64,000 nucleotides of DNA. Source: a virus (Duplodnaviria > Caudoviricetes). The notes beneath the pieces are model-generated. The model saw nothing but the letters and a program-made list of their open reading frames with translations, was not told the origin of the DNA and made no database searches. This document shows positions 1-64,000 of the stretch, piece after piece. Both the position numbers and the translations under genes were made by a program. The stretch lies in IMG/VR virus record IMGVR_UViG_3300043786_001086; one strand, 5' to 3'. How positions within the stretch are numbered: the stretch's first letter is position 1; every line of letters begins with the position of its first letter.

Positions 1-513
1 ACTTTGAGTTGGTGTTGGTGTGTTTGTTGGGGTTGGGGTTGGTGTCATTGACAAAATAAAATCTCTAGTCGGACTTGGTGTTGGTGTTGGAAATGGGGTA
101 ACACAACAATTGTATTGTAAAATATAACAATCGTTATATGTTAAATCATTTGCAATATAACTTTCAACAATATTTATATAAAGTGGTTCTCTTATTGGTA
201 AGATTAAAGTTCCTGTTTCATTTATAAATAAAAATTGACCCTCATACCTTCCAACTTTACTAGTGTCTTGTTGAGTGAATCTATAATACACATAATACTC
301 TGGTGTTGAGTTAGGGTCCATACCTAATTTTTCCACAAAACTTGCGGTTTTGGTATATACTTTGAATAAACCATTTGTGGTATCAACCATAGAAAAGAAA
401 ATGGAAGACCTTTCTATGAACTCCATCATAGAGTCATAGTTCTGAATACCATCTTTCACAACTTGTAATTTAAGAAGAGGTAAGGTAGAATTTTGGGCTA
501 TTGTAAATTCCAT
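1..513 (-). CDS. Putative virion structural protein, BppU-N-like domain plus Pro-Thr tail; 3'-truncated by window edge; paralog of 534..1034
   Basis: Not in ORF track. ATG at 513 reads MEFTIAQNSTLPLLKLQVVKDG...IFFSMVDT...EYYVYYRFT..DTSKVGRYEGQF...CCVTPFPTPTPSPT...TPTPTPT, open to position 1; ATAAATA motif at 527-533. Confidence 0.8.
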   Translation of the reverse strand, partial: MEFTIAQNSTLPLLKLQVVKDGIQNYDSMMEFIERSSIFFSMVDTTNGLFKVYTKTASFVEKLGMDPNSTPEYYVYYRFTQQDTSKVGRYEGQFLFINETGTLILPIREPLYINIVESYIANDLTYNDCYILQYNCCVTPFPTPTPSPTRDFILSMTPTPTPTNTPTPTQS

Positions 514-533
514 TTAATCTTTTACTATAAATA

Positions 534-1034
534 CTAGATAGTAGTGGTTGTTGTGGTGGTGTATATTATTGTTGTAGTTGTTGTGGTAACTGGAAACGGA
601 GGAAAGGGTAACGAACCCCCAATACAACAAGGAAAGTCCACAACATAACAAGATTGAAATTCCACATCATCTATTATAAAACTTTCCGTAACGTTTATAA
701 ATATATCTTGATTCAAAGGTAACGTCATTATACCTGTATCGTTTCTGAATAAAAATTGACCTTTATATCTTGCAACTTTTTTTGTGTCAAAAGGCGTGAA
801 TTGATAATAAACATAATATTCCGTTTCGGCACTTGTGCTAAGTTGCTCTTTTTTCATTAAACCTGCAGGTCTGCTTGAAATTCTTGGGATTCCAGTTTGA
901 GTATCAACCATCGAAAAGAATATGTCGGTTTCATTTAGATACCTCATCGTTCTATCGTAATCACTTCTACCGTCTTTTATGACGTTAATTTTTAATACGG
1001 GTAATGTTGAATTTTTCTTTATGAACCACTCCAT
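534..1034 (-). CDS. Putative virion structural protein, BppU-N-like domain with poly-Thr tail
   Basis: NSTLPVLK..KDG, IFFSMVDT, YYVYYQFT..DT..ARYKGQF pattern resembles baseplate upper protein N-terminal domains; ends TTTTTTIIYTTTTTTTI. Family call is moderate. Confidence 0.6.
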   Translation of the reverse strand: MEWFIKKNSTLPVLKINVIKDGRSDYDRTMRYLNETDIFFSMVDTQTGIPRISSRPAGLMKKEQLSTSAETEYYVYYQFTPFDTKKVARYKGQFLFRNDTGIMTLPLNQDIFINVTESFIIDDVEFQSCYVVDFPCCIGGSLPFPPFPVTTTTTTIIYTTTTTTTI

Positions 1035-1100
1035 TAAATCTTTTACATATAAATACTTTTATTTAAATTATTCATATAATAAAAGTGATAAAATACTAAA

Positions 1101-2774
1101 TTAACATTCTTTCCTTAATTCTTTGGGGTAATGATCGAACCTATCATGTTCAATTGGAGTTAGTAATAATAATCCTCCCCTTAGTTGATTTATCTTTGTT
1201 AGTTGGTAATGATGACTCATCCATGTATTTTCAAAAGGGTAACTCCACTTTGTATCCAAAAACATTTTTTTATTACCTTCTTGACTTATAATGTGAGTCC
1301 AATTACAGTAATAAATTTCCCCATCAACATATGGCAATCCTAAATGAGATTTAATATTATTAAATTTTGTTTTTGGAGCCTCTGGATCTAAACCACTAAC
1401 AGGTAAATTTGGTTTTTCGGGAAAAAACTCTACTCTTTTTTCTTGTGGTAAATTATACCAAGGCCAACAAGTCCCATTGTCACCATAAAATTCACTATAA
1501 TTTATTTTAAGAAATTCGAAATTCTCCTTATTCATTATTTCAACACATTTATCAAATAAATTTGGTGTATATCTATTAAACCCATTTCTACAAGTTTCGT
1601 ATGGTTTGTTTTGAAAAAACATATCGTCCTCTGACCACCACATATATTGTAAATCGGTATTTGCAAAATGTTCAGCGACGAATTGTCTTCCACCACAAAT
1701 TCCTATATTGTCTTTTTTAATGTGCTCAAATCCATATTGCTCACACAATCTTTCATATTCGGGAGTTGTCGTCAGATCCGTTGAATTATTCAGTAGAAAT
1801 TTTTTAGTTTTATAAATGAAGTTTATGTCATATCCCAACATAGATTTTATTAGAGTTTCAAATTGTTTTGGACTATTGAACGTTATAACATATAATCCAA
1901 CATCCCCATTTTTATTAACGACAATAGGTTCATTTTTTCTAAAACTTTTAATAATGACAGAATCATTTTTTACATCCTCAAAAAATTTGTAAAGTAGTCC
2001 ATTCGATTCTATTTCTACATAATCAATGTTAGTTGGGTTGGTATATGTCATAATAGAAAATAAACTTTCTTCCGTTCCCATTAAACCGTTATTTAATGTG
2101 GTTCTCATTAGATCGTAATACAAAGTATTCATTTCTCTAATCATCATTTTAGAACCACCAAAAAAACCACCCCTACATACTTTATTTACTCTTTGACCAA
2201 CAATCTCGGTCATCGAATCAATATCAAAACCATGAATTTCTCTGTCGGCATCATATGGGAATGCGATGAAAGTAAAACGATTAAATAAATTTTCTATTTT
2301 ATCTAAAACTTTATCGTGAGTGAAATAACCCATATTTACGGTGTTTGCAATTCCAGCGTCTAACCAAAATAATTTTTGAGAATTAAATTTGTCTAATATA
2401 ACCGCATCATGTAATAAAAACATTTTTGACATTACAAGAGGATTATACATTTCGAGTTTTGCCTGTGTTGAATCTTTTAACCAACCGGATAAATTATACC
2501 AATTTGGGTTTGTTCTAATTTCTTGGATCTTATCGTAAAATTCACCCTTAAACCATGATAGATTTCTAACGATAAATTGTGTGTTTTCAGGACTTCGTTT
2601 GGAAAAAACAAATTTTTCTAATTCACCATCACCGAATATAATCATATTACAATCTACCTCTAGTAGTTGTGAAAATTTTTCTAAATAATGATCATAAGAT
2701 CTTGCCCAACCTTCTGTAAGTTCGTTTCGTTTTATATCCCATAAACCAGTAACTATTGTCAATTTTGAATTCAA
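1101..2774 (-). CDS. HtrL/YibB(WlaTC)-like domain fused to a C-terminal GT-A-like glycosyltransferase domain
   Basis: N-terminus LTIVTGLWDI...WLDAG...GGFFGG...GTEESL typical of HtrL/YibB family; C-terminal half VGLYVITFNSP...WWSEDDMFF is GT-A-like. TTG start. Confidence 0.6.
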   Translation of the reverse strand: MNSKLTIVTGLWDIKRNELTEGWARSYDHYLEKFSQLLEVDCNMIIFGDGELEKFVFSKRSPENTQFIVRNLSWFKGEFYDKIQEIRTNPNWYNLSGWLKDSTQAKLEMYNPLVMSKMFLLHDAVILDKFNSQKLFWLDAGIANTVNMGYFTHDKVLDKIENLFNRFTFIAFPYDADREIHGFDIDSMTEIVGQRVNKVCRGGFFGGSKMMIREMNTLYYDLMRTTLNNGLMGTEESLFSIMTYTNPTNIDYVEIESNGLLYKFFEDVKNDSVIIKSFRKNEPIVVNKNGDVGLYVITFNSPKQFETLIKSMLGYDINFIYKTKKFLLNNSTDLTTTPEYERLCEQYGFEHIKKDNIGICGGRQFVAEHFANTDLQYMWWSEDDMFFQNKPYETCRNGFNRYTPNLFDKCVEIMNKENFEFLKINYSEFYGDNGTCWPWYNLPQEKRVEFFPEKPNLPVSGLDPEAPKTKFNNIKSHLGLPYVDGEIYYCNWTHIISQEGNKKMFLDTKWSYPFENTWMSHHYQLTKINQLRGGLLLLTPIEHDRFDHYPKELRKEC

Positions 2775-2801
2775 ACCTCGTAATTTTTTTAAAAAATTTT
2801 A

Positions 2802-4376
2802 TTAATGTTTGGTGAAGTAATAATCATTTAGTATTAAACAATCCATCTGTGTCTTATCATAAACTTGAATTGCATCGGTATATCTTGAAAGTATTGGTTT
2901 TCCATTCACATTGAATGATGTGTTTAGTAAAACTCCAATACCAGATTTTTTTTCAAATTCGGTGAGTAAATTATATAACCAAGGATTTTGTTTTTCTGTA
3001 ACGGTCTGAACTCTTGCGGTTCCATCAACATGGGTAATAGAAACCAATTTTTCTCTCCACTCTTCTTTTACAGTAGGACAAAATCCCATCCATCTACTTT
3101 CACCACTAAAATTAAAATATTTAGAAACATCTTCTAATTTACAGACAGGAGCAAATGGTCTATACCATTCTCTGTTTTTTACTTTTTGATTGAGTATGTC
3201 TTTCATATTATCATATGCCGGATTACAAATAATACTTCGATTACCAAGAGCACGAGGACCATGTTCGGAATTTCCTCTAACCACTCCAACAATTTTTCCA
3301 TTAGATAAATCATCAATTAGTTTTTCATAATTAATTGGTTTGGCGTGCCGTTCCTCAACGTGAGACATTAGTGTGTGTTTATCTAATATATCAATACCAG
3401 AATACGTAATATCAATCGCCTTTTCGGGTTTAATATGATTTAATATCATACCTGTTGCAATTCCGCAATCATTTGGATTTGGTGGAACAAATACAGGTCT
3501 ATTCAATTCGTCGTGTAATCTTGTGTTCAATAAAATATTAAGACCACAACCCCCAACAAGAATTAAAGGTATATTAGGAAACTTATCTAAAAATGGTTTA
3601 ATCATTTCTATAAAGACTTCTTCAAATGCAACCTGTGAAGTTTTTGCAACGTCCCAACCCAACTGATCTGTCATTCTATTATTTATATCAAATGATAAAT
3701 TTGTTTGACTTCCCAACTCACTCAAATATTGTAAGTAGTTGTTCCCATCAGGTTTTTTTCTATAATACTCTTTAAAATAAGGTAACCAATTTTCATTTAC
3801 ATTACCATAAGAACAAAGACCCATAATTTTTCCTGAATAAACTAAATTACCAATGCTAAGAGCCGGTTCTCTTCTTATGTCTCCTAAGTAATCCCCAAAA
3901 GACATGTATGGAAATCCTAAATCAATATTAAATTTTTCTACGATATTAATTGTCTTTCTATCCTTTGCGTGGTAGATATTAAAAAATCCATCGTTACCAC
4001 CACCATCAAAAGATACAATCAAAGCCTCGTTGTAGTCTGTTTGATAAAAACCACAAGCTGCGTGACTTAAGTGATGGAGACATTCTATATATTCTTTAGC
4101 TGGTATTAATTTTTGATAATGAACTTTTGTATTACCTTCGATAGTATCTGAATTTAAAAAGTAACATTTATCATATTCAAAAATTCCATACTCGTCTTTG
4201 ATATACTCAACAATATGTTTAAGTAAAAAAGGTCTTGTGTAAGATACTAAATACTGCGAATAGCCCGCATTTTTTTGTGAAAGGAATCTCTCAACTTCAA
4301 TAACTACAATAATTTCACCTTGGTTTTCAACAACAACAGAAGCGTTATGTGAACCATAAAAAGATATGTTTGCCAT
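2802..4376 (-). CDS. Carbamoyltransferase, NodU/CmcH family
   Basis: GSHNAS, HHLSHAA, DGGG, GKIMGL, EHGPRALGNRSI, REWYRPFAP, HVDGTARVQTV, LLNTSFN motifs. Confidence 0.95.
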   Translation of the reverse strand: MANISFYGSHNASVVVENQGEIIVVIEVERFLSQKNAGYSQYLVSYTRPFLLKHIVEYIKDEYGIFEYDKCYFLNSDTIEGNTKVHYQKLIPAKEYIECLHHLSHAACGFYQTDYNEALIVSFDGGGNDGFFNIYHAKDRKTINIVEKFNIDLGFPYMSFGDYLGDIRREPALSIGNLVYSGKIMGLCSYGNVNENWLPYFKEYYRKKPDGNNYLQYLSELGSQTNLSFDINNRMTDQLGWDVAKTSQVAFEEVFIEMIKPFLDKFPNIPLILVGGCGLNILLNTRLHDELNRPVFVPPNPNDCGIATGMILNHIKPEKAIDITYSGIDILDKHTLMSHVEERHAKPINYEKLIDDLSNGKIVGVVRGNSEHGPRALGNRSIICNPAYDNMKDILNQKVKNREWYRPFAPVCKLEDVSKYFNFSGESRWMGFCPTVKEEWREKLVSITHVDGTARVQTVTEKQNPWLYNLLTEFEKKSGIGVLLNTSFNVNGKPILSRYTDAIQVYDKTQMDCLILNDYYFTKH

Positions 4377-4379
4377 TTT

Positions 4380-5624
4380 TTATAAATTGCCAGTTATTCT
4401 ATCGCACCAACCTTTAGATTTAGAATAAGGCCAAACAACCCAATATTTTGGTTTTTGAGTTGTATTAAACTCTCTCCATATCTTACAGTATCCATCAGGA
4501 TCTTTTTTACAATTATTTATTTCATTAATATCGGCATCTCGTCTATATATCGTTTCATCTTTGTCGTCGTGAAACGCAACTACCCAAAAATCATAATCTT
4601 CTTCGGGAACATTATTAAAACTCAAATCAATACAATGTTTAAAAATTGTTGAAAATGATTTTTTCCATTCATCTTCATTTTCAAAATTGTAAGTGTTTGG
4701 TGGATATTTTTTATCAATTGTTTCTTGTTGAATACCTCTTGTCTCAAATAAAAGACCTGCGTATTTTTCGTAATCTTTGATTGTTCTTTCAGATCCGAAC
4801 CACTCTAAGTAATCTCCATCAAACTTTTCACCATCAACTCCAAGTAGTTGTCTGTTTTTTTTATGACACGAAATGTTTTTCAAATACCATTCTTTATCAT
4901 CATCCCATTGTTTTGTTCTACCTTTACGAGTGTATTCGTGCCAAATAAGAACTTTGTGTGGATGAAATAAGTCATACCCATGAGTGTAGGCTCGAACAGT
5001 TATAGAAATTTCTTCTCCGTGGAAATAAAATTCAGGATCATGTTGAACTTCCTTTGAAAACTCACCCAATGTAAAACAATAGTGGGCAGAATAAAATCTT
5101 GCAGGAACAGGTTCTTTCATTTCTTGCCAACCAGGAATAGTTTCAGGTAAGAAAAACACGACACCTTCGGGGGTGAATCTGTCAAATGACATTCTCCATG
5201 GTTCTTTAACTCTTCCTTCAGGATCATTTTCAGGATCAAATGATGAAACATAACCTGTAAGTAATGGTTTTTTGTATCCCTTTTTTTGAAGTTGTTTAAT
5301 CATTTTAATCATTTCATCGTCCCAGTTTTTTTCAAAACGCATATGGGAGTCTATTTGTAAAGTATATTCTTCACCACCATATAATTGTTGGACTTGATGT
5401 CTCGCCCAACAAACACCTTTTGAATCTGTATAAGGAATATCTAAAATTCTAAATCTTTTATCTTTTTTGTATTTAGATAAATCGTCAAAACCATCTTCAG
5501 GATGAAATTGCCTTGCAACACCTATAACTATGTTTTTAGGTTTTTTGGCATTTTCTAACAAGTTTTCGATTGTTGGTATAAGTTGGGGGTCTCTATAAGA
5601 TGCGATTTGGACAAATATTTTCAT
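4380..5624 (-). CDS. Polypeptide/hydroxyproline GlcNAc transferase-like glycosyltransferase (Skp1 Gnt1/GT60-like, Pfam GlcNAc)
   Basis: IFVQIASYRDPQL, GVCWAR, YTLQIDSHMRF..NWD, YFHGEE...RAYTHGYD, HEY motifs match the Gnt1/GT60 family. Confidence 0.85.
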   Translation of the reverse strand: MKIFVQIASYRDPQLIPTIENLLENAKKPKNIVIGVARQFHPEDGFDDLSKYKKDKRFRILDIPYTDSKGVCWARHQVQQLYGGEEYTLQIDSHMRFEKNWDDEMIKMIKQLQKKGYKKPLLTGYVSSFDPENDPEGRVKEPWRMSFDRFTPEGVVFFLPETIPGWQEMKEPVPARFYSAHYCFTLGEFSKEVQHDPEFYFHGEEISITVRAYTHGYDLFHPHKVLIWHEYTRKGRTKQWDDDKEWYLKNISCHKKNRQLLGVDGEKFDGDYLEWFGSERTIKDYEKYAGLLFETRGIQQETIDKKYPPNTYNFENEDEWKKSFSTIFKHCIDLSFNNVPEEDYDFWVVAFHDDKDETIYRRDADINEINNCKKDPDGYCKIWREFNTTQKPKYWVVWPYSKSKGWCDRITGNL

Positions 5625-5684
5625 GGATTTTTTTTAAAAAAATATTATAATGTATAGTAAAATAAAGTATTTATAAACTAAGAC

Positions 5685-6029
5685 ATGCCGAAACAAATAA
5701 TAATAACTTCTATATCTGGTAATTCTCCTTTTGATTTTTACGCTTGTGATATAACAAACACATATTGTTATTTGATTGCGTCCTCCGTTGTTGCTCCTCC
5801 GGTCTTGGTGTTGGATATTCCACCACCTTTAGATGTTGCAAGTGTTGTAAATGTTAAGGTTATTGACTCAAGTGGTTGCACTGAGTTTATAAATTATTCT
5901 TGTTCACCAACACCCACTATGACAGTAACACCCACAATGACCCCAACAATAACAGTGACACCTGGACTAAGTCCTACTGTGACACCCAGTGTTACACCAA
6001 CAATAACACCAACACCAACTTTTATATAA
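5685..6029 (+). CDS. Small putative virion protein with Pro-Thr repeat tail
   Basis: About 70-aa Cys-containing beta-type domain followed by SPTPTMTVTPT...PTPTFI; TATTTAT motif 10 nt upstream. Confidence 0.7.
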   Translation: MPKQIIITSISGNSPFDFYACDITNTYCYLIASSVVAPPVLVLDIPPPLDVASVVNVKVIDSSGCTEFINYSCSPTPTMTVTPTMTPTITVTPGLSPTVTPSVTPTITPTPTFI

Positions 6030-6083
6030 CTCAAATTAAGTAATCAAAAATCAATTTATTATTTATTGATTTTATTTAATGAA

Positions 6084-6115
6084 TTGTTAATTTTAATACA
6101 TAGAAAATAGGTTTG
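6084..6115 (+). promoter_or_regulatory. Possible Bacteroidota sigma70-type promoter upstream of the J-domain gene
   Basis: TTG (6084-6086), 21-nt spacer, TAGGTTTG (6108-6115) fits the TTG-N19-21-TAnnTTTG consensus. Confidence 0.4.
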
Positions 6116-6144
6116 AAAATTAAACCTTATCTATTTATCAAAAG

Positions 6145-6705
6145 ATGAAAAATCACAAACTATATGAATATAAAATAAAAATTCTATTGAATGAGTTAGA
6201 AACATTAGAATTGAATGAGATTTACGTTGAAGAGTTCACAAACACCTATAAGACACAATTCATGTCAGAAGTAGTTGGTCTGTCAGATGAATCAATAACC
6301 AATTCAGGGGACACAAAAAATGGAGAAACACAGATAAAAAAAGAAGATATATATGATGTCGATGAAAATGATAAACAAAGAATTAAAGAAATATATCGAA
6401 CAATTGCAAAACAGACTCATCCTGATAAAATAAATGATAATTACTTAAATCAAATTTATATTGAATCACACAAGGCATATGAAAAAAATGACCTATTGAG
6501 TTTATATAAACTTTGTAAAAAGTTAAACATAGAAATTGAATTTGTAGAATCAGATATTACTTTATTACAAAAAATTGTTAATTTAAAAAAACAAAAATCT
6601 ACAGTTTTAGAAACATCTTTTTTATGGTTATGGGTTCATGCAAAAACAAAGGAAGAAAAAGAATCTGTAATCTATCTATATATAAAACAATCAAAAGGAA
6701 TTTAG
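6145..6705 (+). CDS. J-domain (DnaJ-like) co-chaperone
   Basis: IKEIYRTIAKQTHPDK...IYIESHKAYE: helix II, HPD motif, helix III of a J domain. Confidence 0.8.
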   Translation: MKNHKLYEYKIKILLNELETLELNEIYVEEFTNTYKTQFMSEVVGLSDESITNSGDTKNGETQIKKEDIYDVDENDKQRIKEIYRTIAKQTHPDKINDNYLNQIYIESHKAYEKNDLLSLYKLCKKLNIEIEFVESDITLLQKIVNLKKQKSTVLETSFLWLWVHAKTKEEKESVIYLYIKQSKGI

Positions 6706-6706
6706 A

Positions 6707-7855
6707 ATGAAAAGAATTGGGATAACCGTTAAGATAAATAATAGTTTATTTGCAAATGGTGTTAATCAAAACGCATTATACTTAGCAAGAGTTTTGAAAA
6801 AAGGTGGGTATATTGTGGATTTGATTTGTGGAGATCAAAAAACCATAGATGACGTTAGTGAATATGAAAAAGAAATCAACACATTTAGTTTAGAAAAATC
6901 TTATAATATAAGATATAATTTGATAATCCAAGTAGGACTTACCGTTAGTAAAAAAATGTTTTCAAATTGGAAACAAAAAAATAAAGACTTGAAGTTTGTA
7001 ACATATGAATGTGGTAATCATTATTTAATCAACACTGAAAGAATGTTGTTTGATTACAAAAGAGAAAATAACACTTTAAAAGATAGATTTGATTATGACC
7101 AAATACCTCATCAAGTGTGGTCAATTCCTCAAATGGAGAATACTAATTACTTTTTTTATAAATTTTACACAGGACAAGAAAAAGTTACTGTAGTTCCTTT
7201 TATATGGGATCCATTTGTTATAGAACGTTCATTTGAGATTAGAGAAAAATCTACATACACACCAAGACCTATTGAAAAATGTGGAGTTTTAGAACCAAAC
7301 ATGTCGGTCATGAAAAATTCAATATTACCAACAATAATACTAAATAAAAGTCAAAAAACTAATCCATTAAAACACATTTACGTATTTGGAACTGAATTAA
7401 TAAGAGACTCAAAACCATATGTTAATTTTATTCAATCAACAGACATTTATAAAAATAAAATATTGACCGTTGAATCTAGATTCCAAACAGATAAAGTTTT
7501 AACCGAACACGTTGATTTTGTTTTAAGTTGGCAATGGGAAAATAATTTAAACTATTTATGGTTCGATGTTGCATGGATGGGATATCCAATCATCCATAAT
7601 GGATCTATGTGTCAAGATGTTGGATACTATTACGAAGGATTTGACGGTGATGATGCGGTTTTGAAAATTGATGAGGTAATTAAAACTCATAACGATAATT
7701 ATGGAAATTACTTAACTAAAAATCGAGAGATAATCAAAAGGTATACATCTCAAAATGATAATTTAGTTTTGCAATATAAGTATTTGGTTGATAATGTATT
7801 GAACAATAAATTTGAAAGAAAACAATACGATTGGAAAGAAAATAAAATATATTAA
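6707..7855 (+). CDS. DUF2827-like GT-B glycosyltransferase-like protein
   Basis: IGIT...FANGVNQN, CGNHY, VWSIPQ, VPFIWDP, EPNMSVMK, NNLNYLWFD, GYPIIHN, GYYYEGFD pattern. Confidence 0.65.
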   Translation: MKRIGITVKINNSLFANGVNQNALYLARVLKKGGYIVDLICGDQKTIDDVSEYEKEINTFSLEKSYNIRYNLIIQVGLTVSKKMFSNWKQKNKDLKFVTYECGNHYLINTERMLFDYKRENNTLKDRFDYDQIPHQVWSIPQMENTNYFFYKFYTGQEKVTVVPFIWDPFVIERSFEIREKSTYTPRPIEKCGVLEPNMSVMKNSILPTIILNKSQKTNPLKHIYVFGTELIRDSKPYVNFIQSTDIYKNKILTVESRFQTDKVLTEHVDFVLSWQWENNLNYLWFDVAWMGYPIIHNGSMCQDVGYYYEGFDGDDAVLKIDEVIKTHNDNYGNYLTKNREIIKRYTSQNDNLVLQYKYLVDNVLNNKFERKQYDWKENKIY

Positions 7856-7865
7856 AACTTATAAA

Positions 7866-9068
7866 ATGAAAAATTTAAAAATTGGTATTACAATATCTTT
7901 GATGAATTATTCCGAGTCTATTTGGACTAATGGTTTAAAACAAAATATATTGATGTTTATTCACCTTTTAAAACAATCAAAAAATAATTATGAGGTTTTT
8001 CTTTTAAATACAAATAAGGTTGAGGGTGATGATGCCAAAAAAGGAAACTATCTTAAAGATATTGATATATTTTATTTTGATGACAAATATATGGAAATGG
8101 ATTTAATCTTTCCGATGGGATCTCAAATCCATGAAGAAAAAGTTTTGAAATTTAAAGAATCGGGAAATAAAAAATATGTCGCATATAAATGTGGAAACAA
8201 TTATGTATTACATATGGAAAAAGTTTTGTTTGATGAAAACAAAAAAAAATATATGGAAATCGAAACAACTTTTGATGAAGTATGGTATATACCACAACAA
8301 CATGAAACAAATTATGGATATTATAATACGTTATATCGAACAAATGCAATTATGGTTCCATTCATTTGGCATCATAAATTTTTGTTAGAAAGTGTTAAAG
8401 AAATCGAACAGGGGTTTATCGATGGTAAATATAAAAAGGGTTATAAATACCAACCTTTTAAAGAAAAGAAAACTATTGGTGTGATGGAGCCAAATATTAA
8501 TATTGTTAAATACGCACTTATTCCAACTATGATAACAGAAGAATGTTACAGAGGTGAAATTGGTAAAAAAAATATCAATTCTTTAATGATTACAAATGCA
8601 CAAAATTTGAAAACAAATCATGAGTTTATGGGGTTGATAAAAACTTTCGATTTATATAAAGATGGTAAAGTTACCGGTGAAGGTAGATATCAAACGGCCT
8701 TTGTTTTGAGTCAGTATGTTGATATTTTAGTTTGTCATCAAGTTTTAAATCCTTTGAATTATTTATATTTGGACGCAGCGTTTCTTGGTTATCCTGTTTT
8801 ACATAACGCACCTTTGTGTAAAGATCTTGGTTATTACTACGAAGGATCTGATACGGTTGAGGGGTCAAAACAATTAAATTATATTTTAACCGAACACGAT
8901 AATAATTTAACAGAATATCATGAAAGAAATGATAAGGTCCTTCAAAGATATCACGCTGATAATGAAATGTTGGTTGAAACTTATGATAAAATGATATATA
9001 ACTTGTTTAATGGGGGTAATAAACATTTGATTTATAATCCAAAAACAAATTTATACGATAATCTATAA
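7866..9068 (+). CDS. DUF2827-like GT-B glycosyltransferase-like protein (tandem paralog)
   Basis: Start moved to ATG 7866 (MKNLKIGIT); SIWTNGLKQN, CGNNY, VWYIPQ, VPFIWH, EPNINIVK, LNYLYLD, GYPVLHN, GYYYEG. Confidence 0.65.
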   Translation: MKNLKIGITISLMNYSESIWTNGLKQNILMFIHLLKQSKNNYEVFLLNTNKVEGDDAKKGNYLKDIDIFYFDDKYMEMDLIFPMGSQIHEEKVLKFKESGNKKYVAYKCGNNYVLHMEKVLFDENKKKYMEIETTFDEVWYIPQQHETNYGYYNTLYRTNAIMVPFIWHHKFLLESVKEIEQGFIDGKYKKGYKYQPFKEKKTIGVMEPNINIVKYALIPTMITEECYRGEIGKKNINSLMITNAQNLKTNHEFMGLIKTFDLYKDGKVTGEGRYQTAFVLSQYVDILVCHQVLNPLNYLYLDAAFLGYPVLHNAPLCKDLGYYYEGSDTVEGSKQLNYILTEHDNNLTEYHERNDKVLQRYHADNEMLVETYDKMIYNLFNGGNKHLIYNPKTNLYDNL

Positions 9069-9104
9069 CAAAAAAAGAGTCCCTAAGGACTCTTTTTTTT
9101 TTGT
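9069..9104. terminator. Bidirectional intrinsic terminator
   Basis: AAAAAAAGAGTCC-CTAA-GGACTCTTTTTTT between convergent genes. Confidence 0.9.
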
Positions 9105-9119
9105 TATTATAACAATAAC

Positions 9120-10226
9120 TTAAGCAACTATGTTACCTGCAAATTGAACAGTAGAACCAAGTTTTGGTGCTGTAACAAAGTTGATTTGCGCAATGTTACC
9201 ACCTAATGCTGTAACAACTGTATAGTCGTCACCAGCACTTTGTAATAGACCATTTAAATATACAAATTCAGTATTTGCAACTAACTCATCGTCCAACGGG
9301 AAATCTTTATTTGTTCCGTTAACAACTCCTGTAGTTCCTACTTTACCAAAGTCCGAAGCATTGATGGCCGAAATTGCCGTTGACAAAGACTCATCGGCAG
9401 ATTGTCTTGTCGAAGCTTCAGTGGAAATCGCACTTGATAATGAATTATCGGCAGATAACCTTGTTGATGCTTCAGTTGAGATTTCAGTAGATAATGCAGT
9501 CGATAAAGAAGCGTCAGCAGAAGTTCTTGTAGAAGCTTCAGTAGAAATTGCAGTTGATAAAGACGCATCACCTGATACTCTTGAGGATGCTTCAGTAGAA
9601 ATTTCTGTAGATAAAGCAGTCGATAAAGAAGCGTCAGCAGAAGTTCTTGTAGAAGCTTCAGTAGAAATTGCAGTTGACAATGAAGTATCTGCAGAACCTC
9701 TTGTTACTTCTTCATTAGAAATTCTAGTTTCTAAAGATGCATCAGCAGAAGCGTTGTTAGAAATTGCAGTTGACAACGATGCGTCAGCAGAAGTTCTTGT
9801 AGAAGCTTCAGTAGAAATTGCAGTTGATAAAGACGCATCACCTGATACTCTTGAGGATGCTTCAGTAGAAATACCAGCATCAACGTAATCCTCCAATGAG
9901 TTATCCGCAGATGTTCTTGTAGAAGCTTCAGTAGACAATGCAGTAGACAATGACGCATCACCTGATACTCTTGAGGATGCTTCAGTAGAAATTTCTGTAG
10001 ATAATGCAGTTGATAATGAATTATCAGCAGACAATCTTGTTGACTCTTCTGTAGTTAAGTCAGTTTCTAATACCGTTAGAGCGCCATCAACCGCAGTAAC
10101 TGTAGGAGGAAACGCAGGATTTGAAAACGCGATATTTCCTGCGGTAATTCCCGATGGGTTTGTAATTGTTGGACTTGTAAGTAACAAGTCCGACTGTAAG
10201 TCTAAGACTATTTTTGTTGTAGCCAT
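9120..10226 (-). CDS. Putative trimeric coiled-coil fibre protein with SLST / ExxxRxxADxxL repeats and C-terminal beta domain
   Basis: Repeats such as STEASTRTSADASLSTA; C-terminal GVVNGTN..F.L......FVYLNGLLQ...DY...F..AP..GS module. Confidence 0.7.
   Translation of the reverse strand: MATTKIVLDLQSDLLLTSPTITNPSGITAGNIAFSNPAFPPTVTAVDGALTVLETDLTTEESTRLSADNSLSTALSTEISTEASSRVSGDASLSTALSTEASTRTSADNSLEDYVDAGISTEASSRVSGDASLSTAISTEASTRTSADASLSTAISNNASADASLETRISNEEVTRGSADTSLSTAISTEASTRTSADASLSTALSTEISTEASSRVSGDASLSTAISTEASTRTSADASLSTALSTEISTEASTRLSADNSLSSAISTEASTRQSADESLSTAISAINASDFGKVGTTGVVNGTNKDFPLDDELVANTEFVYLNGLLQSAGDDYTVVTALGGNIAQINFVTAPKLGSTVQFAGNIVA
9370..10055 (-). repeat. Imperfect coding tandem repeats, near-identical 45-100 nt blocks
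   Basis: Blocks such as gcgtcagcagaagttcttgtagaagcttcagtagaaattgcagttga and gacgcatcacctgatactcttgaggatgcttcagtagaaat recur several times. Confidence 0.9.
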
Positions 10227-10460
10227 TTGTAAAAATTAATTTTGACTATTAAATGATTTTTCTCACCATAAAAATCCAACTCAGATTTTACGTTTTTCTG
10301 ACACATACAAATTTTTACCCAAACAATATAATTTAAATTGTTTGCTTAATTTTTTTATTAATTTAAATAATTGGGATAAATAAAGATATTAATAATCGTC
10401 TTAAAAAAGACTTTGATTTACATATAAATATTTCATATTATCAAAAAAGAAAAAAAATTA

Positions 10461-10694
10461 TTATAAATTATATAATAAATTTTTTAAATTCTTAATTGAA
10501 TTTGTATATAAAAGCGGTTCACAAGAACCACCTTCATTTAAATAATCATTAACTTCTTTTTGAATCTCTTCCGTTTTGTCAAAAACAAAAATAGCCTTGT
10601 TTCTTTGTTTTTCAACAACCATTTTAAACCCCTTTAATTTTAAATATGCCCCTAAATAAAGATCACTTGTTGTATATCTTGTTTCTTGTTCCAT
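10461..10694 (-). CDS. Small DUF5659-like protein
   Basis: TSDLYLGAYLKLKGF...AIFVF pattern; own upstream ATAAATA motif at 10714-10720. Confidence 0.55.
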   Translation of the reverse strand: MEQETRYTTSDLYLGAYLKLKGFKMVVEKQRNKAIFVFDKTEEIQKEVNDYLNEGGSCEPLLYTNSIKNLKNLLYNL

Positions 10695-10762
10695 TACTGT
10701 TTTTTTTCTTTTTATAAATATGTCTATTTTTTTTGTTTTCTAAAGTTTATTACATAAATTTT

Positions 10763-11488
10763 TTAATTATATCTATATGAACATAATAAAATACTTCCTG
10801 TTGGAGGAGGAGTGTTAAATGTTATAATTTTTCCTGTTATTCTGTAATCAAACATATCACCTTCATCTTGTAATAAACCATTCAAATACAAGTGATCACT
10901 ACCTTCCACAGGAGTTAAGGATAATTCAAATACAGTATTGATTCCGTTAACAACACCCATCGGAACTTCATTATCGATAAAGTTAATTTCAGAGTAAGTT
11001 CTATATGATGCCAATAATCTACTGTTCGCAAATGGCGCAACATTAAACTCTATAGTTCTTCCATAAATTAAATAATCAGCATTTATACCCTCTTTTTGTA
11101 AAAGACCGTTATAATAAATGCTTTCAGAATTAAATTCGGGTGTATATCTTAATGTAAAAATCCTATTGACACCATCAACAGGATATAATACTTCTTTATC
11201 AACAAAATTTGGGTCACCACATTGAGCCGTACAATCAGACTTTAAAACTAAATCAGAATCGGTGATTCCGGTATAATACCAATACTCAACAACACCTTCG
11301 GTTGAACTAATGTATCGTCCTCCTGAAAATACAGTATCACCTGATAAAATACCGACAGTAAGACCTACAACACGAAAAGAAAGATTAATTACCGAGTTGG
11401 CTTCAGTGGTCGAGGTATAGGGTCCATATCTATTATCTAAGATCTTGGGGGCTAGTGGATTTAAATTATCATTAATTTGAATTGCCAT
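10763..11488 (-). CDS. Putative virion fibre/decoration protein with two copies of a small beta module
   Basis: N-terminal LDNRYGPY...R.VGLTVGI...EYWY domain seen in Bacteroidota phage fibres, then two V.G.N..F.L...YxNGLLQ..G..DY.I.G..I.FN..P repeats. Confidence 0.6.
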   Translation of the reverse strand: MAIQINDNLNPLAPKILDNRYGPYTSTTEANSVINLSFRVVGLTVGILSGDTVFSGGRYISSTEGVVEYWYYTGITDSDLVLKSDCTAQCGDPNFVDKEVLYPVDGVNRIFTLRYTPEFNSESIYYNGLLQKEGINADYLIYGRTIEFNVAPFANSRLLASYRTYSEINFIDNEVPMGVVNGINTVFELSLTPVEGSDHLYLNGLLQDEGDMFDYRITGKIITFNTPPPTGSILLCSYRYN

Positions 11489-11491
11489 GTC

Positions 11492-12988
11492 TTAGAATAA
11501 TCCGTTTCCTAGTGTTATTGTGTTTAGTGTTGTTGCGTAATTTCCTAAATAAATATAAAAACTAGCATTTGACCAATATCCCGATTCACTACTTACCAAA
11601 CCGATTACACCAGGATCAAATAAACTTGTGGTCGACATTAAACCTTTGTTATCCGCCGCCACATACCATTGTGATTTTGGACCATAGGTTGACAAATGAG
11701 CAAACCACAAAAATTCTGTAGTTGCGTTATATGTTATGTGTAAATTATCTTGGGCGCTTAACAATACTTTATTTGCGGTTCCGTTTGATATTGAATCTAT
11801 TACTGATTGGACCGTTGGTTCTATGTTCATTTTTCCATAGTAATATGGAAATATCCCTGTTATTGTTCTTGAAGACGAATCAAAGGAAGATGAACTTGAC
11901 TGAGGTGCATTTGTAGATCTAACTTGAAATGGTCGTGTATCATCAACTCCTTTATTTGTTTTTTTTACCAAACCACTCGAGTAATTACCCCTACCTTTAT
12001 ATGTTGTTGTTGAACTTGTAATACCTGTTGGTATAACATAACTTTCATTATAGGATACGCTAAAGGTATAATTTGGGTTATTTGGATCATTATATCCATA
12101 TTGACTTGGTAAATTTGTTGTAGTTGCTGACGTTGGTGTTGTTGTTGAAGTTAAAGAAGTCGCGTTGTTTCTTATAATTTCTAAAAATGTAAAATTTCCT
12201 GCATCATTTTTTGTTGCCGTTACAATCAAATTACTCACATAAGTTGTCCCAACTTCTACAGTTGAGTTTGAGTTGTTGATAGATATTGTTGGAATTGTAT
12301 ATGTTGGTTGTTGAGTTGGAAAAAACATATCGTCAAATATTTCAACTAATGTTTTTCCTGACAAACTTGAAACTGATGTTCCTGCCGGTAAACCCCCTAT
12401 TGTCTGAGCCATTTGTAAAGAAGGGTCTAATAATGTGTTATATTCTGTAAAAAGAATGCCATTATCAACACCCAAACCTGTGTTAGCAGACACGCTTACA
12501 GAACTCGTAAATCCTGAGATCTCAACACTAGATCCATAATTGTTTATTAATTCTAATGTTGATTCCCCTTGATTGTATGTTCCACCTGTAATATAAGTGT
12601 CCGTTAACCCCGTGATTGTAATTAGTTCTCCTGAACTTTTTGATAGAGTTAAAGTTTGAGATGAATAATCTACCGTCCCCCCTGTAATATTATTTATGGT
12701 AATTGCTGATTGAGGAATTGTGTATAAAAAAATCTCTTGCCAATCCGATATTGTAAAGTCCCAAACACAATCTTTTAATTTGAAATATCTACTTCCACCA
12801 TCAACACCTACGATCATACCCGATCTTCGTCGATCAAACGATACGTAATTAAGATCTGTTATGGAACTAACATTTCTTATACCATCGATTCCATATAAAG
12901 GATCGATTACGGCATATGTGTCTCTTGTGTCCATCGGCGAGATGAAACCCATAATTCCAACCCCACCGACACTACTAAAATCGGCCAT
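11492..12988 (-). CDS. Putative virion fibre protein, Ser/Thr-rich
   Basis: RRSGMIVGV N-domain, repeated ITGGT....TL.L motif, TIGGLPAGT..K.L.EIFD.MFFP..P module; high S/T/G content. Confidence 0.6.
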   Translation of the reverse strand: MADFSSVGGVGIMGFISPMDTRDTYAVIDPLYGIDGIRNVSSITDLNYVSFDRRRSGMIVGVDGGSRYFKLKDCVWDFTISDWQEIFLYTIPQSAITINNITGGTVDYSSQTLTLSKSSGELITITGLTDTYITGGTYNQGESTLELINNYGSSVEISGFTSSVSVSANTGLGVDNGILFTEYNTLLDPSLQMAQTIGGLPAGTSVSSLSGKTLVEIFDDMFFPTQQPTYTIPTISINNSNSTVEVGTTYVSNLIVTATKNDAGNFTFLEIIRNNATSLTSTTTPTSATTTNLPSQYGYNDPNNPNYTFSVSYNESYVIPTGITSSTTTYKGRGNYSSGLVKKTNKGVDDTRPFQVRSTNAPQSSSSSFDSSSRTITGIFPYYYGKMNIEPTVQSVIDSISNGTANKVLLSAQDNLHITYNATTEFLWFAHLSTYGPKSQWYVAADNKGLMSTTSLFDPGVIGLVSSESGYWSNASFYIYLGNYATTLNTITLGNGLF

Positions 12989-13014
12989 TTAATTTAGTCT
13001 ATATTCATAAAATA

Positions 13015-14490
13015 TTATACACATAACCACAAGTCAACCTCTGCGTGAGTTGAAACGTAGGTTCTATATACTTTATAAATAGTGGGATTACCAAAAATAT
13101 CAGGGATAATTACGTCGGGTCTAGAAATAATTGGAACAACGAATCCTGCACATCCTTCAGAACTATTTCTAATGATAGATGGTTGATTCATAAATGAAGG
13201 TATCAACAAATATCCATAACCACTTCCACTTACAATTGGAATGTGGATGTCAGTTGAATTAAAGGATTGAACGTTGTCTAATAAATTTTCTTGACCTTCA
13301 GTAAATGACGGAGTTTGAAGTTTTCCAAAATACAATGTTGGTGCAATTGCTGGTGAAGCTGTTGGAGTCGGTGTTAATGTTGGGGTAAATGTTGGTGTTA
13401 CAGATGGTGTGATAGAAGGTGTTGGTGTAATTGTTTGTGTTGGTGTAGTCGTTGGAGTTACGGTAGGTGTTATAGTTGGAGTTACAGTAGGTGTTGGTGT
13501 AGGTGTAAATGTTGGAGTTGCGGTAATTGTAACTGTTGGTGTTGTTGTTGGTGTAATAGTTACTGTTGGAGTTGGTGTTACCCCTATGGTTGGAGTTACG
13601 GTTGGTGTTACGGTTAAAGTCGGAGTTATAGATGGTGATGGTGTATTAGTTGTTGTAATTGTCGGAGTTGGGGTTACAGACGAACCTGGTGTTGGTGTAG
13701 GTGTTGGCGTAGGTGTGGTAGTTGGTGTTGGTGTTACGTCTGTCACAATTATCACATCAAACACGGCGCTTCCTGTATAACCTGATACTTCGGTATTTGT
13801 AACAATAACATCACCATCCAAATCGCTATAATTATGATCTATTATTGTTTCGCTATATCCGGTTGTTTGACCTGATTCTACTATTGTTGATTTTGGAACT
13901 GAAATATGTGTTCCATCTTGCATCATCAATATACATTCATAATCTACACATGTTTCGTAAGGTAAAGTTATGTTGTAATTTACGATTGATTGAACTATGA
14001 TTGAACCAGGAACCACATTTACATGAATTGTAACCACAAGATCTGTTGCGGATGGGCTTGGTGTCGGGAATGGAGTTATACATGGATTCCATGTTGGAGT
14101 CGGTGTTGGTGTTAAAGTTTTGGTCGGTGTTGGCGTCGGAGTCAGAGTCGATGTCGGTGTAGGACTAGGAATTTGACACGGATCAATTGTTGGTGTAGGA
14201 GTTGGTGTTGGCGTAGGTGTCTGTGTCGGAGTTTTTGTCGGAGTTATTGTTGGTGTCGGTGTTGGGGTTGGTCTAACAACATTTAAAAAATAAGGACAAT
14301 TGGACGAAACAGGTTTTATAGTATATGTTCCGTAGATTTCTCTTGCGGGTATTAGTAAATAAGGTTCGAATAAAAAAGGTAAAGTTATTTCACCAAAGTT
14401 TAAAACAACATTATCGTTGTCTGGTTTGAATAGGACTTCAGCCAATTCACCATCATAAAAAACACTATTGATTACTATACTTTGACTCAT
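13015..14490 (-). CDS. Mucin-like Pro-Thr-rich putative virion protein
   Basis: Two long (PT)n tracts separating three small globular domains. Confidence 0.75.
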   Translation of the reverse strand: MSQSIVINSVFYDGELAEVLFKPDNDNVVLNFGEITLPFLFEPYLLIPAREIYGTYTIKPVSSNCPYFLNVVRPTPTPTPTITPTKTPTQTPTPTPTPTPTIDPCQIPSPTPTSTLTPTPTPTKTLTPTPTPTWNPCITPFPTPSPSATDLVVTIHVNVVPGSIIVQSIVNYNITLPYETCVDYECILMMQDGTHISVPKSTIVESGQTTGYSETIIDHNYSDLDGDVIVTNTEVSGYTGSAVFDVIIVTDVTPTPTTTPTPTPTPTPGSSVTPTPTITTTNTPSPSITPTLTVTPTVTPTIGVTPTPTVTITPTTTPTVTITATPTFTPTPTPTVTPTITPTVTPTTTPTQTITPTPSITPSVTPTFTPTLTPTPTASPAIAPTLYFGKLQTPSFTEGQENLLDNVQSFNSTDIHIPIVSGSGYGYLLIPSFMNQPSIIRNSSEGCAGFVVPIISRPDVIIPDIFGNPTIYKVYRTYVSTHAEVDLWLCV

Positions 14491-16674
14491 CTACGTATTA
14501 ATTATTGTGTATGTAAAATCATTAGGAATACATACCGATGTGTCACATACAGGACAATCGGGATCAAACATATTAAAATTTGTTTTCACGATTTGGAAAT
14601 TATGTTTAACTTCGGGAGAAGACAACGGTTCGGTGTAAAATCTAAACTGTGAAATCGCACCATCAAAAGTTCCTGCAAAATTTTGTTCTAACAAAATGTG
14701 AGTTTTTAACTTATTCAACGTGGTCGCACTTAAAACATTCTCAGGAAAACATTCCGGGTCTTGTATGTAGTCCCCAACATTAAGAGAGGTGCAAGCCGAC
14801 AAAGTTAAATTTTCGTGAAGTCCTTGAGTTCCACCACCCCAAGACATGTTAAAAGGAACTCCAACTTGTTTTTCTTTATCGGTATCTAAAGCTCGTGGAA
14901 TGACTTCTTCAAAATTTTCCACAGTGTAAAAAATTCTACCGTTTATATAAATTTTCAAACGACCTAATCTAAATTTAGTTTCGTCCAACCAAGTTTGATT
15001 TAACTGAACAATCTCCACTTGACCAGGAATTTCATAACCATTTGTATATGGTGGTTGTATTAAACTAATTGAATTGTTAGCCAAACTTTGTAATAACTCG
15101 ACTCTCGTTATTTGATCCAAACCACCAAACCATCTTAAATCACAAAAATCTAAAAAAGTGTATCGTTCCCAAACCACATCAATTAAAAACCAATGTTCAA
15201 AGTCTAACCAAACAGGATTTACCTCTAAGCAATATGGGTAAATTGGTGGAGTGCAAATATCAACTATAGTATATCCTGTAACATAAGTTTGACCCGTTAT
15301 ACAAGACCCCGTTGTTTCACATTCACCGGTAATTTTAATTGCTCTAATACCAATACCAGGATTTTTTGGGTCACCACATAATCTAAATGAAATGTTATTT
15401 GACAAGTCATCCATTTTGGGATCTTTTTCACAAGTATCTTCTATTGAGTAAAATGTTGATGATGGTGTAGATGGAGGACATCCACAAGTATCACAACCAC
15501 AACTTGGGCAAGATGTGCAACAAGGTTTGGTTGGACAAGGTATAACATTTGATGGTGCATCGCATGGTGGTGTTGGACTTGGAGTTGGGGTAGGTGTTGG
15601 TGTTGGAATTGTTATTCCCGAACAAACATGAGGAAAACACATCCATCCACATTTCAAACAAGGATCTAAATTACATCCACAACCACAAGTTAATTGTCTT
15701 TCCACACTTCCATTACACAAATTACAACCATAATTGACATGTGGGTCGTATTCCTCACCAATTGGTCTTGGTGGATATACATAGATACATCTACTGTTTT
15801 CTACAGAATAATCACAACAAGCACATGTTTCTTCACAAGTTAAACCTGAAGTTACTCTAACATAATCTTTATCACATTTTGGTGATCCGTCGGCATAATG
15901 GTAAAATTTATTTTCAGCCCGATTACCCATATAAAAAAATGTGTTTTTGTTATTTGGGTAAATTTGATTTAAAGTGGTATAACCTGGTGGAGGAACAAAT
16001 TCGTCAGAAAATCTTGGTTTTAAAATCATTTCTACAGTCCACCCCTTATTCATTCTTTCGGGTAAAATGTCATAGTCATAACCAAACAACTTATAAAACC
16101 CTTGATAAAAACCACCATACAATTCAACATATCTACCTATCACAGGAGCAACTTTAGAAATCATTTGATATGTTGTATAATAAGGAACTCCTGAAAACTT
16201 ATGATTTGAAGGGACATTTGTTGTTGTTTGAAAAAACTTCATTCGTCTATCAAAATAAAGTCTTTGGAATTTTAACTGATCGCTAAATAAACCATTTGTA
16301 AAAACTATACTATCTCCTTTAATTTTTGAAACTAAACCATTATCAACACCTGTCAATCCAATATCACAAGAAGTGCTCGAGCTAAAACAACTTAAATTTA
16401 AATTTTCGGGTTGGTAATAAGTTTCTGAAACAATTATGTTATTGGGATTATAAATTCCATATGTTAAATTTAAGTTTTGTGTTGTGAGGGGACTATTTAA
16501 ATTAAGATTAATTGGTAATTTCCTTCCGTCATCCGCCCCAATAATAAAAGGAGAAAAAACAACTTCCTGATTGTAATCAACTTCATCAGACGCCAAAGAC
16601 ATGTCTTGCCCGTCATAAATAACTTGCAACTTTAACTTTGGGTAGTTATATTGATTTATATTTTGATACGACAT
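14491..16674 (-). CDS. Cys-rich putative virion protein with Pro-Thr linker and LamG/ConA-like fold elements
   Basis: GWTVEMIL and C-terminal GTFDGAISQFRFYTEPLS..EV..NF resemble LamG; more than 35 Cys; central PTPTPTPSPTPP. Confidence 0.6.
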   Translation of the reverse strand: MSYQNINQYNYPKLKLQVIYDGQDMSLASDEVDYNQEVVFSPFIIGADDGRKLPINLNLNSPLTTQNLNLTYGIYNPNNIIVSETYYQPENLNLSCFSSSTSCDIGLTGVDNGLVSKIKGDSIVFTNGLFSDQLKFQRLYFDRRMKFFQTTTNVPSNHKFSGVPYYTTYQMISKVAPVIGRYVELYGGFYQGFYKLFGYDYDILPERMNKGWTVEMILKPRFSDEFVPPPGYTTLNQIYPNNKNTFFYMGNRAENKFYHYADGSPKCDKDYVRVTSGLTCEETCACCDYSVENSRCIYVYPPRPIGEEYDPHVNYGCNLCNGSVERQLTCGCGCNLDPCLKCGWMCFPHVCSGITIPTPTPTPTPSPTPPCDAPSNVIPCPTKPCCTSCPSCGCDTCGCPPSTPSSTFYSIEDTCEKDPKMDDLSNNISFRLCGDPKNPGIGIRAIKITGECETTGSCITGQTYVTGYTIVDICTPPIYPYCLEVNPVWLDFEHWFLIDVVWERYTFLDFCDLRWFGGLDQITRVELLQSLANNSISLIQPPYTNGYEIPGQVEIVQLNQTWLDETKFRLGRLKIYINGRIFYTVENFEEVIPRALDTDKEKQVGVPFNMSWGGGTQGLHENLTLSACTSLNVGDYIQDPECFPENVLSATTLNKLKTHILLEQNFAGTFDGAISQFRFYTEPLSSPEVKHNFQIVKTNFNMFDPDCPVCDTSVCIPNDFTYTIINT

Positions 16675-16685
16675 CTGTTTTCCTT

Positions 16686-16712
16686 ATAAATACCGCAATT
16701 CGAAGTATTTAT
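16686..16712. promoter_or_regulatory. Back-to-back TATTTAT motifs serving divergent genes (putative phage late promoters)
   Basis: ATAAATA at 16686-16692 (for 16674 minus) and TATTTAT at 16706-16712 (for 16728 plus). Confidence 0.65.
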
Positions 16713-16727
16713 TAAGAAAATTCTAAC

Positions 16728-17618
16728 ATGATTAAACTTAACGAAGAGTATTTTCAAAGTCCTTACTATTTTTATCTAAAAGAAAAGGGAAATAAAATCA
16801 ATGTATATTTTGCTGTTGAGGAAACGATTACCGAATCAAGAAAAAATGACGAGGTTGTTGTTGTTGATAAAGAAGTTTTTAATGACATTCAAAAAGTTAT
16901 TTCTAGTATATTAAAATCAGGAAAAAAATTATCAAAAAAATACGTTCATAAATTATTGGACAATAAAGCAAAATCTAAACATGCACCCGACGGCGAAATA
17001 GGTGAACTTGTAAATCCAGATGGGTCTGTTATAGGGTCTAGTATTCCTATTTTAAATCAAAGAAATTTGGCGAAAAAAACTATGGACCAAACGGTTCGTA
17101 TGACAAAAGCAAATCAATTTCCTTTCATTCGTGTGTATTACGGTGAAGGTGAAGAAGTTGATGGGAAAATTTTGGATGAGGTTGATCAGTCCGAATCTTT
17201 TGGGTTTGAGGAAACTGAAGACGCTTCAACATATGATCAGGCAAATAAAATTATGAAAAAAATGGGTGTTGAAGATCCGTTTGAAAGAAATGAAAGATTA
17301 AAAAGATTAGGTTTTGATAGAAAATTGGATAAGGAGTTGAAAGGTGAGAAAAAAAGGGGCCAATGTAAAAATTGTTTTACCAAAAGAAGATTATCTGAAT
17401 TAGAGATTGAAAAAATGAGTAAAATGATTGACGAAATTCTAATATCCAAAAAAACAAAAGACAAAGAGATCGTAAAGAAAGAAAAACCTGAAAAAAAAGA
17501 AAATGATAATGTGATGTCTAAATTGTTGATTAGAAACATAGAGGCAATTAAAAAACTTGCCGAAAAAGAAAATATAGATATTAATAAGTTAATTAAACAT
17601 TTGAAACAAGGTGAATAG
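16728..17618 (+). CDS. Hypothetical protein, possible internal head protein
   Basis: 296-aa ORF with upstream motif; several L/I-x-E sites. Confidence 0.7.
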   Translation: MIKLNEEYFQSPYYFYLKEKGNKINVYFAVEETITESRKNDEVVVVDKEVFNDIQKVISSILKSGKKLSKKYVHKLLDNKAKSKHAPDGEIGELVNPDGSVIGSSIPILNQRNLAKKTMDQTVRMTKANQFPFIRVYYGEGEEVDGKILDEVDQSESFGFEETEDASTYDQANKIMKKMGVEDPFERNERLKRLGFDRKLDKELKGEKKRGQCKNCFTKRRLSELEIEKMSKMIDEILISKKTKDKEIVKKEKPEKKENDNVMSKLLIRNIEAIKKLAEKENIDINKLIKHLKQGE

Positions 17619-18078
17619 TCAGTTATACAATAAAACAATAGAATTACCAAAAGAAGTCAAAGAATATCTTCAGACTTGCTTTGATCATATACCTAACTCC
17701 GATTCTAATATGGAAGGTCATAATAGAAACGAAGAGTTAAGAAATTCTGGTTATGTAACTTATCAACAACTTGGGAGAATAAAAAATTGGTTTGATAATT
17801 ATGATGGTGACGGAACCGACGCTCCATATATTCTAAATGGTGCTGATTACATGAGAAATTGGGTAGAGTCAACCATTCAAGATTTACGAAAACAAACAAC
17901 AACACATCAATCGGTTGAAGAAATTAAACCCGAAGAGATTGACGTAAAATTTATAAAAGATTTAGGACCAATCGCTGATATGTTAAGACCATCAAAAGAA
18001 CATAGCACTTTTACACAAGATGTTAGAATTAAAGAAGACCTAGAAAGGATAAACCAAATAATGAAACAAATAATTTAA
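17611..18078 (+). CDS. Hypothetical protein
   Basis: 155-aa ORF, GTG start overlapping the previous stop. Confidence 0.7.
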   Translation: MNSQLYNKTIELPKEVKEYLQTCFDHIPNSDSNMEGHNRNEELRNSGYVTYQQLGRIKNWFDNYDGDGTDAPYILNGADYMRNWVESTIQDLRKQTTTHQSVEEIKPEEIDVKFIKDLGPIADMLRPSKEHSTFTQDVRIKEDLERINQIMKQII

Positions 18079-18079
18079 A

Positions 18080-18364
18080 ATGCAAACAGAAAGATTAGAT
18101 TTTAGTCAACCTGCAAATGACTTGACTGCAATTGCAGATTTGCAAAGAAAAAGTTTGATTGTGAAAAATGATTACAAAACACAAAATCCTTATTCATCAA
18201 CAAACCCAGATGCTTTATCAGATGGAGATGAGTCAGGAAAAGGGACAGGAATTTTTTTAGACACAATTAATGGAGGTTCGTCAATTGATATTGTTGAAAG
18301 AAAAAATGAGATCAAACAAAACGAATATCAACCAAACAAACCTTATACTACACCATCAGCATAA
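18080..18364 (+). CDS. Hypothetical protein
   Basis: 94-aa ORF tightly packed in operon. Confidence 0.7.
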   Translation: MQTERLDFSQPANDLTAIADLQRKSLIVKNDYKTQNPYSSTNPDALSDGDESGKGTGIFLDTINGGSSIDIVERKNEIKQNEYQPNKPYTTPSA

Positions 18365-18759
18365 TGAAACTTTACAATACCTTAAATACTCTTATTTTAG
18401 AAGTGGCATCTATTGATCAGATCACTGATGCCATTAGAAGAAGAAGAGTTTGCGTTATTTATTACAATGGTGATGAACCAGGTGGTAGAGGACTTAGGGT
18501 TATTGAGCCGGTATGTTTTGGTTATAGTAAAAAAGGAAACCCTGTGTTAAGGGCTTGGGATAGAGAGGGGGCGTCTCACAGAGCGTATTTAGGAAAAAAA
18601 CCTTTACCAAGTTGGAGATTTTTTAGAGTCGATAAAATGGAATTTATTAGACCGACACAAGAAACCTTTAACGAACCAAGACCCAACTATAACCCAAATG
18701 GTGACAAAAGCATGGAACGAGTTTTAATAAATGCAAAATTTGATAATGAAACAATTTAA
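18364..18759 (+). CDS. Stand-alone WYL-domain protein
   Basis: IYY......G.RVIEPVCFG......LRAW...WRFFRVDKM matches the WYL (SH3-like) pattern. Confidence 0.7.
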   Translation: MKLYNTLNTLILEVASIDQITDAIRRRRVCVIYYNGDEPGGRGLRVIEPVCFGYSKKGNPVLRAWDREGASHRAYLGKKPLPSWRFFRVDKMEFIRPTQETFNEPRPNYNPNGDKSMERVLINAKFDNETI

Positions 18760-18765
18760 ATATAT

Positions 18766-19389
18766 ATGAATTCAGAAGCAGAACTTTTAGAAAAATTGAT
18801 GATTTCAAAAAAAATCATGGATAAACATAATCAAATTGGTAGAGGTGAAGTCAGAAATACGACAATGAACTCAGAAAGTTTTTCTGCGCCAATGGTAGAG
18901 GAATTTCAAGCGCCACCTGCGAGTTATAATATTCCCCAAGAATTTATGTTAGAACAATCAAAACCAACACCACAAGTCAATTCAAACTTACCGTTTGAAC
19001 AAAAAATTTCTAATTCTAAATTACCCGATGACATTAAAAGATTGATGATGGAACACCCAATTCAACAACCAACTATGGGAATGTCTTCAGGTGCGGTGTT
19101 GAGTGACGAACTTGTAGAAAAAGCATCAAGGTTGATGAATTCAACCCCAAGTAAAAATGGCGTGAATGAATCAAAAAATATCGCTCAAACAAACAGACAA
19201 CAACCAACATCACAATCTATTAATATGGAAGAAATTAAAGATGTCATCAGAGAAACAGTTCAAGAAGTTCTTTATGAAAATGGTCTTTTAGTTGAGTCAA
19301 CAAAAAACTCTTCTGATGTTTTTAAATTTAGAGTCGGTCAACATATATTTGAAGGTAAAGTCACTAAGATAAGAAAGATTAGTAAATAG
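18766..19389 (+). CDS. Hypothetical protein
   Basis: 207-aa ORF, Gln/Pro/Met-rich low-complexity middle. Confidence 0.7.
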   Translation: MNSEAELLEKLMISKKIMDKHNQIGRGEVRNTTMNSESFSAPMVEEFQAPPASYNIPQEFMLEQSKPTPQVNSNLPFEQKISNSKLPDDIKRLMMEHPIQQPTMGMSSGAVLSDELVEKASRLMNSTPSKNGVNESKNIAQTNRQQPTSQSINMEEIKDVIRETVQEVLYENGLLVESTKNSSDVFKFRVGQHIFEGKVTKIRKISK

Positions 19390-19411
19390 TTTTAAATTTA
19401 ATAATGAATGC

Positions 19412-19438
19412 AACCCATCTTAAAAAGGTGGGTTTTTT
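19412..19438 (+). terminator. Intrinsic terminator
   Basis: AACCCATCT-TAAAA-AGGTGGGTT followed by a T-run. Confidence 0.8.
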
Positions 19439-19493
19439 GTTTTATAAAAATTACCTTTTGATAGGACAGGACTATTTATAATAAAATATTATT

Positions 19494-20399
19494 ATGGATA
19501 GTAAAATTGAAAAACAAATTATATCAGAATATAAAAATGGTAAAAGTAATATTGAAATTGTAAAAATTGTTGGTCTATCAAAACCAACAATTCTTAAAGT
19601 CCTAAATAAACATAATCTAATTAGAAAAAGAGATAGGTGTTTAAGTTTAAATATTAAAAAAGATGGGGACAGATATTATGTTTTAAGGAAATGCCCAATG
19701 TGTAAAAATGATGTGAAAACGTCCTCTAAAGATAAAACAATTGCCTGTAGAAATCATTTCAACATAATTAATAGCAATTCATTGTGTAGAATTTGCATGG
19801 GTAAAAATAATACAGGAGAAGGTAACCCGTTTTATGGTAAAAAACACACAAAAAAAACAAAGAAACAAATATCAAAAAATAGGAAAGGTAAAGCAATTGG
19901 GGACAAAAATAGTATGTCTAATATAATATGGAGAAAAAAAGCCAAGGATAATCTAAAAAAAAAGTGGGATAGTGGTGAATTAGATCATCTAAAACCTTTC
20001 TTTTCAGATTTAATGAAAAAAACGATAAGTCAAAAAAAAATTAAATCAGTAGTTAGGTCAAAAAAAGAAACAGAAATTATAGATCAAATTGAAAAAATGG
20101 GGTATTCTACTCAACATTCTTATATGGTTGAGTCAAAAATTTGTGATATTTACATACCTTCTTTAAATTTGATAATAGAATACAACGGAGACTATTGGCA
20201 TTGTAATCCAAAAAAATACGAAGCAAATTATTACAATCAAAAAAAACAGAAATTTGCAAAAGAGTTATGGGAATATGATAAAAATAAAGTTGATTTAATA
20301 TTAAAAAAGGGTTATAATTTAGAAGTGGTATGGGAATCAGATTTAAAAAATGACCATACTATAATAAATAAACTAATAAAAAAATATGACAAAAAATAA
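19494..20399 (+). mobile_element. Free-standing homing endonuclease: HTH, Zn-finger-like CxxC pairs, NUMOD3, C-terminal Vsr/DUF559-like PD-(D/E)xK nuclease
   Basis: CPMC and CRIC; GNPFYGKKHTKKTKKQIS (NUMOD3); DIYIPSLNLIIEYNGDYWH catalytic motif. Stop overlaps the start of the next gene. Confidence 0.8.
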
Positions 20400-21630
20400 C
20401 CCCGTGAATGGTCGTGAGAGAATCAAAATATTGGTTCTCCCAAGTGACAAGTCCGGGGTTGGCTGAGGTAAATTTCGTTCAGTCGACCCCCACATCAAAC
20501 TTCAAAATCTTTATCCCAACGATTTTCATGTTGATATTGATTACGAACCAAGAATCAATGACATCAATTATTGGAAAAATTATCAAATTGTTCATTTCCA
20601 TAGAAGTTTTGGAAACATTGATCAATGTCCTCAAATTATTAAGAGTTTAAAAAGTCTTGGTCTTATTGTAATTGCCGATCTTGATGATTATTGGTTACCA
20701 ACAAAAGAACACCCAATTCATCAATTAATAATTGAAAGTAAGTTAAACACGAAAATTATCGAAAACTTAAAAGTTGCCGATTACGTGACAACAACAACCG
20801 AAATATTTGCAAATGAAATTAGAAAGTTTAATAAAAACGTAATTGTTCTTCCAAACGCAATCGATCCAAAAGAACCCCAATTTAATCAACCAACACCCCC
20901 ATCAGATAAAATTAGAGTTGGGTGGTTAGGAGGATCTTCACACTTACATGACTTGAAGTTATTGGATAACATGGTCAATAAATTAAGTTCTGTTCAAGAC
21001 AAATTACAATACTATGTTTGTGGTTTTGATATTAGAGGAAGTGTTACTGAAATTAACAAACAAACTGGCGAACAAACTCAAAGACCGATCAAACCGCAAG
21101 AAACAGTTTGGGTAAAATATGAACAAATTTTTACAAACAACTACAATATAATTTCACCTGAATATAAAATCTTTTTAGATAAATTTGAAGATAAACCATT
21201 CGAAGGTGTTGAAAAAGAAAATTATGTTAGGGTTTGGACCCGTCCTGTAGATCAATACGCAAGAAACTACTCTAACTTTGATATTTCGTTGGCACCAATT
21301 AAAAACCATATCTTTAATAGAATGAAATCTCAATTAAAAGTTATTGAGGCAGGATTTTACAAAAAAGCTTTAATTGCATCAAATGTGGGCCCATATACTA
21401 TAGATTTGAAACACGCAATTAAGAACGGTCAATTTACAGATGGAAATGCTCTTTTGGTTGATGAAGTTAGAAATCATAGCGATTGGTCAAAATGGATTAA
21501 AAAATTAGTTGATAATCCAAACATGATTACCGATCTTGGTGAAAGACTTTACGAAACCGTAAAAGATAAATATGACCTTAATGTGGTCACTAAAACAAGA
21601 GCAGACTTTTATAAATCTTTAATTAAATAA
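20386..21630 (+). CDS. GT-B (GT4-like) glycosyltransferase with one in-frame TGA at codon 27; recoded or pseudogene
   Basis: ATG 20386: MTKNNPVNGRERIKILVLPSDKSGVG*GKFRSVDPHIKLQ...IADLDDYW...ADYVTTTT, continuous with track ORF 20785..21630 (GWLGGSSHLHDL, DISLAP, FNRMKSQLKVIEAG). Confidence 0.8.
20455..20490 (+). other. GC-rich mRNA hairpin containing the in-frame stop; candidate recoding (bypass) signal
   Basis: GGGGUUGGCUGA pairs fully with UCAGUCGACCCC (12 bp, two G-U), 12-nt loop; UGA at 20464-20466 flanked by Gly codons GGC and GGU. Confidence 0.7.
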
Positions 21631-21632
21631 AA

Positions 21633-22358
21633 ATGATCAATATCCCAATTACAAAAATTTTATTTTTAGACATCGAAACCGTCGGTGGATGTAAGGATTA
21701 TCAAACATGTATAGAATCAAACCCTAAAGTCGCCGATCAGTTCGACAAATATTTTGATTGGTTTTTAAAAAGATTCCCTGAAGATAAAGATTTTTCCAAC
21801 GACAGATCGACGGAAGAATTTATGGATATTATTTTTAGAAAACGAGCAGCTCTTGTTCCTGAGTTTGCAAAAATAGTTTGTGTCTCAATGTCATTTGTTT
21901 TAGATAGTGGTGAAGTTAAACGACAAACTTTTTCTGGTGATAATGAATATGAGTTATTGTTAGAGGTTAGAAATCTTTTAGACCGTTGTCATAAGTTAGA
22001 TTTTTATTTATGCGGTCACAATCTCAAAAATTTTGATATACCAATGATGGCTAAACGAATGATTATTAATGGAATAATGCCATCAAAAATACTTCCGTCT
22101 TATGATACTAAACCGTGGGAGGTAAGGGCGATTGATACAAAGGAAATTTGGCAATATGGTGCATATACCGCAATTGGATCTTTGGATTTGATGTGTGCTT
22201 GTTTGAATATCCCAACACCAAAGGGAGGTGAAGTAAATGGTGGTATGGTTCATGAGGCTTATTGGGGTCATAATAGGCTAGATGAAATTGCAAGATATTG
22301 TGAAAAAGATGTTGATGTATTGGTCGACGCAATAATGAAATTAAAAAGTTTAAAATAA
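21633..22358 (+). CDS. DEDD 3'-5' exonuclease (PolB exonuclease-like, stand-alone)
   Basis: FLDIET (ExoI), GHNLKNFDIP (ExoII), YCEKDV (ExoIII). Confidence 0.9.
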   Translation: MINIPITKILFLDIETVGGCKDYQTCIESNPKVADQFDKYFDWFLKRFPEDKDFSNDRSTEEFMDIIFRKRAALVPEFAKIVCVSMSFVLDSGEVKRQTFSGDNEYELLLEVRNLLDRCHKLDFYLCGHNLKNFDIPMMAKRMIINGIMPSKILPSYDTKPWEVRAIDTKEIWQYGAYTAIGSLDLMCACLNIPTPKGGEVNGGMVHEAYWGHNRLDEIARYCEKDVDVLVDAIMKLKSLK

Positions 22359-22957
22359 TGAAAGAATTTGATGATGATATTGACCCTAAGGAAATGGAAA
22401 GTCTTATGGAATTTATTAACACAATTGACGAAAGTAATGTTAATTATGATAGTTTAATGCAAAATCTATCTTTAGATTTTGAAAACTTAGAAAAAGAAAT
22501 GGAAAATTTTACTCCAAAACTTGACGTAAGTTATAAAAAAACAAAAGACAATACCGCAGACCCAAATTACGCATATGAATCAGATTCTGGATTTGATTTA
22601 TATAGTGTTGAGGATAAATGGATTCATCCGTTCGGTAGAACTCTTATTCCTACAGGTCTTCATATTGATATACCAGATGGGTATGAAATTCAAGTAAGAT
22701 CTAAAAGTGGATTGGCTCTAAAACAAGGACTTATGGTTCTGAACTCACCTGGAACCGTAGATCAAGGTTATTTAGGAGAAATACAAGTTATACTTTTCAA
22801 CACAACTAATGAAAAAATAAAAATTGAAAGTGGTCAAAAAATTGCACAAGCAGTTTTATGTCCTGTTGTTTCAGGTAAGTGGGTTAATTTTATACAAAAA
22901 GATAATTTAGAAAATAAAGACCGAAATGAAAATGGTTTCGGTTCAACTGGCGTATGA
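22358..22957 (+). CDS. dut: dUTPase (trimeric type) with acidic N-terminal extension
   Basis: DSGFDL, RSKSGLAL, NSPGTVDQGYLGEI, KIAQ, DRNENGFGSTG. Confidence 0.95.
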   Translation: MKEFDDDIDPKEMESLMEFINTIDESNVNYDSLMQNLSLDFENLEKEMENFTPKLDVSYKKTKDNTADPNYAYESDSGFDLYSVEDKWIHPFGRTLIPTGLHIDIPDGYEIQVRSKSGLALKQGLMVLNSPGTVDQGYLGEIQVILFNTTNEKIKIESGQKIAQAVLCPVVSGKWVNFIQKDNLENKDRNENGFGSTGV

Positions 22958-24465
22958 TCACAATAATTTACTCAACACATAAAGATCAAGATTATAATAA
23001 AAAATTTCAACAACATTTATTACAAACTGTTGGGTTAAAAGATGTTCAAATCTTAGAATTTGTAAATCATAATCAATATTCGTTATCAGAAGTCTATAAT
23101 AGTGGTATTACTCAATCTAATTATGATATTGTCTGTTGTATTCATAACGACATCAAGTTAGAAAAAAATTGGGGAAAAAAACTTTTACAAGATTTTTCTA
23201 ATAACCCCGAATTCGGTGTAATTGGAAAGGCAGGATCTTGTTACTTTCCAAAATCAGGAGTGTATTGGGAACGAATGCACTACACGATGGTTGGTCAAGT
23301 ATATCATCATCCTGAGGGTCAAAAAAAATGGGTTAATAAGTATTCGACAAAATTACCTTTTTTAATTCCCGTAGTTACGATAGATGGATTATTCATTTCA
23401 TTTGATAAAACAAAAATTAAACATAGGTTTGATGAGACCATCGGTAGATTTCATTTTTATGATCATTTATTTTGTTTGCCAAATTATTTGGATGGAATTA
23501 AAATTGGGGTAACCTCTTCATTTGAAATAACACACGAGTCTGTTGGCCAACCAAATCAAGAATTTTGGGAGAGTAAAGATAAATTTATTGAAAAATGGGG
23601 ACACAAGTTACCGTTAGATCTCAAACCTGACCAAGTTTATATTCCAAAAATTAAAGAAAAACCAATAAAAAATTTTGGCAAAGTTGCCATCATTATACCA
23701 ACCAAAGGTAAATTAGATCTTTTATTCAAGTGCATTAATTCTTTTTATGAATTTTGTGATCCTAATATGTTTGAGATTTTCATTGCAGATACAGGATCAT
23801 TATCAGAAGAAAAAAATTCGATAAAAGAAAAAATTAAAAATTATAATAACATAAATCTTATTGAGTATGATTACTATAATTTTTCCAAAATAAATAATCA
23901 CGTTGTAAAAAACCATATCAGTGATGATTTTGAGTTTTTATTATTTTGTAATAATGATATTGAGATCAAAAGTAATGTTGTTTATGGTATGTTAAAGACA
24001 TTTAAAGAAAATCTAAAAACAGGAACGGTAGGGTGTAGGTTACACTTTTCTAACAACACAGTTCAACACGATGGAATTTCAGTTCTAATGAAAACCTCAT
24101 CAAAAAGTTTTTTAGTTGATCATTTGATGAGAGAAACTTATTATAAATATTCAATAGGAAATACAGAAGTTGGTGGAAATACTGCGGCGCTTATGATGGT
24201 TAGAAAATCTTTATTTTTAAAATTTGAAGGGTTTAATGAAAACTTAAGACACTGTTATGAAGACGCACTTTTTAATTTACAACTTCTAAAAAATGGCTAT
24301 ATTAATTACTGTAATTGTGATTATGTCGCATATCACCATGAATCACAAACAAGAAATACAGAAGATACAAAAAAAGAAATGGCGGAAGACTTTAACCAAA
24401 CTTTATATCCTTTTATAAAAGAAAACTTTGAAAAATTAAAAAAATATATAATTGTAACAAATTAG
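22954..24465 (+). CDS. Two-domain GT-A (GT2-like) glycosyltransferase
   Basis: First domain CCIHNDI...IDGLF...FHFYD; second domain AIIIPT...IADTGS...FCNNDI...YED. Confidence 0.85.
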   Translation: MITIIYSTHKDQDYNKKFQQHLLQTVGLKDVQILEFVNHNQYSLSEVYNSGITQSNYDIVCCIHNDIKLEKNWGKKLLQDFSNNPEFGVIGKAGSCYFPKSGVYWERMHYTMVGQVYHHPEGQKKWVNKYSTKLPFLIPVVTIDGLFISFDKTKIKHRFDETIGRFHFYDHLFCLPNYLDGIKIGVTSSFEITHESVGQPNQEFWESKDKFIEKWGHKLPLDLKPDQVYIPKIKEKPIKNFGKVAIIIPTKGKLDLLFKCINSFYEFCDPNMFEIFIADTGSLSEEKNSIKEKIKNYNNINLIEYDYYNFSKINNHVVKNHISDDFEFLLFCNNDIEIKSNVVYGMLKTFKENLKTGTVGCRLHFSNNTVQHDGISVLMKTSSKSFLVDHLMRETYYKYSIGNTEVGGNTAALMMVRKSLFLKFEGFNENLRHCYEDALFNLQLLKNGYINYCNCDYVAYHHESQTRNTEDTKKEMAEDFNQTLYPFIKENFEKLKKYIIVTN

Positions 24466-24467
24466 AT

Positions 24468-25028
24468 ATGGAATCGATCATTACCTTTATTATCCCTTCG
24501 ATCGCAAGATTAACTTTATTAACCACGATCGAGTCTTTAAAAAAACAATCAAATCCAAATTGGAATGCAATTGTAATTTATGATGGTGTTGATGGACCTA
24601 CTTTTGATGATGAAAGAATTAAAATTATCAAATCAGAAAAAGTTGGTTTAGAAGGCCCAATGAACGGTCAATCTGGTTTGGTTAGAAATATAGGAATTAA
24701 ACAAACTGAAACCGAATGGATAGGTTTTTTAGATGATGACGATACAATTCATCCTGAATATGTCTCAACTTTAGTTGAGAAGTATTTAGATAAAGATTTT
24801 GTGGTATGGAGAATGAAATATCAAAATGGTATTGTGTTACCACCAATTAAACATAATGAATTAACTTTTTCTCGAGTTGGTATTTCTTTTTGTTATAAGA
24901 AATCCTTAGGTGAAATATTATTTGATAATAATAGAGATGGTGAAGATTTTGATTTTTTAATGAAATTACAAAATCTAACAAATAAATGGGTGATTACACC
25001 TGAAGTATATTATAATGTAAGACACTAA
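24468..25028 (+). CDS. GT2-family glycosyltransferase
   Basis: TFIIPS, RNIGI, GFLDDDD, GEDFDF. Confidence 0.85.
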   Translation: MESIITFIIPSIARLTLLTTIESLKKQSNPNWNAIVIYDGVDGPTFDDERIKIIKSEKVGLEGPMNGQSGLVRNIGIKQTETEWIGFLDDDDTIHPEYVSTLVEKYLDKDFVVWRMKYQNGIVLPPIKHNELTFSRVGISFCYKKSLGEILFDNNRDGEDFDFLMKLQNLTNKWVITPEVYYNVRH

Positions 25029-25654
25029 TGGATATAACTAATTTTTTTTCTAAAACATACTGTATTAACTTAGAACGTAGAAAAGACAGATGGAATGAAT
25101 GTTTATTGGAATTTAAAAATAAAGAATTAAATAACATTGAAAGGGTTTCTGCAGTGGACGGAAAAGATTTGATGTTTTTTTCACAAAAAGTTAATTCTTC
25201 TGCATTGGCTCTTATTTTAACTAATGAAAAAATATTTGAAAGTGCGATAGAAAATAATTATGAAACAATTTTAATTTTGGAAGATGATATAGAATTTACA
25301 GATCAAGTAAAAGATATTTCTTCTTTTGTTGAGAAATTACCTGAAAATTGGGACATGATATATTTTGGTGGAAATCACAATACACATGTCGGGCATAAAG
25401 CTCCAGAATCAATCAATGAAAAGGTTGTTAAATTACACCACACTTTTAGCACACATTGTATAGGTATAAATAAAAAGGCTTACCAACCCATATTAGATAG
25501 AATTAGAAAAAGAGATCAACCGTTGGATGTGATTTATAGTGATTTACAAAAAAAACTTAACGTATATTCCTTTGTTCCCGCAATGGCAACACAAAGAGTC
25601 AGTTTTAGTGATATAGAGAATAAAGTTACGGATTATAAATGGTTAATAAAATAA
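25028..25654 (+). CDS. GT25-family glycosyltransferase
   Basis: YCINLERRKDRW, RVSAVDG, ILILEDD, WDMIYFG. Confidence 0.85.
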   Translation: MDITNFFSKTYCINLERRKDRWNECLLEFKNKELNNIERVSAVDGKDLMFFSQKVNSSALALILTNEKIFESAIENNYETILILEDDIEFTDQVKDISSFVEKLPENWDMIYFGGNHNTHVGHKAPESINEKVVKLHHTFSTHCIGINKKAYQPILDRIRKRDQPLDVIYSDLQKKLNVYSFVPAMATQRVSFSDIENKVTDYKWLIK

Positions 25655-25657
25655 CAT

Positions 25658-26314
25658 ATGAATATAGAAAATAAAGTATTAGAGTTATCGAATAATAATA
25701 AGATTGATTATATTTTACATTTGGGGGCCCACACCGGTCATGAGATAGATTTTTACGCAAAATTAAACCCAAAAATTATTTACTGGTTTGAGGCAAATCC
25801 AGAATTGATCGAACAACTAAAATCCAATATATCAAGATATCCTAATATCCAACAAGAAATTTTTCAATATGCGGTTTCATCTCAAAACGCAAAATTAAAA
25901 TTCAACCTGATATATAGTATAGATGGATCGAATACAGGTTGTTCGTCCTTGAAAGAATTAAAACATCATTCTTTACAATACCCTCACATACAAAAAATCA
26001 AAGAAATCGAAGTTGTTTCAGTTAGAATAGATGACTTTTTGAAAGAAAATAATTTAATACAAGATTTCGATTTAATAAACATGGATATACAAGGATCTGA
26101 ATACGATGTATTATCAACAACCAATTTTTTGTTTTCAGAAAAGTTAAAAAATCAAATTTTTATTCTCGAAACAACCAAGGATGAAATGTATGAAGGTCAA
26201 AAATTAGAATCGGACATAATAGATTTGATGAATTCAAAAGGGTTTGAAAAATACCACTATGATACCATGTCACATAATTGGGGGGATACTATGTTTATTA
26301 AAAATAGAATATAA
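25658..26314 (+). CDS. FkbM-family methyltransferase
   Basis: LHLGAHTG, FEANP, RIDDF, NMDIQGSE, YEGQ, WGD. Confidence 0.9.
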   Translation: MNIENKVLELSNNNKIDYILHLGAHTGHEIDFYAKLNPKIIYWFEANPELIEQLKSNISRYPNIQQEIFQYAVSSQNAKLKFNLIYSIDGSNTGCSSLKELKHHSLQYPHIQKIKEIEVVSVRIDDFLKENNLIQDFDLINMDIQGSEYDVLSTTNFLFSEKLKNQIFILETTKDEMYEGQKLESDIIDLMNSKGFEKYHYDTMSHNWGDTMFIKNRI

Positions 26315-26352
26315 GTTCTTTATTTTTAATAAAGTAAAATTATATTTAAAAT

Positions 26353-27180
26353 ATGGAAAAAATGATCTCATCAAACTTATTAGGAGGATTAGGTAATCAA
26401 TTGTTTTCCGCGGCACATGCAATTTCTCAGGGATTAAAACATAATAGAAAAGTTGTTTTTATTCCCAAATCCTTTACACCTGGTCAAGGAAATGGTGCTG
26501 AAAATTATGTGGACAATGTTTTTAGAAATTTAACTTTTGTTGAAAATATAGACGGGTTCACTAAAGTTACAGAAAAATCATTTAGTTATTATGGAGAATC
26601 TCCTTTGGATACAAATACAGTATTTGATGGGTATTATCAAAGCAGTAAAAATTGGTTTGGTTTTGAGGACAAAATAAGAGATAAGTTTCAACCACCGATG
26701 GAATTAGTGGATTATTTTTTAGGAAAATATCCACAATTGAACGATGAAAATACATTATCATTACACGTTAGAAGAAGTGAATATTTGTTGTTTCCTGAAA
26801 TACATCCTACAATTACTAAGGAATATATTAATGAGGCTCTAAATATAATTGGGGAATACACAACTATTTTTATTTTCAGTGATGATCATAAATGGATTAA
26901 AGAAAATTTGAATTTAAAATCGGCAATTTTTGTAAACGAATCAAAAGATTGGGAGGAATTGTATCTTATGAGTTTATGTAAAAATCATATTATATCAAAC
27001 TCAACATTTTCTTGGTGGGGAGTATTTCTTAATAAAAATAAAAATAAAAAAATAGTTTCTCCTTCAGTATGGTTTGGGCCAAAAGGACCAAATCCGATTG
27101 ACATATACGAGTCATATTGGATAAAAATACCATGTAAATGGGTTATTGGAGGTAAAATATTACCAATAAAAAAAATATGA
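26353..27180 (+). CDS. Alpha-1,2-fucosyltransferase-like (GT11)
   Basis: GGLGNQLF, GYYQS, SLHVRRSEY, FSDD..W, IISNSTFSWWG. Confidence 0.9.
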   Translation: MEKMISSNLLGGLGNQLFSAAHAISQGLKHNRKVVFIPKSFTPGQGNGAENYVDNVFRNLTFVENIDGFTKVTEKSFSYYGESPLDTNTVFDGYYQSSKNWFGFEDKIRDKFQPPMELVDYFLGKYPQLNDENTLSLHVRRSEYLLFPEIHPTITKEYINEALNIIGEYTTIFIFSDDHKWIKENLNLKSAIFVNESKDWEELYLMSLCKNHIISNSTFSWWGVFLNKNKNKKIVSPSVWFGPKGPNPIDIYESYWIKIPCKWVIGGKILPIKKI

Positions 27181-28004
27181 ATAAAATTTTTATTAGAAAA
27201 TTTTCTGACTTTTGGGGTGAATTTGATTGTTCCTCAAACAGAAACATACCAAAAAACTTTAAATGGGTTCCACCTAACACTCAAGAAAAATATGAACATA
27301 CAATTTATGTTGATAATTATATCTTAACCAAAGGTAATAATGACCCTTCTAAGAATAAACTTGGATGGTTATTAGAATCCCCTCAGATCAATGAGGGTGT
27401 AATTAGGAATATATTAAAAAATATAAAATATTATAGAGACAATTATAAACATATTTTTACTTGTGTTGATAGTCTTGTTGAAATCGGACATCCTTTTACA
27501 TATACAATATCAAATGCCGCTCCATGGATATTGATGGAAAACAGAAAAATACACCAAAAAACAAAATTAGTTAGTATGATTGCGTCTAACAAAAGTTGGC
27601 TTAGAGGTCATCAAGAAAGATTGTCTTGGGTTAGTAAATTAGAAAGTAAAGTTGACTTATTTGGAACAGGAAGACCAAATCAATTACAAAACAAGGAAGA
27701 TGGGATAAAGGATTATATGTTCTCCGTATCAATCGAAAATGATATTTCTGACACATATTTTACAGAAAAATTAACAGATAATTTTGTTATGGGAACAATC
27801 CCAATATATTACGGATCAAAAAAAGTTGTTGAAAAATATTTTGACTCTAGAGGGGTTATTTTCCTTAATGACGACCCAACTTTGTCAACAATTTCGGAAG
27901 AACTTTATTACGATATGATGCCGTATATCGAAAAAAACTTTGAATTAGCAATGAATTTACCAATTGCTGAAGATTATATTTATGAAAATTATTTGAAAAA
28001 ATGA
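27177..28004 (+). CDS. Alpha-1,3/4-fucosyltransferase-like (GT10)
   Basis: YMFSVSIEN...YFTEKL..NFVMGTIPIYYG alpha-1,3-FucT motif. Confidence 0.75.
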   Translation: MNKIFIRKFSDFWGEFDCSSNRNIPKNFKWVPPNTQEKYEHTIYVDNYILTKGNNDPSKNKLGWLLESPQINEGVIRNILKNIKYYRDNYKHIFTCVDSLVEIGHPFTYTISNAAPWILMENRKIHQKTKLVSMIASNKSWLRGHQERLSWVSKLESKVDLFGTGRPNQLQNKEDGIKDYMFSVSIENDISDTYFTEKLTDNFVMGTIPIYYGSKKVVEKYFDSRGVIFLNDDPTLSTISEELYYDMMPYIEKNFELAMNLPIAEDYIYENYLKK

Positions 28005-28813
28005 AATATTTAGTTTTAGGTTCATCAGGACAAATAGGTCTTGAGTTATGTAAATTTTTAAGAAAAGAAAATCATGATGTTATTGAATTTGACATTGCGT
28101 CAAATGATTCACAAGATTTAAGAATTCCAAATGTAATTGACAATCTAGTTGAGTCATCAGACTTTATAATGTTTTTGGCATTTGATGTTGGGGGATCTAG
28201 ATATTTGAAAAAATACCAACATACTTATGAATTTATTGAAAATAATACAAAATTAACTTTATACACTTTTGAAAGTTTAAAAAAATTTAATAAACCATTT
28301 ATTTTTGCTTCGTCTCAAATGGCAAATATGTCATATTCACCTTATGGTATCTGCAAATCATTAGGTGAAATATATACTAAATCATTAAATGGTTTGACGG
28401 TCAAATTCTGGAATGTTTATGGTTTAGAGCATGATTTAGAAAAATCTCATGTTATAACTGATTTCATTATAAAGGCCAAAGAAGGTAAAATTGATATGTT
28501 AACGGATGGGAAAGAAGAACGTCAATTTTTACACGCAGAGGATTGTTCGAGATGTTTAATGATTCTTTCAGAGAAATATAATGAAATTGATAGAGAATCA
28601 AGTTTACATATCACAAATTTTGAATGGACTACAATATTAGAAGTTGCGGAAATAATTAAAGAATCAATTCCTTGTGAAATAATTCCATCAAATGATATTG
28701 ATTCAGTTCAATTAAATAAAAGAAACGAACCGGACCCATATATTTTAAATTTTTGGATTCCAAAAATAAAAATTAAGGAAGGGATTAATAAAATAATAAA
28801 AGAAATTCAATGA
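28001..28813 (+). CDS. NAD-dependent epimerase/dehydratase (extended SDR)
   Basis: GSSGQIG, YGICK (YxxxK), FWNVYG, RQFLHAED. Confidence 0.85.
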   Translation: MKYLVLGSSGQIGLELCKFLRKENHDVIEFDIASNDSQDLRIPNVIDNLVESSDFIMFLAFDVGGSRYLKKYQHTYEFIENNTKLTLYTFESLKKFNKPFIFASSQMANMSYSPYGICKSLGEIYTKSLNGLTVKFWNVYGLEHDLEKSHVITDFIIKAKEGKIDMLTDGKEERQFLHAEDCSRCLMILSEKYNEIDRESSLHITNFEWTTILEVAEIIKESIPCEIIPSNDIDSVQLNKRNEPDPYILNFWIPKIKIKEGINKIIKEIQ

Positions 28814-29844
28814 AAAAAATTTTAGTATTAGGTGGTGGTGGTTTTATCGGAGGTCACTTATCAAAACGACTATTTAATGAAGGTAATTACGTTAGAGTTG
28901 TTGATATCAAACCAAAACATGAATATTTCGAAACTGAAGAGTTTTGTAGTGAATATATTTGTGGAGATTTGAGAGACCCTCAAATTGTGTCAAAAATTAT
29001 GTTTGCACCAAATCAAATATCAATTGACAACAAACAAACATCTTTCGATGAGGTTTATCAACTAGCGGCAGACATGGGAGGTGCGGGATATATATTTACA
29101 GGTGAAAATGATGCAAATGTCATGCACAATTCAGCTTTAGTCAATTTAAATGTTGTGTATTACGCATCAAAATTTAATGTTAAAAAAATATTTTATTCGT
29201 CCTCTGCCTGTATGTATCCCGAACATAATCAATTAGATTCTGAAAACCCAAATTGTGAAGAATCATCAGCATACCCTGCTAATCCAGATTCAGAATACGG
29301 ATGGGAAAAATTATTCAGTGAAAGACTATTTTTTGCTTTTGGCAGAAATTATGGATTAAATATTAGAGTCGCAAGATTTCACAATATTTTTGGTCCTTAT
29401 GGAACTTGGGATGGTGGAAAAGAAAAGGCTCCTGCTGCCATGTGCCGTAAAGCAGCTGAAACACCAGATGGTGGTGAAATAGAAGTTTGGGGTGATGGTA
29501 AACAAACAAGATCGTTTTTATATGTTGACGAATGTGTTGAGGCTGTTTTAAAGTTGATGGATAGTGATTTTGTTGGTCCTGTGAATATTGGGTCTGAAGA
29601 AATGGTAACAATAAATGAATTAGCACAAATGGCAATTGATATATCAAAAAAAGATATTACTATCAATAATATTGATGGTGAGAATTTTTTAGATAAATAC
29701 GGTTTTAAATGCCCTGTAGGTGTGAGAGGTAGAAATTCCGATAATAAATTGTATAAATCTAAAGTTGGTTGGGTCGTTTCTGAACCACTAAGAGTCGGAA
29801 TGGAAAAAACATTCAAATGGATAAATAAACAAGTAAATGGATAG
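28810..29844 (+). CDS. GDP-mannose 3,5-epimerase-like (GME)
   Basis: GGGGFIG, LAADMGGAGYI, YSSSACMYP, PDSEYGWEKL, GGKEKAPAAMCRK, GVRGRNSDN. Confidence 0.85.
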   Translation: MKKILVLGGGGFIGGHLSKRLFNEGNYVRVVDIKPKHEYFETEEFCSEYICGDLRDPQIVSKIMFAPNQISIDNKQTSFDEVYQLAADMGGAGYIFTGENDANVMHNSALVNLNVVYYASKFNVKKIFYSSSACMYPEHNQLDSENPNCEESSAYPANPDSEYGWEKLFSERLFFAFGRNYGLNIRVARFHNIFGPYGTWDGGKEKAPAAMCRKAAETPDGGEIEVWGDGKQTRSFLYVDECVEAVLKLMDSDFVGPVNIGSEEMVTINELAQMAIDISKKDITINNIDGENFLDKYGFKCPVGVRGRNSDNKLYKSKVGWVVSEPLRVGMEKTFKWINKQVNG

Positions 29845-30283
29845 ACAAAACAGAACTATCGGAATAACATGCTCAACATTTGATCTTTTACATGCAGGTC
29901 ATATTATAATGTTAGAAGAATGTAAAAAATATTGTGACTATCTAATATGCGCACTGCAAGTAGACCCGACTATTGACAGACCAGAAAAAAACAAACCAAT
30001 ACAAACTTTGGTTGAAAGATACATTCAATTAGAGTCCGTTAAACACGTAGATAAAATTATCCCATATAACACAGAAGAAGATCTTGAATCCATATTTTTA
30101 TCTTTGGATTTAGATGTCCGAATAATAGGAGAAGAGTATAAAGACAAAGATTTTACCGCAAAAAACATTTGTCAAAAAAGAGGTATAAGATTCGCCTATA
30201 ACAAAAGAGATCATAATTTTTCATCTTCTAATTTGAGAAAGTTGGTTTATGAGCAAGAATCTAATAAAAGGTTTGTTAAATAG
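29837..30283 (+). CDS. Glycerol-3-phosphate cytidylyltransferase-like (TagD-like)
   Basis: TFDLLHAGH (HxGH), RPEKNKP, FSSSNLR. Confidence 0.85.
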   Translation: MDRQNRTIGITCSTFDLLHAGHIIMLEECKKYCDYLICALQVDPTIDRPEKNKPIQTLVERYIQLESVKHVDKIIPYNTEEDLESIFLSLDLDVRIIGEEYKDKDFTAKNICQKRGIRFAYNKRDHNFSSSNLRKLVYEQESNKRFVK

Positions 30284-30286
30284 CAT

Positions 30287-31018
30287 ATGCAAAGAAAAAA
30301 AACACAACAATCAGAAGACAACTTCACAAAACCACAATCAAAAAAAGAATTTATTAATTCTGTAATAAAGAAAAAACAAAGGAGTAAGTTTCTTACTGAA
30401 AATCAAAAAGAATATTACGATAAATTAATTTCAAATCAGATCACAATATGTTCTGGACCTGCCGGTGTTGGCAAAAGTTTTATTGCAATGAAGGCTGCGG
30501 TTGATCTATTACTAGATCCAAATAATGGTTATGAAAAAATTATTATCGTAAGACCGGCAGTTGAGGCTGAAGAAAAATTGGGATCACTTCCTGGTAATTT
30601 GGAAGAAAAATTGGACCCATACATATTTCCGTCTTATTATTTGTTAAATAAAATTATTGGAAAAGACGCTCGAGAAAAGTTGAAGGATTCTGAAATTATC
30701 GAAGTTTTTGCTCTTGCATATATGAGGGGTATGAATATAGATAATTCAATATTAATTTTTGAAGAGGCTCAAAATTCAACTCCAAATCAAATGAAACTCC
30801 TTTTAACACGAATTGGTTTTTCTAGTAAGTTTTTTATTTCAGGCGACTTAGAACAAACCGATAGATATAAAGATAAAAAACAATCAGGTCTTTACGATGC
30901 AATAACAAGGTTTAATTTTATTAATGACATTGCAACCTTCGAGTTTAACGATAAAGACGTGGTAAGAAACCCATTAATTTCAAAAATATTAAAAAAGTAT
31001 GATGAAGATAGGAATTGA
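30287..31018 (+). CDS. phoH: PhoH-family ATPase
   Basis: GPAGVGKS, RPAVEA, LGSLPG.L.EK, LAYMRG, EEAQN, LLTRIG, GDLEQTD. Confidence 0.95.
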   Translation: MQRKKTQQSEDNFTKPQSKKEFINSVIKKKQRSKFLTENQKEYYDKLISNQITICSGPAGVGKSFIAMKAAVDLLLDPNNGYEKIIIVRPAVEAEEKLGSLPGNLEEKLDPYIFPSYYLLNKIIGKDAREKLKDSEIIEVFALAYMRGMNIDNSILIFEEAQNSTPNQMKLLLTRIGFSSKFFISGDLEQTDRYKDKKQSGLYDAITRFNFINDIATFEFNDKDVVRNPLISKILKKYDEDRN

Positions 31019-31661
31019 TGTGAATGGTGTTTTAAGGGACACAATTCTTAAATTTGATTTAGTTTATCAAAAAAATTTAATAGAAAAAAAAGATGAGGAG
31101 TTTTTAGGTCAAACTTTTGAATTAGATCTATCTGGAAATACGTCATTAATTGAGTCGGAAGAAAGTAATTTTGAATATAAAAAAATTTCGGAGGTTACGT
31201 CTTTAAATCTACAAAACCACTACTCTTTTCAATCGGATGAAGAATTGTTTAGTTTTTTGTATGAAGACTTTGCCATGGAGATTTTTGGTCACTCACCATC
31301 AACAGAAATGACAACATTCAATGTTCTAAACGACATCTACTTTGAATTTAGAGATGAATTTCAACTTACTATAGTATCAAACGAAATTGGAAAATCAAAA
31401 CCATCAACCTTATTTTTTTTATCTAAGTTCGGTTGTTTATTGGAAAAAGTTATTTTTTACAGTGAATCAACAAAAAATAATATGTGGAATGAAGTTGATA
31501 TTTTACTTACATCGAATCCTGAGTTATTATTAGATAAACCCGAAAATAAAATTGTTGTAAAATACAACACAAATTACAATAAACAAATTGAATCAAAATA
31601 TGAAATAAATTCTATTTCTGAATTCAGTGAAATGATTAAAAAAATAAAAAATGTTATTTAA
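30999..31661 (+). CDS. HAD-superfamily 5'-nucleotidase-like protein with DxN motif I
   Basis: MKIGIDVNGVLRD; C-terminal region NT5C-like. Confidence 0.55.
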   Translation: MMKIGIDVNGVLRDTILKFDLVYQKNLIEKKDEEFLGQTFELDLSGNTSLIESEESNFEYKKISEVTSLNLQNHYSFQSDEELFSFLYEDFAMEIFGHSPSTEMTTFNVLNDIYFEFRDEFQLTIVSNEIGKSKPSTLFFLSKFGCLLEKVIFYSESTKNNMWNEVDILLTSNPELLLDKPENKIVVKYNTNYNKQIESKYEINSISEFSEMIKKIKNVI

Positions 31662-31908
31662 TACTTTTGGTGAAAATTATTATATCGATTTAGATAAATT
31701 AGAAAAAGAAATAGAACTAACAAATTCTACAGGAGAAACACAAGTTCATTTAGTGAAATACGAAATGATAAAGATGATGTTAGAGACCGTTATGACCGAA
31801 GCCGAGTCTGTTGATGAAAAATTAGGTCCTAATAATAGCGAATTAACTATTCCATTTAAAATTTCTTTTAATACACTTAGAGTAAAGAACATAATAAATA
31901 AACTATAA
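31651..31908 (+). CDS. Hypothetical protein
   Basis: 85-aa ORF in coupled operon. Confidence 0.7.
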   Translation: MLFNTFGENYYIDLDKLEKEIELTNSTGETQVHLVKYEMIKMMLETVMTEAESVDEKLGPNNSELTIPFKISFNTLRVKNIINKL

Positions 31909-31914
31909 TATATC

Positions 31915-32973
31915 ATGAGCACTGAAAATTACGAAAAATTGGAAAAATCCATAAATAATATGAAAGAAAAACTTTCAAGAATTTATTTTGTGGTTCAAGA
32001 CACTAAAGGAAACGCAAAAGCGTCTGTTAGATACATTTATCAAATGGCACTAACATTAAAAAGAGGTGGATATAATTCTATCATTTTACACGAAAAACCC
32101 GAATACTTTGGTGTTTCTTCTTGGTTAGGTGAAGAGTATATGTCAGAATTAGAACATAGAGCGATCGAAGGAACAAGTTTAGAAATTTCACCTGACGATT
32201 TAATTATCATTCCTGAAATCTACGGATTTGTAATGGATCAAATTACAAAACTACCATGTGGTAAAATTGTATTATCACAAGCCTTCGACCATATTTTTGA
32301 AACTTTACAACCAGGTCAATCATGGTCTCAGTTAGGGTTTTACAAGTGTATTACAACATCAAATAAACAAAAAGAATTAATCGAATCGGTAATGAGAAAT
32401 GTTTCAGTGGATGTTGTTGAACCATACATCTCTGAATGTTTTGAAAGAAATCCATTCCCACCAAAAACTGTAATTAATATTCACACAAGAGACCAAAGAG
32501 ACACCGCAAATCTTATCAAAACTTTTTATGTTAAATTTCCACAATATAGATGGATTAGTTTTAGAGATTTAAGAGGTTTGTCAGAAAAAGAATTTAGCCA
32601 AGGAATGAAAGATAGCTTCATTTCAATTTGGATCGATCAAACAAGTTCGTTCGGGACATTTCCACTTGAATCTATGAAAATGGGAATTCCTGTGTTAGGA
32701 TTGGTTCCAGATGTAATTCCTTCTTGGATGAATGAAGATAATGGTCTATGGATAAACAACAAAACTATAATTGTTGATGTATTGGCTGACTATATCCAAA
32801 ATTGGTTAGAGGATAATTTAAATCCTGAACTTTTTGAAAGAATGGAACAAACTATCAATTCAATTTCAACAAAAGAACAATTTGAAACTAACACTTTAAA
32901 CCTATTTAATGAACTATTCGAAAAAAGATTACAATCTTTCGAAGATCAACTTTCTAAATTTGAAACAATATAA
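31915..32973 (+). CDS. GT-B fold glycosyltransferase-like protein
   Basis: IIIPEIY, SIWID..SSFGTFPLESMKMG.PV (E-x7-E-like region). Confidence 0.7.
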   Translation: MSTENYEKLEKSINNMKEKLSRIYFVVQDTKGNAKASVRYIYQMALTLKRGGYNSIILHEKPEYFGVSSWLGEEYMSELEHRAIEGTSLEISPDDLIIIPEIYGFVMDQITKLPCGKIVLSQAFDHIFETLQPGQSWSQLGFYKCITTSNKQKELIESVMRNVSVDVVEPYISECFERNPFPPKTVINIHTRDQRDTANLIKTFYVKFPQYRWISFRDLRGLSEKEFSQGMKDSFISIWIDQTSSFGTFPLESMKMGIPVLGLVPDVIPSWMNEDNGLWINNKTIIVDVLADYIQNWLEDNLNPELFERMEQTINSISTKEQFETNTLNLFNELFEKRLQSFEDQLSKFETI

Positions 32974-32975
32974 TT

Positions 32976-33782
32976 ATGACAACAAAAAACCAAATATCAG
33001 TAATTCTTCCTATCAAAACAGGAAAAACTTTAGCCTTCACAGACTTTTTTGAAAAATGCATTCAGTCTGTAAGATACCAAGACGAATATTTAAAAGAATT
33101 AATTATCGTCCATGGAAATGAAGATTATTTGAACTCGTATTTGTATGAGTATGATTTCAGTGGTCTGACCGTGACCTTAGAACCATGGACAAGTAAACCC
33201 AACTTTTCAAAACAAGTAAACCATGGGGTTAGTATCGCAAACTCTAATTGGTGTTCAATTTTAGAATTTGACGACGAATATTCAAACATTTGGTTCAAAA
33301 ATGTTTCTAAATATATTGATATTTATAATGATGTAGATGCTTTTCTACCTATTGTTGTAGATGTTGATGATAAGTTAGTTTTTGCGGGTTTTACAAATGA
33401 AGCGACTTTTGCTGCGAATGTCTCATCAGAGATGGGTATTTTAACAAATGAAACTTTGCAAGGATTTCAAAACTTTCAAATTTCGGGTATGGTATTCAAT
33501 AAAGAAAAGTATCAAGAAGTTGGTGGTTTGAAATCAAATATGAAGTTGACTTTTGGTTATGAACTATTTTTAAGATTGACATATAACTCGGCAAAAATTA
33601 TGACAATCCCTAAAATAGGTTATAAACATACAAATTTGAGAGAGGGGTCGATCTTTTGGAACTATAAAAATGGTGAAAACAAAATAACTCAAGATGAGGC
33701 TAAATTTTGGATTGATTCGGCTAAAAAAGAATATTTCTACACCAGCGAAAGAGAAATAAAATATGAACCCCAAGAAGTTTGA
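32976..33782 (+). CDS. GT2-family glycosyltransferase-like protein
   Basis: ISVILP, NHGV, SILEFDDEY, LRLTYN, GYKH. Confidence 0.75.
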   Translation: MTTKNQISVILPIKTGKTLAFTDFFEKCIQSVRYQDEYLKELIIVHGNEDYLNSYLYEYDFSGLTVTLEPWTSKPNFSKQVNHGVSIANSNWCSILEFDDEYSNIWFKNVSKYIDIYNDVDAFLPIVVDVDDKLVFAGFTNEATFAANVSSEMGILTNETLQGFQNFQISGMVFNKEKYQEVGGLKSNMKLTFGYELFLRLTYNSAKIMTIPKIGYKHTNLREGSIFWNYKNGENKITQDEAKFWIDSAKKEYFYTSEREIKYEPQEV

Positions 33783-34522
33783 TGTTAGAAAATGAAACTG
33801 AGTTATTAGCAGAAAAGAAAAAGAAAGGAAGAAAACCTAAGTTAAATAACTATTTTGATGAACGTGAGGAGACCGCTGTCAAACTTTTTTTGATAGCGGA
33901 AACCTTTGAAGAAAAAAATAAGATTTATAATGAGTTTTTAAGACATCCTTTAGATAAGATGATTTCTTCTATAATTAGAAGATATAAGTTGTATAGAAAA
34001 GATATGAATTATGAAGAAGTTCATGTTGATACACATTCCTTTTTGATGACCAAAATTGACAAATTTAAACCATCAAAAGAAAAAAAGGCTTATTCATATT
34101 TTGGAACAATTTGTAAGAATTATTTGATGGGTCAAATCATGAAAGACCAAAAAGAAATTAATAGAAAAATTTCTTATGAAGACATTTCTTCTGACTTATG
34201 CAATCGTCCTGAAATGTCTTACTTAATTGATAAAGATGAAATTAGTTCAGAATATATTATAAAAAAGTTTTTAGAAAAACTTAGATTTGATTTAGAACAA
34301 GATGAACTTGATGAACAAGAAAAAAAATTAGGTTCGGCAATTCACGATTTATTCGAAAACTACGGGACAATTTTTCCTGACACAAATAATAATAAATTCA
34401 ATAAAAATATAATTCTTTTTGAACTTAGGGAAATGACTAATTTATCTACAAAAGAAATAAGAAACTCTATTAAAAAATACAAAAAAATGTATTACGAGTT
34501 AGTCCAAGAATTACTAAAATAA
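33782..34522 (+). CDS. Phage sigma factor, T4 gp55-like (late transcription)
   Basis: Region 2-like KIDKFKPSKEKKAYSYFGTICKNYL; ATG 33782 overlaps the previous TGA. Confidence 0.65.
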   Translation: MLENETELLAEKKKKGRKPKLNNYFDEREETAVKLFLIAETFEEKNKIYNEFLRHPLDKMISSIIRRYKLYRKDMNYEEVHVDTHSFLMTKIDKFKPSKEKKAYSYFGTICKNYLMGQIMKDQKEINRKISYEDISSDLCNRPEMSYLIDKDEISSEYIIKKFLEKLRFDLEQDELDEQEKKLGSAIHDLFENYGTIFPDTNNNKFNKNIILFELREMTNLSTKEIRNSIKKYKKMYYELVQELLK

Positions 34523-34533
34523 AAAATATTGAC

Positions 34534-34905
34534 ATGCCAAGACCACCAAAAAAAGAAATTAATTTAAGTAAGGATTCTATGTTGGCATTGATGCAAGAAA
34601 TTTACAATGAACTTGTAGAACAAAGACAAACCGCAATTAGAATTCAAAACAAAATGCTAACAATGATGAAAGAACCCGAGGATATGACATTGATCGGGCC
34701 GGTGATTGAAAAACAACAAAAAATTATTAACGATTGTGTTGAAAAAAAACTTACTTTATCAAAATTGCAAGCACAAATGTGGCAAAAAAACACAGATAAA
34801 GAAGAAGACTTTACTCTAACCGATTTAGATATTGACGATGAAACTTTTCAAAATTTGTTAAAAAAAGATATTAGCAAAGACACTACTTATAAAATGAAGA
34901 AGTAA
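34534..34905 (+). CDS. Hypothetical protein (coiled-coil)
   Basis: 123-aa ORF. Confidence 0.7.
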   Translation: MPRPPKKEINLSKDSMLALMQEIYNELVEQRQTAIRIQNKMLTMMKEPEDMTLIGPVIEKQQKIINDCVEKKLTLSKLQAQMWQKNTDKEEDFTLTDLDIDDETFQNLLKKDISKDTTYKMKK

Positions 34906-34911
34906 TAAAAA

Positions 34912-36840
34912 ATGGCTGTTGATATAAATAACGAGTTAAGAAAGGCTACCGAAAAAACTAACGTTTATAAAACGTATAAGGACTTCAAGGAGGGTAGTGA
35001 AAAATTAAAGAAAAAAGCTGGAGACTCCCAAGAAATCGCCAATAAGGCTATTTCACAACCTCTTGACAAATTTGTGAGTTGGAGAAAAAAACATACCACA
35101 AGCACTCAAACTCTAACAGACGAATTAATTAAACAATTAAAACAAATTCGTGGTGCAGGACTTGATACCGACACTTTAATTAAAAGAATATTTTTAAATT
35201 CTCTAAAAAAAATTAAACCACAAATCAAGGAACTATTAACTTCCGAAGTAAAAAAAGCATTGGCCTGTAGTGACGAACAATCATATCAGTTTAATTTCAC
35301 TTATTACATTCCGGTAAAATCGGTTGATTTATTTGGTATTTTTGAAAACTCTCCTGACGATAAAATCGGAAAGTTTTTTTATGAAAAAACAAATGCACCT
35401 TTCAATCAGTTTCCTTACTCAATGAATAGACAACTTTATGAAAGAATTCAAAACTTAAATCAACCGTATTCTGTAGTCGCTGGTTCTAACTATAATGGAA
35501 CATCACAACAACAACTTTTTGATATAACATACGTTGACAATTATTTAGATCCAATAACATTACAAACCGTTCAAGGTAGTTTTTTTAAAGTTGATTTAAA
35601 ACCTAGACAAACATATCCCACCGTTGATGAATTTTTAAATGATTATTATAGCACAATTGATATTTTAGAATACAAAACATTTTTCACAAATTTAGTTGAT
35701 TACACTACAGGTGCAATTTCTTTTGGTCGAGGTGATGGAAAATTAAAGTTGTCAGTAATACAAAAGAGTTTAATAATCATGCAACGAATTTTAGGTCTTT
35801 GTTCTGATAGAAATGAAGAAATCGAAGTTGGTGGGACTTCTAAACTCTCTGAGGTTGATAATGTTGATGAGTCTTTTTATGAGTTCAATGATATCGATTT
35901 AAGAGTTATCGACCAACTAACATCTAACATAAAAAAGGGAGTAATTGAATTTGAAGATTGTGATAATATACAAATCCCTTTGAATGTTGATGCGGTTGTA
36001 ACGGCTTTAGACAATCTTAATTTTTTTGAAAATACATCTGATCTTAATGAAATTAATGACGCTCTTGGAATAATTTATCCTGTTATAGACGAAGACCCGG
36101 CATTTAAACTATCTGTCGATACAAGCTTTTTCCAACAATTTATAAAGGCGGTTATGAACACGGTTTTATCCCCAAAAACGGTTTTACCTGTTATGATTGC
36201 CGCTGGCATGGTCAATCAACCAATATTCAAAGACATTAGCAATATAGAAGAATTTTTAAAAAAATTCAAAAACTTTTTCAACCAAGTTCTAACAAAAATA
36301 TCTGCAATATTCACAAAGGCAGTTTTTGATGAATTAAAAAAAGAAATTAAACTTTTGGTGTCTTTGATTTTGAAAGATATTGTCACAGAAAAACAAAGAA
36401 AAAAATACCTTATGATTTTGTCAATTGTTGCAATCGTTCCGGCACTTGTTCAGATAGTTAAAGATTTTAGAGAGTGTAGAAGCGTTTTAGATGAACTTTT
36501 ACAACTTTTAAATATTGGAGTGACGAAGAAAATTAGCTCAATTGCCAATGCTGGCGGTGATGTTCCCTTACCACTTCTATTAACCTCAAGATTTTTGGAT
36601 GGTTATTCACCCACCAGATCATTTTTAAATACGGTCCAAAACCTACAAGAATTAGGAATACCAACAGGTCCGATGCCTGACGGTAGTCCAAATGAATTCT
36701 TGGCCGCAATTAAGGCCATGATTGACGGAAATTCCAAAGAAATTGCCGAAAACAGCAAAGTTGCAATCGGTATTGGTCCATTAACAATTACACCTGCGGG
36801 TATTACAATTCCAAAAGACGCATATGGAAAATTCATTTGA
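34912..36840 (+). CDS. Large hypothetical protein, probably tail/baseplate associated
   Basis: 642-aa ORF directly upstream of the baseplate hub gene. Confidence 0.65.
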   Translation: MAVDINNELRKATEKTNVYKTYKDFKEGSEKLKKKAGDSQEIANKAISQPLDKFVSWRKKHTTSTQTLTDELIKQLKQIRGAGLDTDTLIKRIFLNSLKKIKPQIKELLTSEVKKALACSDEQSYQFNFTYYIPVKSVDLFGIFENSPDDKIGKFFYEKTNAPFNQFPYSMNRQLYERIQNLNQPYSVVAGSNYNGTSQQQLFDITYVDNYLDPITLQTVQGSFFKVDLKPRQTYPTVDEFLNDYYSTIDILEYKTFFTNLVDYTTGAISFGRGDGKLKLSVIQKSLIIMQRILGLCSDRNEEIEVGGTSKLSEVDNVDESFYEFNDIDLRVIDQLTSNIKKGVIEFEDCDNIQIPLNVDAVVTALDNLNFFENTSDLNEINDALGIIYPVIDEDPAFKLSVDTSFFQQFIKAVMNTVLSPKTVLPVMIAAGMVNQPIFKDISNIEEFLKKFKNFFNQVLTKISAIFTKAVFDELKKEIKLLVSLILKDIVTEKQRKKYLMILSIVAIVPALVQIVKDFRECRSVLDELLQLLNIGVTKKISSIANAGGDVPLPLLLTSRFLDGYSPTRSFLNTVQNLQELGIPTGPMPDGSPNEFLAAIKAMIDGNSKEIAENSKVAIGIGPLTITPAGITIPKDAYGKFI

Positions 36841-37063
36841 TTTACAAGAAAAAAAAATTAAGTCTGGTGAAATTTTGATGATCATCAAAGAATATAAAGA
36901 AAGATCAAATAAAGATTTACAGTTAGCAATGGACTTTATACAAGAGGACTTCAAGTTCACAAAAGAAAATATCATCAAACTAACTCACCATTTAGATAAA
37001 TTAGAAAACACTTATAATTTATTACATAAAGAACATAGTGAAAGAAATAAAATAAATGGCTAA
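36824..37063 (+). CDS. Hypothetical protein
   Basis: 79-aa ORF overlapping both neighbours. Confidence 0.65.
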   Translation: MENSFDLQEKKIKSGEILMIIKEYKERSNKDLQLAMDFIQEDFKFTKENIIKLTHHLDKLENTYNLLHKEHSERNKING

Positions 37064-38609
37064 TCCAAAGAAAATAATATTTCAGGGAATCGTTTTAAAC
37101 AATCAAGATCCGTTAATGCTTGGTAGAATTAGAGCATTACCGATTGATGTCGTTGAGTCCCAAGTTTTACCTGAAGATTGGAACCCAACTGTTGATCCTT
37201 GGACAAAAAAAGACCCTTTAATTTATTTACCGTTATTACCTTATTATGTTAGTCAAGTTCCACAAGTGGACGAATACGTTCATATATTTCTATATAACTT
37301 AGACCAACAATTAGACAATAGTAAATTTTATGTTCAAGGACCAATAACAAGACCCCAAAACAATTTATTTGAGTATTGGAGGAATAGCGAATCGTTACTT
37401 GCAAGTGGAGAGTTTTTGAAACAAGCAAATAACATTAAAGACCCATTAACTTTTGAAAACAAGGACAATACTAAAGGTATTTACCCTGAACCTGGTGACA
37501 ATTCTTTATTAGGTAGGGGAACTGCCGATGTTGTTGTTAAAAAAAGTGATGTATTAATAAGGGCAGGAAAAAATATACCGGTCCAAACGGCAGGATTTAA
37601 TTTACCAAGCCCAAGACAAAATAGATCTTTTTTACAAATATCTTTGTTTGATTTAGAAAAAGAATTTGCAGATCCCGTTAAAAAAAGATTTTTAGAAAAC
37701 AAAACACAATTAGTCAAAAAATTAGTGGAGTGGGAAGTAACCAACGAATTTACGATCACAGGTTTTACAAGCGGTGGTGGTGTTACTGGAACAACTGTGT
37801 ATAATGGAAACATTAAATTATATTCTTTATTACCTAAAGACGGAACTAAATCTAGTGAAATCAAAATGACAACACCTTTAGATACTTTCAAAAGTGGTGT
37901 TGAGTATTCATTAGATTTTACAGGAAAAACTTTGGATGAGGGGGTTAAAATTATAAATCAATTTATTGGGGGGATAAACCAAGGAAAAATAAATGTAGAT
38001 GGATATCAACAATTTCCTTTTGAAAACTCAACAACATTAAAAAATCAATTTCCTTTTTATTTTAGACCCTCTAAAAATAATATAGATAAATTGTCGTCTT
38101 CCGCATCAACAGAATTCAATACGGTGAATAGTTTTTTTAGAAGAATAAAATTATTACCTTCCGATAAACAATTTGGTAGCGTCCTTGTTTGGCAAAAAAA
38201 CGTAGTTGGAGAACAATTGACACCAACCACAGAAACTTTAGAACAACCAAGATATAAACCAAATCCTGTTTCTTATGGAACCGTTGGCGCAGACTTTGTT
38301 TATTTATTATCACACAAAACAGATATTCCATCCAAATCAAAAATTAACCTTCAACCAAAAGAAACTCTATACGGAATAGACCAAGAATATTTCACAAATC
38401 AAATATTACCAAATACAGATCCGATGGTAAGAGGTGATGAACTTATGAAGTTATTGAAATTGATTGTAGATTTCTTAGGGTCTCACGTTCATAACATAAA
38501 TAAAGCTCCAATACCAATTGGAACCGACGGAACAAAGTTAGAAGAAATAAGGAAAATTCTTCAAGACGCAGACAATTCAATTTTAAATCAAAATATTAGA
38601 ATCAATTGA
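37056..38609 (+). CDS. Baseplate hub/central spike protein (gp5/gpV-like)
   Basis: N-terminal OB-fold GIVLNNQDPLMLGRIRA...PLLP...P..DEYV; C-terminal VRGDEL...SHVHN (HxH metal-binding tip). Confidence 0.7.
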   Translation: MANPKKIIFQGIVLNNQDPLMLGRIRALPIDVVESQVLPEDWNPTVDPWTKKDPLIYLPLLPYYVSQVPQVDEYVHIFLYNLDQQLDNSKFYVQGPITRPQNNLFEYWRNSESLLASGEFLKQANNIKDPLTFENKDNTKGIYPEPGDNSLLGRGTADVVVKKSDVLIRAGKNIPVQTAGFNLPSPRQNRSFLQISLFDLEKEFADPVKKRFLENKTQLVKKLVEWEVTNEFTITGFTSGGGVTGTTVYNGNIKLYSLLPKDGTKSSEIKMTTPLDTFKSGVEYSLDFTGKTLDEGVKIINQFIGGINQGKINVDGYQQFPFENSTTLKNQFPFYFRPSKNNIDKLSSSASTEFNTVNSFFRRIKLLPSDKQFGSVLVWQKNVVGEQLTPTTETLEQPRYKPNPVSYGTVGADFVYLLSHKTDIPSKSKINLQPKETLYGIDQEYFTNQILPNTDPMVRGDELMKLLKLIVDFLGSHVHNINKAPIPIGTDGTKLEEIRKILQDADNSILNQNIRIN

Positions 38610-38629
38610 TATTTATTATAAAAAGATAA

Positions 38630-40096
38630 ATGTCAATTAATAATTCCTATTTTAGTAGAAATAACACCATAGTTTTAAATAGTTATGTAAATACCGGAAG
38701 AAATCCTGTAATGCAACTATATTACGGTGACGGTGGAGTTCAAAATCCAATTGGTTATTCAAGATTCATTTTTGACCTAGACTTAACTTTATTACGAGAA
38801 AAAATATTAACAGGAGTAATTTCTACAAGTTGTAATAATCAAATTACCCATACTTTAAAAATGACAAATACCTCAGCATTTAACGCAGAGTTATTAAATA
38901 CGTCTATGCCTGACGGTAGTATGAGGGCTACTTCATTTGATTTAATTTTATTTAGAATACCCCCAATTGATTTTGATAATAACCAACCACAAACATGGGA
39001 CGAAGGTGTTGGTTATGATTTTTATGACTACGGAGACCCAATAGGTCCAAACAGAGCATATTCTAACAGACCATCAAATTGGTATCAAAGATCGACAATT
39101 AAAAATTGGGAACAAGAAGGTATATATGATAATAGAAATTTGGGACCAGTTCCTTTTTCTGCTCTTACGATTGTTGATATCCAACATTTTGAATTTGGTA
39201 ATGAAGATATTGAATTTGACATGACATATGAAATCAATATGATTTTAAACAATACACTAACTGGATCCACAGGTTGGGGTATTGCTTATCTCCCTGAGGT
39301 AGAAAATTTAAGTGGAACTACAGGTAGTTATTCGGTTGGTTTTTTCACCCGTCATACTCAAACATTTTACGAACCTTATTTATTAACCAATTATAATGAT
39401 TTAATCGAAGACGATAGAAACAACTTTTCAATGGGAAAAGTTAATAAGTTATACTTATACATTTATGAAGATGGGGATTTCAAAAACTTAGACCAAACAC
39501 CTCGAGTTTCAATTTCCGATTCTTCAGGAACACCGATTATTGGACTTCAAAACTTATCAACTTGTCTTAGAACAAAAGGGGTTTATGAAGTCACATTACC
39601 ACCACTTACAGGATACAAAACACCATGTATGTTTACGGATACTTGGTCAAATATTAAATTAAACGGATTTTCTTTACCTAATCAGACTAATGAGTTTACG
39701 GTCTATCCAATACAAAAATCCATTCAAATTGGAGCATCAACAAATGACCCATCTCAATATGGTTTTACCTATTATGGATTGAAACAAAATGAGAAAATCT
39801 TAAATACAGATGTTAGAAAAGTTGGGGTTATTATTAAACAAGCATACACAACAAACAAACAACTACCAAATGTTGATGGTCAATACAGAGTTTATGTTAG
39901 AGAGGGTCAAACTGAAGTTATTGTTCAAGATTGGACTCCTTTGAATAGAACACCAAATGAATATTATTTCATTTTTGATACAAGAGATAAAATACCAAAT
40001 ATGTATTTTGTCGATATTAAAGTTACGACTTCAGGTCAAATTAATGTTTATAAAGAACAAATTAATTTTCAAATCGTAAACGAGAAAACAGAATAA
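38630..40096 (+). CDS. Putative structural protein
   Basis: 488-aa beta-rich ORF with upstream TATTTAT motif (38610-38616). Confidence 0.6.
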   Translation: MSINNSYFSRNNTIVLNSYVNTGRNPVMQLYYGDGGVQNPIGYSRFIFDLDLTLLREKILTGVISTSCNNQITHTLKMTNTSAFNAELLNTSMPDGSMRATSFDLILFRIPPIDFDNNQPQTWDEGVGYDFYDYGDPIGPNRAYSNRPSNWYQRSTIKNWEQEGIYDNRNLGPVPFSALTIVDIQHFEFGNEDIEFDMTYEINMILNNTLTGSTGWGIAYLPEVENLSGTTGSYSVGFFTRHTQTFYEPYLLTNYNDLIEDDRNNFSMGKVNKLYLYIYEDGDFKNLDQTPRVSISDSSGTPIIGLQNLSTCLRTKGVYEVTLPPLTGYKTPCMFTDTWSNIKLNGFSLPNQTNEFTVYPIQKSIQIGASTNDPSQYGFTYYGLKQNEKILNTDVRKVGVIIKQAYTTNKQLPNVDGQYRVYVREGQTEVIVQDWTPLNRTPNEYYFIFDTRDKIPNMYFVDIKVTTSGQINVYKEQINFQIVNEKTE

Positions 40097-40124
40097 TTAG
40101 ATATTTATTAAGAAAAACAATATT

Positions 40125-40517
40125 ATGGCAATTCAAAGTTTTGAATTATGTGATCAATCGGGAGTTTTTGTCAATGTAAATGACAATGGAACTCCTTTAG
40201 TTACAGGAGACACCTATTCCGTTATAAATGGACTTACTGGAGAAATATTATGTGCAACTTTTGTTAGTGGATCAACCATACCAGGACCCGTATATGAATT
40301 AGCAACATTATTTGATTCTTGTTTTGCTTGTAGTTCAAGTATTCCTTTTTCTGCAGGAACAGAATATAATGGTTGTGTTATTTGTTGTCCATGTGGTCCA
40401 GGAACAACTGTAAATGAAGTAACATTACCACATCCAGAGTGGACTGGGTTGTATGGAAATCCAATTACACAATTAGGATCAGTTCAACTTGGAGGAAGAA
40501 ACGGTTTAAACTCTTAA
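40125..40517 (+). CDS. Small Cys-rich putative virion protein
   Basis: CFAC and CVICCPC motifs; TATTTAT at 40102-40108. Confidence 0.65.
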   Translation: MAIQSFELCDQSGVFVNVNDNGTPLVTGDTYSVINGLTGEILCATFVSGSTIPGPVYELATLFDSCFACSSSIPFSAGTEYNGCVICCPCGPGTTVNEVTLPHPEWTGLYGNPITQLGSVQLGGRNGLNS

Positions 40518-40524
40518 AAAGATT

Positions 40525-40983
40525 ATGAAAAATTTAAATTATATTATTAGAAAAGTTTTATTAGAAACGCACGACGAACAACACTCTTCGAGATATATGT
40601 TTTTCTCTAATTTAGAACAAATTAGAAGACAATGTGATTTATTACTTGATTTAGACCAAAACATGATAGAAGAAATTTTAGAAGATGGTCATGATTGGGC
40701 TCAAGATCACATTGCTGAAGCAAAAAACAATATGGATCAAGTTTTTGATTTTTTAATGAATAGAACTAATTCTGAACATCATGAAAATGATATGGATGAT
40801 AATATAATGATGGAAGGTAGAAAAAAAACAGGAACAAAATTATGTGCAAGAGGTATTGCATCCGCCAAAGCAAAATACGAGGTCTACCCCTCAGCCTATA
40901 GTAATGGTCACGCTGTCCAAGTCTGTAAAGGAAAAATTAAAGGACTTGACGGGAAAAAAAGATGTTCAGGGGCTTTCTGTTAA
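40525..40983 (+). CDS. Putative internal head protein with basic Cys-containing C-terminal module
   Basis: N-terminal IIRKVLLE; C-terminal LCARG...AKAKYEVYPSAYSNGHAVQVCKG. Confidence 0.6.
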   Translation: MKNLNYIIRKVLLETHDEQHSSRYMFFSNLEQIRRQCDLLLDLDQNMIEEILEDGHDWAQDHIAEAKNNMDQVFDFLMNRTNSEHHENDMDDNIMMEGRKKTGTKLCARGIASAKAKYEVYPSAYSNGHAVQVCKGKIKGLDGKKRCSGAFC

Positions 40984-40997
40984 TTAGTTAAATCCAA

Positions 40998-41029
40998 TTT
41001 GTCTTATTAAATTTTCTTTCCTATATTTG
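40998..41029 (+). promoter_or_regulatory. Bacteroidota sigma70-type promoter
   Basis: TTTG (40998-41001), N20, TATATTTG (41022-41029), 25 nt before ATG 41055. Confidence 0.7.
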
Positions 41030-41054
41030 TAGAACAAACATAAACTACAAATAA

Positions 41055-41489
41055 ATGAAAAAAGCGTTTTTAAGATTTTACAAAAGATTCAAAGTATATT
41101 TAGGAAAACTCAACCGTAGTTCCGCAATGAAAACTCATGAGGAAGTAGAACTACACGAAAAAACCGCCTTTAAAATTTGTGTTAAAGTTATATCTCACAA
41201 AGATTCGGATTTTATGATTGCACCTATGTCTAACAAAAGATATATTCTTAATGAGACACTAAATCTTTTCATTATAATTGACTATGGTAGAGTAGAAATA
41301 ACAAACCACGTATTTCACTATGATGTGAAACTTACAGGTAGAGATTTTGACAGGGTCATTTATTTATACGATAATGAAACCGAAAGAAGAAGAAGTAATG
41401 CTGAAATGGAAGTCAAAGGAAATATAAAAAATTCTTTACAAAAAGTTTTAGAAAAGATTGAACAAAAAATTAATTCTAATCCGAGTTAG
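41055..41489 (+). CDS. Hypothetical protein
   Basis: 144-aa ORF with host-type promoter. Confidence 0.7.
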   Translation: MKKAFLRFYKRFKVYLGKLNRSSAMKTHEEVELHEKTAFKICVKVISHKDSDFMIAPMSNKRYILNETLNLFIIIDYGRVEITNHVFHYDVKLTGRDFDRVIYLYDNETERRRSNAEMEVKGNIKNSLQKVLEKIEQKINSNPS

Positions 41490-42478
41490 ATTTTTAGATT
41501 TCGAATGATTGATAAAACTGTGGTGTCTTCTTTAATATTCTTTTTTGGTTTATAAGAAGTCATCACAGGTTTTTGTCCTTTACCTCGTTGTGGATCTTTT
41601 TTCTCGGCTCTTCTTTTTTGAGCACAAGCAGCCTTTTTTTGTGAGTCAGACATTTTACCAGCAACACCTGCTGCTCTACACTTAGGATATGAACCCTTAC
41701 TTGTATCACTTCGACCACATGGGGGGTGTTTTCCGTCGACTTTACGACAAATGTTTACCCAAGGACCTTTTGGTTGAGAAGATCCCTTAGGCTTCTTCTT
41801 TTTACCGAACCAAACGGCCAAGTCTTCATTAATTGTGTCGGGATAATCGATGTCTCTTTTATATGAGCCCTTTTCGTCTTTTTCCCACACACCAACATTT
41901 CTTTTAACATTTTTTTTAAGTGTATTTAAAAGAGATTTTTTGTTGTAATATTTATTACCATCATAAATGAATGGGGATAGTTCTGAGTTTTTCCATTTGT
42001 ATGACCCAATTTCTAAAGGAGCATTATATATACCCGAGGTAATTGAGGAATCCGCTTCTAACAAAAGATCATCCGTTAGCTCAACCCACTCGTTAAATTT
42101 CACTTTTTCTATGAATGGTGTCATTTTTTCTTTTATGTTTGGGTTGAATTTATCATTCATTTGTGGATTAATAACATTTCCATCTTCGTCACTAAATGTT
42201 GAAAATGGGTGGTGTTTGATATAGTCTTGAATTTTGGCTGCAGTCCTTTCTAATTCAATAATTTGGTTGTGTCTTAAGTCCCACTGTTTATCATAACTAT
42301 CATATTGAACTAATGGGCTTTTATAGTCTGAAACCGCTTTAGTAAATGGTTGTAATGATTCTCCTGAAAATGGTCTCAAACCAGGTTGCACAGGTGGAAT
42401 ATAACTTCCTCTACTTCCTGTCATATCGCCAGTTGCTTCACTTACGACTTTTTTAATTATTTTACTTAGTCTATCCAT
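41486..42478 (-). CDS. Putative internal head protein with basic Cys-containing C-terminal module
   Basis: N-terminal IIKKVVSE; C-terminal LAVWFG...WVNIC...PCGR...YPKC...KRRAEK. Confidence 0.6.
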   Translation of the reverse strand: MDRLSKIIKKVVSEATGDMTGSRGSYIPPVQPGLRPFSGESLQPFTKAVSDYKSPLVQYDSYDKQWDLRHNQIIELERTAAKIQDYIKHHPFSTFSDEDGNVINPQMNDKFNPNIKEKMTPFIEKVKFNEWVELTDDLLLEADSSITSGIYNAPLEIGSYKWKNSELSPFIYDGNKYYNKKSLLNTLKKNVKRNVGVWEKDEKGSYKRDIDYPDTINEDLAVWFGKKKKPKGSSQPKGPWVNICRKVDGKHPPCGRSDTSKGSYPKCRAAGVAGKMSDSQKKAACAQKRRAEKKDPQRGKGQKPVMTSYKPKKNIKEDTTVLSIIRNLKI

Positions 42479-42512
42479 TGAATTATAATTATAAATATCT
42501 TATATTTTAAAT

Positions 42513-42737
42513 ATGGAAAATGAAAATGAAATTTTTGGTAATTTATTTGGTTCTATAAATCTTATTAGCGAAGACCATTTAGAAATACTTTTGTCGACTA
42601 TGGATAATAACACTGCAAATTATTACCTAATAGAGGCGATAAAATCGGCATATAAAAAGGGTGCCTTTTCTATTGGTGAATCAGAAGTTATTTCTAAGGC
42701 GATTAGAATTCTTCTAAAAAATACTGATGACAAATAA
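42513..42737 (+). CDS. Hypothetical protein
   Basis: 74-aa ORF ending at the bidirectional terminator. Confidence 0.6.
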   Translation: MENENEIFGNLFGSINLISEDHLEILLSTMDNNTANYYLIEAIKSAYKKGAFSIGESEVISKAIRILLKNTDDK

Positions 42738-42763
42738 AAAAAGGTCAGATTTCTCTGACCTTT
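42736..42763. terminator. Intrinsic terminator of the major capsid gene (bidirectional)
   Basis: AAAGGTCAGA-TTTC-TCTGACCTTT; GAAA tetraloop on the minus-strand RNA followed by a U-run. Confidence 0.9.
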
Positions 42764-42785
42764 CTTCTTATAAACCTTTAATTGA

Positions 42786-44717
42786 TTATCTCAATTCTCT
42801 TAAATCGAATGATCTAACACCATCCACGGTAATTCTTCCGTAAAAGCGATTATTTACCATCTTCTTCGCGTATCTTGTCATAATACCTTTGATAGGCGTG
42901 AAGTTGAATGGGTTATACATTGTAGGTGTCAATTGTAGAGGAACATACGGTGCGTAAATGTAACCTGTGTCTAACAATGAAGTTCCTTTGTGCCCAATCA
43001 AAACTTGGTTTGGTGGGAAGTAAGGATCACGATAAACTTGGTAACGACCAGATAGAGTTCCAACTCTTTCGATACCCATGTTGTATTGGTCTTGCTCAGG
43101 AGCCGCGTTAGATACGTGGAAGTATTCTAAATCGTCAAAGATAGCAGAAACCTCAGAAGATACAACAATCCAGTTAGCTCCACCTCTCAAAGTAGATTTG
43201 TGGATTTGTGCTGACAATTGGTTGATTGCTGTGATCAAAGTTTGGTTCCAGTCTTTCTGAGTGTAAGATGTTGTTTGAGAAATTCTTCTCCATCCGTTGT
43301 AGTCCCAACGTAATTGCCAAGCCGCTCCTTTTCTCAAGTCACGTAGAATTTCACGGTCGATCTCAGCCGCTATTTGTTCTGACAACAATGCTGTCAATTC
43401 AGCTTCAGCGTCGATGTTGTGGAATGCCGCAACGTCTTGAGCCAATTCAGGTGACCATTGAGCTCTTAGTTTTCTTTCAGTTACAGATACAGTTACTGAC
43501 TGTAAATCAAAAGAAACCTCACCAATTTGATCTTCAAATTCTAAGTCAGCATATCTTCTATACCAAGCCATGAATGAAGTTCCAGAAGTTCCTGAATAGA
43601 TAGTTGTTCCTGTGTAACCGTCAAGTGATGTAGAATCACAATCAGCACATACAGGACAAGAAAGGTCTACTTCAAGATAAATACAACCATCAGCATCACA
43701 AATATCATAATAGTTTGATCCGTTTCCTGTTGGTGGGTTGTAAGCTGGTGAACCAGGGTTATCACCCGCATTTCTAAATTGTGTGTTTTGGTTGTTACCA
43801 TACTTAACAATTCCTTTACCGTAGATTTGTGTTACAACTCTAAATAATAGAGGAACAAATACAGACTGTCCGTTGAAAGTTCCCCTAAGAACGTTACAAG
43901 GTGTAGTATCTGCAGAAATAACTGAAGTTCCGTAGATTCTTAAGTCAGACAAGAAAGCTTCTGTATCCATTTCGTTACCATCAGGTCCGATAAGTTTTCC
44001 AGCTCCTGAGTTAGCAAAACCACAAAGTTTCATGATAACTTTTCTTGTGTTTCCTGAGTAAGAGTTAAGTGAAGTATCTACTAAGTATCCACCTACCCAA
44101 TGCTGAACAACGGTGTTTGCAGTTACTGCAGTCCACTTACCTTTAGAGTAGTCAAATAATCCTGGAGGATCTAAAGACGCTTCATTTCCTTCGTAGAACA
44201 AGTCATAAAGGTTTTTAGCGTAAGGATAACCACCAGCAGTTGCGTCATAACCTACGTTAGGGTTAGTTGGTCCGTTTGGTGCCCCTACAGGTGCAAAGTG
44301 CTCACCACCTGCATTTCCGTTATTGTCAGGTGTAGAGTTAGGATACAAGTTTGCAAATGTTGAACTTGCGTTTTCATATCCTTGGATTTTAGGCACAAAG
44401 TAGAACAATTTACCGATTGGTAAGTTCATAGCTTGCACTGATACGATGTCATTAGCCAATAATTTAGAGAATACACGTCTTACGATTGGGAAAACAACTG
44501 TTTCAAATGCTCCGTTAGAAGTTCCATCTGAAGATGCTTCGTTAATCAAGAAAGATGCTTGGTTCTCATACAATTGAGCTACGTTTTCTTTAAGGTGACC
44601 TCTTAGACCGTCAAGAAAGCCTAATTTGTCCCATTTGTTAATTGTGTCTTCTTTGATAACTTTAAGGTGCTTAAGACCGATGTTACCAACAAGACCTGAT
44701 TCTAATAATGCTCCCAT
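42786..44717 (-). CDS. gp23: Major capsid protein, T4 gp23-like
   Basis: VFPIVRRVF, DIVSVQAM..P.G.LFY, RKLRAQWSPELAQD..A.H.IDAEAEL...EI.REI, GYIYAPYVPL, F.P..GIMTRY. Confidence 0.97.
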   Translation of the reverse strand: MGALLESGLVGNIGLKHLKVIKEDTINKWDKLGFLDGLRGHLKENVAQLYENQASFLINEASSDGTSNGAFETVVFPIVRRVFSKLLANDIVSVQAMNLPIGKLFYFVPKIQGYENASSTFANLYPNSTPDNNGNAGGEHFAPVGAPNGPTNPNVGYDATAGGYPYAKNLYDLFYEGNEASLDPPGLFDYSKGKWTAVTANTVVQHWVGGYLVDTSLNSYSGNTRKVIMKLCGFANSGAGKLIGPDGNEMDTEAFLSDLRIYGTSVISADTTPCNVLRGTFNGQSVFVPLLFRVVTQIYGKGIVKYGNNQNTQFRNAGDNPGSPAYNPPTGNGSNYYDICDADGCIYLEVDLSCPVCADCDSTSLDGYTGTTIYSGTSGTSFMAWYRRYADLEFEDQIGEVSFDLQSVTVSVTERKLRAQWSPELAQDVAAFHNIDAEAELTALLSEQIAAEIDREILRDLRKGAAWQLRWDYNGWRRISQTTSYTQKDWNQTLITAINQLSAQIHKSTLRGGANWIVVSSEVSAIFDDLEYFHVSNAAPEQDQYNMGIERVGTLSGRYQVYRDPYFPPNQVLIGHKGTSLLDTGYIYAPYVPLQLTPTMYNPFNFTPIKGIMTRYAKKMVNNRFYGRITVDGVRSFDLRELR

Positions 44718-44749
44718 TTTTTTTAAGGTTTTATTATTTTAGTTTATGT

Positions 44750-46234
44750 TTATTTTAACTTTGTCATCAAATCCTTCATTCTCAAGAATTGAGGATTCTC
44801 ATAAGTTTTTGATTCGATCAAATTGACAGAAGATCCAGACTCAACAGTTCTGCTAATTTTTCTATCAACTGATTCATTTAGTTTAGTTTCATGTGTAGAA
44901 CCTGAACCTAATTCTGATTTAATGGTTCTATACAAGTTTTTAGATTCTTTCAACGTATCAACGTTGTCAAATCTTCTTAAGATATTTATTTTTTCTTGTT
45001 TTGTGGTTGAGTGTTCAGTAAACAAACGTGTGGCGTAAGCCAAATTTGAATTGAAGATCGCAACTTCGTTAAGTTTTGTTCTGAAAACATCAAGTGCTTT
45101 TTTATATTCGTTGTTTTTTTCTTTCATCAATTCTAATTCTTCATTGATTGCCGTGTTAAAACTAGAATGTGCTCTTGGTTTAGGAAGACCACCTCTTCTG
45201 AAATTAGAACCACTACCTAGTGTTCTTGAAGCTTCTTTTGTTTCCATTTTCTTCACAGTGGTGTTTTTTCCTTTTTTCATGTTTTCACCTTCTTTATATT
45301 CAAATTTCGCCTTTCCTGTTCCCATTGCTTTGATACCTTTACCAAAAGCTTCTTTTTTCTTCTCAGAAAAACCTCCACTCATATTTGGTTTTTTATCGTA
45401 TCCAAACTTAGGTCCTCTACCGATTCCTACACCTTTTGGAGTTACAGATTTTTTGAACTTTTTGGACCTTTTAGATTCCATCATATAATCATCCATTTCC
45501 ATCATTTCATCATCCGTTTCCATCATGTAATCATCCGTTTCCATCATGTAATCATCCGTTTCCATCATGTAATCATCAGATTCCATCATTTCGTCATCCA
45601 TTTCGTCCATTTCAGAACCCATACCACTCATTTCAATTTCATAAATTGTTTCGTCAGAATCCATCATTTCGTTAGTTTCATCATCCATTTCGATTTCATA
45701 CATATTTTCCATGTCTTCTTCATCTAATTCATTATAGGACTCTCCTAGTTGTATCATGTAATCATCATCTTCATCTGTAAGATGGATGTAATCACCTTCT
45801 TTTTTCACAACGATTCCATCGTCGTCTCCCATAGCTTTAAAAACCCTTAAAACTTCTTCATCGGAAGCATCTGTCATATCGATAGCGTCTTCTTCATCGT
45901 CCATTTCCATATCATCCTCAGGCTCCATTTCCATGTCTTCATCATCCATTTCCATGTCTTCATCATCCATTTCCATGTCATCTTCAGGTTCCATTTCCAT
46001 GTCCTCATCGTCCATTTCTTCAGGACCCATGTCCATTTCATCATCGACTTCGATTTCGTCATCGGTTGCGGGTTGTTCAATCTCATCTTGTTCTTTCAAA
46101 GATTCTTTTACCAATTGTCTGATTTCTTCACTCATTGTAGACTGAAGTATTCCTTTTGCATTTTCTTGTAGAGTCTCTTCCAAATTCTTAATTTGAAATA
46201 GAGCATCTTCTACTACATTTTTGTTGTAACTCAT
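44750..46234 (-). CDS. Prohead core/scaffolding protein (gp22-like) with long acidic Met/Asp/Glu tract
   Basis: Position between protease and capsid; C-terminal LNEV...N..LAYAT.LF...K..I...FD....L.ESK coiled coil; many L-x-E sites. Confidence 0.8.
   Translation of the reverse strand: MSYNKNVVEDALFQIKNLEETLQENAKGILQSTMSEEIRQLVKESLKEQDEIEQPATDDEIEVDDEMDMGPEEMDDEDMEMEPEDDMEMDDEDMEMDDEDMEMEPEDDMEMDDEEDAIDMTDASDEEVLRVFKAMGDDDGIVVKKEGDYIHLTDEDDDYMIQLGESYNELDEEDMENMYEIEMDDETNEMMDSDETIYEIEMSGMGSEMDEMDDEMMESDDYMMETDDYMMETDDYMMETDDEMMEMDDYMMESKRSKKFKKSVTPKGVGIGRGPKFGYDKKPNMSGGFSEKKKEAFGKGIKAMGTGKAKFEYKEGENMKKGKNTTVKKMETKEASRTLGSGSNFRRGGLPKPRAHSSFNTAINEELELMKEKNNEYKKALDVFRTKLNEVAIFNSNLAYATRLFTEHSTTKQEKINILRRFDNVDTLKESKNLYRTIKSELGSGSTHETKLNESVDRKISRTVESGSSVNLIESKTYENPQFLRMKDLMTKLK
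45495..45585 (-). repeat. 21-nt coding tandem repeat (DDYMMET)n
   Basis: catcatgtaatcatccgtttc repeated about three times with degenerate flanks. Confidence 0.85.
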
Positions 46235-46306
46235 TTTTTTTTAAATAGTTTTTCTAATAAATATTCACATTTTTCAAAAAGTTCTGTATTTTACACGATT
46301 GGGCAT

Positions 46307-46344
46307 AAAAAAAGGGAAAAAGATTTTTTTCCTTTTCCCTTTTT
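46307..46344 (-). terminator. Probable intrinsic terminator
   Basis: AAAAAGGGAAAA...TTTTCCCTTTTT inverted repeat downstream of 46364..46576. Confidence 0.6.
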
Positions 46345-46363
46345 AATTAAAATTTTCTTGAGT

Positions 46364-46576
46364 TTACCCTTCGATTACCTCATCAATTTTTGATTCAACA
46401 ATAGCGGTAATTCGCCAATCCATAGTATAATTTTCATATACCTTTGTAACTTTAGCCTCAACATCAGTCGGTGAATATCCTCTGACCAATTTTTCTTCTT
46501 TCATTTTCTTTACCTTTCCGGTGTTCTCATCAACAATATCAGTTGTGATTCTCGCAATAAAATACTTTTCGTCCAT
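46364..46576 (-). CDS. Small conserved head-module protein
   Basis: 70-aa ORF immediately after the prohead protease. Confidence 0.7.
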   Translation of the reverse strand: MDEKYFIARITTDIVDENTGKVKKMKEEKLVRGYSPTDVEAKVTKVYENYTMDWRITAIVESKIDEVIEG

Positions 46577-46588
46577 AATTATTTTTTT

Positions 46589-47311
46589 TTATTTATTCAA
46601 ATAATCGGATAATCTATTCATTAAGTCAAGTGATTTTGATCCAGCTTCACCAACATGTCTTTCTGCGTGCATTTTTTTCTCTTCATCTAAGTTTTCTTCA
46701 AACCGAGATCTTTCATCTTTATCTCTAAAAAGATATGCCCCTGGTGTTGATGGTGATGAAACTAAATCGAAACAAATTAATTCAAAATCATCCTGAACTT
46801 CATTTTGTTCACCAACTTTTTTAAGGGAACCTACTCCACGAGAAGAAATCCCCAATGTAACACCCTGACGAAGATAGTTTGCTGCTAAGTCACCTTTTGT
46901 TGATACAATCCCTCTTTCGTGAAAACCAGGACTTGTAAGAAGTTTTAATTTACCTAACAATACAGGACCTTCCCACCATATATCAGTAATTGCATGTGAT
47001 ACACGATCAAGATCTATAAGTGAAGATTCAGGGTGATTTAACTCAGAAAGAGCCGTTCCCTTTTGAATCATTTTTTTATAATTCTCGGCTTCTCTTTTTA
47101 ATATCTTTTCAGGATATATTCTTCCGTTTCTATTTGGTGTATTATATTTTTGAAGAACCGCATAGAACTCAAATGGTTTGGAGTGATCCAACATATCTCG
47201 ATTTTCTCTAATCATAGACAAGTTTCTTCTTTCGTTTGGATCAATATATCCAGCGTCATATTCGACAAGGATCATTTTTTTATCTAATTCATTTGTTATA
47301 TTGACTTTCAT
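46589..47311 (-). CDS. gp21: Prohead core protein protease, T4 gp21-like
   Basis: NRNGRIYP, ALSELNHP, DLDRVSH, GISSRGVGS, CFDLVSSPSTPGA. Confidence 0.95.
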   Translation of the reverse strand: MKVNITNELDKKMILVEYDAGYIDPNERRNLSMIRENRDMLDHSKPFEFYAVLQKYNTPNRNGRIYPEKILKREAENYKKMIQKGTALSELNHPESSLIDLDRVSHAITDIWWEGPVLLGKLKLLTSPGFHERGIVSTKGDLAANYLRQGVTLGISSRGVGSLKKVGEQNEVQDDFELICFDLVSSPSTPGAYLFRDKDERSRFEENLDEEKKMHAERHVGEAGSKSLDLMNRLSDYLNK

Positions 47312-47314
47312 TAT

Positions 47315-47992
47315 CTATTTAAATTTCCATTTATATCCTCCCGCACTTCGTCTTTGGTTATTACAAACCATCCTAATTGTGTTTCGGTTAATTAATAAAT
47401 ATTCAGATACTTCTTTTAATGACTTCCATTCAGCAACAAATTCACCATCTATTGTAAGTTGAATAACTGGTTTATATTTAGACTCAACACAAAATAATGA
47501 TTGTTTTTTACCAAACATAGGATTTTTACCCCCTGTTCTACTTTTAGATAGTTTTTTTCTACCTTCTTCTGTTAATTTTCTTTTTTTCGCCGATTCCGAC
47601 ATCAATTTAATAGTTTCATCAGAAAATTTTCTATTTTTTAATTTCTCGGATATTTTTCTATTTGATTCAGGGCCATAATTACCCCCATCACCACCGTTAG
47701 TTAAATTATATAAATTAAATCCCCACGATTTAAATAACCCAATCCAATATTTTTCCCAAAATGACCATTCTGAAAACGGAATAACATCTAATATTTCTAA
47801 AATTGGTTTTTTATCTATCGAAATTAATTTTTTAATCCAATTATTTTTTTTTGTAATAGTATGTTTGTGTTTTCTTATATGTTCAATATACCTTTTAGGT
47901 GGGTTATCCGATTTACCAATATATTTAATACTAAAGTTTATAGGATCTTTCAAGCAATATATATAACTAATAATTGTTGATTGATCATTCAT
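47315..47992 (-). mobile_element. Free-standing GIY-YIG homing endonuclease with NUMOD3 and NUMOD1-like DNA-binding modules
   Basis: YIYCL...KYIGKS.NP.KR..EH, E..WI; KNPMFGK; KPVIQ...G....W.S...AGGYKWKF. Confidence 0.9.
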
Positions 47993-48019
47993 ATTGACAT
48001 GTATTTTTATATATAAATA

Positions 48020-48487
48020 CTAAAGAGTTTCAGTTTCTTTTTTAAGGGGTTTTAGATTTCCGTTTTTAGTTAGATAAAATTTGAAATATTTGTTTTTATT
48101 CATCACGTCTGAATATATACATTTAACCAAATTTTTTACAAGTTTTTTAAGTTTTGGTGATTTGAAATCAATTTCTTCTATTAAGAATAGATTCATTTCT
48201 AAGTTTAAAAATGATTTCTTTTTTGTTTGTAGACCACTTGTTCTCAGATCAAAATCTACAATAAATTTTGTGTCAAAAAATTCTTTGTTTATATTTTCTA
48301 AAATTGTGTGTTTAACCGACCTTGTCATGTTTAAAATTATTCGGTTCCAATTTTCGAATTCATCTTTTGGTTCTACCCAAGTTTGAATATTAATAAAGAT
48401 TGATTTTAAGTTTGTGGAATCAATCGTTCCAAATTGTGATTTAAAGGATTTATATCCAACCAATTTTACGGTCTTCCCTTTTTTCAT
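48020..48487 (-). CDS. Hypothetical protein
   Basis: 155-aa ORF. Confidence 0.7.
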   Translation of the reverse strand: MKKGKTVKLVGYKSFKSQFGTIDSTNLKSIFINIQTWVEPKDEFENWNRIILNMTRSVKHTILENINKEFFDTKFIVDFDLRTSGLQTKKKSFLNLEMNLFLIEEIDFKSPKLKKLVKNLVKCIYSDVMNKNKYFKFYLTKNGNLKPLKKETETL

Positions 48488-48515
48488 AAAAATTTTTCAT
48501 ATTTGTGTTGTTTAT

Positions 48516-48546
48516 TTTGTTAAATTATAAACAAATATTATATTTG
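48516..48546 (+). promoter_or_regulatory. Bacteroidota sigma70-type promoter for bS21
   Basis: TTTG (48516-48519), N19, TATATTTG (48539-48546), 18 nt before ATG 48565. Confidence 0.7.
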
Positions 48547-48564
48547 AATCAAATATTTAATTGT

Positions 48565-48750
48565 ATGTTGAAAGTTGAGGTAAAAAAAGGAAATGTTGAA
48601 AAGTCAATTAAAGACTTAAAATCAAAGGTAAATAAGACGAAACAAAATCTGATTCTTTTTGAAAGGAAAGAATTTGTAAAAAAATCTATAAAAAAAAGAT
48701 TAAAATTAAAACGGGCAATTTTTAATCAAAAATTAAAGACCTTCGTTTAA
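48565..48750 (+). CDS. rpsU: Phage-encoded ribosomal protein bS21
   Basis: MLKVEVKKGNVEKSIKDLKSKVNKTKQ...ERKEFVKKSIKKR...RAIFNQ aligns by eye with bS21 (conserved R-x-x-F-x-K-P-S, here KKS); antisense within the head module. Confidence 0.75.
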   Translation: MLKVEVKKGNVEKSIKDLKSKVNKTKQNLILFERKEFVKKSIKKRLKLKRAIFNQKLKTFV

Positions 48751-49446
48751 ATTTTTTAATTTGTAATAATTAAGTTCTGAAAAAGATTCTGTTTGAATTT
48801 TACTTAACACTTGATCGATCGTGTTTATAGTTTCTTTATCTGTTTCATTTTGTTTTTTGTTCGATAATTTTTCTAAAACTATTTTTTTCTCTTTGTTATA
48901 GTTTTCTATCAAAGTTTCTTTTGGCGTTGATAACAAAACCTTCAATTCTTTTCTTTCATTTTCATTTAAAGAAGATAAAAAACTATCAATTGTTTTATTT
49001 GCAACATTCACCATAGATTTTAAAGGAACATTGATTATTTCTTTTTGGGTTTGTCCTTTTGATTTTAGACTTTCCAAGATTACTTTTTTACTTTTAATTT
49101 TGTTTTCTAAAGTTAGGACGTTCTTTGAGAAAAGATCATCAATATTTTTGTATTTGTTTTCACATTTAACATGACCAACCCAAGCTTTTATTTCTCTAAT
49201 TTGTGTTGGTGTTACTTTGTTAATTAAATTTTCGTATGCCGTTATTGATTCAAAAATAAATTCGTTGGCTAATGACTCAGACAAACCCTTTGGTTGTTGT
49301 AGTTCATCATATAAATAAAATATTTTGGAAATATTTTTGTTTTTAAGGACTAATTCCTCAAAGACAAATAAATTATCTTTTAAATTATTTTTTTTATAAG
49401 ATTCCGTTAAATATTTTTCTATTTTTGATTTTAATTCCCCAATCAT
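48733..49446 (-). CDS. Hypothetical helical protein
   Basis: 237-aa ORF; 3' end overlaps the 3' end of bS21. Confidence 0.7.
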   Translation of the reverse strand: MIGELKSKIEKYLTESYKKNNLKDNLFVFEELVLKNKNISKIFYLYDELQQPKGLSESLANEFIFESITAYENLINKVTPTQIREIKAWVGHVKCENKYKNIDDLFSKNVLTLENKIKSKKVILESLKSKGQTQKEIINVPLKSMVNVANKTIDSFLSSLNENERKELKVLLSTPKETLIENYNKEKKIVLEKLSNKKQNETDKETINTIDQVLSKIQTESFSELNYYKLKNLNEGL

Positions 49447-49482
49447 AATTTCTTTTTGTTATATAAATATCTAATAAAAAAA

Positions 49483-52251
49483 TTAATCACCTAAAAGTTT
49501 TGATAATTCATCGGTTACCTCACCTAAAGTGTTATTAACTTTTTGAAAATCTAAAAATTCGTCTTCATCAAAATCATCAATTTCTGATTCTAATATGAGT
49601 TTGTTTTTATCCTTTCTTATTGATTCAGGAATTGGGGGTGCTCCTCCTTCTTCTCCTCCCGCTGGTGGTGGAGGTGGTGCTCCTCCTTCTCCTCCCGCTG
49701 GTGGAGCGGCAGCTCCTCCTGCAGATGCAGTTCCTCCAGTTACGGTTTTGTATAATCTATCAACCGTATCAAAAATACCTGTTTTTGTAATAATAGTTGC
49801 CGTATTATCAAGTTCAGCGGCAACTGCTCGTTCCATTCTGATTTGGTTAAGTTCGACTTTGATTTCATCATCAGAAAAACCAAAAATATGTTTTTTCGCC
49901 CATGTTGCTGAAGTAGGCTGAATTGATTTAGCAATTTCAGACACCATATCTTTATATAATATCACCTTTTCTTTCCAAACGTCAATCATTAATAAATCTG
50001 CTTGTTTAGATGGGTTTGTAAGTTGTAACGTAAAGTTTGATAACTCATCCTCAAATCCCATAAGAAATAAGTGAATGATTGCAATTTTATTCATCTCAGC
50101 AATTGCCGATTTTTGAATTCTATTGATTGTTCTTGCAAAACGAATATCCAATAGTGATAAGTTTTTACCATCACCTACAGGTTCCTCAAAACCTAAATAC
50201 GCTTTAGGAATACGAAGTGCTGTAACCAATTTCTTTTGGATATACTCAATATCTGCGATTTCTGAAAGGTTAGTTGCTCCCGGTAATGTCTCAATTGGAC
50301 TTGCTTGAGCGGCGTCTCTTACAGGAATAAAATAATCTTGATCCACTGCCATTTGGTTAAATCTTAAATCCACATTTCCTGTTTTTCTATCAACAATTTG
50401 ATCTCTTTTAAATTTGTTTGCAACTCTTTGAACATATGGCTCAACATCTTTGTCATCCATGTTACCAACGAAAACTTTGAAAACTCTCCTTTCGGGTGCT
50501 CTTGATGTTCTATAGATTAACATCGCATCTTCAGACAATACTAATTGTTTCCAAATACGACGAGCCTTTTCTAACATTGATGTTCCATAAGGAAGTTTTC
50601 TATCATCACCCAACAATCTAAAGTGGGCAACCTCCCAAGTATTAAATTCGGCTTCCCTTGCTTTCCACGCAAATTTCAAGGCCTTTCTATTAACATTAAT
50701 TGTCGCGTTATATGTTCTTGAATCAATACCTCTTTCTAATCTTTCGATTTCGATGTTTGGTAATTGAAGGCATCCTGTAACCCCTTTTTCAGGGTCTAAT
50801 TTCAGATAAACAAAATTATCACCATATTTACACATGTTTCTAATCCACATCGGTAAATTAGTGTTTATGTCTAATGTATTAACAAATAAATCAACTAAAA
50901 TACTTTTGATTCTTTTTGATTCAGAATATACTTGTAAAATATAACCATTTTGATCTGGGGTAGTTGATTCTTCAGCGTATATGTCAAGTGCGGTTGAGAT
51001 TTCGGGAGTGTTATGTGAAAAAATTGAGTCTGTAGCAAAATTTTTATATCCAGGAACAGTCAAATCATAAACAGGCACAACACCATGAGGTTCAATTGAT
51101 ACTATTTTATGGTTTAAGTTAATTATATCTTTTTTTGCTTTAGCTGTTGAGTATGGTGATTTCTGTATTCCGTATGCGGTTAAAAAAGTTCCCCAATCTT
51201 GATATCCATTTGAAACGATTTCTCTTTGTAACTTTCGGTAAGATACATTTAATTGTTTAGCGGTTCCCTTCAAGGTTTTTATTTTTCTTGCAGTTTCAAT
51301 AATGTTATCCCAACCTATTTTTATGTAAGCTGGATTTTTATCACCACTTCGTCTTCCACCCCAAACTAATTTACCCTTTCTTTTTGCGACTTCAGACATT
51401 TTGTTTCTATAATCAGGATTAGACCATAATTTTTCGTTATTTAGTCTTGCATGATATGCTCTGTGTTCAGATATCTTCATTATTTGTAGGTTTTCAGGTA
51501 AATTATTTTTACCATCAAAATCAATATGATGCACTTCCTCGTCTTCGTTTACTTTAACATCATAAAACCATTCAGCAACTAAATTGTGTTCTGAAACCCA
51601 ACCATTATGACCCTCTACAGAATTACAAGTGTAAACCCAATTATATTTCTTGTTATTATAAAAAGATTTACGATAAAATGGCATCATTGAATCTCCAGGC
51701 TTTAAATTCATAACCCGTTCAAATGAACCATCTCTTTTCATAAATTGGTGTTCCCATGTTGCAATAATATGACTACCGTCATCAAACGTGACTTTATATG
51801 TCATTTCATCTCTAGTATAATGGGCGTTTCTAGCTACTGCGGGAACTACTTTTTTAAGGTTATGATCATATGCATAAGTAATAAATTCATAATCCCTACC
51901 TTTTTCCGATAACTCTTTAATTGTGATAAAACCGTTCGGGGTTGCAATTTTAGTATCTCCCGCCAAACAATATTCCATTGATTCGTAATCGTAAAACGCC
52001 GCCAATCTTGTTGGTTCATAATAAACCGCTTGGGTATATAAATTGTTTTCAACTTTCGCCCAATTGGTGCTTAGATATAAAGATTGTTGATTTTGGAGTT
52101 TTGCCCTTTCATACTCAGCTTTATCTTGAGTTTTTAAAATTTCTTTTTTATCTAGTTTGTAGTCTGGTCTTCCTTGACCTAAGGTGCTATCAGGACCAAA
52201 AGTCTTGGAAAGTTTTTGCCAAACTGTTAGATTTTGATTGTTATTTTCCAT
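49483..52251 (-). CDS. gp20: Portal protein, T4 gp20-like, containing an intein
   Basis: YESME|TPEI..ALDIYAEE, RL...YGTSMLE.ARRIWKQL.L.EDAMLIYR.SRAPERRVF, DYFIPVR, LPG..NL.EIADI.Y..KKL..AL.IP. Confidence 0.95.
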   Translation of the reverse strand: MENNNQNLTVWQKLSKTFGPDSTLGQGRPDYKLDKKEILKTQDKAEYERAKLQNQQSLYLSTNWAKVENNLYTQAVYYEPTRLAAFYDYESMEYCLAGDTKIATPNGFITIKELSEKGRDYEFITYAYDHNLKKVVPAVARNAHYTRDEMTYKVTFDDGSHIIATWEHQFMKRDGSFERVMNLKPGDSMMPFYRKSFYNNKKYNWVYTCNSVEGHNGWVSEHNLVAEWFYDVKVNEDEEVHHIDFDGKNNLPENLQIMKISEHRAYHARLNNEKLWSNPDYRNKMSEVAKRKGKLVWGGRRSGDKNPAYIKIGWDNIIETARKIKTLKGTAKQLNVSYRKLQREIVSNGYQDWGTFLTAYGIQKSPYSTAKAKKDIINLNHKIVSIEPHGVVPVYDLTVPGYKNFATDSIFSHNTPEISTALDIYAEESTTPDQNGYILQVYSESKRIKSILVDLFVNTLDINTNLPMWIRNMCKYGDNFVYLKLDPEKGVTGCLQLPNIEIERLERGIDSRTYNATINVNRKALKFAWKAREAEFNTWEVAHFRLLGDDRKLPYGTSMLEKARRIWKQLVLSEDAMLIYRTSRAPERRVFKVFVGNMDDKDVEPYVQRVANKFKRDQIVDRKTGNVDLRFNQMAVDQDYFIPVRDAAQASPIETLPGATNLSEIADIEYIQKKLVTALRIPKAYLGFEEPVGDGKNLSLLDIRFARTINRIQKSAIAEMNKIAIIHLFLMGFEDELSNFTLQLTNPSKQADLLMIDVWKEKVILYKDMVSEIAKSIQPTSATWAKKHIFGFSDDEIKVELNQIRMERAVAAELDNTATIITKTGIFDTVDRLYKTVTGGTASAGGAAAPPAGGEGGAPPPPPAGGEEGGAPPIPESIRKDKNKLILESEIDDFDEDEFLDFQKVNNTLGEVTDELSKLLGD
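51010..51969 (-). mobile_element. 320-aa intein with HNH homing endonuclease domain
   Basis: Starts CLAGDTKIATPNG (Cys codon 51967-51969); block B TWEHQF; HNH VHHIDFDGKNNLPENL; ends VYDLTV...NFAT..IFSHN (Asn codon 51010-51012); +1 residue Thr. Confidence 0.95.
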
Positions 52252-52300
52252 ATTAATAATTTAACTATAGATATAAATATTTCAATAGTGTTTTATATAA

Positions 52301-53221
52301 TTATGGTGCGGGTGTTGTTGTTATTGGATTTGAAATTTTATATGTTTTACTACTCGAACTTGGGCTTCCCATAGAAAAACCGTCTGTATAAGGTGTAGTA
52401 AACGATGGGAATAAACATGGATTCGAACTCGTAAAGTTATTTGTTGTCAAATATATATTAGTTCCTGAACTATCTCTTACTTGGACATAAACAAACGAAC
52501 CAACAGGAACCGTTATTGTTCCATATAAAGTGTTAGATGGACAAAAAGGTAAAGTTTGTGATAAGCCTAACTGTAACCATGTTTGTCCAAGTGGGAATGG
52601 TTGCGTTCCGTCATATGTTGCAGATATTGCATACCATACAGTCGCATCTGTGGATGGAATAAATGAGTCCGCGGCAACTCGAACACTGAGATATCCTACA
52701 ATAGGGCTTGGTGTTGGTGTGACTGTATTTGTTGGTGTGACTGTATTTGTTGGTGTAATAGTTGGTGTAACTGTATTTGTTGGTGTAATAGTTGGTGTAA
52801 CGGTTGGTGTATTTGTTGGTGTTAATGTAACGGTTGGTGTTGGTGTAAGGGTCGGGGTAGGTGTAAGGGTCGGTGAATTCGTTGGTGTTAATGTGACAGT
52901 TGGTGTTGGTGTAAGGGTTGGTGTGCTAGTTAGTGTGATTGAAGGTGTTACTGTTGGAGTTATAGTTGGGGTAGGAGTTATTGTTGATGTCACACTTGGT
53001 GTAGGTGTTGGGGTTTTAGTCGGTGTTATAGTTGGTGTTGGAGTTGGGTCTGGTGTTAAAAATGGTAATATTTGTTCTAATAAAACGATATCTCTTGGGG
53101 CAGATTTTTTGTATTGAAACGTAGGTTGAAATACCTTTTGTCCTGTAGTGATTTGTCCTGGCACAACAAGTTTTGACCCATTAGCAATTCGTCCTGAAGT
53201 TTTTCTAAAATCTAATCCCAT
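52301..53221 (-). CDS. Mucin-like Pro-Thr-rich putative virion protein
   Basis: About 120-aa (PT)n tract with 30-nt DNA repeats between short N- and C-terminal domains. Confidence 0.7.
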
Positions 53222-53225
53222 TTTT

Positions 53226-55004
53226 TTATCTTATTATACCACCAAATAACCATCCGTATTTTTGATAGTCGTCCTTTGATGCACCATTATTGTTTATTGA
53301 TGACCTTTCATTCAAAAAGTTTTGATTTGGAATCATGGGGTCAAAATGTGTTTCCTTTTTAACTGATTCGTTATTTACAATTGCCCATGAATCGATCATA
53401 ATTTTTGCTTGTTCAGTCGCCTTTTCTAATTTAGAAAAGGAAGATTCTGCAATATAAATTGCCATAGATATACCCATAATAAGGTCATCATGCTGTCCTT
53501 TTTGATGGTCTGGTCTTCCGTTGATATATACGAAAGTATTCATCTCGTTATACAAACGAATACTTCTTATTTTAAATTTGTGTCTAACCCACTCCTCAAA
53601 AGCGGCAATTATTTGAACTCGTTTATTATTAAAGTTTATGCCAGGAATTTTTTCTGCAGAAGTTTTATTTACCGCCCACACATTAAACGGATCAATCCCA
53701 TCAACATATAAACTTTTGTATCCAAGTTCTTGCATTTTTCTAACCGTTGTTATACCCATACCTCCGGTAATATCGACAACCACAAAGGCGTTATACATCA
53801 TTCCCCACTTATAAGCAACCTCAGCCAAAGTATCAGGAGGTATTTTTCCAACATATTCTAAAACTTGTTCTCTCTCATCAAAATCGATAACTTGAATTGA
53901 TGAAAAGTCTTCACTATCCCCACGAGAAACGTCGACCCCCATAATGTATTTATGACCTTCTATCGGTTCTTTCCATATCCATAAAGCGTTACCCATTAAT
54001 TTAGAAGGGGCATCCATTAACGAGTTATTTTTAATATCTTCAAGTTGTTTGTTATCAAAAACATTATCTCCCGACCCAAGAAACTCACAATTTAACTCCT
54101 GATTAATTTTTCTTTTATCGTATTTAAGTTTTTTAACCATTTTTTCATACCAAGATGAACATGGTTTATATCCTTGATTAAAAAACATTTGTAATTCTTG
54201 ATAATCTCTCTCATATGGATCGACATGTGCAAAAGAAACATTTTTTGAATCATCAAATTCTTCTTTATTTAAAAGGTAATGTATCAAATCATCGGTGGGA
54301 ACTAAATAAAGATCTTTTGCATATCTTGGGTCTCTATACCAAAACATTTCAGAGATTTTGAAATTGTTCATTCCCTTTAATGACTGATCATATATTTCAT
54401 AATAAATTGGGTCGTATCCGTTAGGAGTAGAAACCACGATTACCTTACCACCCGTAGATAAGGACGCCATACAGGCAGCCCAGAAATCACTATCGGCCTC
54501 AATAAACGCCGCCTCATCGAATACAAGAATAGTTGGTGTAAATCCACGAAGTGCATCTTTTGATGTTGCAACCGCCTTAACTTCGGACCCATTTGTTAGT
54601 TTGTAATGTCTTTGTGAATTTTTTTCGGCAGCAAAACCAGCGCCAACCCAAGATGGCCATTGATCAACAAATGCTCTAATTTTATTTGCCATTTCCATTG
54701 ACGTATCAAGTTTGTTGGCAATAATCAATATTTTTTCAGGTTGATTTTTCTTGGCAAATACCAATCTTTTTGAAATCCAAGCTGCGGTTACGGTAGAAAC
54801 TCCAGCTTGTCTATATTTCAAGGCAATATTTTCTTCGTAATCCTCATAGTCTTTTAGAAGTGAAATTTGATCTGGAAACAATTCCAAAGGAACGTATTTA
54901 GAAACCGTATTGTCGTATGTTTGTAAGTATGTTCGAAGAGCATATGGGGTATCTTGAAGACACTTCACATATTCGATCATTACTTGTTCTTTAGTTAAAC
55001 CCAT
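53226..55004 (-). CDS. gp17: Terminase large subunit, T4 gp17-like
   Basis: KYRQAGVST (Walker A), VFDEAAF (Walker B), STPNG, QELNCEF, GVDVSRG.SED.S, HDDL.M. Confidence 0.97.
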
Positions 55005-55042
55005 ATGATATAAATATCATTTCAGGACTTTTGTTGTAAAGA

Positions 55043-55879
55043 TTACTTAAAACCAATAGAGAACATTTTACCTAATGGTAATTGCATTGGGGCTTCGTCG
55101 GAAAACATCGTTACTTTTTTTGGGTTTTTTAAAATCATATTTTCAGATTTCTTTTTTTTCGTTTGTTTTCTTTTTTCTTCCTCCAACATTTTTAATATTT
55201 GATTTTCAAGAAATTTTTGTGTTTCCTCGTTTGTTTTTTTCTTTTTGTATTTTACCGTTTTTTCGGGGTGTTTTTTTTCCGGCATGGTCTTGTATTGTTT
55301 TTTTGACGTTGAGTCAGAAAATTCTTTTGCCATTTTACACCACTTACAATCTTTTGAAGAACACTTATTACATCGTGCCCAAAATAAACCTTGTTGAGCC
55401 TTAGATTCGAACTTTTCGTTTAATGTAGATTCTGACATACCCATATCAGATCTATCAGTATCTGAATCGTCATCCATACCATCGGGGGCCATATCACTTG
55501 CCATATGTGGGGCTTCTTGACCTGTATATTTTTGTAACTCAACATCACCTTGAGCGTTTGCTGACGAAACATTATCAACATCACCTTCCGTTATTTCTTC
55601 TGTTTTTTCACCACCTTTTCTAATAACAACTTTACCACCTTGCATTGATATATTTGTCCCATCAACACTAATACCTGTTTTTTGAACGTCTGCTAAATCG
55701 GCAGTAATTTTTTCACCAGGAGGAATTGTGGTCTTGACAACCGCTTCTTTATTTTCCTGTTTTTTTAACTTTTTAAATCTTTCAACCATAAGGTTTATTT
55801 GATTTTCATTCATTTTTGAAATGGTGTTTTTGGACACCCCACTTTCAATAAGAAAATTAATTTTTTTATTATTTTTCAT
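55043..55879 (-). CDS. Hypothetical protein, possible internal head protein
   Basis: Likely start ATG 55879 (MKNNKKINFLIESG); LNEKFESKAQQ motif, basic C-terminus. Confidence 0.65.
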   Translation of the reverse strand: MKNNKKINFLIESGVSKNTISKMNENQINLMVERFKKLKKQENKEAVVKTTIPPGEKITADLADVQKTGISVDGTNISMQGGKVVIRKGGEKTEEITEGDVDNVSSANAQGDVELQKYTGQEAPHMASDMAPDGMDDDSDTDRSDMGMSESTLNEKFESKAQQGLFWARCNKCSSKDCKWCKMAKEFSDSTSKKQYKTMPEKKHPEKTVKYKKKKTNEETQKFLENQILKMLEEEKRKQTKKKKSENMILKNPKKVTMFSDEAPMQLPLGKMFSIGFK

Positions 55880-56276
55880 AAACAACTTCTTTTTCAAATT
55901 GTAATACTATATCTCTTTCATATAGTTTGTCTTTAACACTATTTTCGTTTTCTCCGAAATGAAAAACCAATCTTTTAATTATTGAAAAATCTTTTTCGTT
56001 GTCTTCTTTTTCCCACCCTAATGCAATTACTCCATCCATGGAATCGATCACCGAAAATACATCAGAGTCTTGAACCAAGTCAAACTCAACTTTCTCATTA
56101 ATTAAGGTTCCAACTTTTTTAATATATTCTAAATCGGGAGGTGATGGATAACCATTAGCAGGTTTTGATTCCCAATTTTCACCAAAAACTTCTAACGTAT
56201 CAGAAAATATAAATTCATAAATATTATCACCCTTATAGTTGGGTCCAAGTCCATTTATATAAACTAAATAATTCAT
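55869..56276 (-). CDS. Hypothetical protein
   Basis: 135-aa ORF coupled to neighbours. Confidence 0.7.
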   Translation of the reverse strand: MNYLVYINGLGPNYKGDNIYEFIFSDTLEVFGENWESKPANGYPSPPDLEYIKKVGTLINEKVEFDLVQDSDVFSVIDSMDGVIALGWEKEDNEKDFSIIKRLVFHFGENENSVKDKLYERDIVLQFEKEVVYEK

Positions 56277-57712
56277 ATCAATTTACCCGATTTAGTTATT
56301 TTTACTTCGTTGATACCTTCTTTAAAAATCAAATTACCTTTTGTTGATAGACCCATAAGTTTCACTCTTGGGTTTTCTCTAATATAATCTAATGCGGTAT
56401 TTAATTGTTCGGTAGATTCAGATAATCTTACAATATTTTGTTTGTTTAATTTGTAAGTCTCATTTGTTTTTCTTTCTTTTTTTAACCCATAATTTTTTAC
56501 TTCGGATTCAGTAAATATAAAATACTTCGATAATAACTTATCCACCTTTGATTCTGCAAATGTTCCGTGTTCAAATCTATCGACGTTTGGATAATGTTTT
56601 CTTCCTTTTCTTCTTTCACGACCATATTCGTCATCATCAAATTCTGAAATATCCTCGTGTTGTAATTTTTTTGACATACCAGAAGCCAAGGCTCCACCCA
56701 TATAATCATTAAACGCATCAACAAATTTTGGGTAACCTTCGGTCATTTCAGGTTCTTGTGGTGGTTCAGGAGAGACGCCAGGTTCAACTTCAGTATCTTC
56801 TTCTTCAAATGAAACCTCTTCCTCACCTTCTTCTTCTGACCCTTCCAATTTAGAAATTATTTGCTCAACGTCATCTTCATCTAAGGCATCCACATCAATT
56901 GCCGATAATATAGAGTTGATAATATACTTGATTTCTTTGTTTGAGAGATCCTTTTCTTCCTCGTAGGATCTAATTTTTTGTGCCAATTTTCCAACCAAAA
57001 TTTGAATTCGTTTTAAATCTGAAACTTTTTTTTCTTTTGGTTTTTCCTCAACATCAATTTCTTCTTCAGATTCTATTTCAGTTGGCATTTCAGTTGGCAT
57101 TTCGGTTGGCATTTCACCACTTTCTTCACCACCCATATCAGTTGGCATTTCACCACCCATTTCAGGAGGTGCTCCAGCACCCATGTCTGCCGGTGGAGGT
57201 GCTCCAGCACCCATGTCTGCCGGTGGAGGAGGTGTTGCTCCCATATCGGCAGGTGGAGGAGGTGTTGCTCCCATATCGGCAGGTGGAGGAGGGGGTGTAG
57301 TGTCCCCACCTTCATCAGATTCTTTCTTTTTTTTAGTCTTTAGAACGAACTTTTTTTTTTGCTCGCCAATTAGCGAGGTTCCTTCTTCATTTTCGTGTAG
57401 AACGTTGATTTCTTTGGTCATCAAGTTCAATCGTTTAAGAGCTTGTGAGTATGCGTTATAATATCTTCTTGCCTTCATAGGTTCAATATATTCAGACTCA
57501 GATTCATTAATCGCCAATTTGATTATATAACCTTGTCTTTCTTTTTCAATACGATAAACATTACCGTCAGCCAAGTTGATACTATATTCTGTGGATTTAG
57601 TTTCATTTACTTGTTGAGGGATATTTTCTTTATAACGAGCAATTTCCATGATTCGTCTAAGTTTATCCATCCCCTCAAGTCTTTCACTTCCAATAGGTTT
57701 TATTCCTCCCAT
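56273..57712 (-). CDS. Acidic, Pro/Met-rich low-complexity protein, probable prohead core component
   Basis: PPPPADMG repeats, poly-Glu tracts, many I/L-x-E sites. Confidence 0.65.
   Translation of the reverse strand: MGGIKPIGSERLEGMDKLRRIMEIARYKENIPQQVNETKSTEYSINLADGNVYRIEKERQGYIIKLAINESESEYIEPMKARRYYNAYSQALKRLNLMTKEINVLHENEEGTSLIGEQKKKFVLKTKKKKESDEGGDTTPPPPPADMGATPPPPADMGATPPPPADMGAGAPPPADMGAGAPPEMGGEMPTDMGGEESGEMPTEMPTEMPTEIESEEEIDVEEKPKEKKVSDLKRIQILVGKLAQKIRSYEEEKDLSNKEIKYIINSILSAIDVDALDEDDVEQIISKLEGSEEEGEEEVSFEEEDTEVEPGVSPEPPQEPEMTEGYPKFVDAFNDYMGGALASGMSKKLQHEDISEFDDDEYGRERRKGRKHYPNVDRFEHGTFAESKVDKLLSKYFIFTESEVKNYGLKKERKTNETYKLNKQNIVRLSESTEQLNTALDYIRENPRVKLMGLSTKGNLIFKEGINEVKITKSGKLI
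57070..57300 (-). repeat. 30-nt and 12-nt coding tandem repeats (PPPPADMGAT, EMPT)
   Basis: ccatatcggcaggtggaggaggtgttgctc x2, ccatgtctgccggtggagg x2, ttcagttggcat x2-3. Confidence 0.85.
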
Positions 57713-57788
57713 GTTTTTTTATTTTAATAGAAATTATTTTTTCTTAATAAATATATCAAAATATTAAATTATTTTGATTTAGATCTAT

Positions 57789-58523
57789 TTATTGTTTCAT
57801 TGATAGTTTTTTATCTAAAATTTCGTTAGAAGAGTTTCGTAGTTTTTCTAAATAACCATTTCTTCTCAATATTTTAAATACCAAATTTTCCGAAGAATAT
57901 TCTCCGTTTTTTTGAAGTCCACACGTTCTAAATTTCCTTAACTTCTCTTTATATTTTTCAATTAAAGATTTGGCAACATCCACATCTTCATCTTTGATGT
58001 TTTCTAATACACTATCAATTATTTCCATCCATTGTTTTGCCTTCCTTTCAACGGTAGGTTTGTCTATTTTGACATCTTCTTTTTTAGGTTTGTTTTGCCA
58101 ATCATCATAAAGTAATGAATAGACTCCAGTAGAGAAATGGGCATCTTCCTCACCCTCAACATAAAGTTCGGTTTCATAACCAAAAAGAGTTATATCGTGA
58201 TTATTGTTAAATAACACTTTTTTCAAGTTAAATAACTCTTTATATAATTCCACATTTGAAGTGGGAAATTGATTATAATTTACTATAATGTGAATATCAA
58301 AGTCAGAATATTTTGACCAGTTGTAGTTTGCCAAAGAACCTGTTAAAACAATATCTGTCACCAAAATTTCAACACCAATAAAATCTAAAAATTGATTTGC
58401 AATTTCTAATAAACGTTCTCTAACCTCAGGTTTCATAGAATAAAAAGTTTTCTCTTTATTCCATATTTTGGGATTTAACTCGTCTTGTTGTTCGAAAGAC
58501 TTTAGAATGTTTTTGTATTCCAT
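57789..58523 (-). CDS. Pol-beta-superfamily nucleotidyltransferase
   Basis: LTGSLANYNWSKYSDFDIH (GS...DxD) and third acidic residue in ETELYVE. Confidence 0.75.
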   Translation of the reverse strand: MEYKNILKSFEQQDELNPKIWNKEKTFYSMKPEVRERLLEIANQFLDFIGVEILVTDIVLTGSLANYNWSKYSDFDIHIIVNYNQFPTSNVELYKELFNLKKVLFNNNHDITLFGYETELYVEGEEDAHFSTGVYSLLYDDWQNKPKKEDVKIDKPTVERKAKQWMEIIDSVLENIKDEDVDVAKSLIEKYKEKLRKFRTCGLQKNGEYSSENLVFKILRRNGYLEKLRNSSNEILDKKLSMKQ

Positions 58524-58539
58524 ATATATAAATACCCAA

Positions 58540-58785
58540 TCAGATTAGTTTTGTGTATTTATGTATCTTTGAAATGTTTAAATTGAAGTAATTTCCTTGT
58601 GATTGTGCCATTCTAAATTGAGTATATTTTTCATGTGGAATATCCACATACTCATATCTTGCACCGTTTTTAAACTCTGCGATCATTTTTTTTGTTATTG
58701 TATCGTATTGTGTTCTAACAATATTTGAGGATTGGACTTCATTTAAAATTGTAGTCCCACTTATAATTTCACTAGTTATCGCCAT
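58540..58785 (-). CDS. KTSC-domain protein
   Basis: SSNI....YD.......EF.NG..YEY..IP......F..A.S.G.YFN..I. Confidence 0.85.
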   Translation of the reverse strand: MAITSEIISGTTILNEVQSSNIVRTQYDTITKKMIAEFKNGARYEYVDIPHEKYTQFRMAQSQGNYFNLNISKIHKYTKLI

Positions 58786-59080
58786 CTGAATCTTTTAATG
58801 GGGTTATGTCATCTATATGACTGAGTTTATTTATAATATATTTATTAACCTCACTTTTATCAACATCAAAACCATAATCTCTAATTGTTTGTATAATCTC
58901 AGATACTTTAGGATCGAATTTAGAATGTAATTTTAATAAATCTCGTGGAAAGTATCTCGGACTATATAACTCCTCTTGTGTCCAACCTTCTCTTTGAAAA
59001 ATTTTTCTCATTTCAAAATAAATTTCTTCTAAGTCCTTTGTCAATTCCAAACTATCCGCAAATTTTTTCCAAGCTTTCAT
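58772..59080 (-). CDS. Hypothetical protein
   Basis: 102-aa ORF with upstream motif. Confidence 0.65.
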   Translation of the reverse strand: MKAWKKFADSLELTKDLEEIYFEMRKIFQREGWTQEELYSPRYFPRDLLKLHSKFDPKVSEIIQTIRDYGFDVDKSEVNKYIINKLSHIDDITPLKDSDGDN

Positions 59081-59095
59081 AACTATAAATATACG

Positions 59096-59123
59096 AAAAA
59101 AAATCCACCAAAGAGGTGGATTT
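59096..59123 (-). terminator. Intrinsic terminator
   Basis: AAATCCACC-AAAGA-GGTGGATTT with A-run on plus (U-run on minus). Confidence 0.8.
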
Positions 59124-59143
59124 CATAATTTGTGATTTTTGTT

Positions 59144-59599
59144 TTATTTTTGAATTGGTCGCTCTTTAAACCTAACCGTTGCTGGTGCAGGAATGAGTCG
59201 ATTTTGTGGTTGTATTGTTACTTTAATACCTGAAGTACCGGTCATATCTTTTTTACCAACTAATCTTGATAATACTTTTAATCCCGATTCATCAGGCACA
59301 AAAGATCCAATAATGTTTCCCTTATCATCTTTTTTTGACACTGCTTTTGCAGTGCCACTATCCCAATGAACTTGCGAAACTGTGTCAAGGTCATCAGTCA
59401 TACTCCCATCTGTCCCTTTTTGGTTGATAATTTGAAATGTTAATCTAGCATTTGGAATGGCTTTTAAAACACCCTCTTCGTCTTTTTGCGCTGGTATGTC
59501 TATGGTTATTGGTATAATAGTATAAGCTTGTTGCTCACTAATAACTCTTCTTACGATACGAGCTAAATCTGATTCTGTTAATTTTATAATTCTTTTCAT
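59144..59599 (-). CDS. Putative internal head protein
   Basis: N-terminal MKRIIKLTESDLARIVRRVISEQ. Confidence 0.65.
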   Translation of the reverse strand: MKRIIKLTESDLARIVRRVISEQQAYTIIPITIDIPAQKDEEGVLKAIPNARLTFQIINQKGTDGSMTDDLDTVSQVHWDSGTAKAVSKKDDKGNIIGSFVPDESGLKVLSRLVGKKDMTGTSGIKVTIQPQNRLIPAPATVRFKERPIQK

Positions 59600-59623
59600 A
59601 CTTTTTATTTAATAAATATACTT

Positions 59624-59656
59624 AAAAAAAAAAATCACCGATTTCTCGGTGATTTT
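59624..59656 (-). terminator. Intrinsic terminator of dnaK
   Basis: AAAATCACCGA-TTTC-TCGGTGATTTT; GAAA loop on minus RNA, long U-run. Confidence 0.9.
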
Positions 59657-59670
59657 GGTAAAAATTACTT

Positions 59671-61524
59671 TTATTTTACTTCCTCAAACTCCACATTTGT
59701 CACTTCTTCATCGGAACTTGTTTCATTTGACATGCTGTATAATTTTTGACTAATTGATTGAAATTCAGAATTGAGTTCATCTGTAAATTTTTTCACGTCA
59801 TCTATATTTTTATTACTATGTGCAACCTTTAACTTATCAATTTTGGAAGTTATGTTTTGTTTCTCATCTTCAGTAATTTTATCTTCCAAATCTGTTAAAG
59901 ATTTTTCAACTTGGAAAATTAATGAATCCGCAGAATTTAATGTGTCAGCATCTTCTTTTAATTTTTTGTCGGCTTCAGCGTTCATTTCGGCTTCTTCTTT
60001 CATTCTTTGAATTTCTTCTTTTGATAAACCTGATGACGATTCGATTCTGATTGATTGTTGTTTGTTTGTTGCCTTATCTACGGCCGAAACATTAATAATA
60101 CCATTAGCATCAATATCAAAAATAACCTCAATCTGTGGAGTTCCCCTTCTTGCCGGTGGAATACCATCCAAGTTAAACTTTCCAATTGTTTTATTATCCT
60201 TCGCCATTGATCTTTCACCCTGAAGAACATGAATTTCAACTGTAGGTTGATTGTCGGATGCGGTTGAAAATACTTCAGATTTTTTTGTTGGGATTGTTGT
60301 ATTTGCACTAATTAGTTTGGTGAATACTCCCCCCATAGTTTCAATACCTAAAGAAAGTGGTGTAACATCTAATAATAATACATCAGTAACATCACCACCC
60401 AAAACACCACCTTGAATTGCAGCACCTAAAGCAACTACTTCATCAGGATTCACCCCTTTTGACGGATCTTTACCGAAGAATTTTTTAACGGCCTCTTGAA
60501 TGGCGGGAATTCGTGTTGATCCACCCACCAAAATAATCTCATCAATATCACTTGGTTTTAAACCAGCATTTTTTAAAGCAGATTCACACGGTTTAATTGT
60601 TCTTTTTACCAAGTCTTCTGTTAGTTGATCGAATTTTGATTTTGTAATTGTCACAACAAGGTGTTTAGGACCTGATGAGTCTGCCGATAAATATGGAAGA
60701 TTAACCTCTGTTTGTGGAGATGAAGATAATTCGATTTTGGCCTTTTCACCGGCTTCTTTAAGTCTTTGAAGAGCCATTGGATCTTTTGTTGCGTCAATTC
60801 CTGTATTTTGTTTAAATTCAGACGCTAAAAAATCAATAATCACTTGATCGAAGTCATCACCACCTAAATGAGTATCACCATCTGTAGATAATACTTCAAA
60901 TACACCATCACCAAGTTCCAATACAGATACGTCATGTGTTCCACCACCGCAGTCAAATACCACAATTTTCATGTCTCTTGACATTTTATCCAAACCATAC
61001 GCCAAAGCCGCTGCCGTTGGTTCATTAATAATTCTTTTAACATTTAGACCTGCAATTTCACCGGCCTCTTTTGTCGCTTGTCTTTGTGCGTCGTTAAAGT
61101 AAGCAGGAACCGTAATTACAGCATCAGTAACCTTTTCACCCAAGTAGTCTTCGGCGGTTTGTTTCATTTTTTGAAGAATTGCCGCTGAAATTTCTTGTGG
61201 AGAAAAACTTCTATCATCAATTTTAACTTTTGGTGTTTGATTTTCATTTATAATTTCATAAGGAACTTTTGATATTTCACTTTTAGTTTCCTCAAACTTA
61301 CTACCCATAAATCTTTTAATTGAGTAGATCGTTTTATTTGGATTTGTTACGGCCTGACGTTTTGCAGGATCTCCAATCTTTCTTTCCCCATCTTTAATAA
61401 ATCCAACAACAGATGGTGTTGTCCTTTTACCTTCGCTGTTTGTGATTACCACAGGTTCGCGACCTTCCATTACTGCCACGCAAGAATTAGTAGTTCCTAA
61501 ATCTATCCCAATAATTTTTCCCAT
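59671..61524 (-). CDS. dnaK: Molecular chaperone DnaK (Hsp70)
   Basis: Real start ATG 61524 ([15 protein letters not shown]); [30 protein letters not shown]; C-terminus NVEFEEVK is Bacteroidota-like. Confidence 0.98.
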
Positions 61525-61607
61525 TTTTTTAATACATTTTGTTTTTAAGTTTATTTTTTCGCCATTGAACACCAATAGTGTGCCATTTTTAGAAAAAATA
61601 AATATAC

Positions 61608-61652
61608 TGACAATTTGTCATATAACAAATAAAAAACCTGACAAGTGTTCAG
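61608..61652. promoter_or_regulatory. Palindromic operator-like sites between divergent dnaK and clpC
   Basis: TGACA-ATT-TGTCA (61608-61620) and CTGACAAGTGTTCAG (61638-61652). Confidence 0.45.
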
Positions 61653-61699
61653 TTATGGACTTTATAAAAAGTTATTTCTATAATTTGAAAAAAAAAGTT

Positions 61700-63742
61700 A
61701 TGTTAGAATTTATGGATGAAGGAAACGACAAATCAAAAAAGAAACCCGACAGCACAACACCTGTTTTGGATAATTTCAGTAAAGATTTAAATAAGTTAGC
61801 ACAAGACGGGAAACTTGATCCTGTAATTGGAAGAAAGAAGGAAATATTGAGAATTGCTCAGATTCTTTCTCGTAGGAAAAAAAATAACCCGATTATTATT
61901 GGAGAACCAGGAGCGGGTAAAACTGCGATCGTTGAGGGTCTTGCGATGATGATTCACGATGGAGAATGTCCAAAAAACCTTATGGATAAAAGAATCGTAT
62001 CTTTAGATATGAATTCTTTGGTTGCAGGAACAAAATACCGTGGTCAGTTTGAAGAAAGAATGAAAGTTATTATTGAGGAATTACAAAACTCACCAAATAT
62101 TATTTTATTTATTGATGAAATTCACACAATAGTTGGAGCAGGGAATAGTTCAGGATCGTTAGACGCTTCAAACATATTTAAACCGGCACTATCAAGAGGT
62201 GAAATCCAATGTATTGGAGCAACAACCTTAGACGAATATCGAACAAACTTTGAAAAAGATGGAGCATTAGAAAGAAGGTTTCAAAAAGTCATCGTAGATC
62301 CTGCAACAAAAGAAGAAACGTTGGAGATTTTAAAGTTGAGTAAATTAAAATATGAGGATCACCATAAAGTTTCATACGACGATGAGACATTAAAAATATT
62401 TGTTGAGTTAGCAGACCGATATATCACAGATCGTGAGTTTCCTGATAAGGCCTTTGATATTTTAGATGAAGTTGGAGCAAGAATGCAAATTGACATTAAA
62501 TTACCAAAGGAAATTGAAGATTTGAAAGAACAAGCAAACCAAATCAAACAAGAAAAATTTAATGTAATTAAAAAACAAAACTACGAACAAGCGGCCGAAT
62601 TACGAGATCGTGAAAGAAGTGTGTTGTCCAAATTAGAAGAAGAAAAAAAGAAATTTGAGGAACACTTAAGAAGTAGTAAAAGAAATATCCCTGAAGAATT
62701 GATTTATGAAGTCGTGTCAAATATGACTAAAATTCCAATCTCAAATATCAACGTCGATGAAAGAAATAGTTTGATTAGTTTGAATTCAAATTTGAATTCC
62801 AAAGTTATCGGTCAAGAAGAGGCGGTCAATAAAATTTCAAAGGCAATCAGAAGAAATCGTATGGGGATCAAAGATCCAAATAAACCAATCGGATCATTTA
62901 TTTTTCTTGGTTCCACCGGAGTTGGAAAAACTTATTTGGCAAAACAATTGGCAAAAGAAATCTTTGGAAGTCCTGATAATATGATTAGAGTTGATATGAG
63001 TGAATATCAAGAAAAACATACAATATCTCGTCTTATTGGATCTCCTCCGGGATATGTTGGACATGATGAGGGTGGTCAATTGACAGAACAAGTTAAAAAC
63101 AAACCATATTCGGTGGTATTATTTGATGAGATCGAAAAGGCACACAAAGACATATTTTCAACTCTTCTTCAATTATTGGATGATGGTCACATTACAGATT
63201 CTTTGGGTCGTAAAATCAACTTCAAAAATTGTTTGATTATTATGACTTCTAACATTGGGGTTAAAAAACTTCAAGACTTCGGAACAGGTGTCGGGTTTAA
63301 AACCACAAAAAGTGATGTTGTTCTAGAAGAAGAAAAACAAGAAGTATTAAAGAAAGAATTAAAGAAGTTTTTTGCTCCTGAATTTTTGAATAGAATTGAT
63401 GATGTAATTATATTTAATAGTTTAGAAAAAAGTCATATTGATCAGATCACAAAACTTGAGGTTGATAAATTGTTAAGTAGAGTTCTAGAAAAACATTATA
63501 TCTTTTCATATAACCAAGATTTAATTGACTTTATATCAAAGGTCGGATTTGATGAAACATTTGGGGCAAGACCTATAAAACGAGCGATTCAAGACAAAAT
63601 TGAAGATTTGATTTCAGAAAAAATATTGATGTCTGAAATTGAGGAGAACGAGGAATATATGTTGGTTGTTGAAAACGACGAAATTATTGTGACAAATAAA
63701 GAAGAAAAACCAAAAAGAAGGGGAAGAAAAAAAACTGAATAA
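61700..63742 (+). CDS. clpC: ClpC-like AAA+ ATPase lacking the N-terminal Clp-repeat domain
   Basis: Start ATG 61700; [17 protein letters not shown]-type M domain ([13 protein letters not shown]), [20 protein letters not shown] ClpP-docking loop. Confidence 0.9.
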
Positions 63743-63805
63743 AAATATTGATTTAGTTTTTTTATTAGAGAAATTAATTTTACATTTGTAGTATAAATCT
63801 AACAA

Positions 63806-64000
63806 ATGAAAACAATATCAATTTTTATCTTCTTTATTTTCTTTAACAGTTTTGGTCAGACCGTAAATGATCTAATCATTAAAAAAGTTAACCAATACCG
63901 AAAAGAATATGGTCTTACACCATTAAAGTATTCCCCTGAAGCAAAGTTGGCAAATACACAAATGCTTACTTACATGGTTGAGACATCGACGATGCCTTTC
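63806..64000 (+). CDS. Secreted CAP (SCP-like) domain protein, 3'-truncated by window edge
   Basis: MKTISIFIFFIFFNSFG|Q signal peptide then VNQYRKEYGLTPLKYS; TACATTTG promoter-like element at 63781-63788. Not in ORF track. Confidence 0.6.
   Translation, partial: MKTISIFIFFIFFNSFGQTVNDLIIKKVNQYRKEYGLTPLKYSPEAKLANTQMLTYMVETSTMPF

Follow-up and report, generated by a model that had tools for sequence, protein, structure and literature searches.

A GT60-family enzyme encoded among Pro-Thr-rich proteins suggests that a large freshwater phage sugar-coats its own tail-end proteins

Genes for Pro-Thr and poly-Thr proteins

We analyzed a stretch of 64,000 nucleotides of DNA (the window) from a large freshwater phage, a T4-like jumbo phage with a genome of ∼300 kb. 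At least six late genes in the window had been predicted to encode long Pro-Thr or Thr tracts. The six that were named all proved to be real open reading frames (ORFs) with Pro-Thr or poly-Thr tracts, at the coordinates given below, and a seventh, minor Thr-rich tract was found in one further ORF (in 11492–12988, minus strand). A codon pattern for PTPTPT matches the window 14 times, every time on the coding strand of the tract-bearing ORFs, and was not recovered once in 100 dinucleotide-preserving shuffles of the window. That the genes are late is suggested by the motif TATTTAT, which precedes four of the six as well as the portal and terminase genes, but was not found before the GT60 gene (4380–5624).

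Two of the ORFs encode paralogous Thr-tailed proteins, both candidate acceptors of sugars. The protein of 534–1034 (minus strand, TATTTAT at −21) combines an N-terminal domain of ∼130 aa, resembling the BppU_N baseplate-attachment domain, with a bare poly-Thr tail. In a VIA comparison of its predicted model (pLDDT 77), the best four of 48,161 chains for the N-terminal domain are BppU-type baseplate proteins, with middling Z scores (6v8i_BN, 8.4; 4v96_AA, 8.1; 9m8o_P, 8.1; 3uh8_A, 7.7), followed by generic Ig folds at Z ∼7. We propose, from the model, that the N-terminal domain of the Thr-tailed proteins is closest to BppU-type baseplate folds. The paralogue (1–513, minus strand, TATTTAT at −20) is 45% identical and has a Pro-Thr tail, which is incomplete because the ORF crosses the window edge; in full-length relatives the tail is followed by a distal Cys-rich domain. 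BppU_N is an atlas lead for both ORFs (13% share), and Pfam recovers no family for either at E ≤ 0.01, BppU_N (PF10651) included. In relatives, a conserved gene of the BppU_N-like family follows the enzyme genes downstream.

Among the other candidate acceptors, the small protein of 5685–6029 (plus strand, TATTTAT at −17) consists of an N-terminal domain of ∼70 aa and a Pro-Thr tail; the same domain recurs in Pro-Thr ORFs immediately upstream of GT60 in eight relatives. Pro-Thr tracts in six blocks make up about half of the 491 aa protein of 13015–14490 (minus strand). The adjacent ORF (14491–16674, minus strand, TATTTAT at −18) encodes a Cys-rich protein of 727 aa in which a (PT)n linker occupies the centre; an atlas lead to Laminin_G_3 viral clusters indicates that it probably also has a LamG/ConA-like lectin domain. 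We propose it as both a candidate acceptor and an appendage protein; its homologues lie immediately upstream of GT60 in four relatives. A possible acceptor is the 306 aa protein of 52301–53221 (minus strand), with a Pro-Thr tract of 120 residues, whose gene is flanked by the large terminase (Terminase_6N) and portal (Portal_T4) genes. Three fibre-like ORFs (9120–12988, minus strand) encode, respectively, a Ser/Thr/Ala tandem-repeat protein, a protein with weak tail-fibre PHROG matches and a 498 aa product in which a short stretch is Thr-rich. Between this block and GT60 lie a weak DnaJ-like gene (E 4e-4, under the cut-off) and two DUF2827 genes (E 3e-71 and 3e-98; 6145–9068, plus strand); DUF2827 occurs near GT60 in only one of 80 relatives.

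Could these proteins be glycosylated by the GT60 enzyme and yet act outside the virion, as accessory or released products such as decoys, matrix binders or assembly aids? The Pfam and PHROGs searches, the latter yielding nothing decisive, leave all of the Pro-Thr proteins without a firm structural-protein annotation, the match to the baseplate domain reaches only Z ∼8, and the distal domains of relatives (LamG, RCC1, InlB repeat, Fib_succ_major) belong to binding modules of a general kind. We nevertheless consider such a role quite improbable: the Pro-Thr and Thr-tailed proteins lack signal peptides, the four top structural matches of the N-terminal domain all come from phage baseplates, and the genes are neighbors of fibre-like genes or, in one case, flanked by terminase and portal, and share their upstream motif with head genes. 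Data from the cultured Xanthomonas phage XacN1, given below, point the same way.

The GT60 enzyme and its gene neighborhood

The ORF at 4380–5624 (minus strand) matches PF11397 (GlcNAc, GT60 family) with an E value of 4.4e-71 (240.6 bits, cut-off 21); at E ≤ 1e-3 the family has 4520 representatives in the library. As in GT27, the protein contains a DxH metal motif and a third His downstream, and D92-x-H94, H229 and E204/E205 are invariant across 42 GT60 homologues. The predicted model (pLDDT 95.7) has a GT-A fold, and the top 27 Foldseek matches in the PDB are all GT27 ppGalNAc-transferases (E ∼1e-10), while a sequence search of the PDB returned no match. The GT60 identity originally predicted is thus upheld by both the HMM and the structure search, and from the sequence and the model we firmly regard the protein as a GT60 member with a GT27-like fold, a candidate for the initiating polypeptide α-HexNAc transferase. 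Neither a signal peptide nor a membrane span is present, consistent with a soluble enzyme. A tblastn search of 50,697 phage records gave matches in four Xanthomonas/Stenotrophomonas phages only, so mycobacteriophages have no close GT60 homologue.

The characterised GT60 enzymes described in two reviews are polypeptide α-GlcNAc transferases targeting Skp1 hydroxyproline (Gnt1 of Dictyostelium and Toxoplasma) or Ser/Thr-rich mucin domains (Dictyostelium pp-α-GlcNAcT2 and Trypanosoma cruzi pp-α-GlcNAcT, on mucin-type Thr/Ser) (PMC6939170, PMC8724618). The window enzyme shares their Pfam family, the DxH motif and the GT27-related GT-A fold, is soluble like the cytoplasmic Gnt1, and has Thr/Pro-rich mucin-like tracts as candidate acceptors. 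By analogy, its donor is probably UDP-GlcNAc, supplying GlcNAc. It differs in coming from a phage of bacteria, in an extra conserved β-rich C-terminal domain (∼residues 300–414) and in its partners: the Skp1 pathway uses the GT2/GT74 protein PgtA, whereas the window encodes a carbamoyltransferase and an HtrL-like protein. Nor is there a prolyl hydroxylase partner, as PF13640 is absent from five complete relatives; this favours Thr over Hyp as the acceptor. The closest solved structures, GT27 enzymes of animals and Toxoplasma (PDB 2ffu, 6h0b, 8ujf), likewise combine a GT-A fold with DxH and act on Thr/Ser/Pro-rich mucin domains, similar to the putative targets here. They are only 11–16% identical to the window enzyme, and are Golgi membrane proteins that use UDP-GalNAc and carry a ricin-type lectin domain. 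GT60 members are described as lacking such a domain (PMC8724618); the C-terminal region of the window enzyme is the conserved β-rich domain noted above.

The gene order around the enzyme is as predicted. GT60 heads a run of minus-strand genes comprising the carbamoyltransferase (2802–4376), the HtrL_YibB-like gene (1101–2774) and the two Thr-tailed ORFs, and is divergent from the Pro-Thr ORF at 5685–6029. The ORF at 2802–4376 carries both domains of the NodU/CmcH-type O-carbamoyltransferases (Carbam_trans_C, PF16861, E 2.7e-63; Carbam_trans_N, PF02543, E 6.3e-21) and putatively carbamoylates a sugar. Among NCBIfam models NodU fits it best (E 5e-52), with a score of 177 bits under the equivalog cut-off of 1000, indicating a member of the family and not NodU itself. 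A carbamoyltransferase with 45–47% identity also follows GT60 in XacN1, Xoo-sp13 and RAS14. Of the HtrL-like/GT fusion proposed at 1101–2774, the HtrL half is confirmed by PF09612 (residues 1–250, E 4.7e-14); for residues 285–557, an atlas lead to GT2/WlaTC-HtrL clusters points to a possibly GT2-like second domain. Full-length counterparts of this candidate extender in XacN1 and RAS14 show 41% identity, and 61 of the clade's 80 loci have an HtrL-like gene downstream of GT60, as does locus L107.

A glycan-building island on the plus strand (22954–30283) encodes a GT2 fusion, a GT2, a GT25, an FkbM methyltransferase, a GT11, a GT10, two SDR epimerase/dehydratases and a cytidylyltransferase-like protein, all candidates for extension or capping. 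The suggestion that the glycosyltransferases at 20–34 kb extend and cap the glycan is only indirectly supported. The GT60 operons of relatives include genes for GT25, GT10, a PLOD-type GT, a sugar O-methyltransferase and a carbamoyl- or sulfotransferase, and contain homologues 38% identical to the window GT10, but most other island genes have no homologues there.

Pro-Thr tracts and GT60 across phage genomes

Pro-Thr tracts were found in 12 of 14 GT60-positive genomes or contigs and in none of 11 GT60-negative T4-like or jumbo phages (Fisher p = 2e-5 by genome, 0.002 by clade). The PTPTPT pattern matches 31 times in XacN1, 23 times in Xoo-sp13 and 11 times in RAS14, and five complete relatives have 5–39 matches each with a longer pattern; the eleven GT60-negative phages, 4.2 Mb of sequence, yield two matches in total. 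PTPTPT is not matched at all in one complete GT60-positive genome of 159 kb, nor in a contig that is 88% complete. In this comparison Pro-Thr content thus tracks the presence of the enzyme, the correlation that had been put forward as a check, and the tracts are not equally frequent in phages without it.

The association extends to gene order. In 51 of 110 non-redundant phage GT60 loci, the first kilobase upstream of GT60 contains the end of a Pro-Thr ORF on the same strand, and the count in every other 1 kb bin is 14 or lower. With few independent lineages, shared ancestry inflates the counts. The 69 GT60-adjacent Pro-Thr ORFs represent at least 16 BLAST-distinct families, with distal domains that include LamG with Fib_succ_major, RCC1 and the InlB B-repeat. 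GT60 and a Pro-Thr tract occur within one polypeptide in only one of 150 family representatives. Both the gene order of the window and the adjacency peak link Pro-Thr genes to phage-encoded glycosyltransferases, as in virion O-glycosylation systems. The pairing does not hold throughout the family: around eight GT60 genes chosen to represent its diversity, stretches of up to 10 kb are free of Pro-Thr tracts, GT60 clades 33–35% identical to the window enzyme have no adjacent tract, and in about half of the relatives the BppU_N-like gene lacks the Thr tail while GT60 is kept.

These exceptions bear on an alternative in which the Pro-Thr tracts are unglycosylated spacers, and GT60 and its neighbors act on host envelope glycans, host proteins or free oligo- or polysaccharide. 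Pro-Thr linkers serve as spacers in many proteins without a dedicated enzyme, and HtrL/YibB owes its name to an LPS core cluster gene of E. coli. GT60 without nearby tracts is found in several clades and contexts, including the pure glycan-synthesis clusters L103, L105 and L106, and there is the complete GT60-positive genome without a PTPTPT match. We consider this alternative unlikely, since the characterised GT60 enzymes covered by the two reviews glycosylate polypeptides (PMC6939170, PMC8724618), the same-strand adjacency peak is sharp and involves unrelated Pro-Thr proteins, GT60-negative phages are nearly devoid of tracts, and the enzyme lacks a membrane anchor. A bare poly-Thr tail with no distal domain, as in 534–1034, also makes poor sense as a spacer.

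In related genomes the Pro-Thr tracts form several clusters far from GT60, as would be expected if another enzyme, such as one of the host, were mainly responsible for their glycosylation and GT60 had a narrower target. The co-occurrence of tracts and GT60 by genome, their direct adjacency in about half of the loci and the annotation of only two glycosyltransferases in XacN1 make this reading very doubtful.

Related phage systems and the proposed pathway

The closest parallel to the window is XacN1, where GT60, the carbamoyltransferase and the HtrL fusion are encoded in the same order (ORF334–ORF333–ORF330) with 41–47% identity, as they also are in Xoo-sp13, Stenotrophomonas CM1 and RAS14, and where the genome contains many Pro-Thr tracts. 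At least two bands from purified XacN1 virions stained with Schiff reagent, a result that the authors ascribed to ORF328/ORF334 (PMC5852040); ORF334 is the GT60 homologue. The staining is indirect evidence of glycans on virion proteins. GT60, the three-gene set and the tracts went unrecognized in that study, which did not identify the stained bands either. The virion origin of these bands, together with the position of the giant Pro-Thr ORF325 of XacN1 after baseplate wedge genes, argues against a role of the Pro-Thr proteins outside the particle. XacN1 differs from the window phage in being GC-rich and of a separate jumbo-phage lineage, and its Pro-Thr gene is not adjacent to GT60, lying ∼9 kb away on the opposite strand.

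Glycosylation of phage virions is already known as a kind. According to PMC12619734, citing Freeman et al. 2023, the mycobacteriophages Che8, Corndog and Myrna bear virion glycans on capsid and tail tube subunits, at their C-termini, and a phage-encoded set of glycosyltransferases is presumed to modify the structural proteins of the phage itself at terminal extensions, much as suggested here. The glycans are proven in mycobacteriophages and predicted for the window system, where proteins of baseplate or fibre type, rather than capsid or tail tube, are the candidate acceptors. The two cases involve unrelated hosts and phage lineages, and going by the description of the mycobacteriophage system, the GT60 initiator and the Pro-Thr acceptors set the window system apart.

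Taken together, the adjacency peak, the co-occurrence by genome, the three-gene set and Schiff-positive bands of XacN1, and the BppU_N-like domain link GT60 to the Pro-Thr proteins. We think it probable that the phage O-glycosylates its own Pro-Thr and poly-Thr appendage proteins, with GT60 as the initiating enzyme. In the cytoplasm of the infected cell, ahead of assembly, the soluble GT60 would most likely attach an α-linked HexNAc, probably GlcNAc from UDP-GlcNAc, to threonines of the tracts. The NodU-like carbamoyltransferase would then modify the sugar put on by GT60, the HtrL-like two-domain protein would extend the chain, and enzymes of the 20–34 kb island may extend or cap it further. 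Baseplate or fibre proteins would thereby gain mucin-like stalks or brushes that are stiff, hydrophilic and resistant to proteases. The analysis yielded no evidence for the adhesion to SusD-like host receptors that had originally been suggested.

More tentatively, and with somewhat less than even confidence, we suggest that GT60-based mucin-type O-glycosylation is widespread in abundant freshwater jumbo phages and in cultured jumbo phages of Xanthomonas and Stenotrophomonas. If so, the methyl-, carbamoyl-, sulfo-, fucosyl- and GT25-type transferases encoded between GT60 and the HtrL-like gene would constitute a swappable cassette, and the tail-end proteins of each phage would carry a glycan ‘serotype’ peculiar to it.

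The GT60 enzyme and the phage that encodes it

The ORF at 4380-5624(-) matches the GT60 profile PF11397 (E 4.4e-71), and the solved structures closest to its AlphaFold model (pLDDT 95.7) are almost all GT27 polypeptide GalNAc-transferases from human, fly and Toxoplasma (E about 1e-10, TM about 0.5), in agreement with the original prediction of a GT60 enzyme at this locus. A PDB search by sequence with the same protein matched no entry. In an alignment of 42 homologues with 36-50% identity, D92 and H94 (the DxH motif), H229 and E204/E205 are invariant, and residues ~300-414 form a conserved beta-rich C-terminal domain. The first strand begins at residue 3, and the protein has neither a signal peptide nor a membrane span; it is therefore cytoplasmic. 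In two reviews, GT60 is the family of polypeptide alpha-GlcNAc transferases known from Dictyostelium, Toxoplasma and T. cruzi, which are related to GT27 and target the hydroxyproline of Skp1 or mucin-type Ser/Thr domains; both describe it in protists only (PMC6939170, PMC8724618). A search of five complete relatives of the phage for PF13640 prolyl hydroxylases found none. This makes threonine the more likely acceptor, and a Skp1-like hydroxyproline route was set aside. DNA hypermodification was also set aside as a role for the glycosyltransferases, because the GT60 members described in these reviews are protein-directed and GT10 and GT11 are fucosyltransferase families.

The window (GC ~30%) derives from a distant T4-like phage. 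It encodes a large terminase (53226-55004), a portal of the T4 type that is interrupted by an intein with an HNH insert (49483-52251(-), Portal_T4 E 1e-72), a prohead protease (46589-47311) and a gp23-type capsid protein of 643 aa (42786-44717(-)). The best Pfam stretch of the capsid protein covers residues 393-628 only, and there may be an N-terminal extension or insertion. The portal intein matches Intein_splicing at E 2.9e-15; its HNH_3 match is weak and sub-threshold (E 0.0018; 18.3 bits, cut-off 24.8). The head region also carries a free-standing homing endonuclease gene of the GIY-YIG type with NUMOD3/NUMOD1 (47315-47992(-)); another ORF with NUMOD3 lies in the glycosyltransferase region (19494-20399(+)) and matches MTES_1575 only weakly (E 0.003). 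The phage encodes its own chaperones (59671-63742 and 6145-6705): DnaK (HSP70 E 2e-260), ClpB and a weak DnaJ-like ORF. Megablast of the window against GenBank phages gave no match. The window's GT60 protein is present on contigs of up to 298,910 bp, and the complete IMG/VR relatives, which served for genome-scale comparison, measure 274-322 kb, indicating a jumbo phage that turns up frequently in freshwater metagenomes.

Pro-Thr tracts and their candidate carrier proteins

All six predicted Pro-Thr (PT) or Thr tracts lie in real ORFs (1-513, 534-1034, 5685-6029, 13015-14490, 14491-16674 and 52301-53221), the first of which extends past the window edge, leaving its tail incomplete; a seventh, minor tract is found in ORF 11492-12988. 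The PTPTPT codon pattern occurs 14 times in the window and not once in 100 shuffles. Antisense ORFs over the tracts, such as 13409-13780, were rejected as genes, being mirror images of PT coding. Outside their tracts 5685-6029 and 13015-14490 have nothing in common; PHROGs offered no useful name for the PT proteins, and no signal peptides were found in them.

ORFs 534-1034 and 1-513 share an N-terminal domain of ~130 residues, for which a model was built from 31 sequences (pLDDT 77). Among 48,161 solved chains, the four that match it best all belong to baseplate proteins of the BppU type (one from phage 80alpha, two from TP901-1 and one from NF5; Z 7.7-8.4); generic Ig folds come next at Z about 7, and Foldseek likewise ranks the NF5 baseplate first. 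Since the Pfam BppU_N profile does not match the domain, we speak of likeness to BppU_N and not of membership. Nearly every relative has a BppU_N-like gene downstream of the enzyme genes; about half of these genes encode the bare 125-residue domain, and in the remainder poly-Thr or PT tracts are added, sometimes together with distal domains. ORF 14491-16674 has a LamG lead, and hhalign of its N-terminus against the BppU_N-like alignment recovered only a 14-residue motif with a probability of 31%. The ORFs at 9120-12988 look fibre-like. Among them, 9120-10226(-) encodes a 368 aa protein of Ser/Thr/Ala-rich tandem repeats (STEASTRTSADASLSTAI type), which are not Pro-Thr; it may be a further substrate for O-glycosylation.

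A candidate late promoter, (G/A)TATTTAT(A/T), precedes the start codons of four PT genes, the portal, the terminase and other head-region genes by 17-29 nt (for example at 1055, 5667, 16692 and 52279); it differs from the TATAAATA of T4. It is absent before GT60. This is consistent with late expression of the PT genes and a different mode of expression of the enzymes. Given the baseplate likeness and the motif shared with head genes, we regard it as improbable that the acceptors of GT60 are proteins from outside the virion.

Association of GT60 with the tracts

The position of PT ORFs relative to GT60 was analyzed in 160 loci from two alignment-based IMG/VR scans, which reduce to 110 non-redundant loci at 90% GT60 identity. 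In 51 of the 110, a same-strand PT ORF ends within 1 kb upstream of GT60; every other 1 kb bin contains at most 14 (mean 4.7). The 69 GT60-adjacent PT ORFs fall into at least 16 BLAST-distinct families after heavy masking, and their distal domains differ: LamG plus Fib_succ_major in one case, an RCC1 propeller or an InlB B-repeat in others. Thus it is the tract that is conserved beside GT60, and not a single gene family.

The original prediction would have failed if PT proteins were equally common in relatives lacking the enzymes. At the genome level, the GT60-negative phages compared are nearly devoid of PT tracts. The GT60-positive Xanthomonas phages XacN1 and Xoo-sp13 and Stenotrophomonas phage RAS14 have 31, 23 and 11 PTPTPT matches, respectively, and a longer PT pattern has 5-39 matches in five complete relatives. 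Eleven GT60-negative T4-like or jumbo phages (LR756508, LR756511, LR756501, Mel-JY01, immuto, EJP2, Phosso, S-CRM01, RM378, Atu_ph07 and SCTP-2; 4.2 Mb in total) have two matches altogether, and reversed-pattern controls give 0-2. Absence of GT60 was verified by tblastn and the Pfam profile, with XacN1 as positive control.

The association weakens with distance. Five contigs encode a GT60 with just 32-35% identity to that of the window. Three of them bear PT tracts at other places on the contig, and two, one being a complete 159 kb genome, bear none. An identity look-up of eight diverse metagenome GT60 representatives found no PT tract within 10 kb or less, and a scan of viral contigs with P0158 gave no match. 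GT60 and a PT tract share a single polypeptide in one of 150 representatives. By clade, the association gives a Fisher p of 0.002, with few independent lineages. Thus the coupling is strong in the window's clade, a sister clade and the XacN1 clade, but it is not a family-wide rule. That the tracts are plain linkers, with GT60 and its neighbour enzymes acting on another target, would sit with the tract-free distant genomes; given the proximity of so many unrelated PT ORFs to the enzyme gene, we consider it unlikely. The proposed adhesion of the glycans to SusD-type receptors found no support. On balance, what was originally observed holds, and the original interpretation is supported in part.

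On two metagenome contigs of higher GC (L102:1167-4860, GC 62%; L108:14-3117, GC 46%), genes for PqqD and ScmC lie between a pair of GT60 genes. The cluster is RiPP-like and hints that GT60 glycosylates small peptides there.

A putative glycosylation pathway and its meaning

GT60 heads the same-strand run of the original prediction, followed by a carbamoyltransferase (2802-4376(-)), an HtrL_YibB-like fusion protein (1101-2774(-)) and both Thr-tailed ORFs; 5685-6029, the small PT gene, is transcribed divergently. The order GT60, carbamoyltransferase, HtrL fusion is kept in XacN1, Xoo-sp13 and RAS14 at 41-47% identity; for CM1 the comparison covered the GT60 homologue only. In the lineage of locus L107, a sulfotransferase replaces the carbamoyltransferase. 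Downstream of GT60 in the window's clade, the HtrL-like gene is found in 61 of 80 loci and the carbamoyltransferase in only five. In loci L010-L190, GT60 (about 10001-11245) is separated from the HtrL-like gene by a variable cassette of 0-8 genes from 52 BLAST families, the commonest being a CmcI-type sugar O-methyltransferase, GT25, a GT10 fucosyltransferase-like enzyme, a PLOD-type glycosyltransferase and the carbamoyltransferase. The arrangement resembles an initiating enzyme with exchangeable extending and decorating enzymes behind it, and the cassette resembles a hot spot at which glycans diversify. Among NCBIfam models, NodU fits the carbamoyltransferase best; NodU carbamoylates a GlcNAc residue in Nod factors, in keeping with a pathway that starts from GlcNAc. 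PDB sequence searches with the HtrL fusion and with DUF2827 returned nothing; two tandem DUF2827 genes (6707-9068(+), E 3e-71 and 3e-98) lie beside GT60 in the window and near it in only one of 80 relatives.

The distant island in the 20-34 kb region (22954-30283(+)), also predicted to extend the glycan, encodes GT2, GT25, GT11, GT10, an FkbM methyltransferase and SDR enzymes. The make-up of the GT60 cassettes lends this role indirect support. However, they contain counterparts of only three island enzymes, namely GT10 at 38% identity and, more weakly, GT25 and FkbM; extension by the island is conceivable, if somewhat doubtful. An enzyme other than GT60 could be responsible for most glycosylation of the tracts, though we give this little credence beside the position of the tracts next to GT60. 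We rather favour, with some reservation, a pathway in which GT60 putatively initiates O-glycans by placing the first sugar on threonines of PT or poly-Thr tracts in baseplate- or fibre-type proteins of the phage, and the carbamoyltransferase and HtrL-like protein would act next.

To our knowledge, virion glycosylation has been proven in very few phages. In mycobacteriophages, glycans are reported at the C-terminal ends of the subunits of capsid and tail tube (Freeman et al. 2023, cited in PMC12619734), so that phage virion glycosylation as such is already known. Schiff staining of XacN1 virion proteins revealed at least two glycoprotein bands, for which ORF328 or ORF334 was suggested as the maker; the authors assigned the bands to no protein and recognised neither the GT60 family nor the set of three genes nor the PT tracts (Yoshikawa et al. 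2018, PMC5852040). The paper also names a public proteomics data set of XacN1 virions (ProteomeXchange PXD008065). By our comparison, ORF334 is the GT60 homologue. ORF325, a PT protein of 3313 residues, comes after the baseplate wedge genes. The idea is directly testable, since XacN1 and its kin are available in culture, share the three enzyme genes and have already yielded Schiff-positive virion bands.

If the proposed pathway is correct, abundant lake phages would start mucin-type glycans on their own appendage proteins, and the GT60 family would gain a large branch in prokaryotic viruses. PT tracts in phage proteins could then serve the reader as glycosylation tags. The resulting self-made, variable glycan coats on the phage surface could alter adsorption, stability, grazing or immune recognition.

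Follow-up and report, generated by a model that had tools for sequence, protein, structure and literature searches.

To our knowledge, programmed bypassing in bacteria and phages is known solely from gene 60 of phage T4 and its homologues. The T4 gene 60/MobA cassette, with its N-terminal extension, is the precedent for the locus described here (Huang 1988; Bonocora 2011; Manning & Atkins, bioRxiv 10.1101/2022.08.31.505936). A shorter form of the event is provided by synthetic stop-hops in E. coli, in which matched codons flank a stop, 9 nt are read as one amino acid and hops of +5 and +6 are recorded; no natural in-frame stop hops are known, and shorter counterparts of bypassing have "long been presumed" (PMC5009743). 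The byps of Magnusiomyces capitatus (Lang 2014; Nosek 2015) resemble the present locus in being short mobile inserts in conserved genes, with matched codons and with wobble tolerated, but they differ in being GC-cluster-like mitochondrial inserts of 27–55 nt, with an unassigned sense codon after take-off and no endonuclease gene.

Here we describe a locus at which ribosomes probably bypass a short gap in a glycosyltransferase (GT) mRNA by hopping between matched codons. It lies in a virus of the Caudoviricetes (IMG/VR record IMGVR_UViG_3300043786_001086), and by the window we mean the whole stretch of 64,000 nt that was analysed. The sequence GGC UGA GGU has exactly the geometry of the synthetic stop-hops (Weiss, Dunn, Atkins & Gesteland 1987), which were engineered and of low efficiency, whereas the family described here is natural, conserved and mobile. 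As in T4 gene 60 with MobA, the stop immediately follows a take-off codon for Gly, the segment before take-off has an N-terminal extension brought by the endonuclease element, and the gap is placed in a highly conserved motif near an endonuclease gene; in both, matched take-off and landing codons co-vary (Gly to Asp in T4 relatives, Gly to Ser here), and in both the same decay series is seen, the endonuclease being lost first and the gap thereafter. The two systems are nevertheless not homologous. The gap is 50 nt long in T4 and a variable 2–10 nt here (3 nt in the window); the T4 target is the topoisomerase II large-subunit gene, split by the HNH endonuclease MobA (or a replacement), whereas the target here is an unsplit gene for a GT4-like glycosyltransferase; and the endonuclease here lies upstream and is Vsr-like, unlike the HNH MobA. 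Nor is a take-off stem-loop conserved throughout, and the hop here is a prediction from sequence. In prfB, which encodes RF2, a +1 frameshift takes place with a Shine-Dalgarno-like G-run 2–3 nt 5' of the P-site codon and UGA in the A site. A G-run just 5' of the P-site codon and a UGA in the A site are present here too, but in prfB the tRNA in the P site slips to an overlapping codon (+1), a re-pairing that is impossible here, and here the frame after the event varies between variants.

We found no published report of such a cassette. If the reading is true, this would be the first natural short stop-hop, long predicted and previously unreported, and would connect homing endonucleases with bypassing in a second, independent case, supporting the idea that untranslated gaps serve generally for target-site immunity. 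The allelic series (hops from +5 to +13 nt, take-off on Gly or Ser, TGA or TAA as the stop, hairpin present or absent) would offer a ready mutational panel for the minimal needs of a hop. Such genes are mis-annotated in metagenomes because gene callers split them or mistranslate them under code 4.

The cassette and its target gene

A preliminary description of this DNA held that the glycosyltransferase gene starts at ATG 20386 and is interrupted by one in-frame TGA between GGC and GGT, and a reading of the frame on the plus strand, on which all features given here lie, confirmed both points. From ATG 20386 to TAA 21628–21630 the frame is open throughout except for the TGA at 20464–20466, in the context GGG GTT GGC TGA GGT AAA TTT CGT. 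The first segment of the gene (20386–20463; MTKNNPVNGRERIKILVLPSDKSGVG) comprises 26 codons, from the ATG to the proposed take-off codon GGC (Gly26; 20461–20463). The proposed untranslated gap is the stop codon itself, the proposed landing codon GGT (20467–20469) is, whichever frame is read, the earliest GGN triplet after take-off, and the second segment (20470–21630), of 386 codons and the TAA, resumes at KFRSVDPH.

Modelling assigns the gene product to the GT4-like glycosyltransferases of the GT-B fold, with two Rossmann-like domains in the predicted structure. An AF2 model built from the native allele (pLDDT 88.6, pTM 0.87) has its best structural matches in MshA, PimB', BshA and PglA (E 1e-10 to 1e-11); the match to Pfam Glyco_trans_1_4 was below cut-off, and a PDB sequence search with the native protein gave no match. 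On this model the gap site follows strand beta1 and falls in the opening turn of helix alpha1.

The TGA itself is supported by the assemblies, as a check of the earlier proposal demanded. Contigs from three lake runs (2016, 2020 and 2024; some possibly from the source sample) span positions 20200–20800 without differences, 17 DNA runs contain the stretch (again, some possibly from the source sample), and the identical TGA is present in many independently assembled relatives, in dozens of assemblies. A run labelled RNA-Seq (X18) was probably DNA and held just one 208-nt contig, and it was discarded as RNA evidence. TGA is a genuine stop elsewhere, as had also been claimed: the open reading frames at 33782 and 38609 end in it, and all three stops are used, the 52 window ORFs of at least 150 aa ending in TAA (34), TGA (9) or TAG (9). 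No tRNA genes were found within the window. Stop-codon reassignment, a suppressor tRNA and selenocysteine do not fit an anomaly that is confined to a single site, occurs with both TGA and TAA and includes gaps that are not triplets.

Immediately upstream lies the gene of a free-standing homing endonuclease of 301 aa (19494–20399), recognised from Pfam, PHROG, the PDB and an AF2 model (pLDDT 86); its TAA stands 14 nt inside the glycosyltransferase gene, in agreement with the overlap noted earlier. The protein consists of an N-terminal helix-turn-helix, a Zn finger and NUMOD3, which are DNA-binding modules resembling those of I-TevI, and a C-terminal Vsr-like nuclease. NUMOD3 is matched at 31.7 bits in Pfam (cut-off 20.4), the I-TevI DNA-binding domain (PDB 1i3j) at E = 0.01, and homing endonuclease families in PHROG, with a weak match to Pfam MTES_1575 besides. 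In the model, the C-terminal domain superposes on the catalytic domain of I-Bth0305I (3r3p; TM by target 0.76) and on Vsr (1vsr; 0.60), and residues D218, E229, D233 and H236 are invariant among 27 endonuclease homologues. The enzyme is, on this predicted structure, Vsr-like (PD-(D/E)xK) and of the I-Bth0305I type (EDxHD), although it is free-standing rather than intron-encoded and sequence identity is about 20%.

Comparison with an empty-site allele of the same phage (L243), whose flanks are about 98% identical to the window on both sides, delimits a mobile cassette of about 1,052 nt (19439–20490) that comprises the endonuclease gene, a new glycosyltransferase start and a recoded 5' end of the glycosyltransferase gene, including the gap. 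Identity ends after the terminator T-run at 19438 and returns at CAC 20491, and pairs of insert-bearing and insert-less sisters share the same 3' boundary, 15–30 nt beyond the gap. The expected co-occurrence of insert and endonuclease was borne out in GT-seeded loci (24/27 vs 3/129; Fisher p = 7e-22, uncorrected for phylogeny), and a Vsr-like endonuclease or a remnant of one lies upstream of nearly all gapped alleles. On the glycosyltransferase tree, gapped alleles are scattered beside near-identical insert-less sisters, with at least 7 changes. Cassette remnants and losses were found among relatives, and these form a decay series in which the endonuclease is gone with the gap kept, and then the gap is gone with the extension kept. 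The region is a free-standing homing-endonuclease cassette, polymorphic in its presence at a fixed site and with co-converted flanks. By eye, a sigma-70-like promoter (TTGATA/TATAAT, near 19458–19482) can be made out inside the cassette, with a spacer of just 13 nt.

Variation of the gap across the family

The allele comparison covered 137 distinct related alleles, 104 insert-less and 33 gapped. The insert-less alleles (104/137) carry the motif GV[G/S][K/Y/F][F/Y]RS with no insert, and extra residues at the motif were found neither among these 104 nor in the roughly 110 database proteins that lack the insert. Just as had been predicted, cassette-free homologues read SGVGKFRS and have nothing added. 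Database proteins reading GVGWGKFRS were considered as true Trp-Gly alleles and rejected, gene callers having translated TGA as W.

The 33 gapped alleles, which come from more than 40 metagenomes, represent 16 distinct combinations of take-off codon, gap and landing codon, all at the same codon; counts of these variants are not counts of independent events, because the variants share ancestry. Gap lengths range from 2 to 10 nt, with implied hops of +5, +6, +7, +8, +9, +10, +12 and +13, and the gaps that are not triplets (2, 4, 5, 7 and 10 nt) shift the frame, the downstream open reading frame tracking the landing codon. In 16/16 combinations the gap opens with TGA or TAA, directly 3' of the take-off codon, and in 15/16 the take-off and landing codons fall in one codon box, with no triplet of that box any nearer to take-off on the 3' side, whichever frame is read. 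Within one endonuclease clade the pair co-varies, being either GGN/GGN (Gly) or AGY/AGY (Ser). The single exception (L113) reads AGT taa GGC, with unmatched codons, and a hop there would need a first-position G-U pair; in two further variants the hop would lead from GGC or GGT to GGA, a wobble mismatch for tRNA-Gly(GCC). The predicted hop product is the native motif in all 16 (GVGKFRS, GVGYFRS, GVSYFRS, GVSFFRS or GVSKFRS), and the landing-frame ORF, of 378–779 codons, is intact in every gapped allele. The endonuclease tree indicates an old gap whose length has been altered repeatedly, irrespective of triplets.

Candidate signals around the gap

Peptide comparison with the native allele, which starts MSKINVLV, reveals a cassette-borne N-terminal extension of 9 residues beyond the native start (20386–20412). 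The start segment measures 26–28 codons in 60/60 gapped loci, against 17–18 in insert-less alleles and 17–20 in endonuclease-bearing alleles that have no gap, from which the extension is absent. A Pro 18 residues before take-off is invariant in all gapped alleles.

A GGGG tract resembling a Shine-Dalgarno sequence (20455–20458) lies 2 nt 5' of the take-off codon and may stimulate take-off. The first Gly codon is GGG in 25/33 gapped alleles vs 11/91 natives, and either GGGG or GGAG is present in 31/33 vs 39/91 (Fisher p = 1e-7, uncorrected for shared ancestry).

The hairpin to which the preliminary description attached importance is real in the window, with 13 bp (20455–20490; arms 20455–20467 and 20478–20490, loop 20468–20477), the take-off codon and the stop in its 5' arm and a predicted energy of -21.7 kcal/mol (z = -4.2; 0/200 shuffles fold as well). 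Its arms do use codons that are rare in this window of 31% GC (GGC 3%, GGG 10%, GTC 9%, CCC 7%). The structure proved specific to one type of cassette, however, and the covariation suggested as a check did not appear: within the TGA/GTCGACCCC type the hairpin is kept with one-sided changes only (G-C to G-U or A-U to G-U) and no compensatory pair changes were found, and the other cassette types do not have it. Some of the other gap types have small hairpins (AGCU/AGCU or GUUGG/CCAAC), none was seen in the TAA +6 types, and no RNA structure common to all gap types was found. Because compensatory pairs are lacking and the hairpin is absent from the other types, we did not count it towards a general mechanism.

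Bypassing and its alternatives

These comparisons support the stop-hop first suggested from this single stretch, and the mechanism may be set out as follows. The cassette has replaced the start of the glycosyltransferase gene, bringing with it the endonuclease gene, a longer start and synonymously recoded first codons, and it interrupts the conserved GVGKFRS motif with a gap of 3 nt (TGA) that would go untranslated. A ribosome at GGC (Gly26) would then have a slowly decoded stop in its A site; the peptidyl-tRNA-Gly would un-pair, the mRNA would shift by 6 nt, the tRNA would re-pair with GGU and decoding would restart at AAA, yielding the native SGVGKFRS protein. The nascent peptide of 26–28 residues, which contains the N-terminal extension, and the GGGG tract are candidate stimulators. 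By analogy with T4 mobA/gene 60, the gap would break the target of the nuclease and so render the carrier genome immune. The synthetic stop-hops of Weiss et al. in 1987 are said to work at roughly the 1% level in E. coli, and TAA is an efficient terminator, so that the yield of the hop could be very low. A bolder proposal, to which we give slightly less than an even chance, would class the cassettes as 'translational introns', in which the endonuclease brings along a compact bypass device capable of efficient hops of 5–13 nt; selfish nucleases would then have, besides introns and inteins, a third and widespread means of residing in conserved motifs. Four elements would make up the device: an N-terminal extension that acts through the nascent peptide and has a fixed length, a G-run resembling a Shine-Dalgarno sequence, a stop, and a landing codon that matches the take-off codon. 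The elaborate signals of gene 60 would not be needed for the hop.

The best-placed alternative, although in our estimation an unlikely one, is that a selfish cassette has killed the gene, so that the glycosyltransferase is truncated after 26 residues, carriers are GT-null and the intact frames reflect recent invasion and recombination. In its favour, the mobility of the cassette is clear, the same lakes also contain insert-less alleles, and many phage glycosyltransferases are accessory; moreover, since an insert-less sister of near-identical sequence exists for most gapped alleles, much of the glycosyltransferase divergence predates each invasion. Pairwise dN/dS values of 0.07–0.2 among gapped alleles were not taken to prove that the gene functions after insertion, because the glycosyltransferase tree shows repeated gain and loss of the cassette, and were replaced by sister-pair comparisons and an analysis of cassette-borne codons. 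When gapped alleles are compared with the closest sisters that lack the insert, pN/pS is 0.04–0.12, equal to that of insert-less controls; selection is purifying, and relaxed selection downstream of the TGA, which had been named as a result that would speak against a hop, was not found. Alignment with the empty-site allele shows recoded glycosyltransferase codons on either side of the gap (20422–20493), and of the 22 codons compared 15 use a different synonym, 5 are the same and 2 are changed. The cassette-borne codons flanking the gap thus keep the protein despite nearly saturated synonymous sites, which argues against a dead gene, as do the absence of a second lesion (0/33 distinct gapped alleles, over 378–779 codons) and the agreement of pN/pS with the controls. 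A dead gene would also leave unexplained the stop-first gaps, the matched landing codon and the co-variation from Gly to Ser.

Rather less probable is a mixture of conventional recoding events, with readthrough of the triplet gaps (adding 2–4 residues, here Trp-Gly) and +1 or -1 frameshifting at the others. Readthrough of UGA by tRNA-Trp and prfB-type, stop-stimulated +1 frameshifting after a Shine-Dalgarno-like tract are established, and a GGGG tract does precede the take-off codon by 2 nt. Yet three mechanisms would be needed at one site across sister cassettes, both UGA and UAA would have to be read through, there is no slippery heptamer, and +1 re-pairing is impossible at GGC-U or AGC-U. 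Readthrough would insert its 2–4 residues into the first turn of helix alpha1, where the length of the motif is invariant among 104 distinct natives, and the matched landing codons would serve no purpose.

We have still less confidence in a split gene, whose peptide of 26–28 residues and separately initiated C-terminal protein would associate non-covalently, as in endonuclease-split NrdA or T4 gp39/gp60. Genes split by endonucleases and restored in function by added tails are known, in the +6 types a Shine-Dalgarno-like tract precedes the landing codon by 8 nt, and a TTG occurs by chance in the downstream frame of some +1-frame variants. In the window, however, the first in-frame ATG, GTG or TTG 3' of the TGA is GTG 20785 (codon 134), most variants (all of the +6, +9 and +12 types, and L123, L128 and L185) have no start codon between stop and motif, and the break would fall within the beta1-loop-alpha1 unit.

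It is most improbable that the gap is removed before translation, whether from the RNA by micro-splicing or editing or from the DNA of a subpopulation: no known mechanism excises 2–10 nt, the site has no intron or intein features, and in the runs examined no DNA contig had this allele with the gap missing. An error of assembly or sequencing, or TGA as a sense codon, which the GVGWGKFRS proteins of some gene callers might seem to favour, is already refuted by the identical contigs of 2016, 2020 and 2024, the dozens of independent assemblies, the TAA variants and the stop usage of the window, TGA ending 9 and TAA 34 of the 52 long ORFs; the want of tRNA genes in the window also speaks against it.

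The interrupted glycosyltransferase gene

The window (31% GC) derives from a tailed lake-water phage and carries genes for a major head protein, portal and large terminase; no close cultured relative of this phage was found. Its glycosyltransferase (GT) gene, the product of which is a GT4-like enzyme of the GT-B type, runs from ATG 20386 to TAA 21628-21630 and, as the preliminary description held, its frame is broken only once, by TGA 20464-20466 between GGC and GGT (GGG GTT GGC TGA GGT AAA TTT CGT). The first in-frame ATG, GTG or TTG 3' of the stop is GTG 20785, and the structural model places the break within the opening turn of helix alpha1, immediately past strand beta1.

The stop is borne out by contigs of three runs (2016, 2020 and 2024), which are identical to the window across 20200-20800 with zero differences. 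The stretch was found in 17 DNA runs, among which the source sample may be included, and stronger support comes from the independently assembled contigs of many relatives that have the same TGA. TGA is also a true stop elsewhere in the window, including in the ORFs ending at 33782 and 38609, as previously claimed; the 52 long ORFs end with TAA (34), TGA (9) or TAG (9), and no tRNA genes were found in the window. Database proteins reading GVGWGKFRS were considered as Trp-Gly alleles and rejected, because gene callers had rendered the TGA as Trp: in proteins P0007, P0009, P0010, P0012, P0013, P0015 and P0016, and in the metagenomic GT locus L081 (L081:766-1992), the gap TGA is called as Trp (code 4) and the start is an internal Met. 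Other gene callers would split such genes, and gapped cassettes are systematically mis-annotated in public gene calls.

An allelic series of gaps at one codon

Related loci were collected with three seeds (the GT, the endonuclease and a distant GT subfamily), and the 213 that were parsed gave 137 distinct sequences around the site. As anticipated, homologues without the insert carry no extra residues, reading GV[G/S][K/Y/F][F/Y]RS in 104 of the 137, while 33 have an insert at exactly the same codon, in 16 different forms. Every gap opens with TGA or TAA; gaps measure 2-10 nt and imply hops of +5, +6, +7, +8, +9, +10, +12 and +13 nt. Gly-type examples are GGC tga GGT, GGT taa GGC, GGT taaccaaca GGT, GGC tgaatttaaa GGA and GGC tgaatta GGT; Ser-type examples are AGC tgacta AGC, AGC tgaca AGC, AGC tgaa AGC and AGT tg AGC. 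Where the native residue is Ser instead of Gly, the take-off codon and the landing codon are each AGY, and Gly and Ser pairs are both found within one endonuclease clade. The codon preceding the resume point shares the codon box of the take-off in 15 of the 16 forms, and in these the landing codon is the first such downstream triplet in any frame. Locus L113 (L113:3432-3527; AGT taa GGC) is the sole variant with unmatched flanking codons; skipping its gap still yields GVSKFRS, a native-allele motif, and it sits in a clade holding both Gly/Gly and Ser/Ser pairs, where it may be a transitional form or a defective allele. Removal of the gap and one matched codon restores the native motif in all 16 forms, and the long ORF 3' of the gap (378-779 codons) is always in the landing frame, whichever frame that is.

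Readthrough, a code change and selenocysteine do not explain the gaps whose length is not divisible by three, or the occurrence of TAA as well as TGA. No single mechanism other than bypassing, proposed previously as a 6-nt hop from GGC to GGU, accommodates all 16 variants, and on this comparison of sequences we consider it likely that the gap is bypassed by ribosomes.

Gapped alleles compared pairwise have a low dN/dS, which could predate each insertion because the cassette is mobile. When gapped alleles were compared with their nearest insert-less sisters, pN/pS was 0.04-0.12, the same as in insert-less control pairs, so that downstream selection is not relaxed, and a second lesion was found in 0 of 33 distinct gapped alleles. 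When cassettes with endonucleases only 40-69% identical are compared, the GT codons borne on both sides of the gap conserve the protein, with synonymous sites near saturation. On the endonuclease tree the gap maps to the base of a clade that is both large and old, and its length has changed repeatedly; such changes are tolerable only if codon matching sets the post-gap frame.

The mobile endonuclease cassette

The 301-aa endonuclease ORF (19494-20399, plus strand), the stop of which falls 14 nt within the GT start, has PHROG matches to homing endonucleases; its NUMOD3 motif scores over the Pfam cut-off and its zinc-finger/NUMOD3 stretch resembles the DNA-binding domain of I-TevI. In an AF2 model (pLDDT 86) the C-terminal domain superposes on the catalytic domain of I-Bth0305I and on Vsr, and D218, E229, D233 and H236 are invariant among 27 homologues. 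The suspected association of insert and endonuclease is clear among the GT-seeded loci, where an endonuclease or its remnant lies upstream in 24 of 27 gapped versus 3 of 129 insert-less alleles (p = 7e-22, phylogeny ignored). The endonuclease is entirely gone from three gapped alleles, and two lineages have kept the N-terminal extension and lost both endonuclease and gap.

Gapped alleles are dispersed over the GT tree, each next to a near-identical insert-less sister, and similarity within such pairs ends 15-30 nt 3' of the gap. L243, an empty-site allele from essentially the same phage, sets the limits of the window cassette at ~19439-20490; around the gap 22 GT codons are recoded, both hairpin arms included (15 synonymous-different, 5 identical, 2 changed). 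The same lake samples also contain insert-less alleles, on contigs that diverge from the window exactly at 20467, the landing codon, and hence the cassette has possible homing targets alongside it. This is almost certainly a homing-endonuclease cassette that is mobile and has a conserved gap containing a stop; by analogy, the gap would protect its carrier against the nuclease, as first suggested.

Endonuclease-bearing alleles without a gap (L007, L022/L129, L077, L099-L103, L105-L109, L117, L118 and L126) are also without the N-terminal extension. In 11 of the 13 distinct alleles of this kind PSD is preceded by an atypical residue (T, A, I or C; most commonly VLVTPSD), and T or A occurs there in 0 of 91 endonuclease-free natives (insert-less alleles). 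The altered residue may be an alternative path to target-site immunity, and there are hints that the nuclease recognition site reaches ~25 nt upstream of the gap.

An intein-like insert with an endonuclease domain lies between GWLGG and S in GT alleles of ~770-779 aa (L174:1528-3867); the same apparent intein, with C...TPDT at its start and ...GNS at its end, is found in L110, L111, L114, L123, L128 and duplicates. The GT gene thus harbours mobile elements of two types; no intein is present in the allele of the window. The portal ORF (49483-52251, minus strand, 921 aa) matches HNH-endonuclease PHROGs in approximately residues 36-371 and families of portal proteins in 413-812, and could be a fusion or a further mobile insertion in a core gene.

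Known bypassing systems and candidate stimulators

T4 gene 60/MobA is the closest system and its workings are alike in many respects; however, the GT locus falls outside that family, with a different gene, gap length and endonuclease class and a GT that is not split. The gap has the same geometry as the synthetic stop-hops described by Weiss et al. 1987. According to Atkins et al. 2016 (PMC5009743), in-frame stop hops are not known from nature, and shorter counterparts of gene 60 had long been presumed. In the later literature on bypassing that was searched, additions are limited to gene 60 homologues and one Streptomyces phage candidate.

In all 60 gapped loci the take-off codon is preceded by 26-28 codons, with Pro 18 residues upstream; the same segment has 17-18 codons in natives and 17-20 in endonuclease-bearing gapless alleles. 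This longer start segment is a candidate stimulator of the hop, and parallels T4 gene 60, in which a MobA-borne N-terminal extension encodes the nascent-peptide signal. Other putative stimulators are a GGGG/GGAG tract 2 nt ahead of the take-off (31 of 33 gapped versus 39 of 91 natives) and the rarity of take-off codons GGC and AGC, the least used of their synonymous sets within the window (3% each). The hairpin of the preliminary description, a further candidate, stands in the window, where it has 13 bp and is significant; it occurs in a single cassette type, and the window hairpin is too large for re-forming in the A site. In the Ser-type gaps of L123, L110 and L128, take-off AGC+U and landing AGC+U are self-complementary (AGCU/AGCU) and can pair into a mini-hairpin of 4-5 bp, which would bring the take-off and landing codons together.
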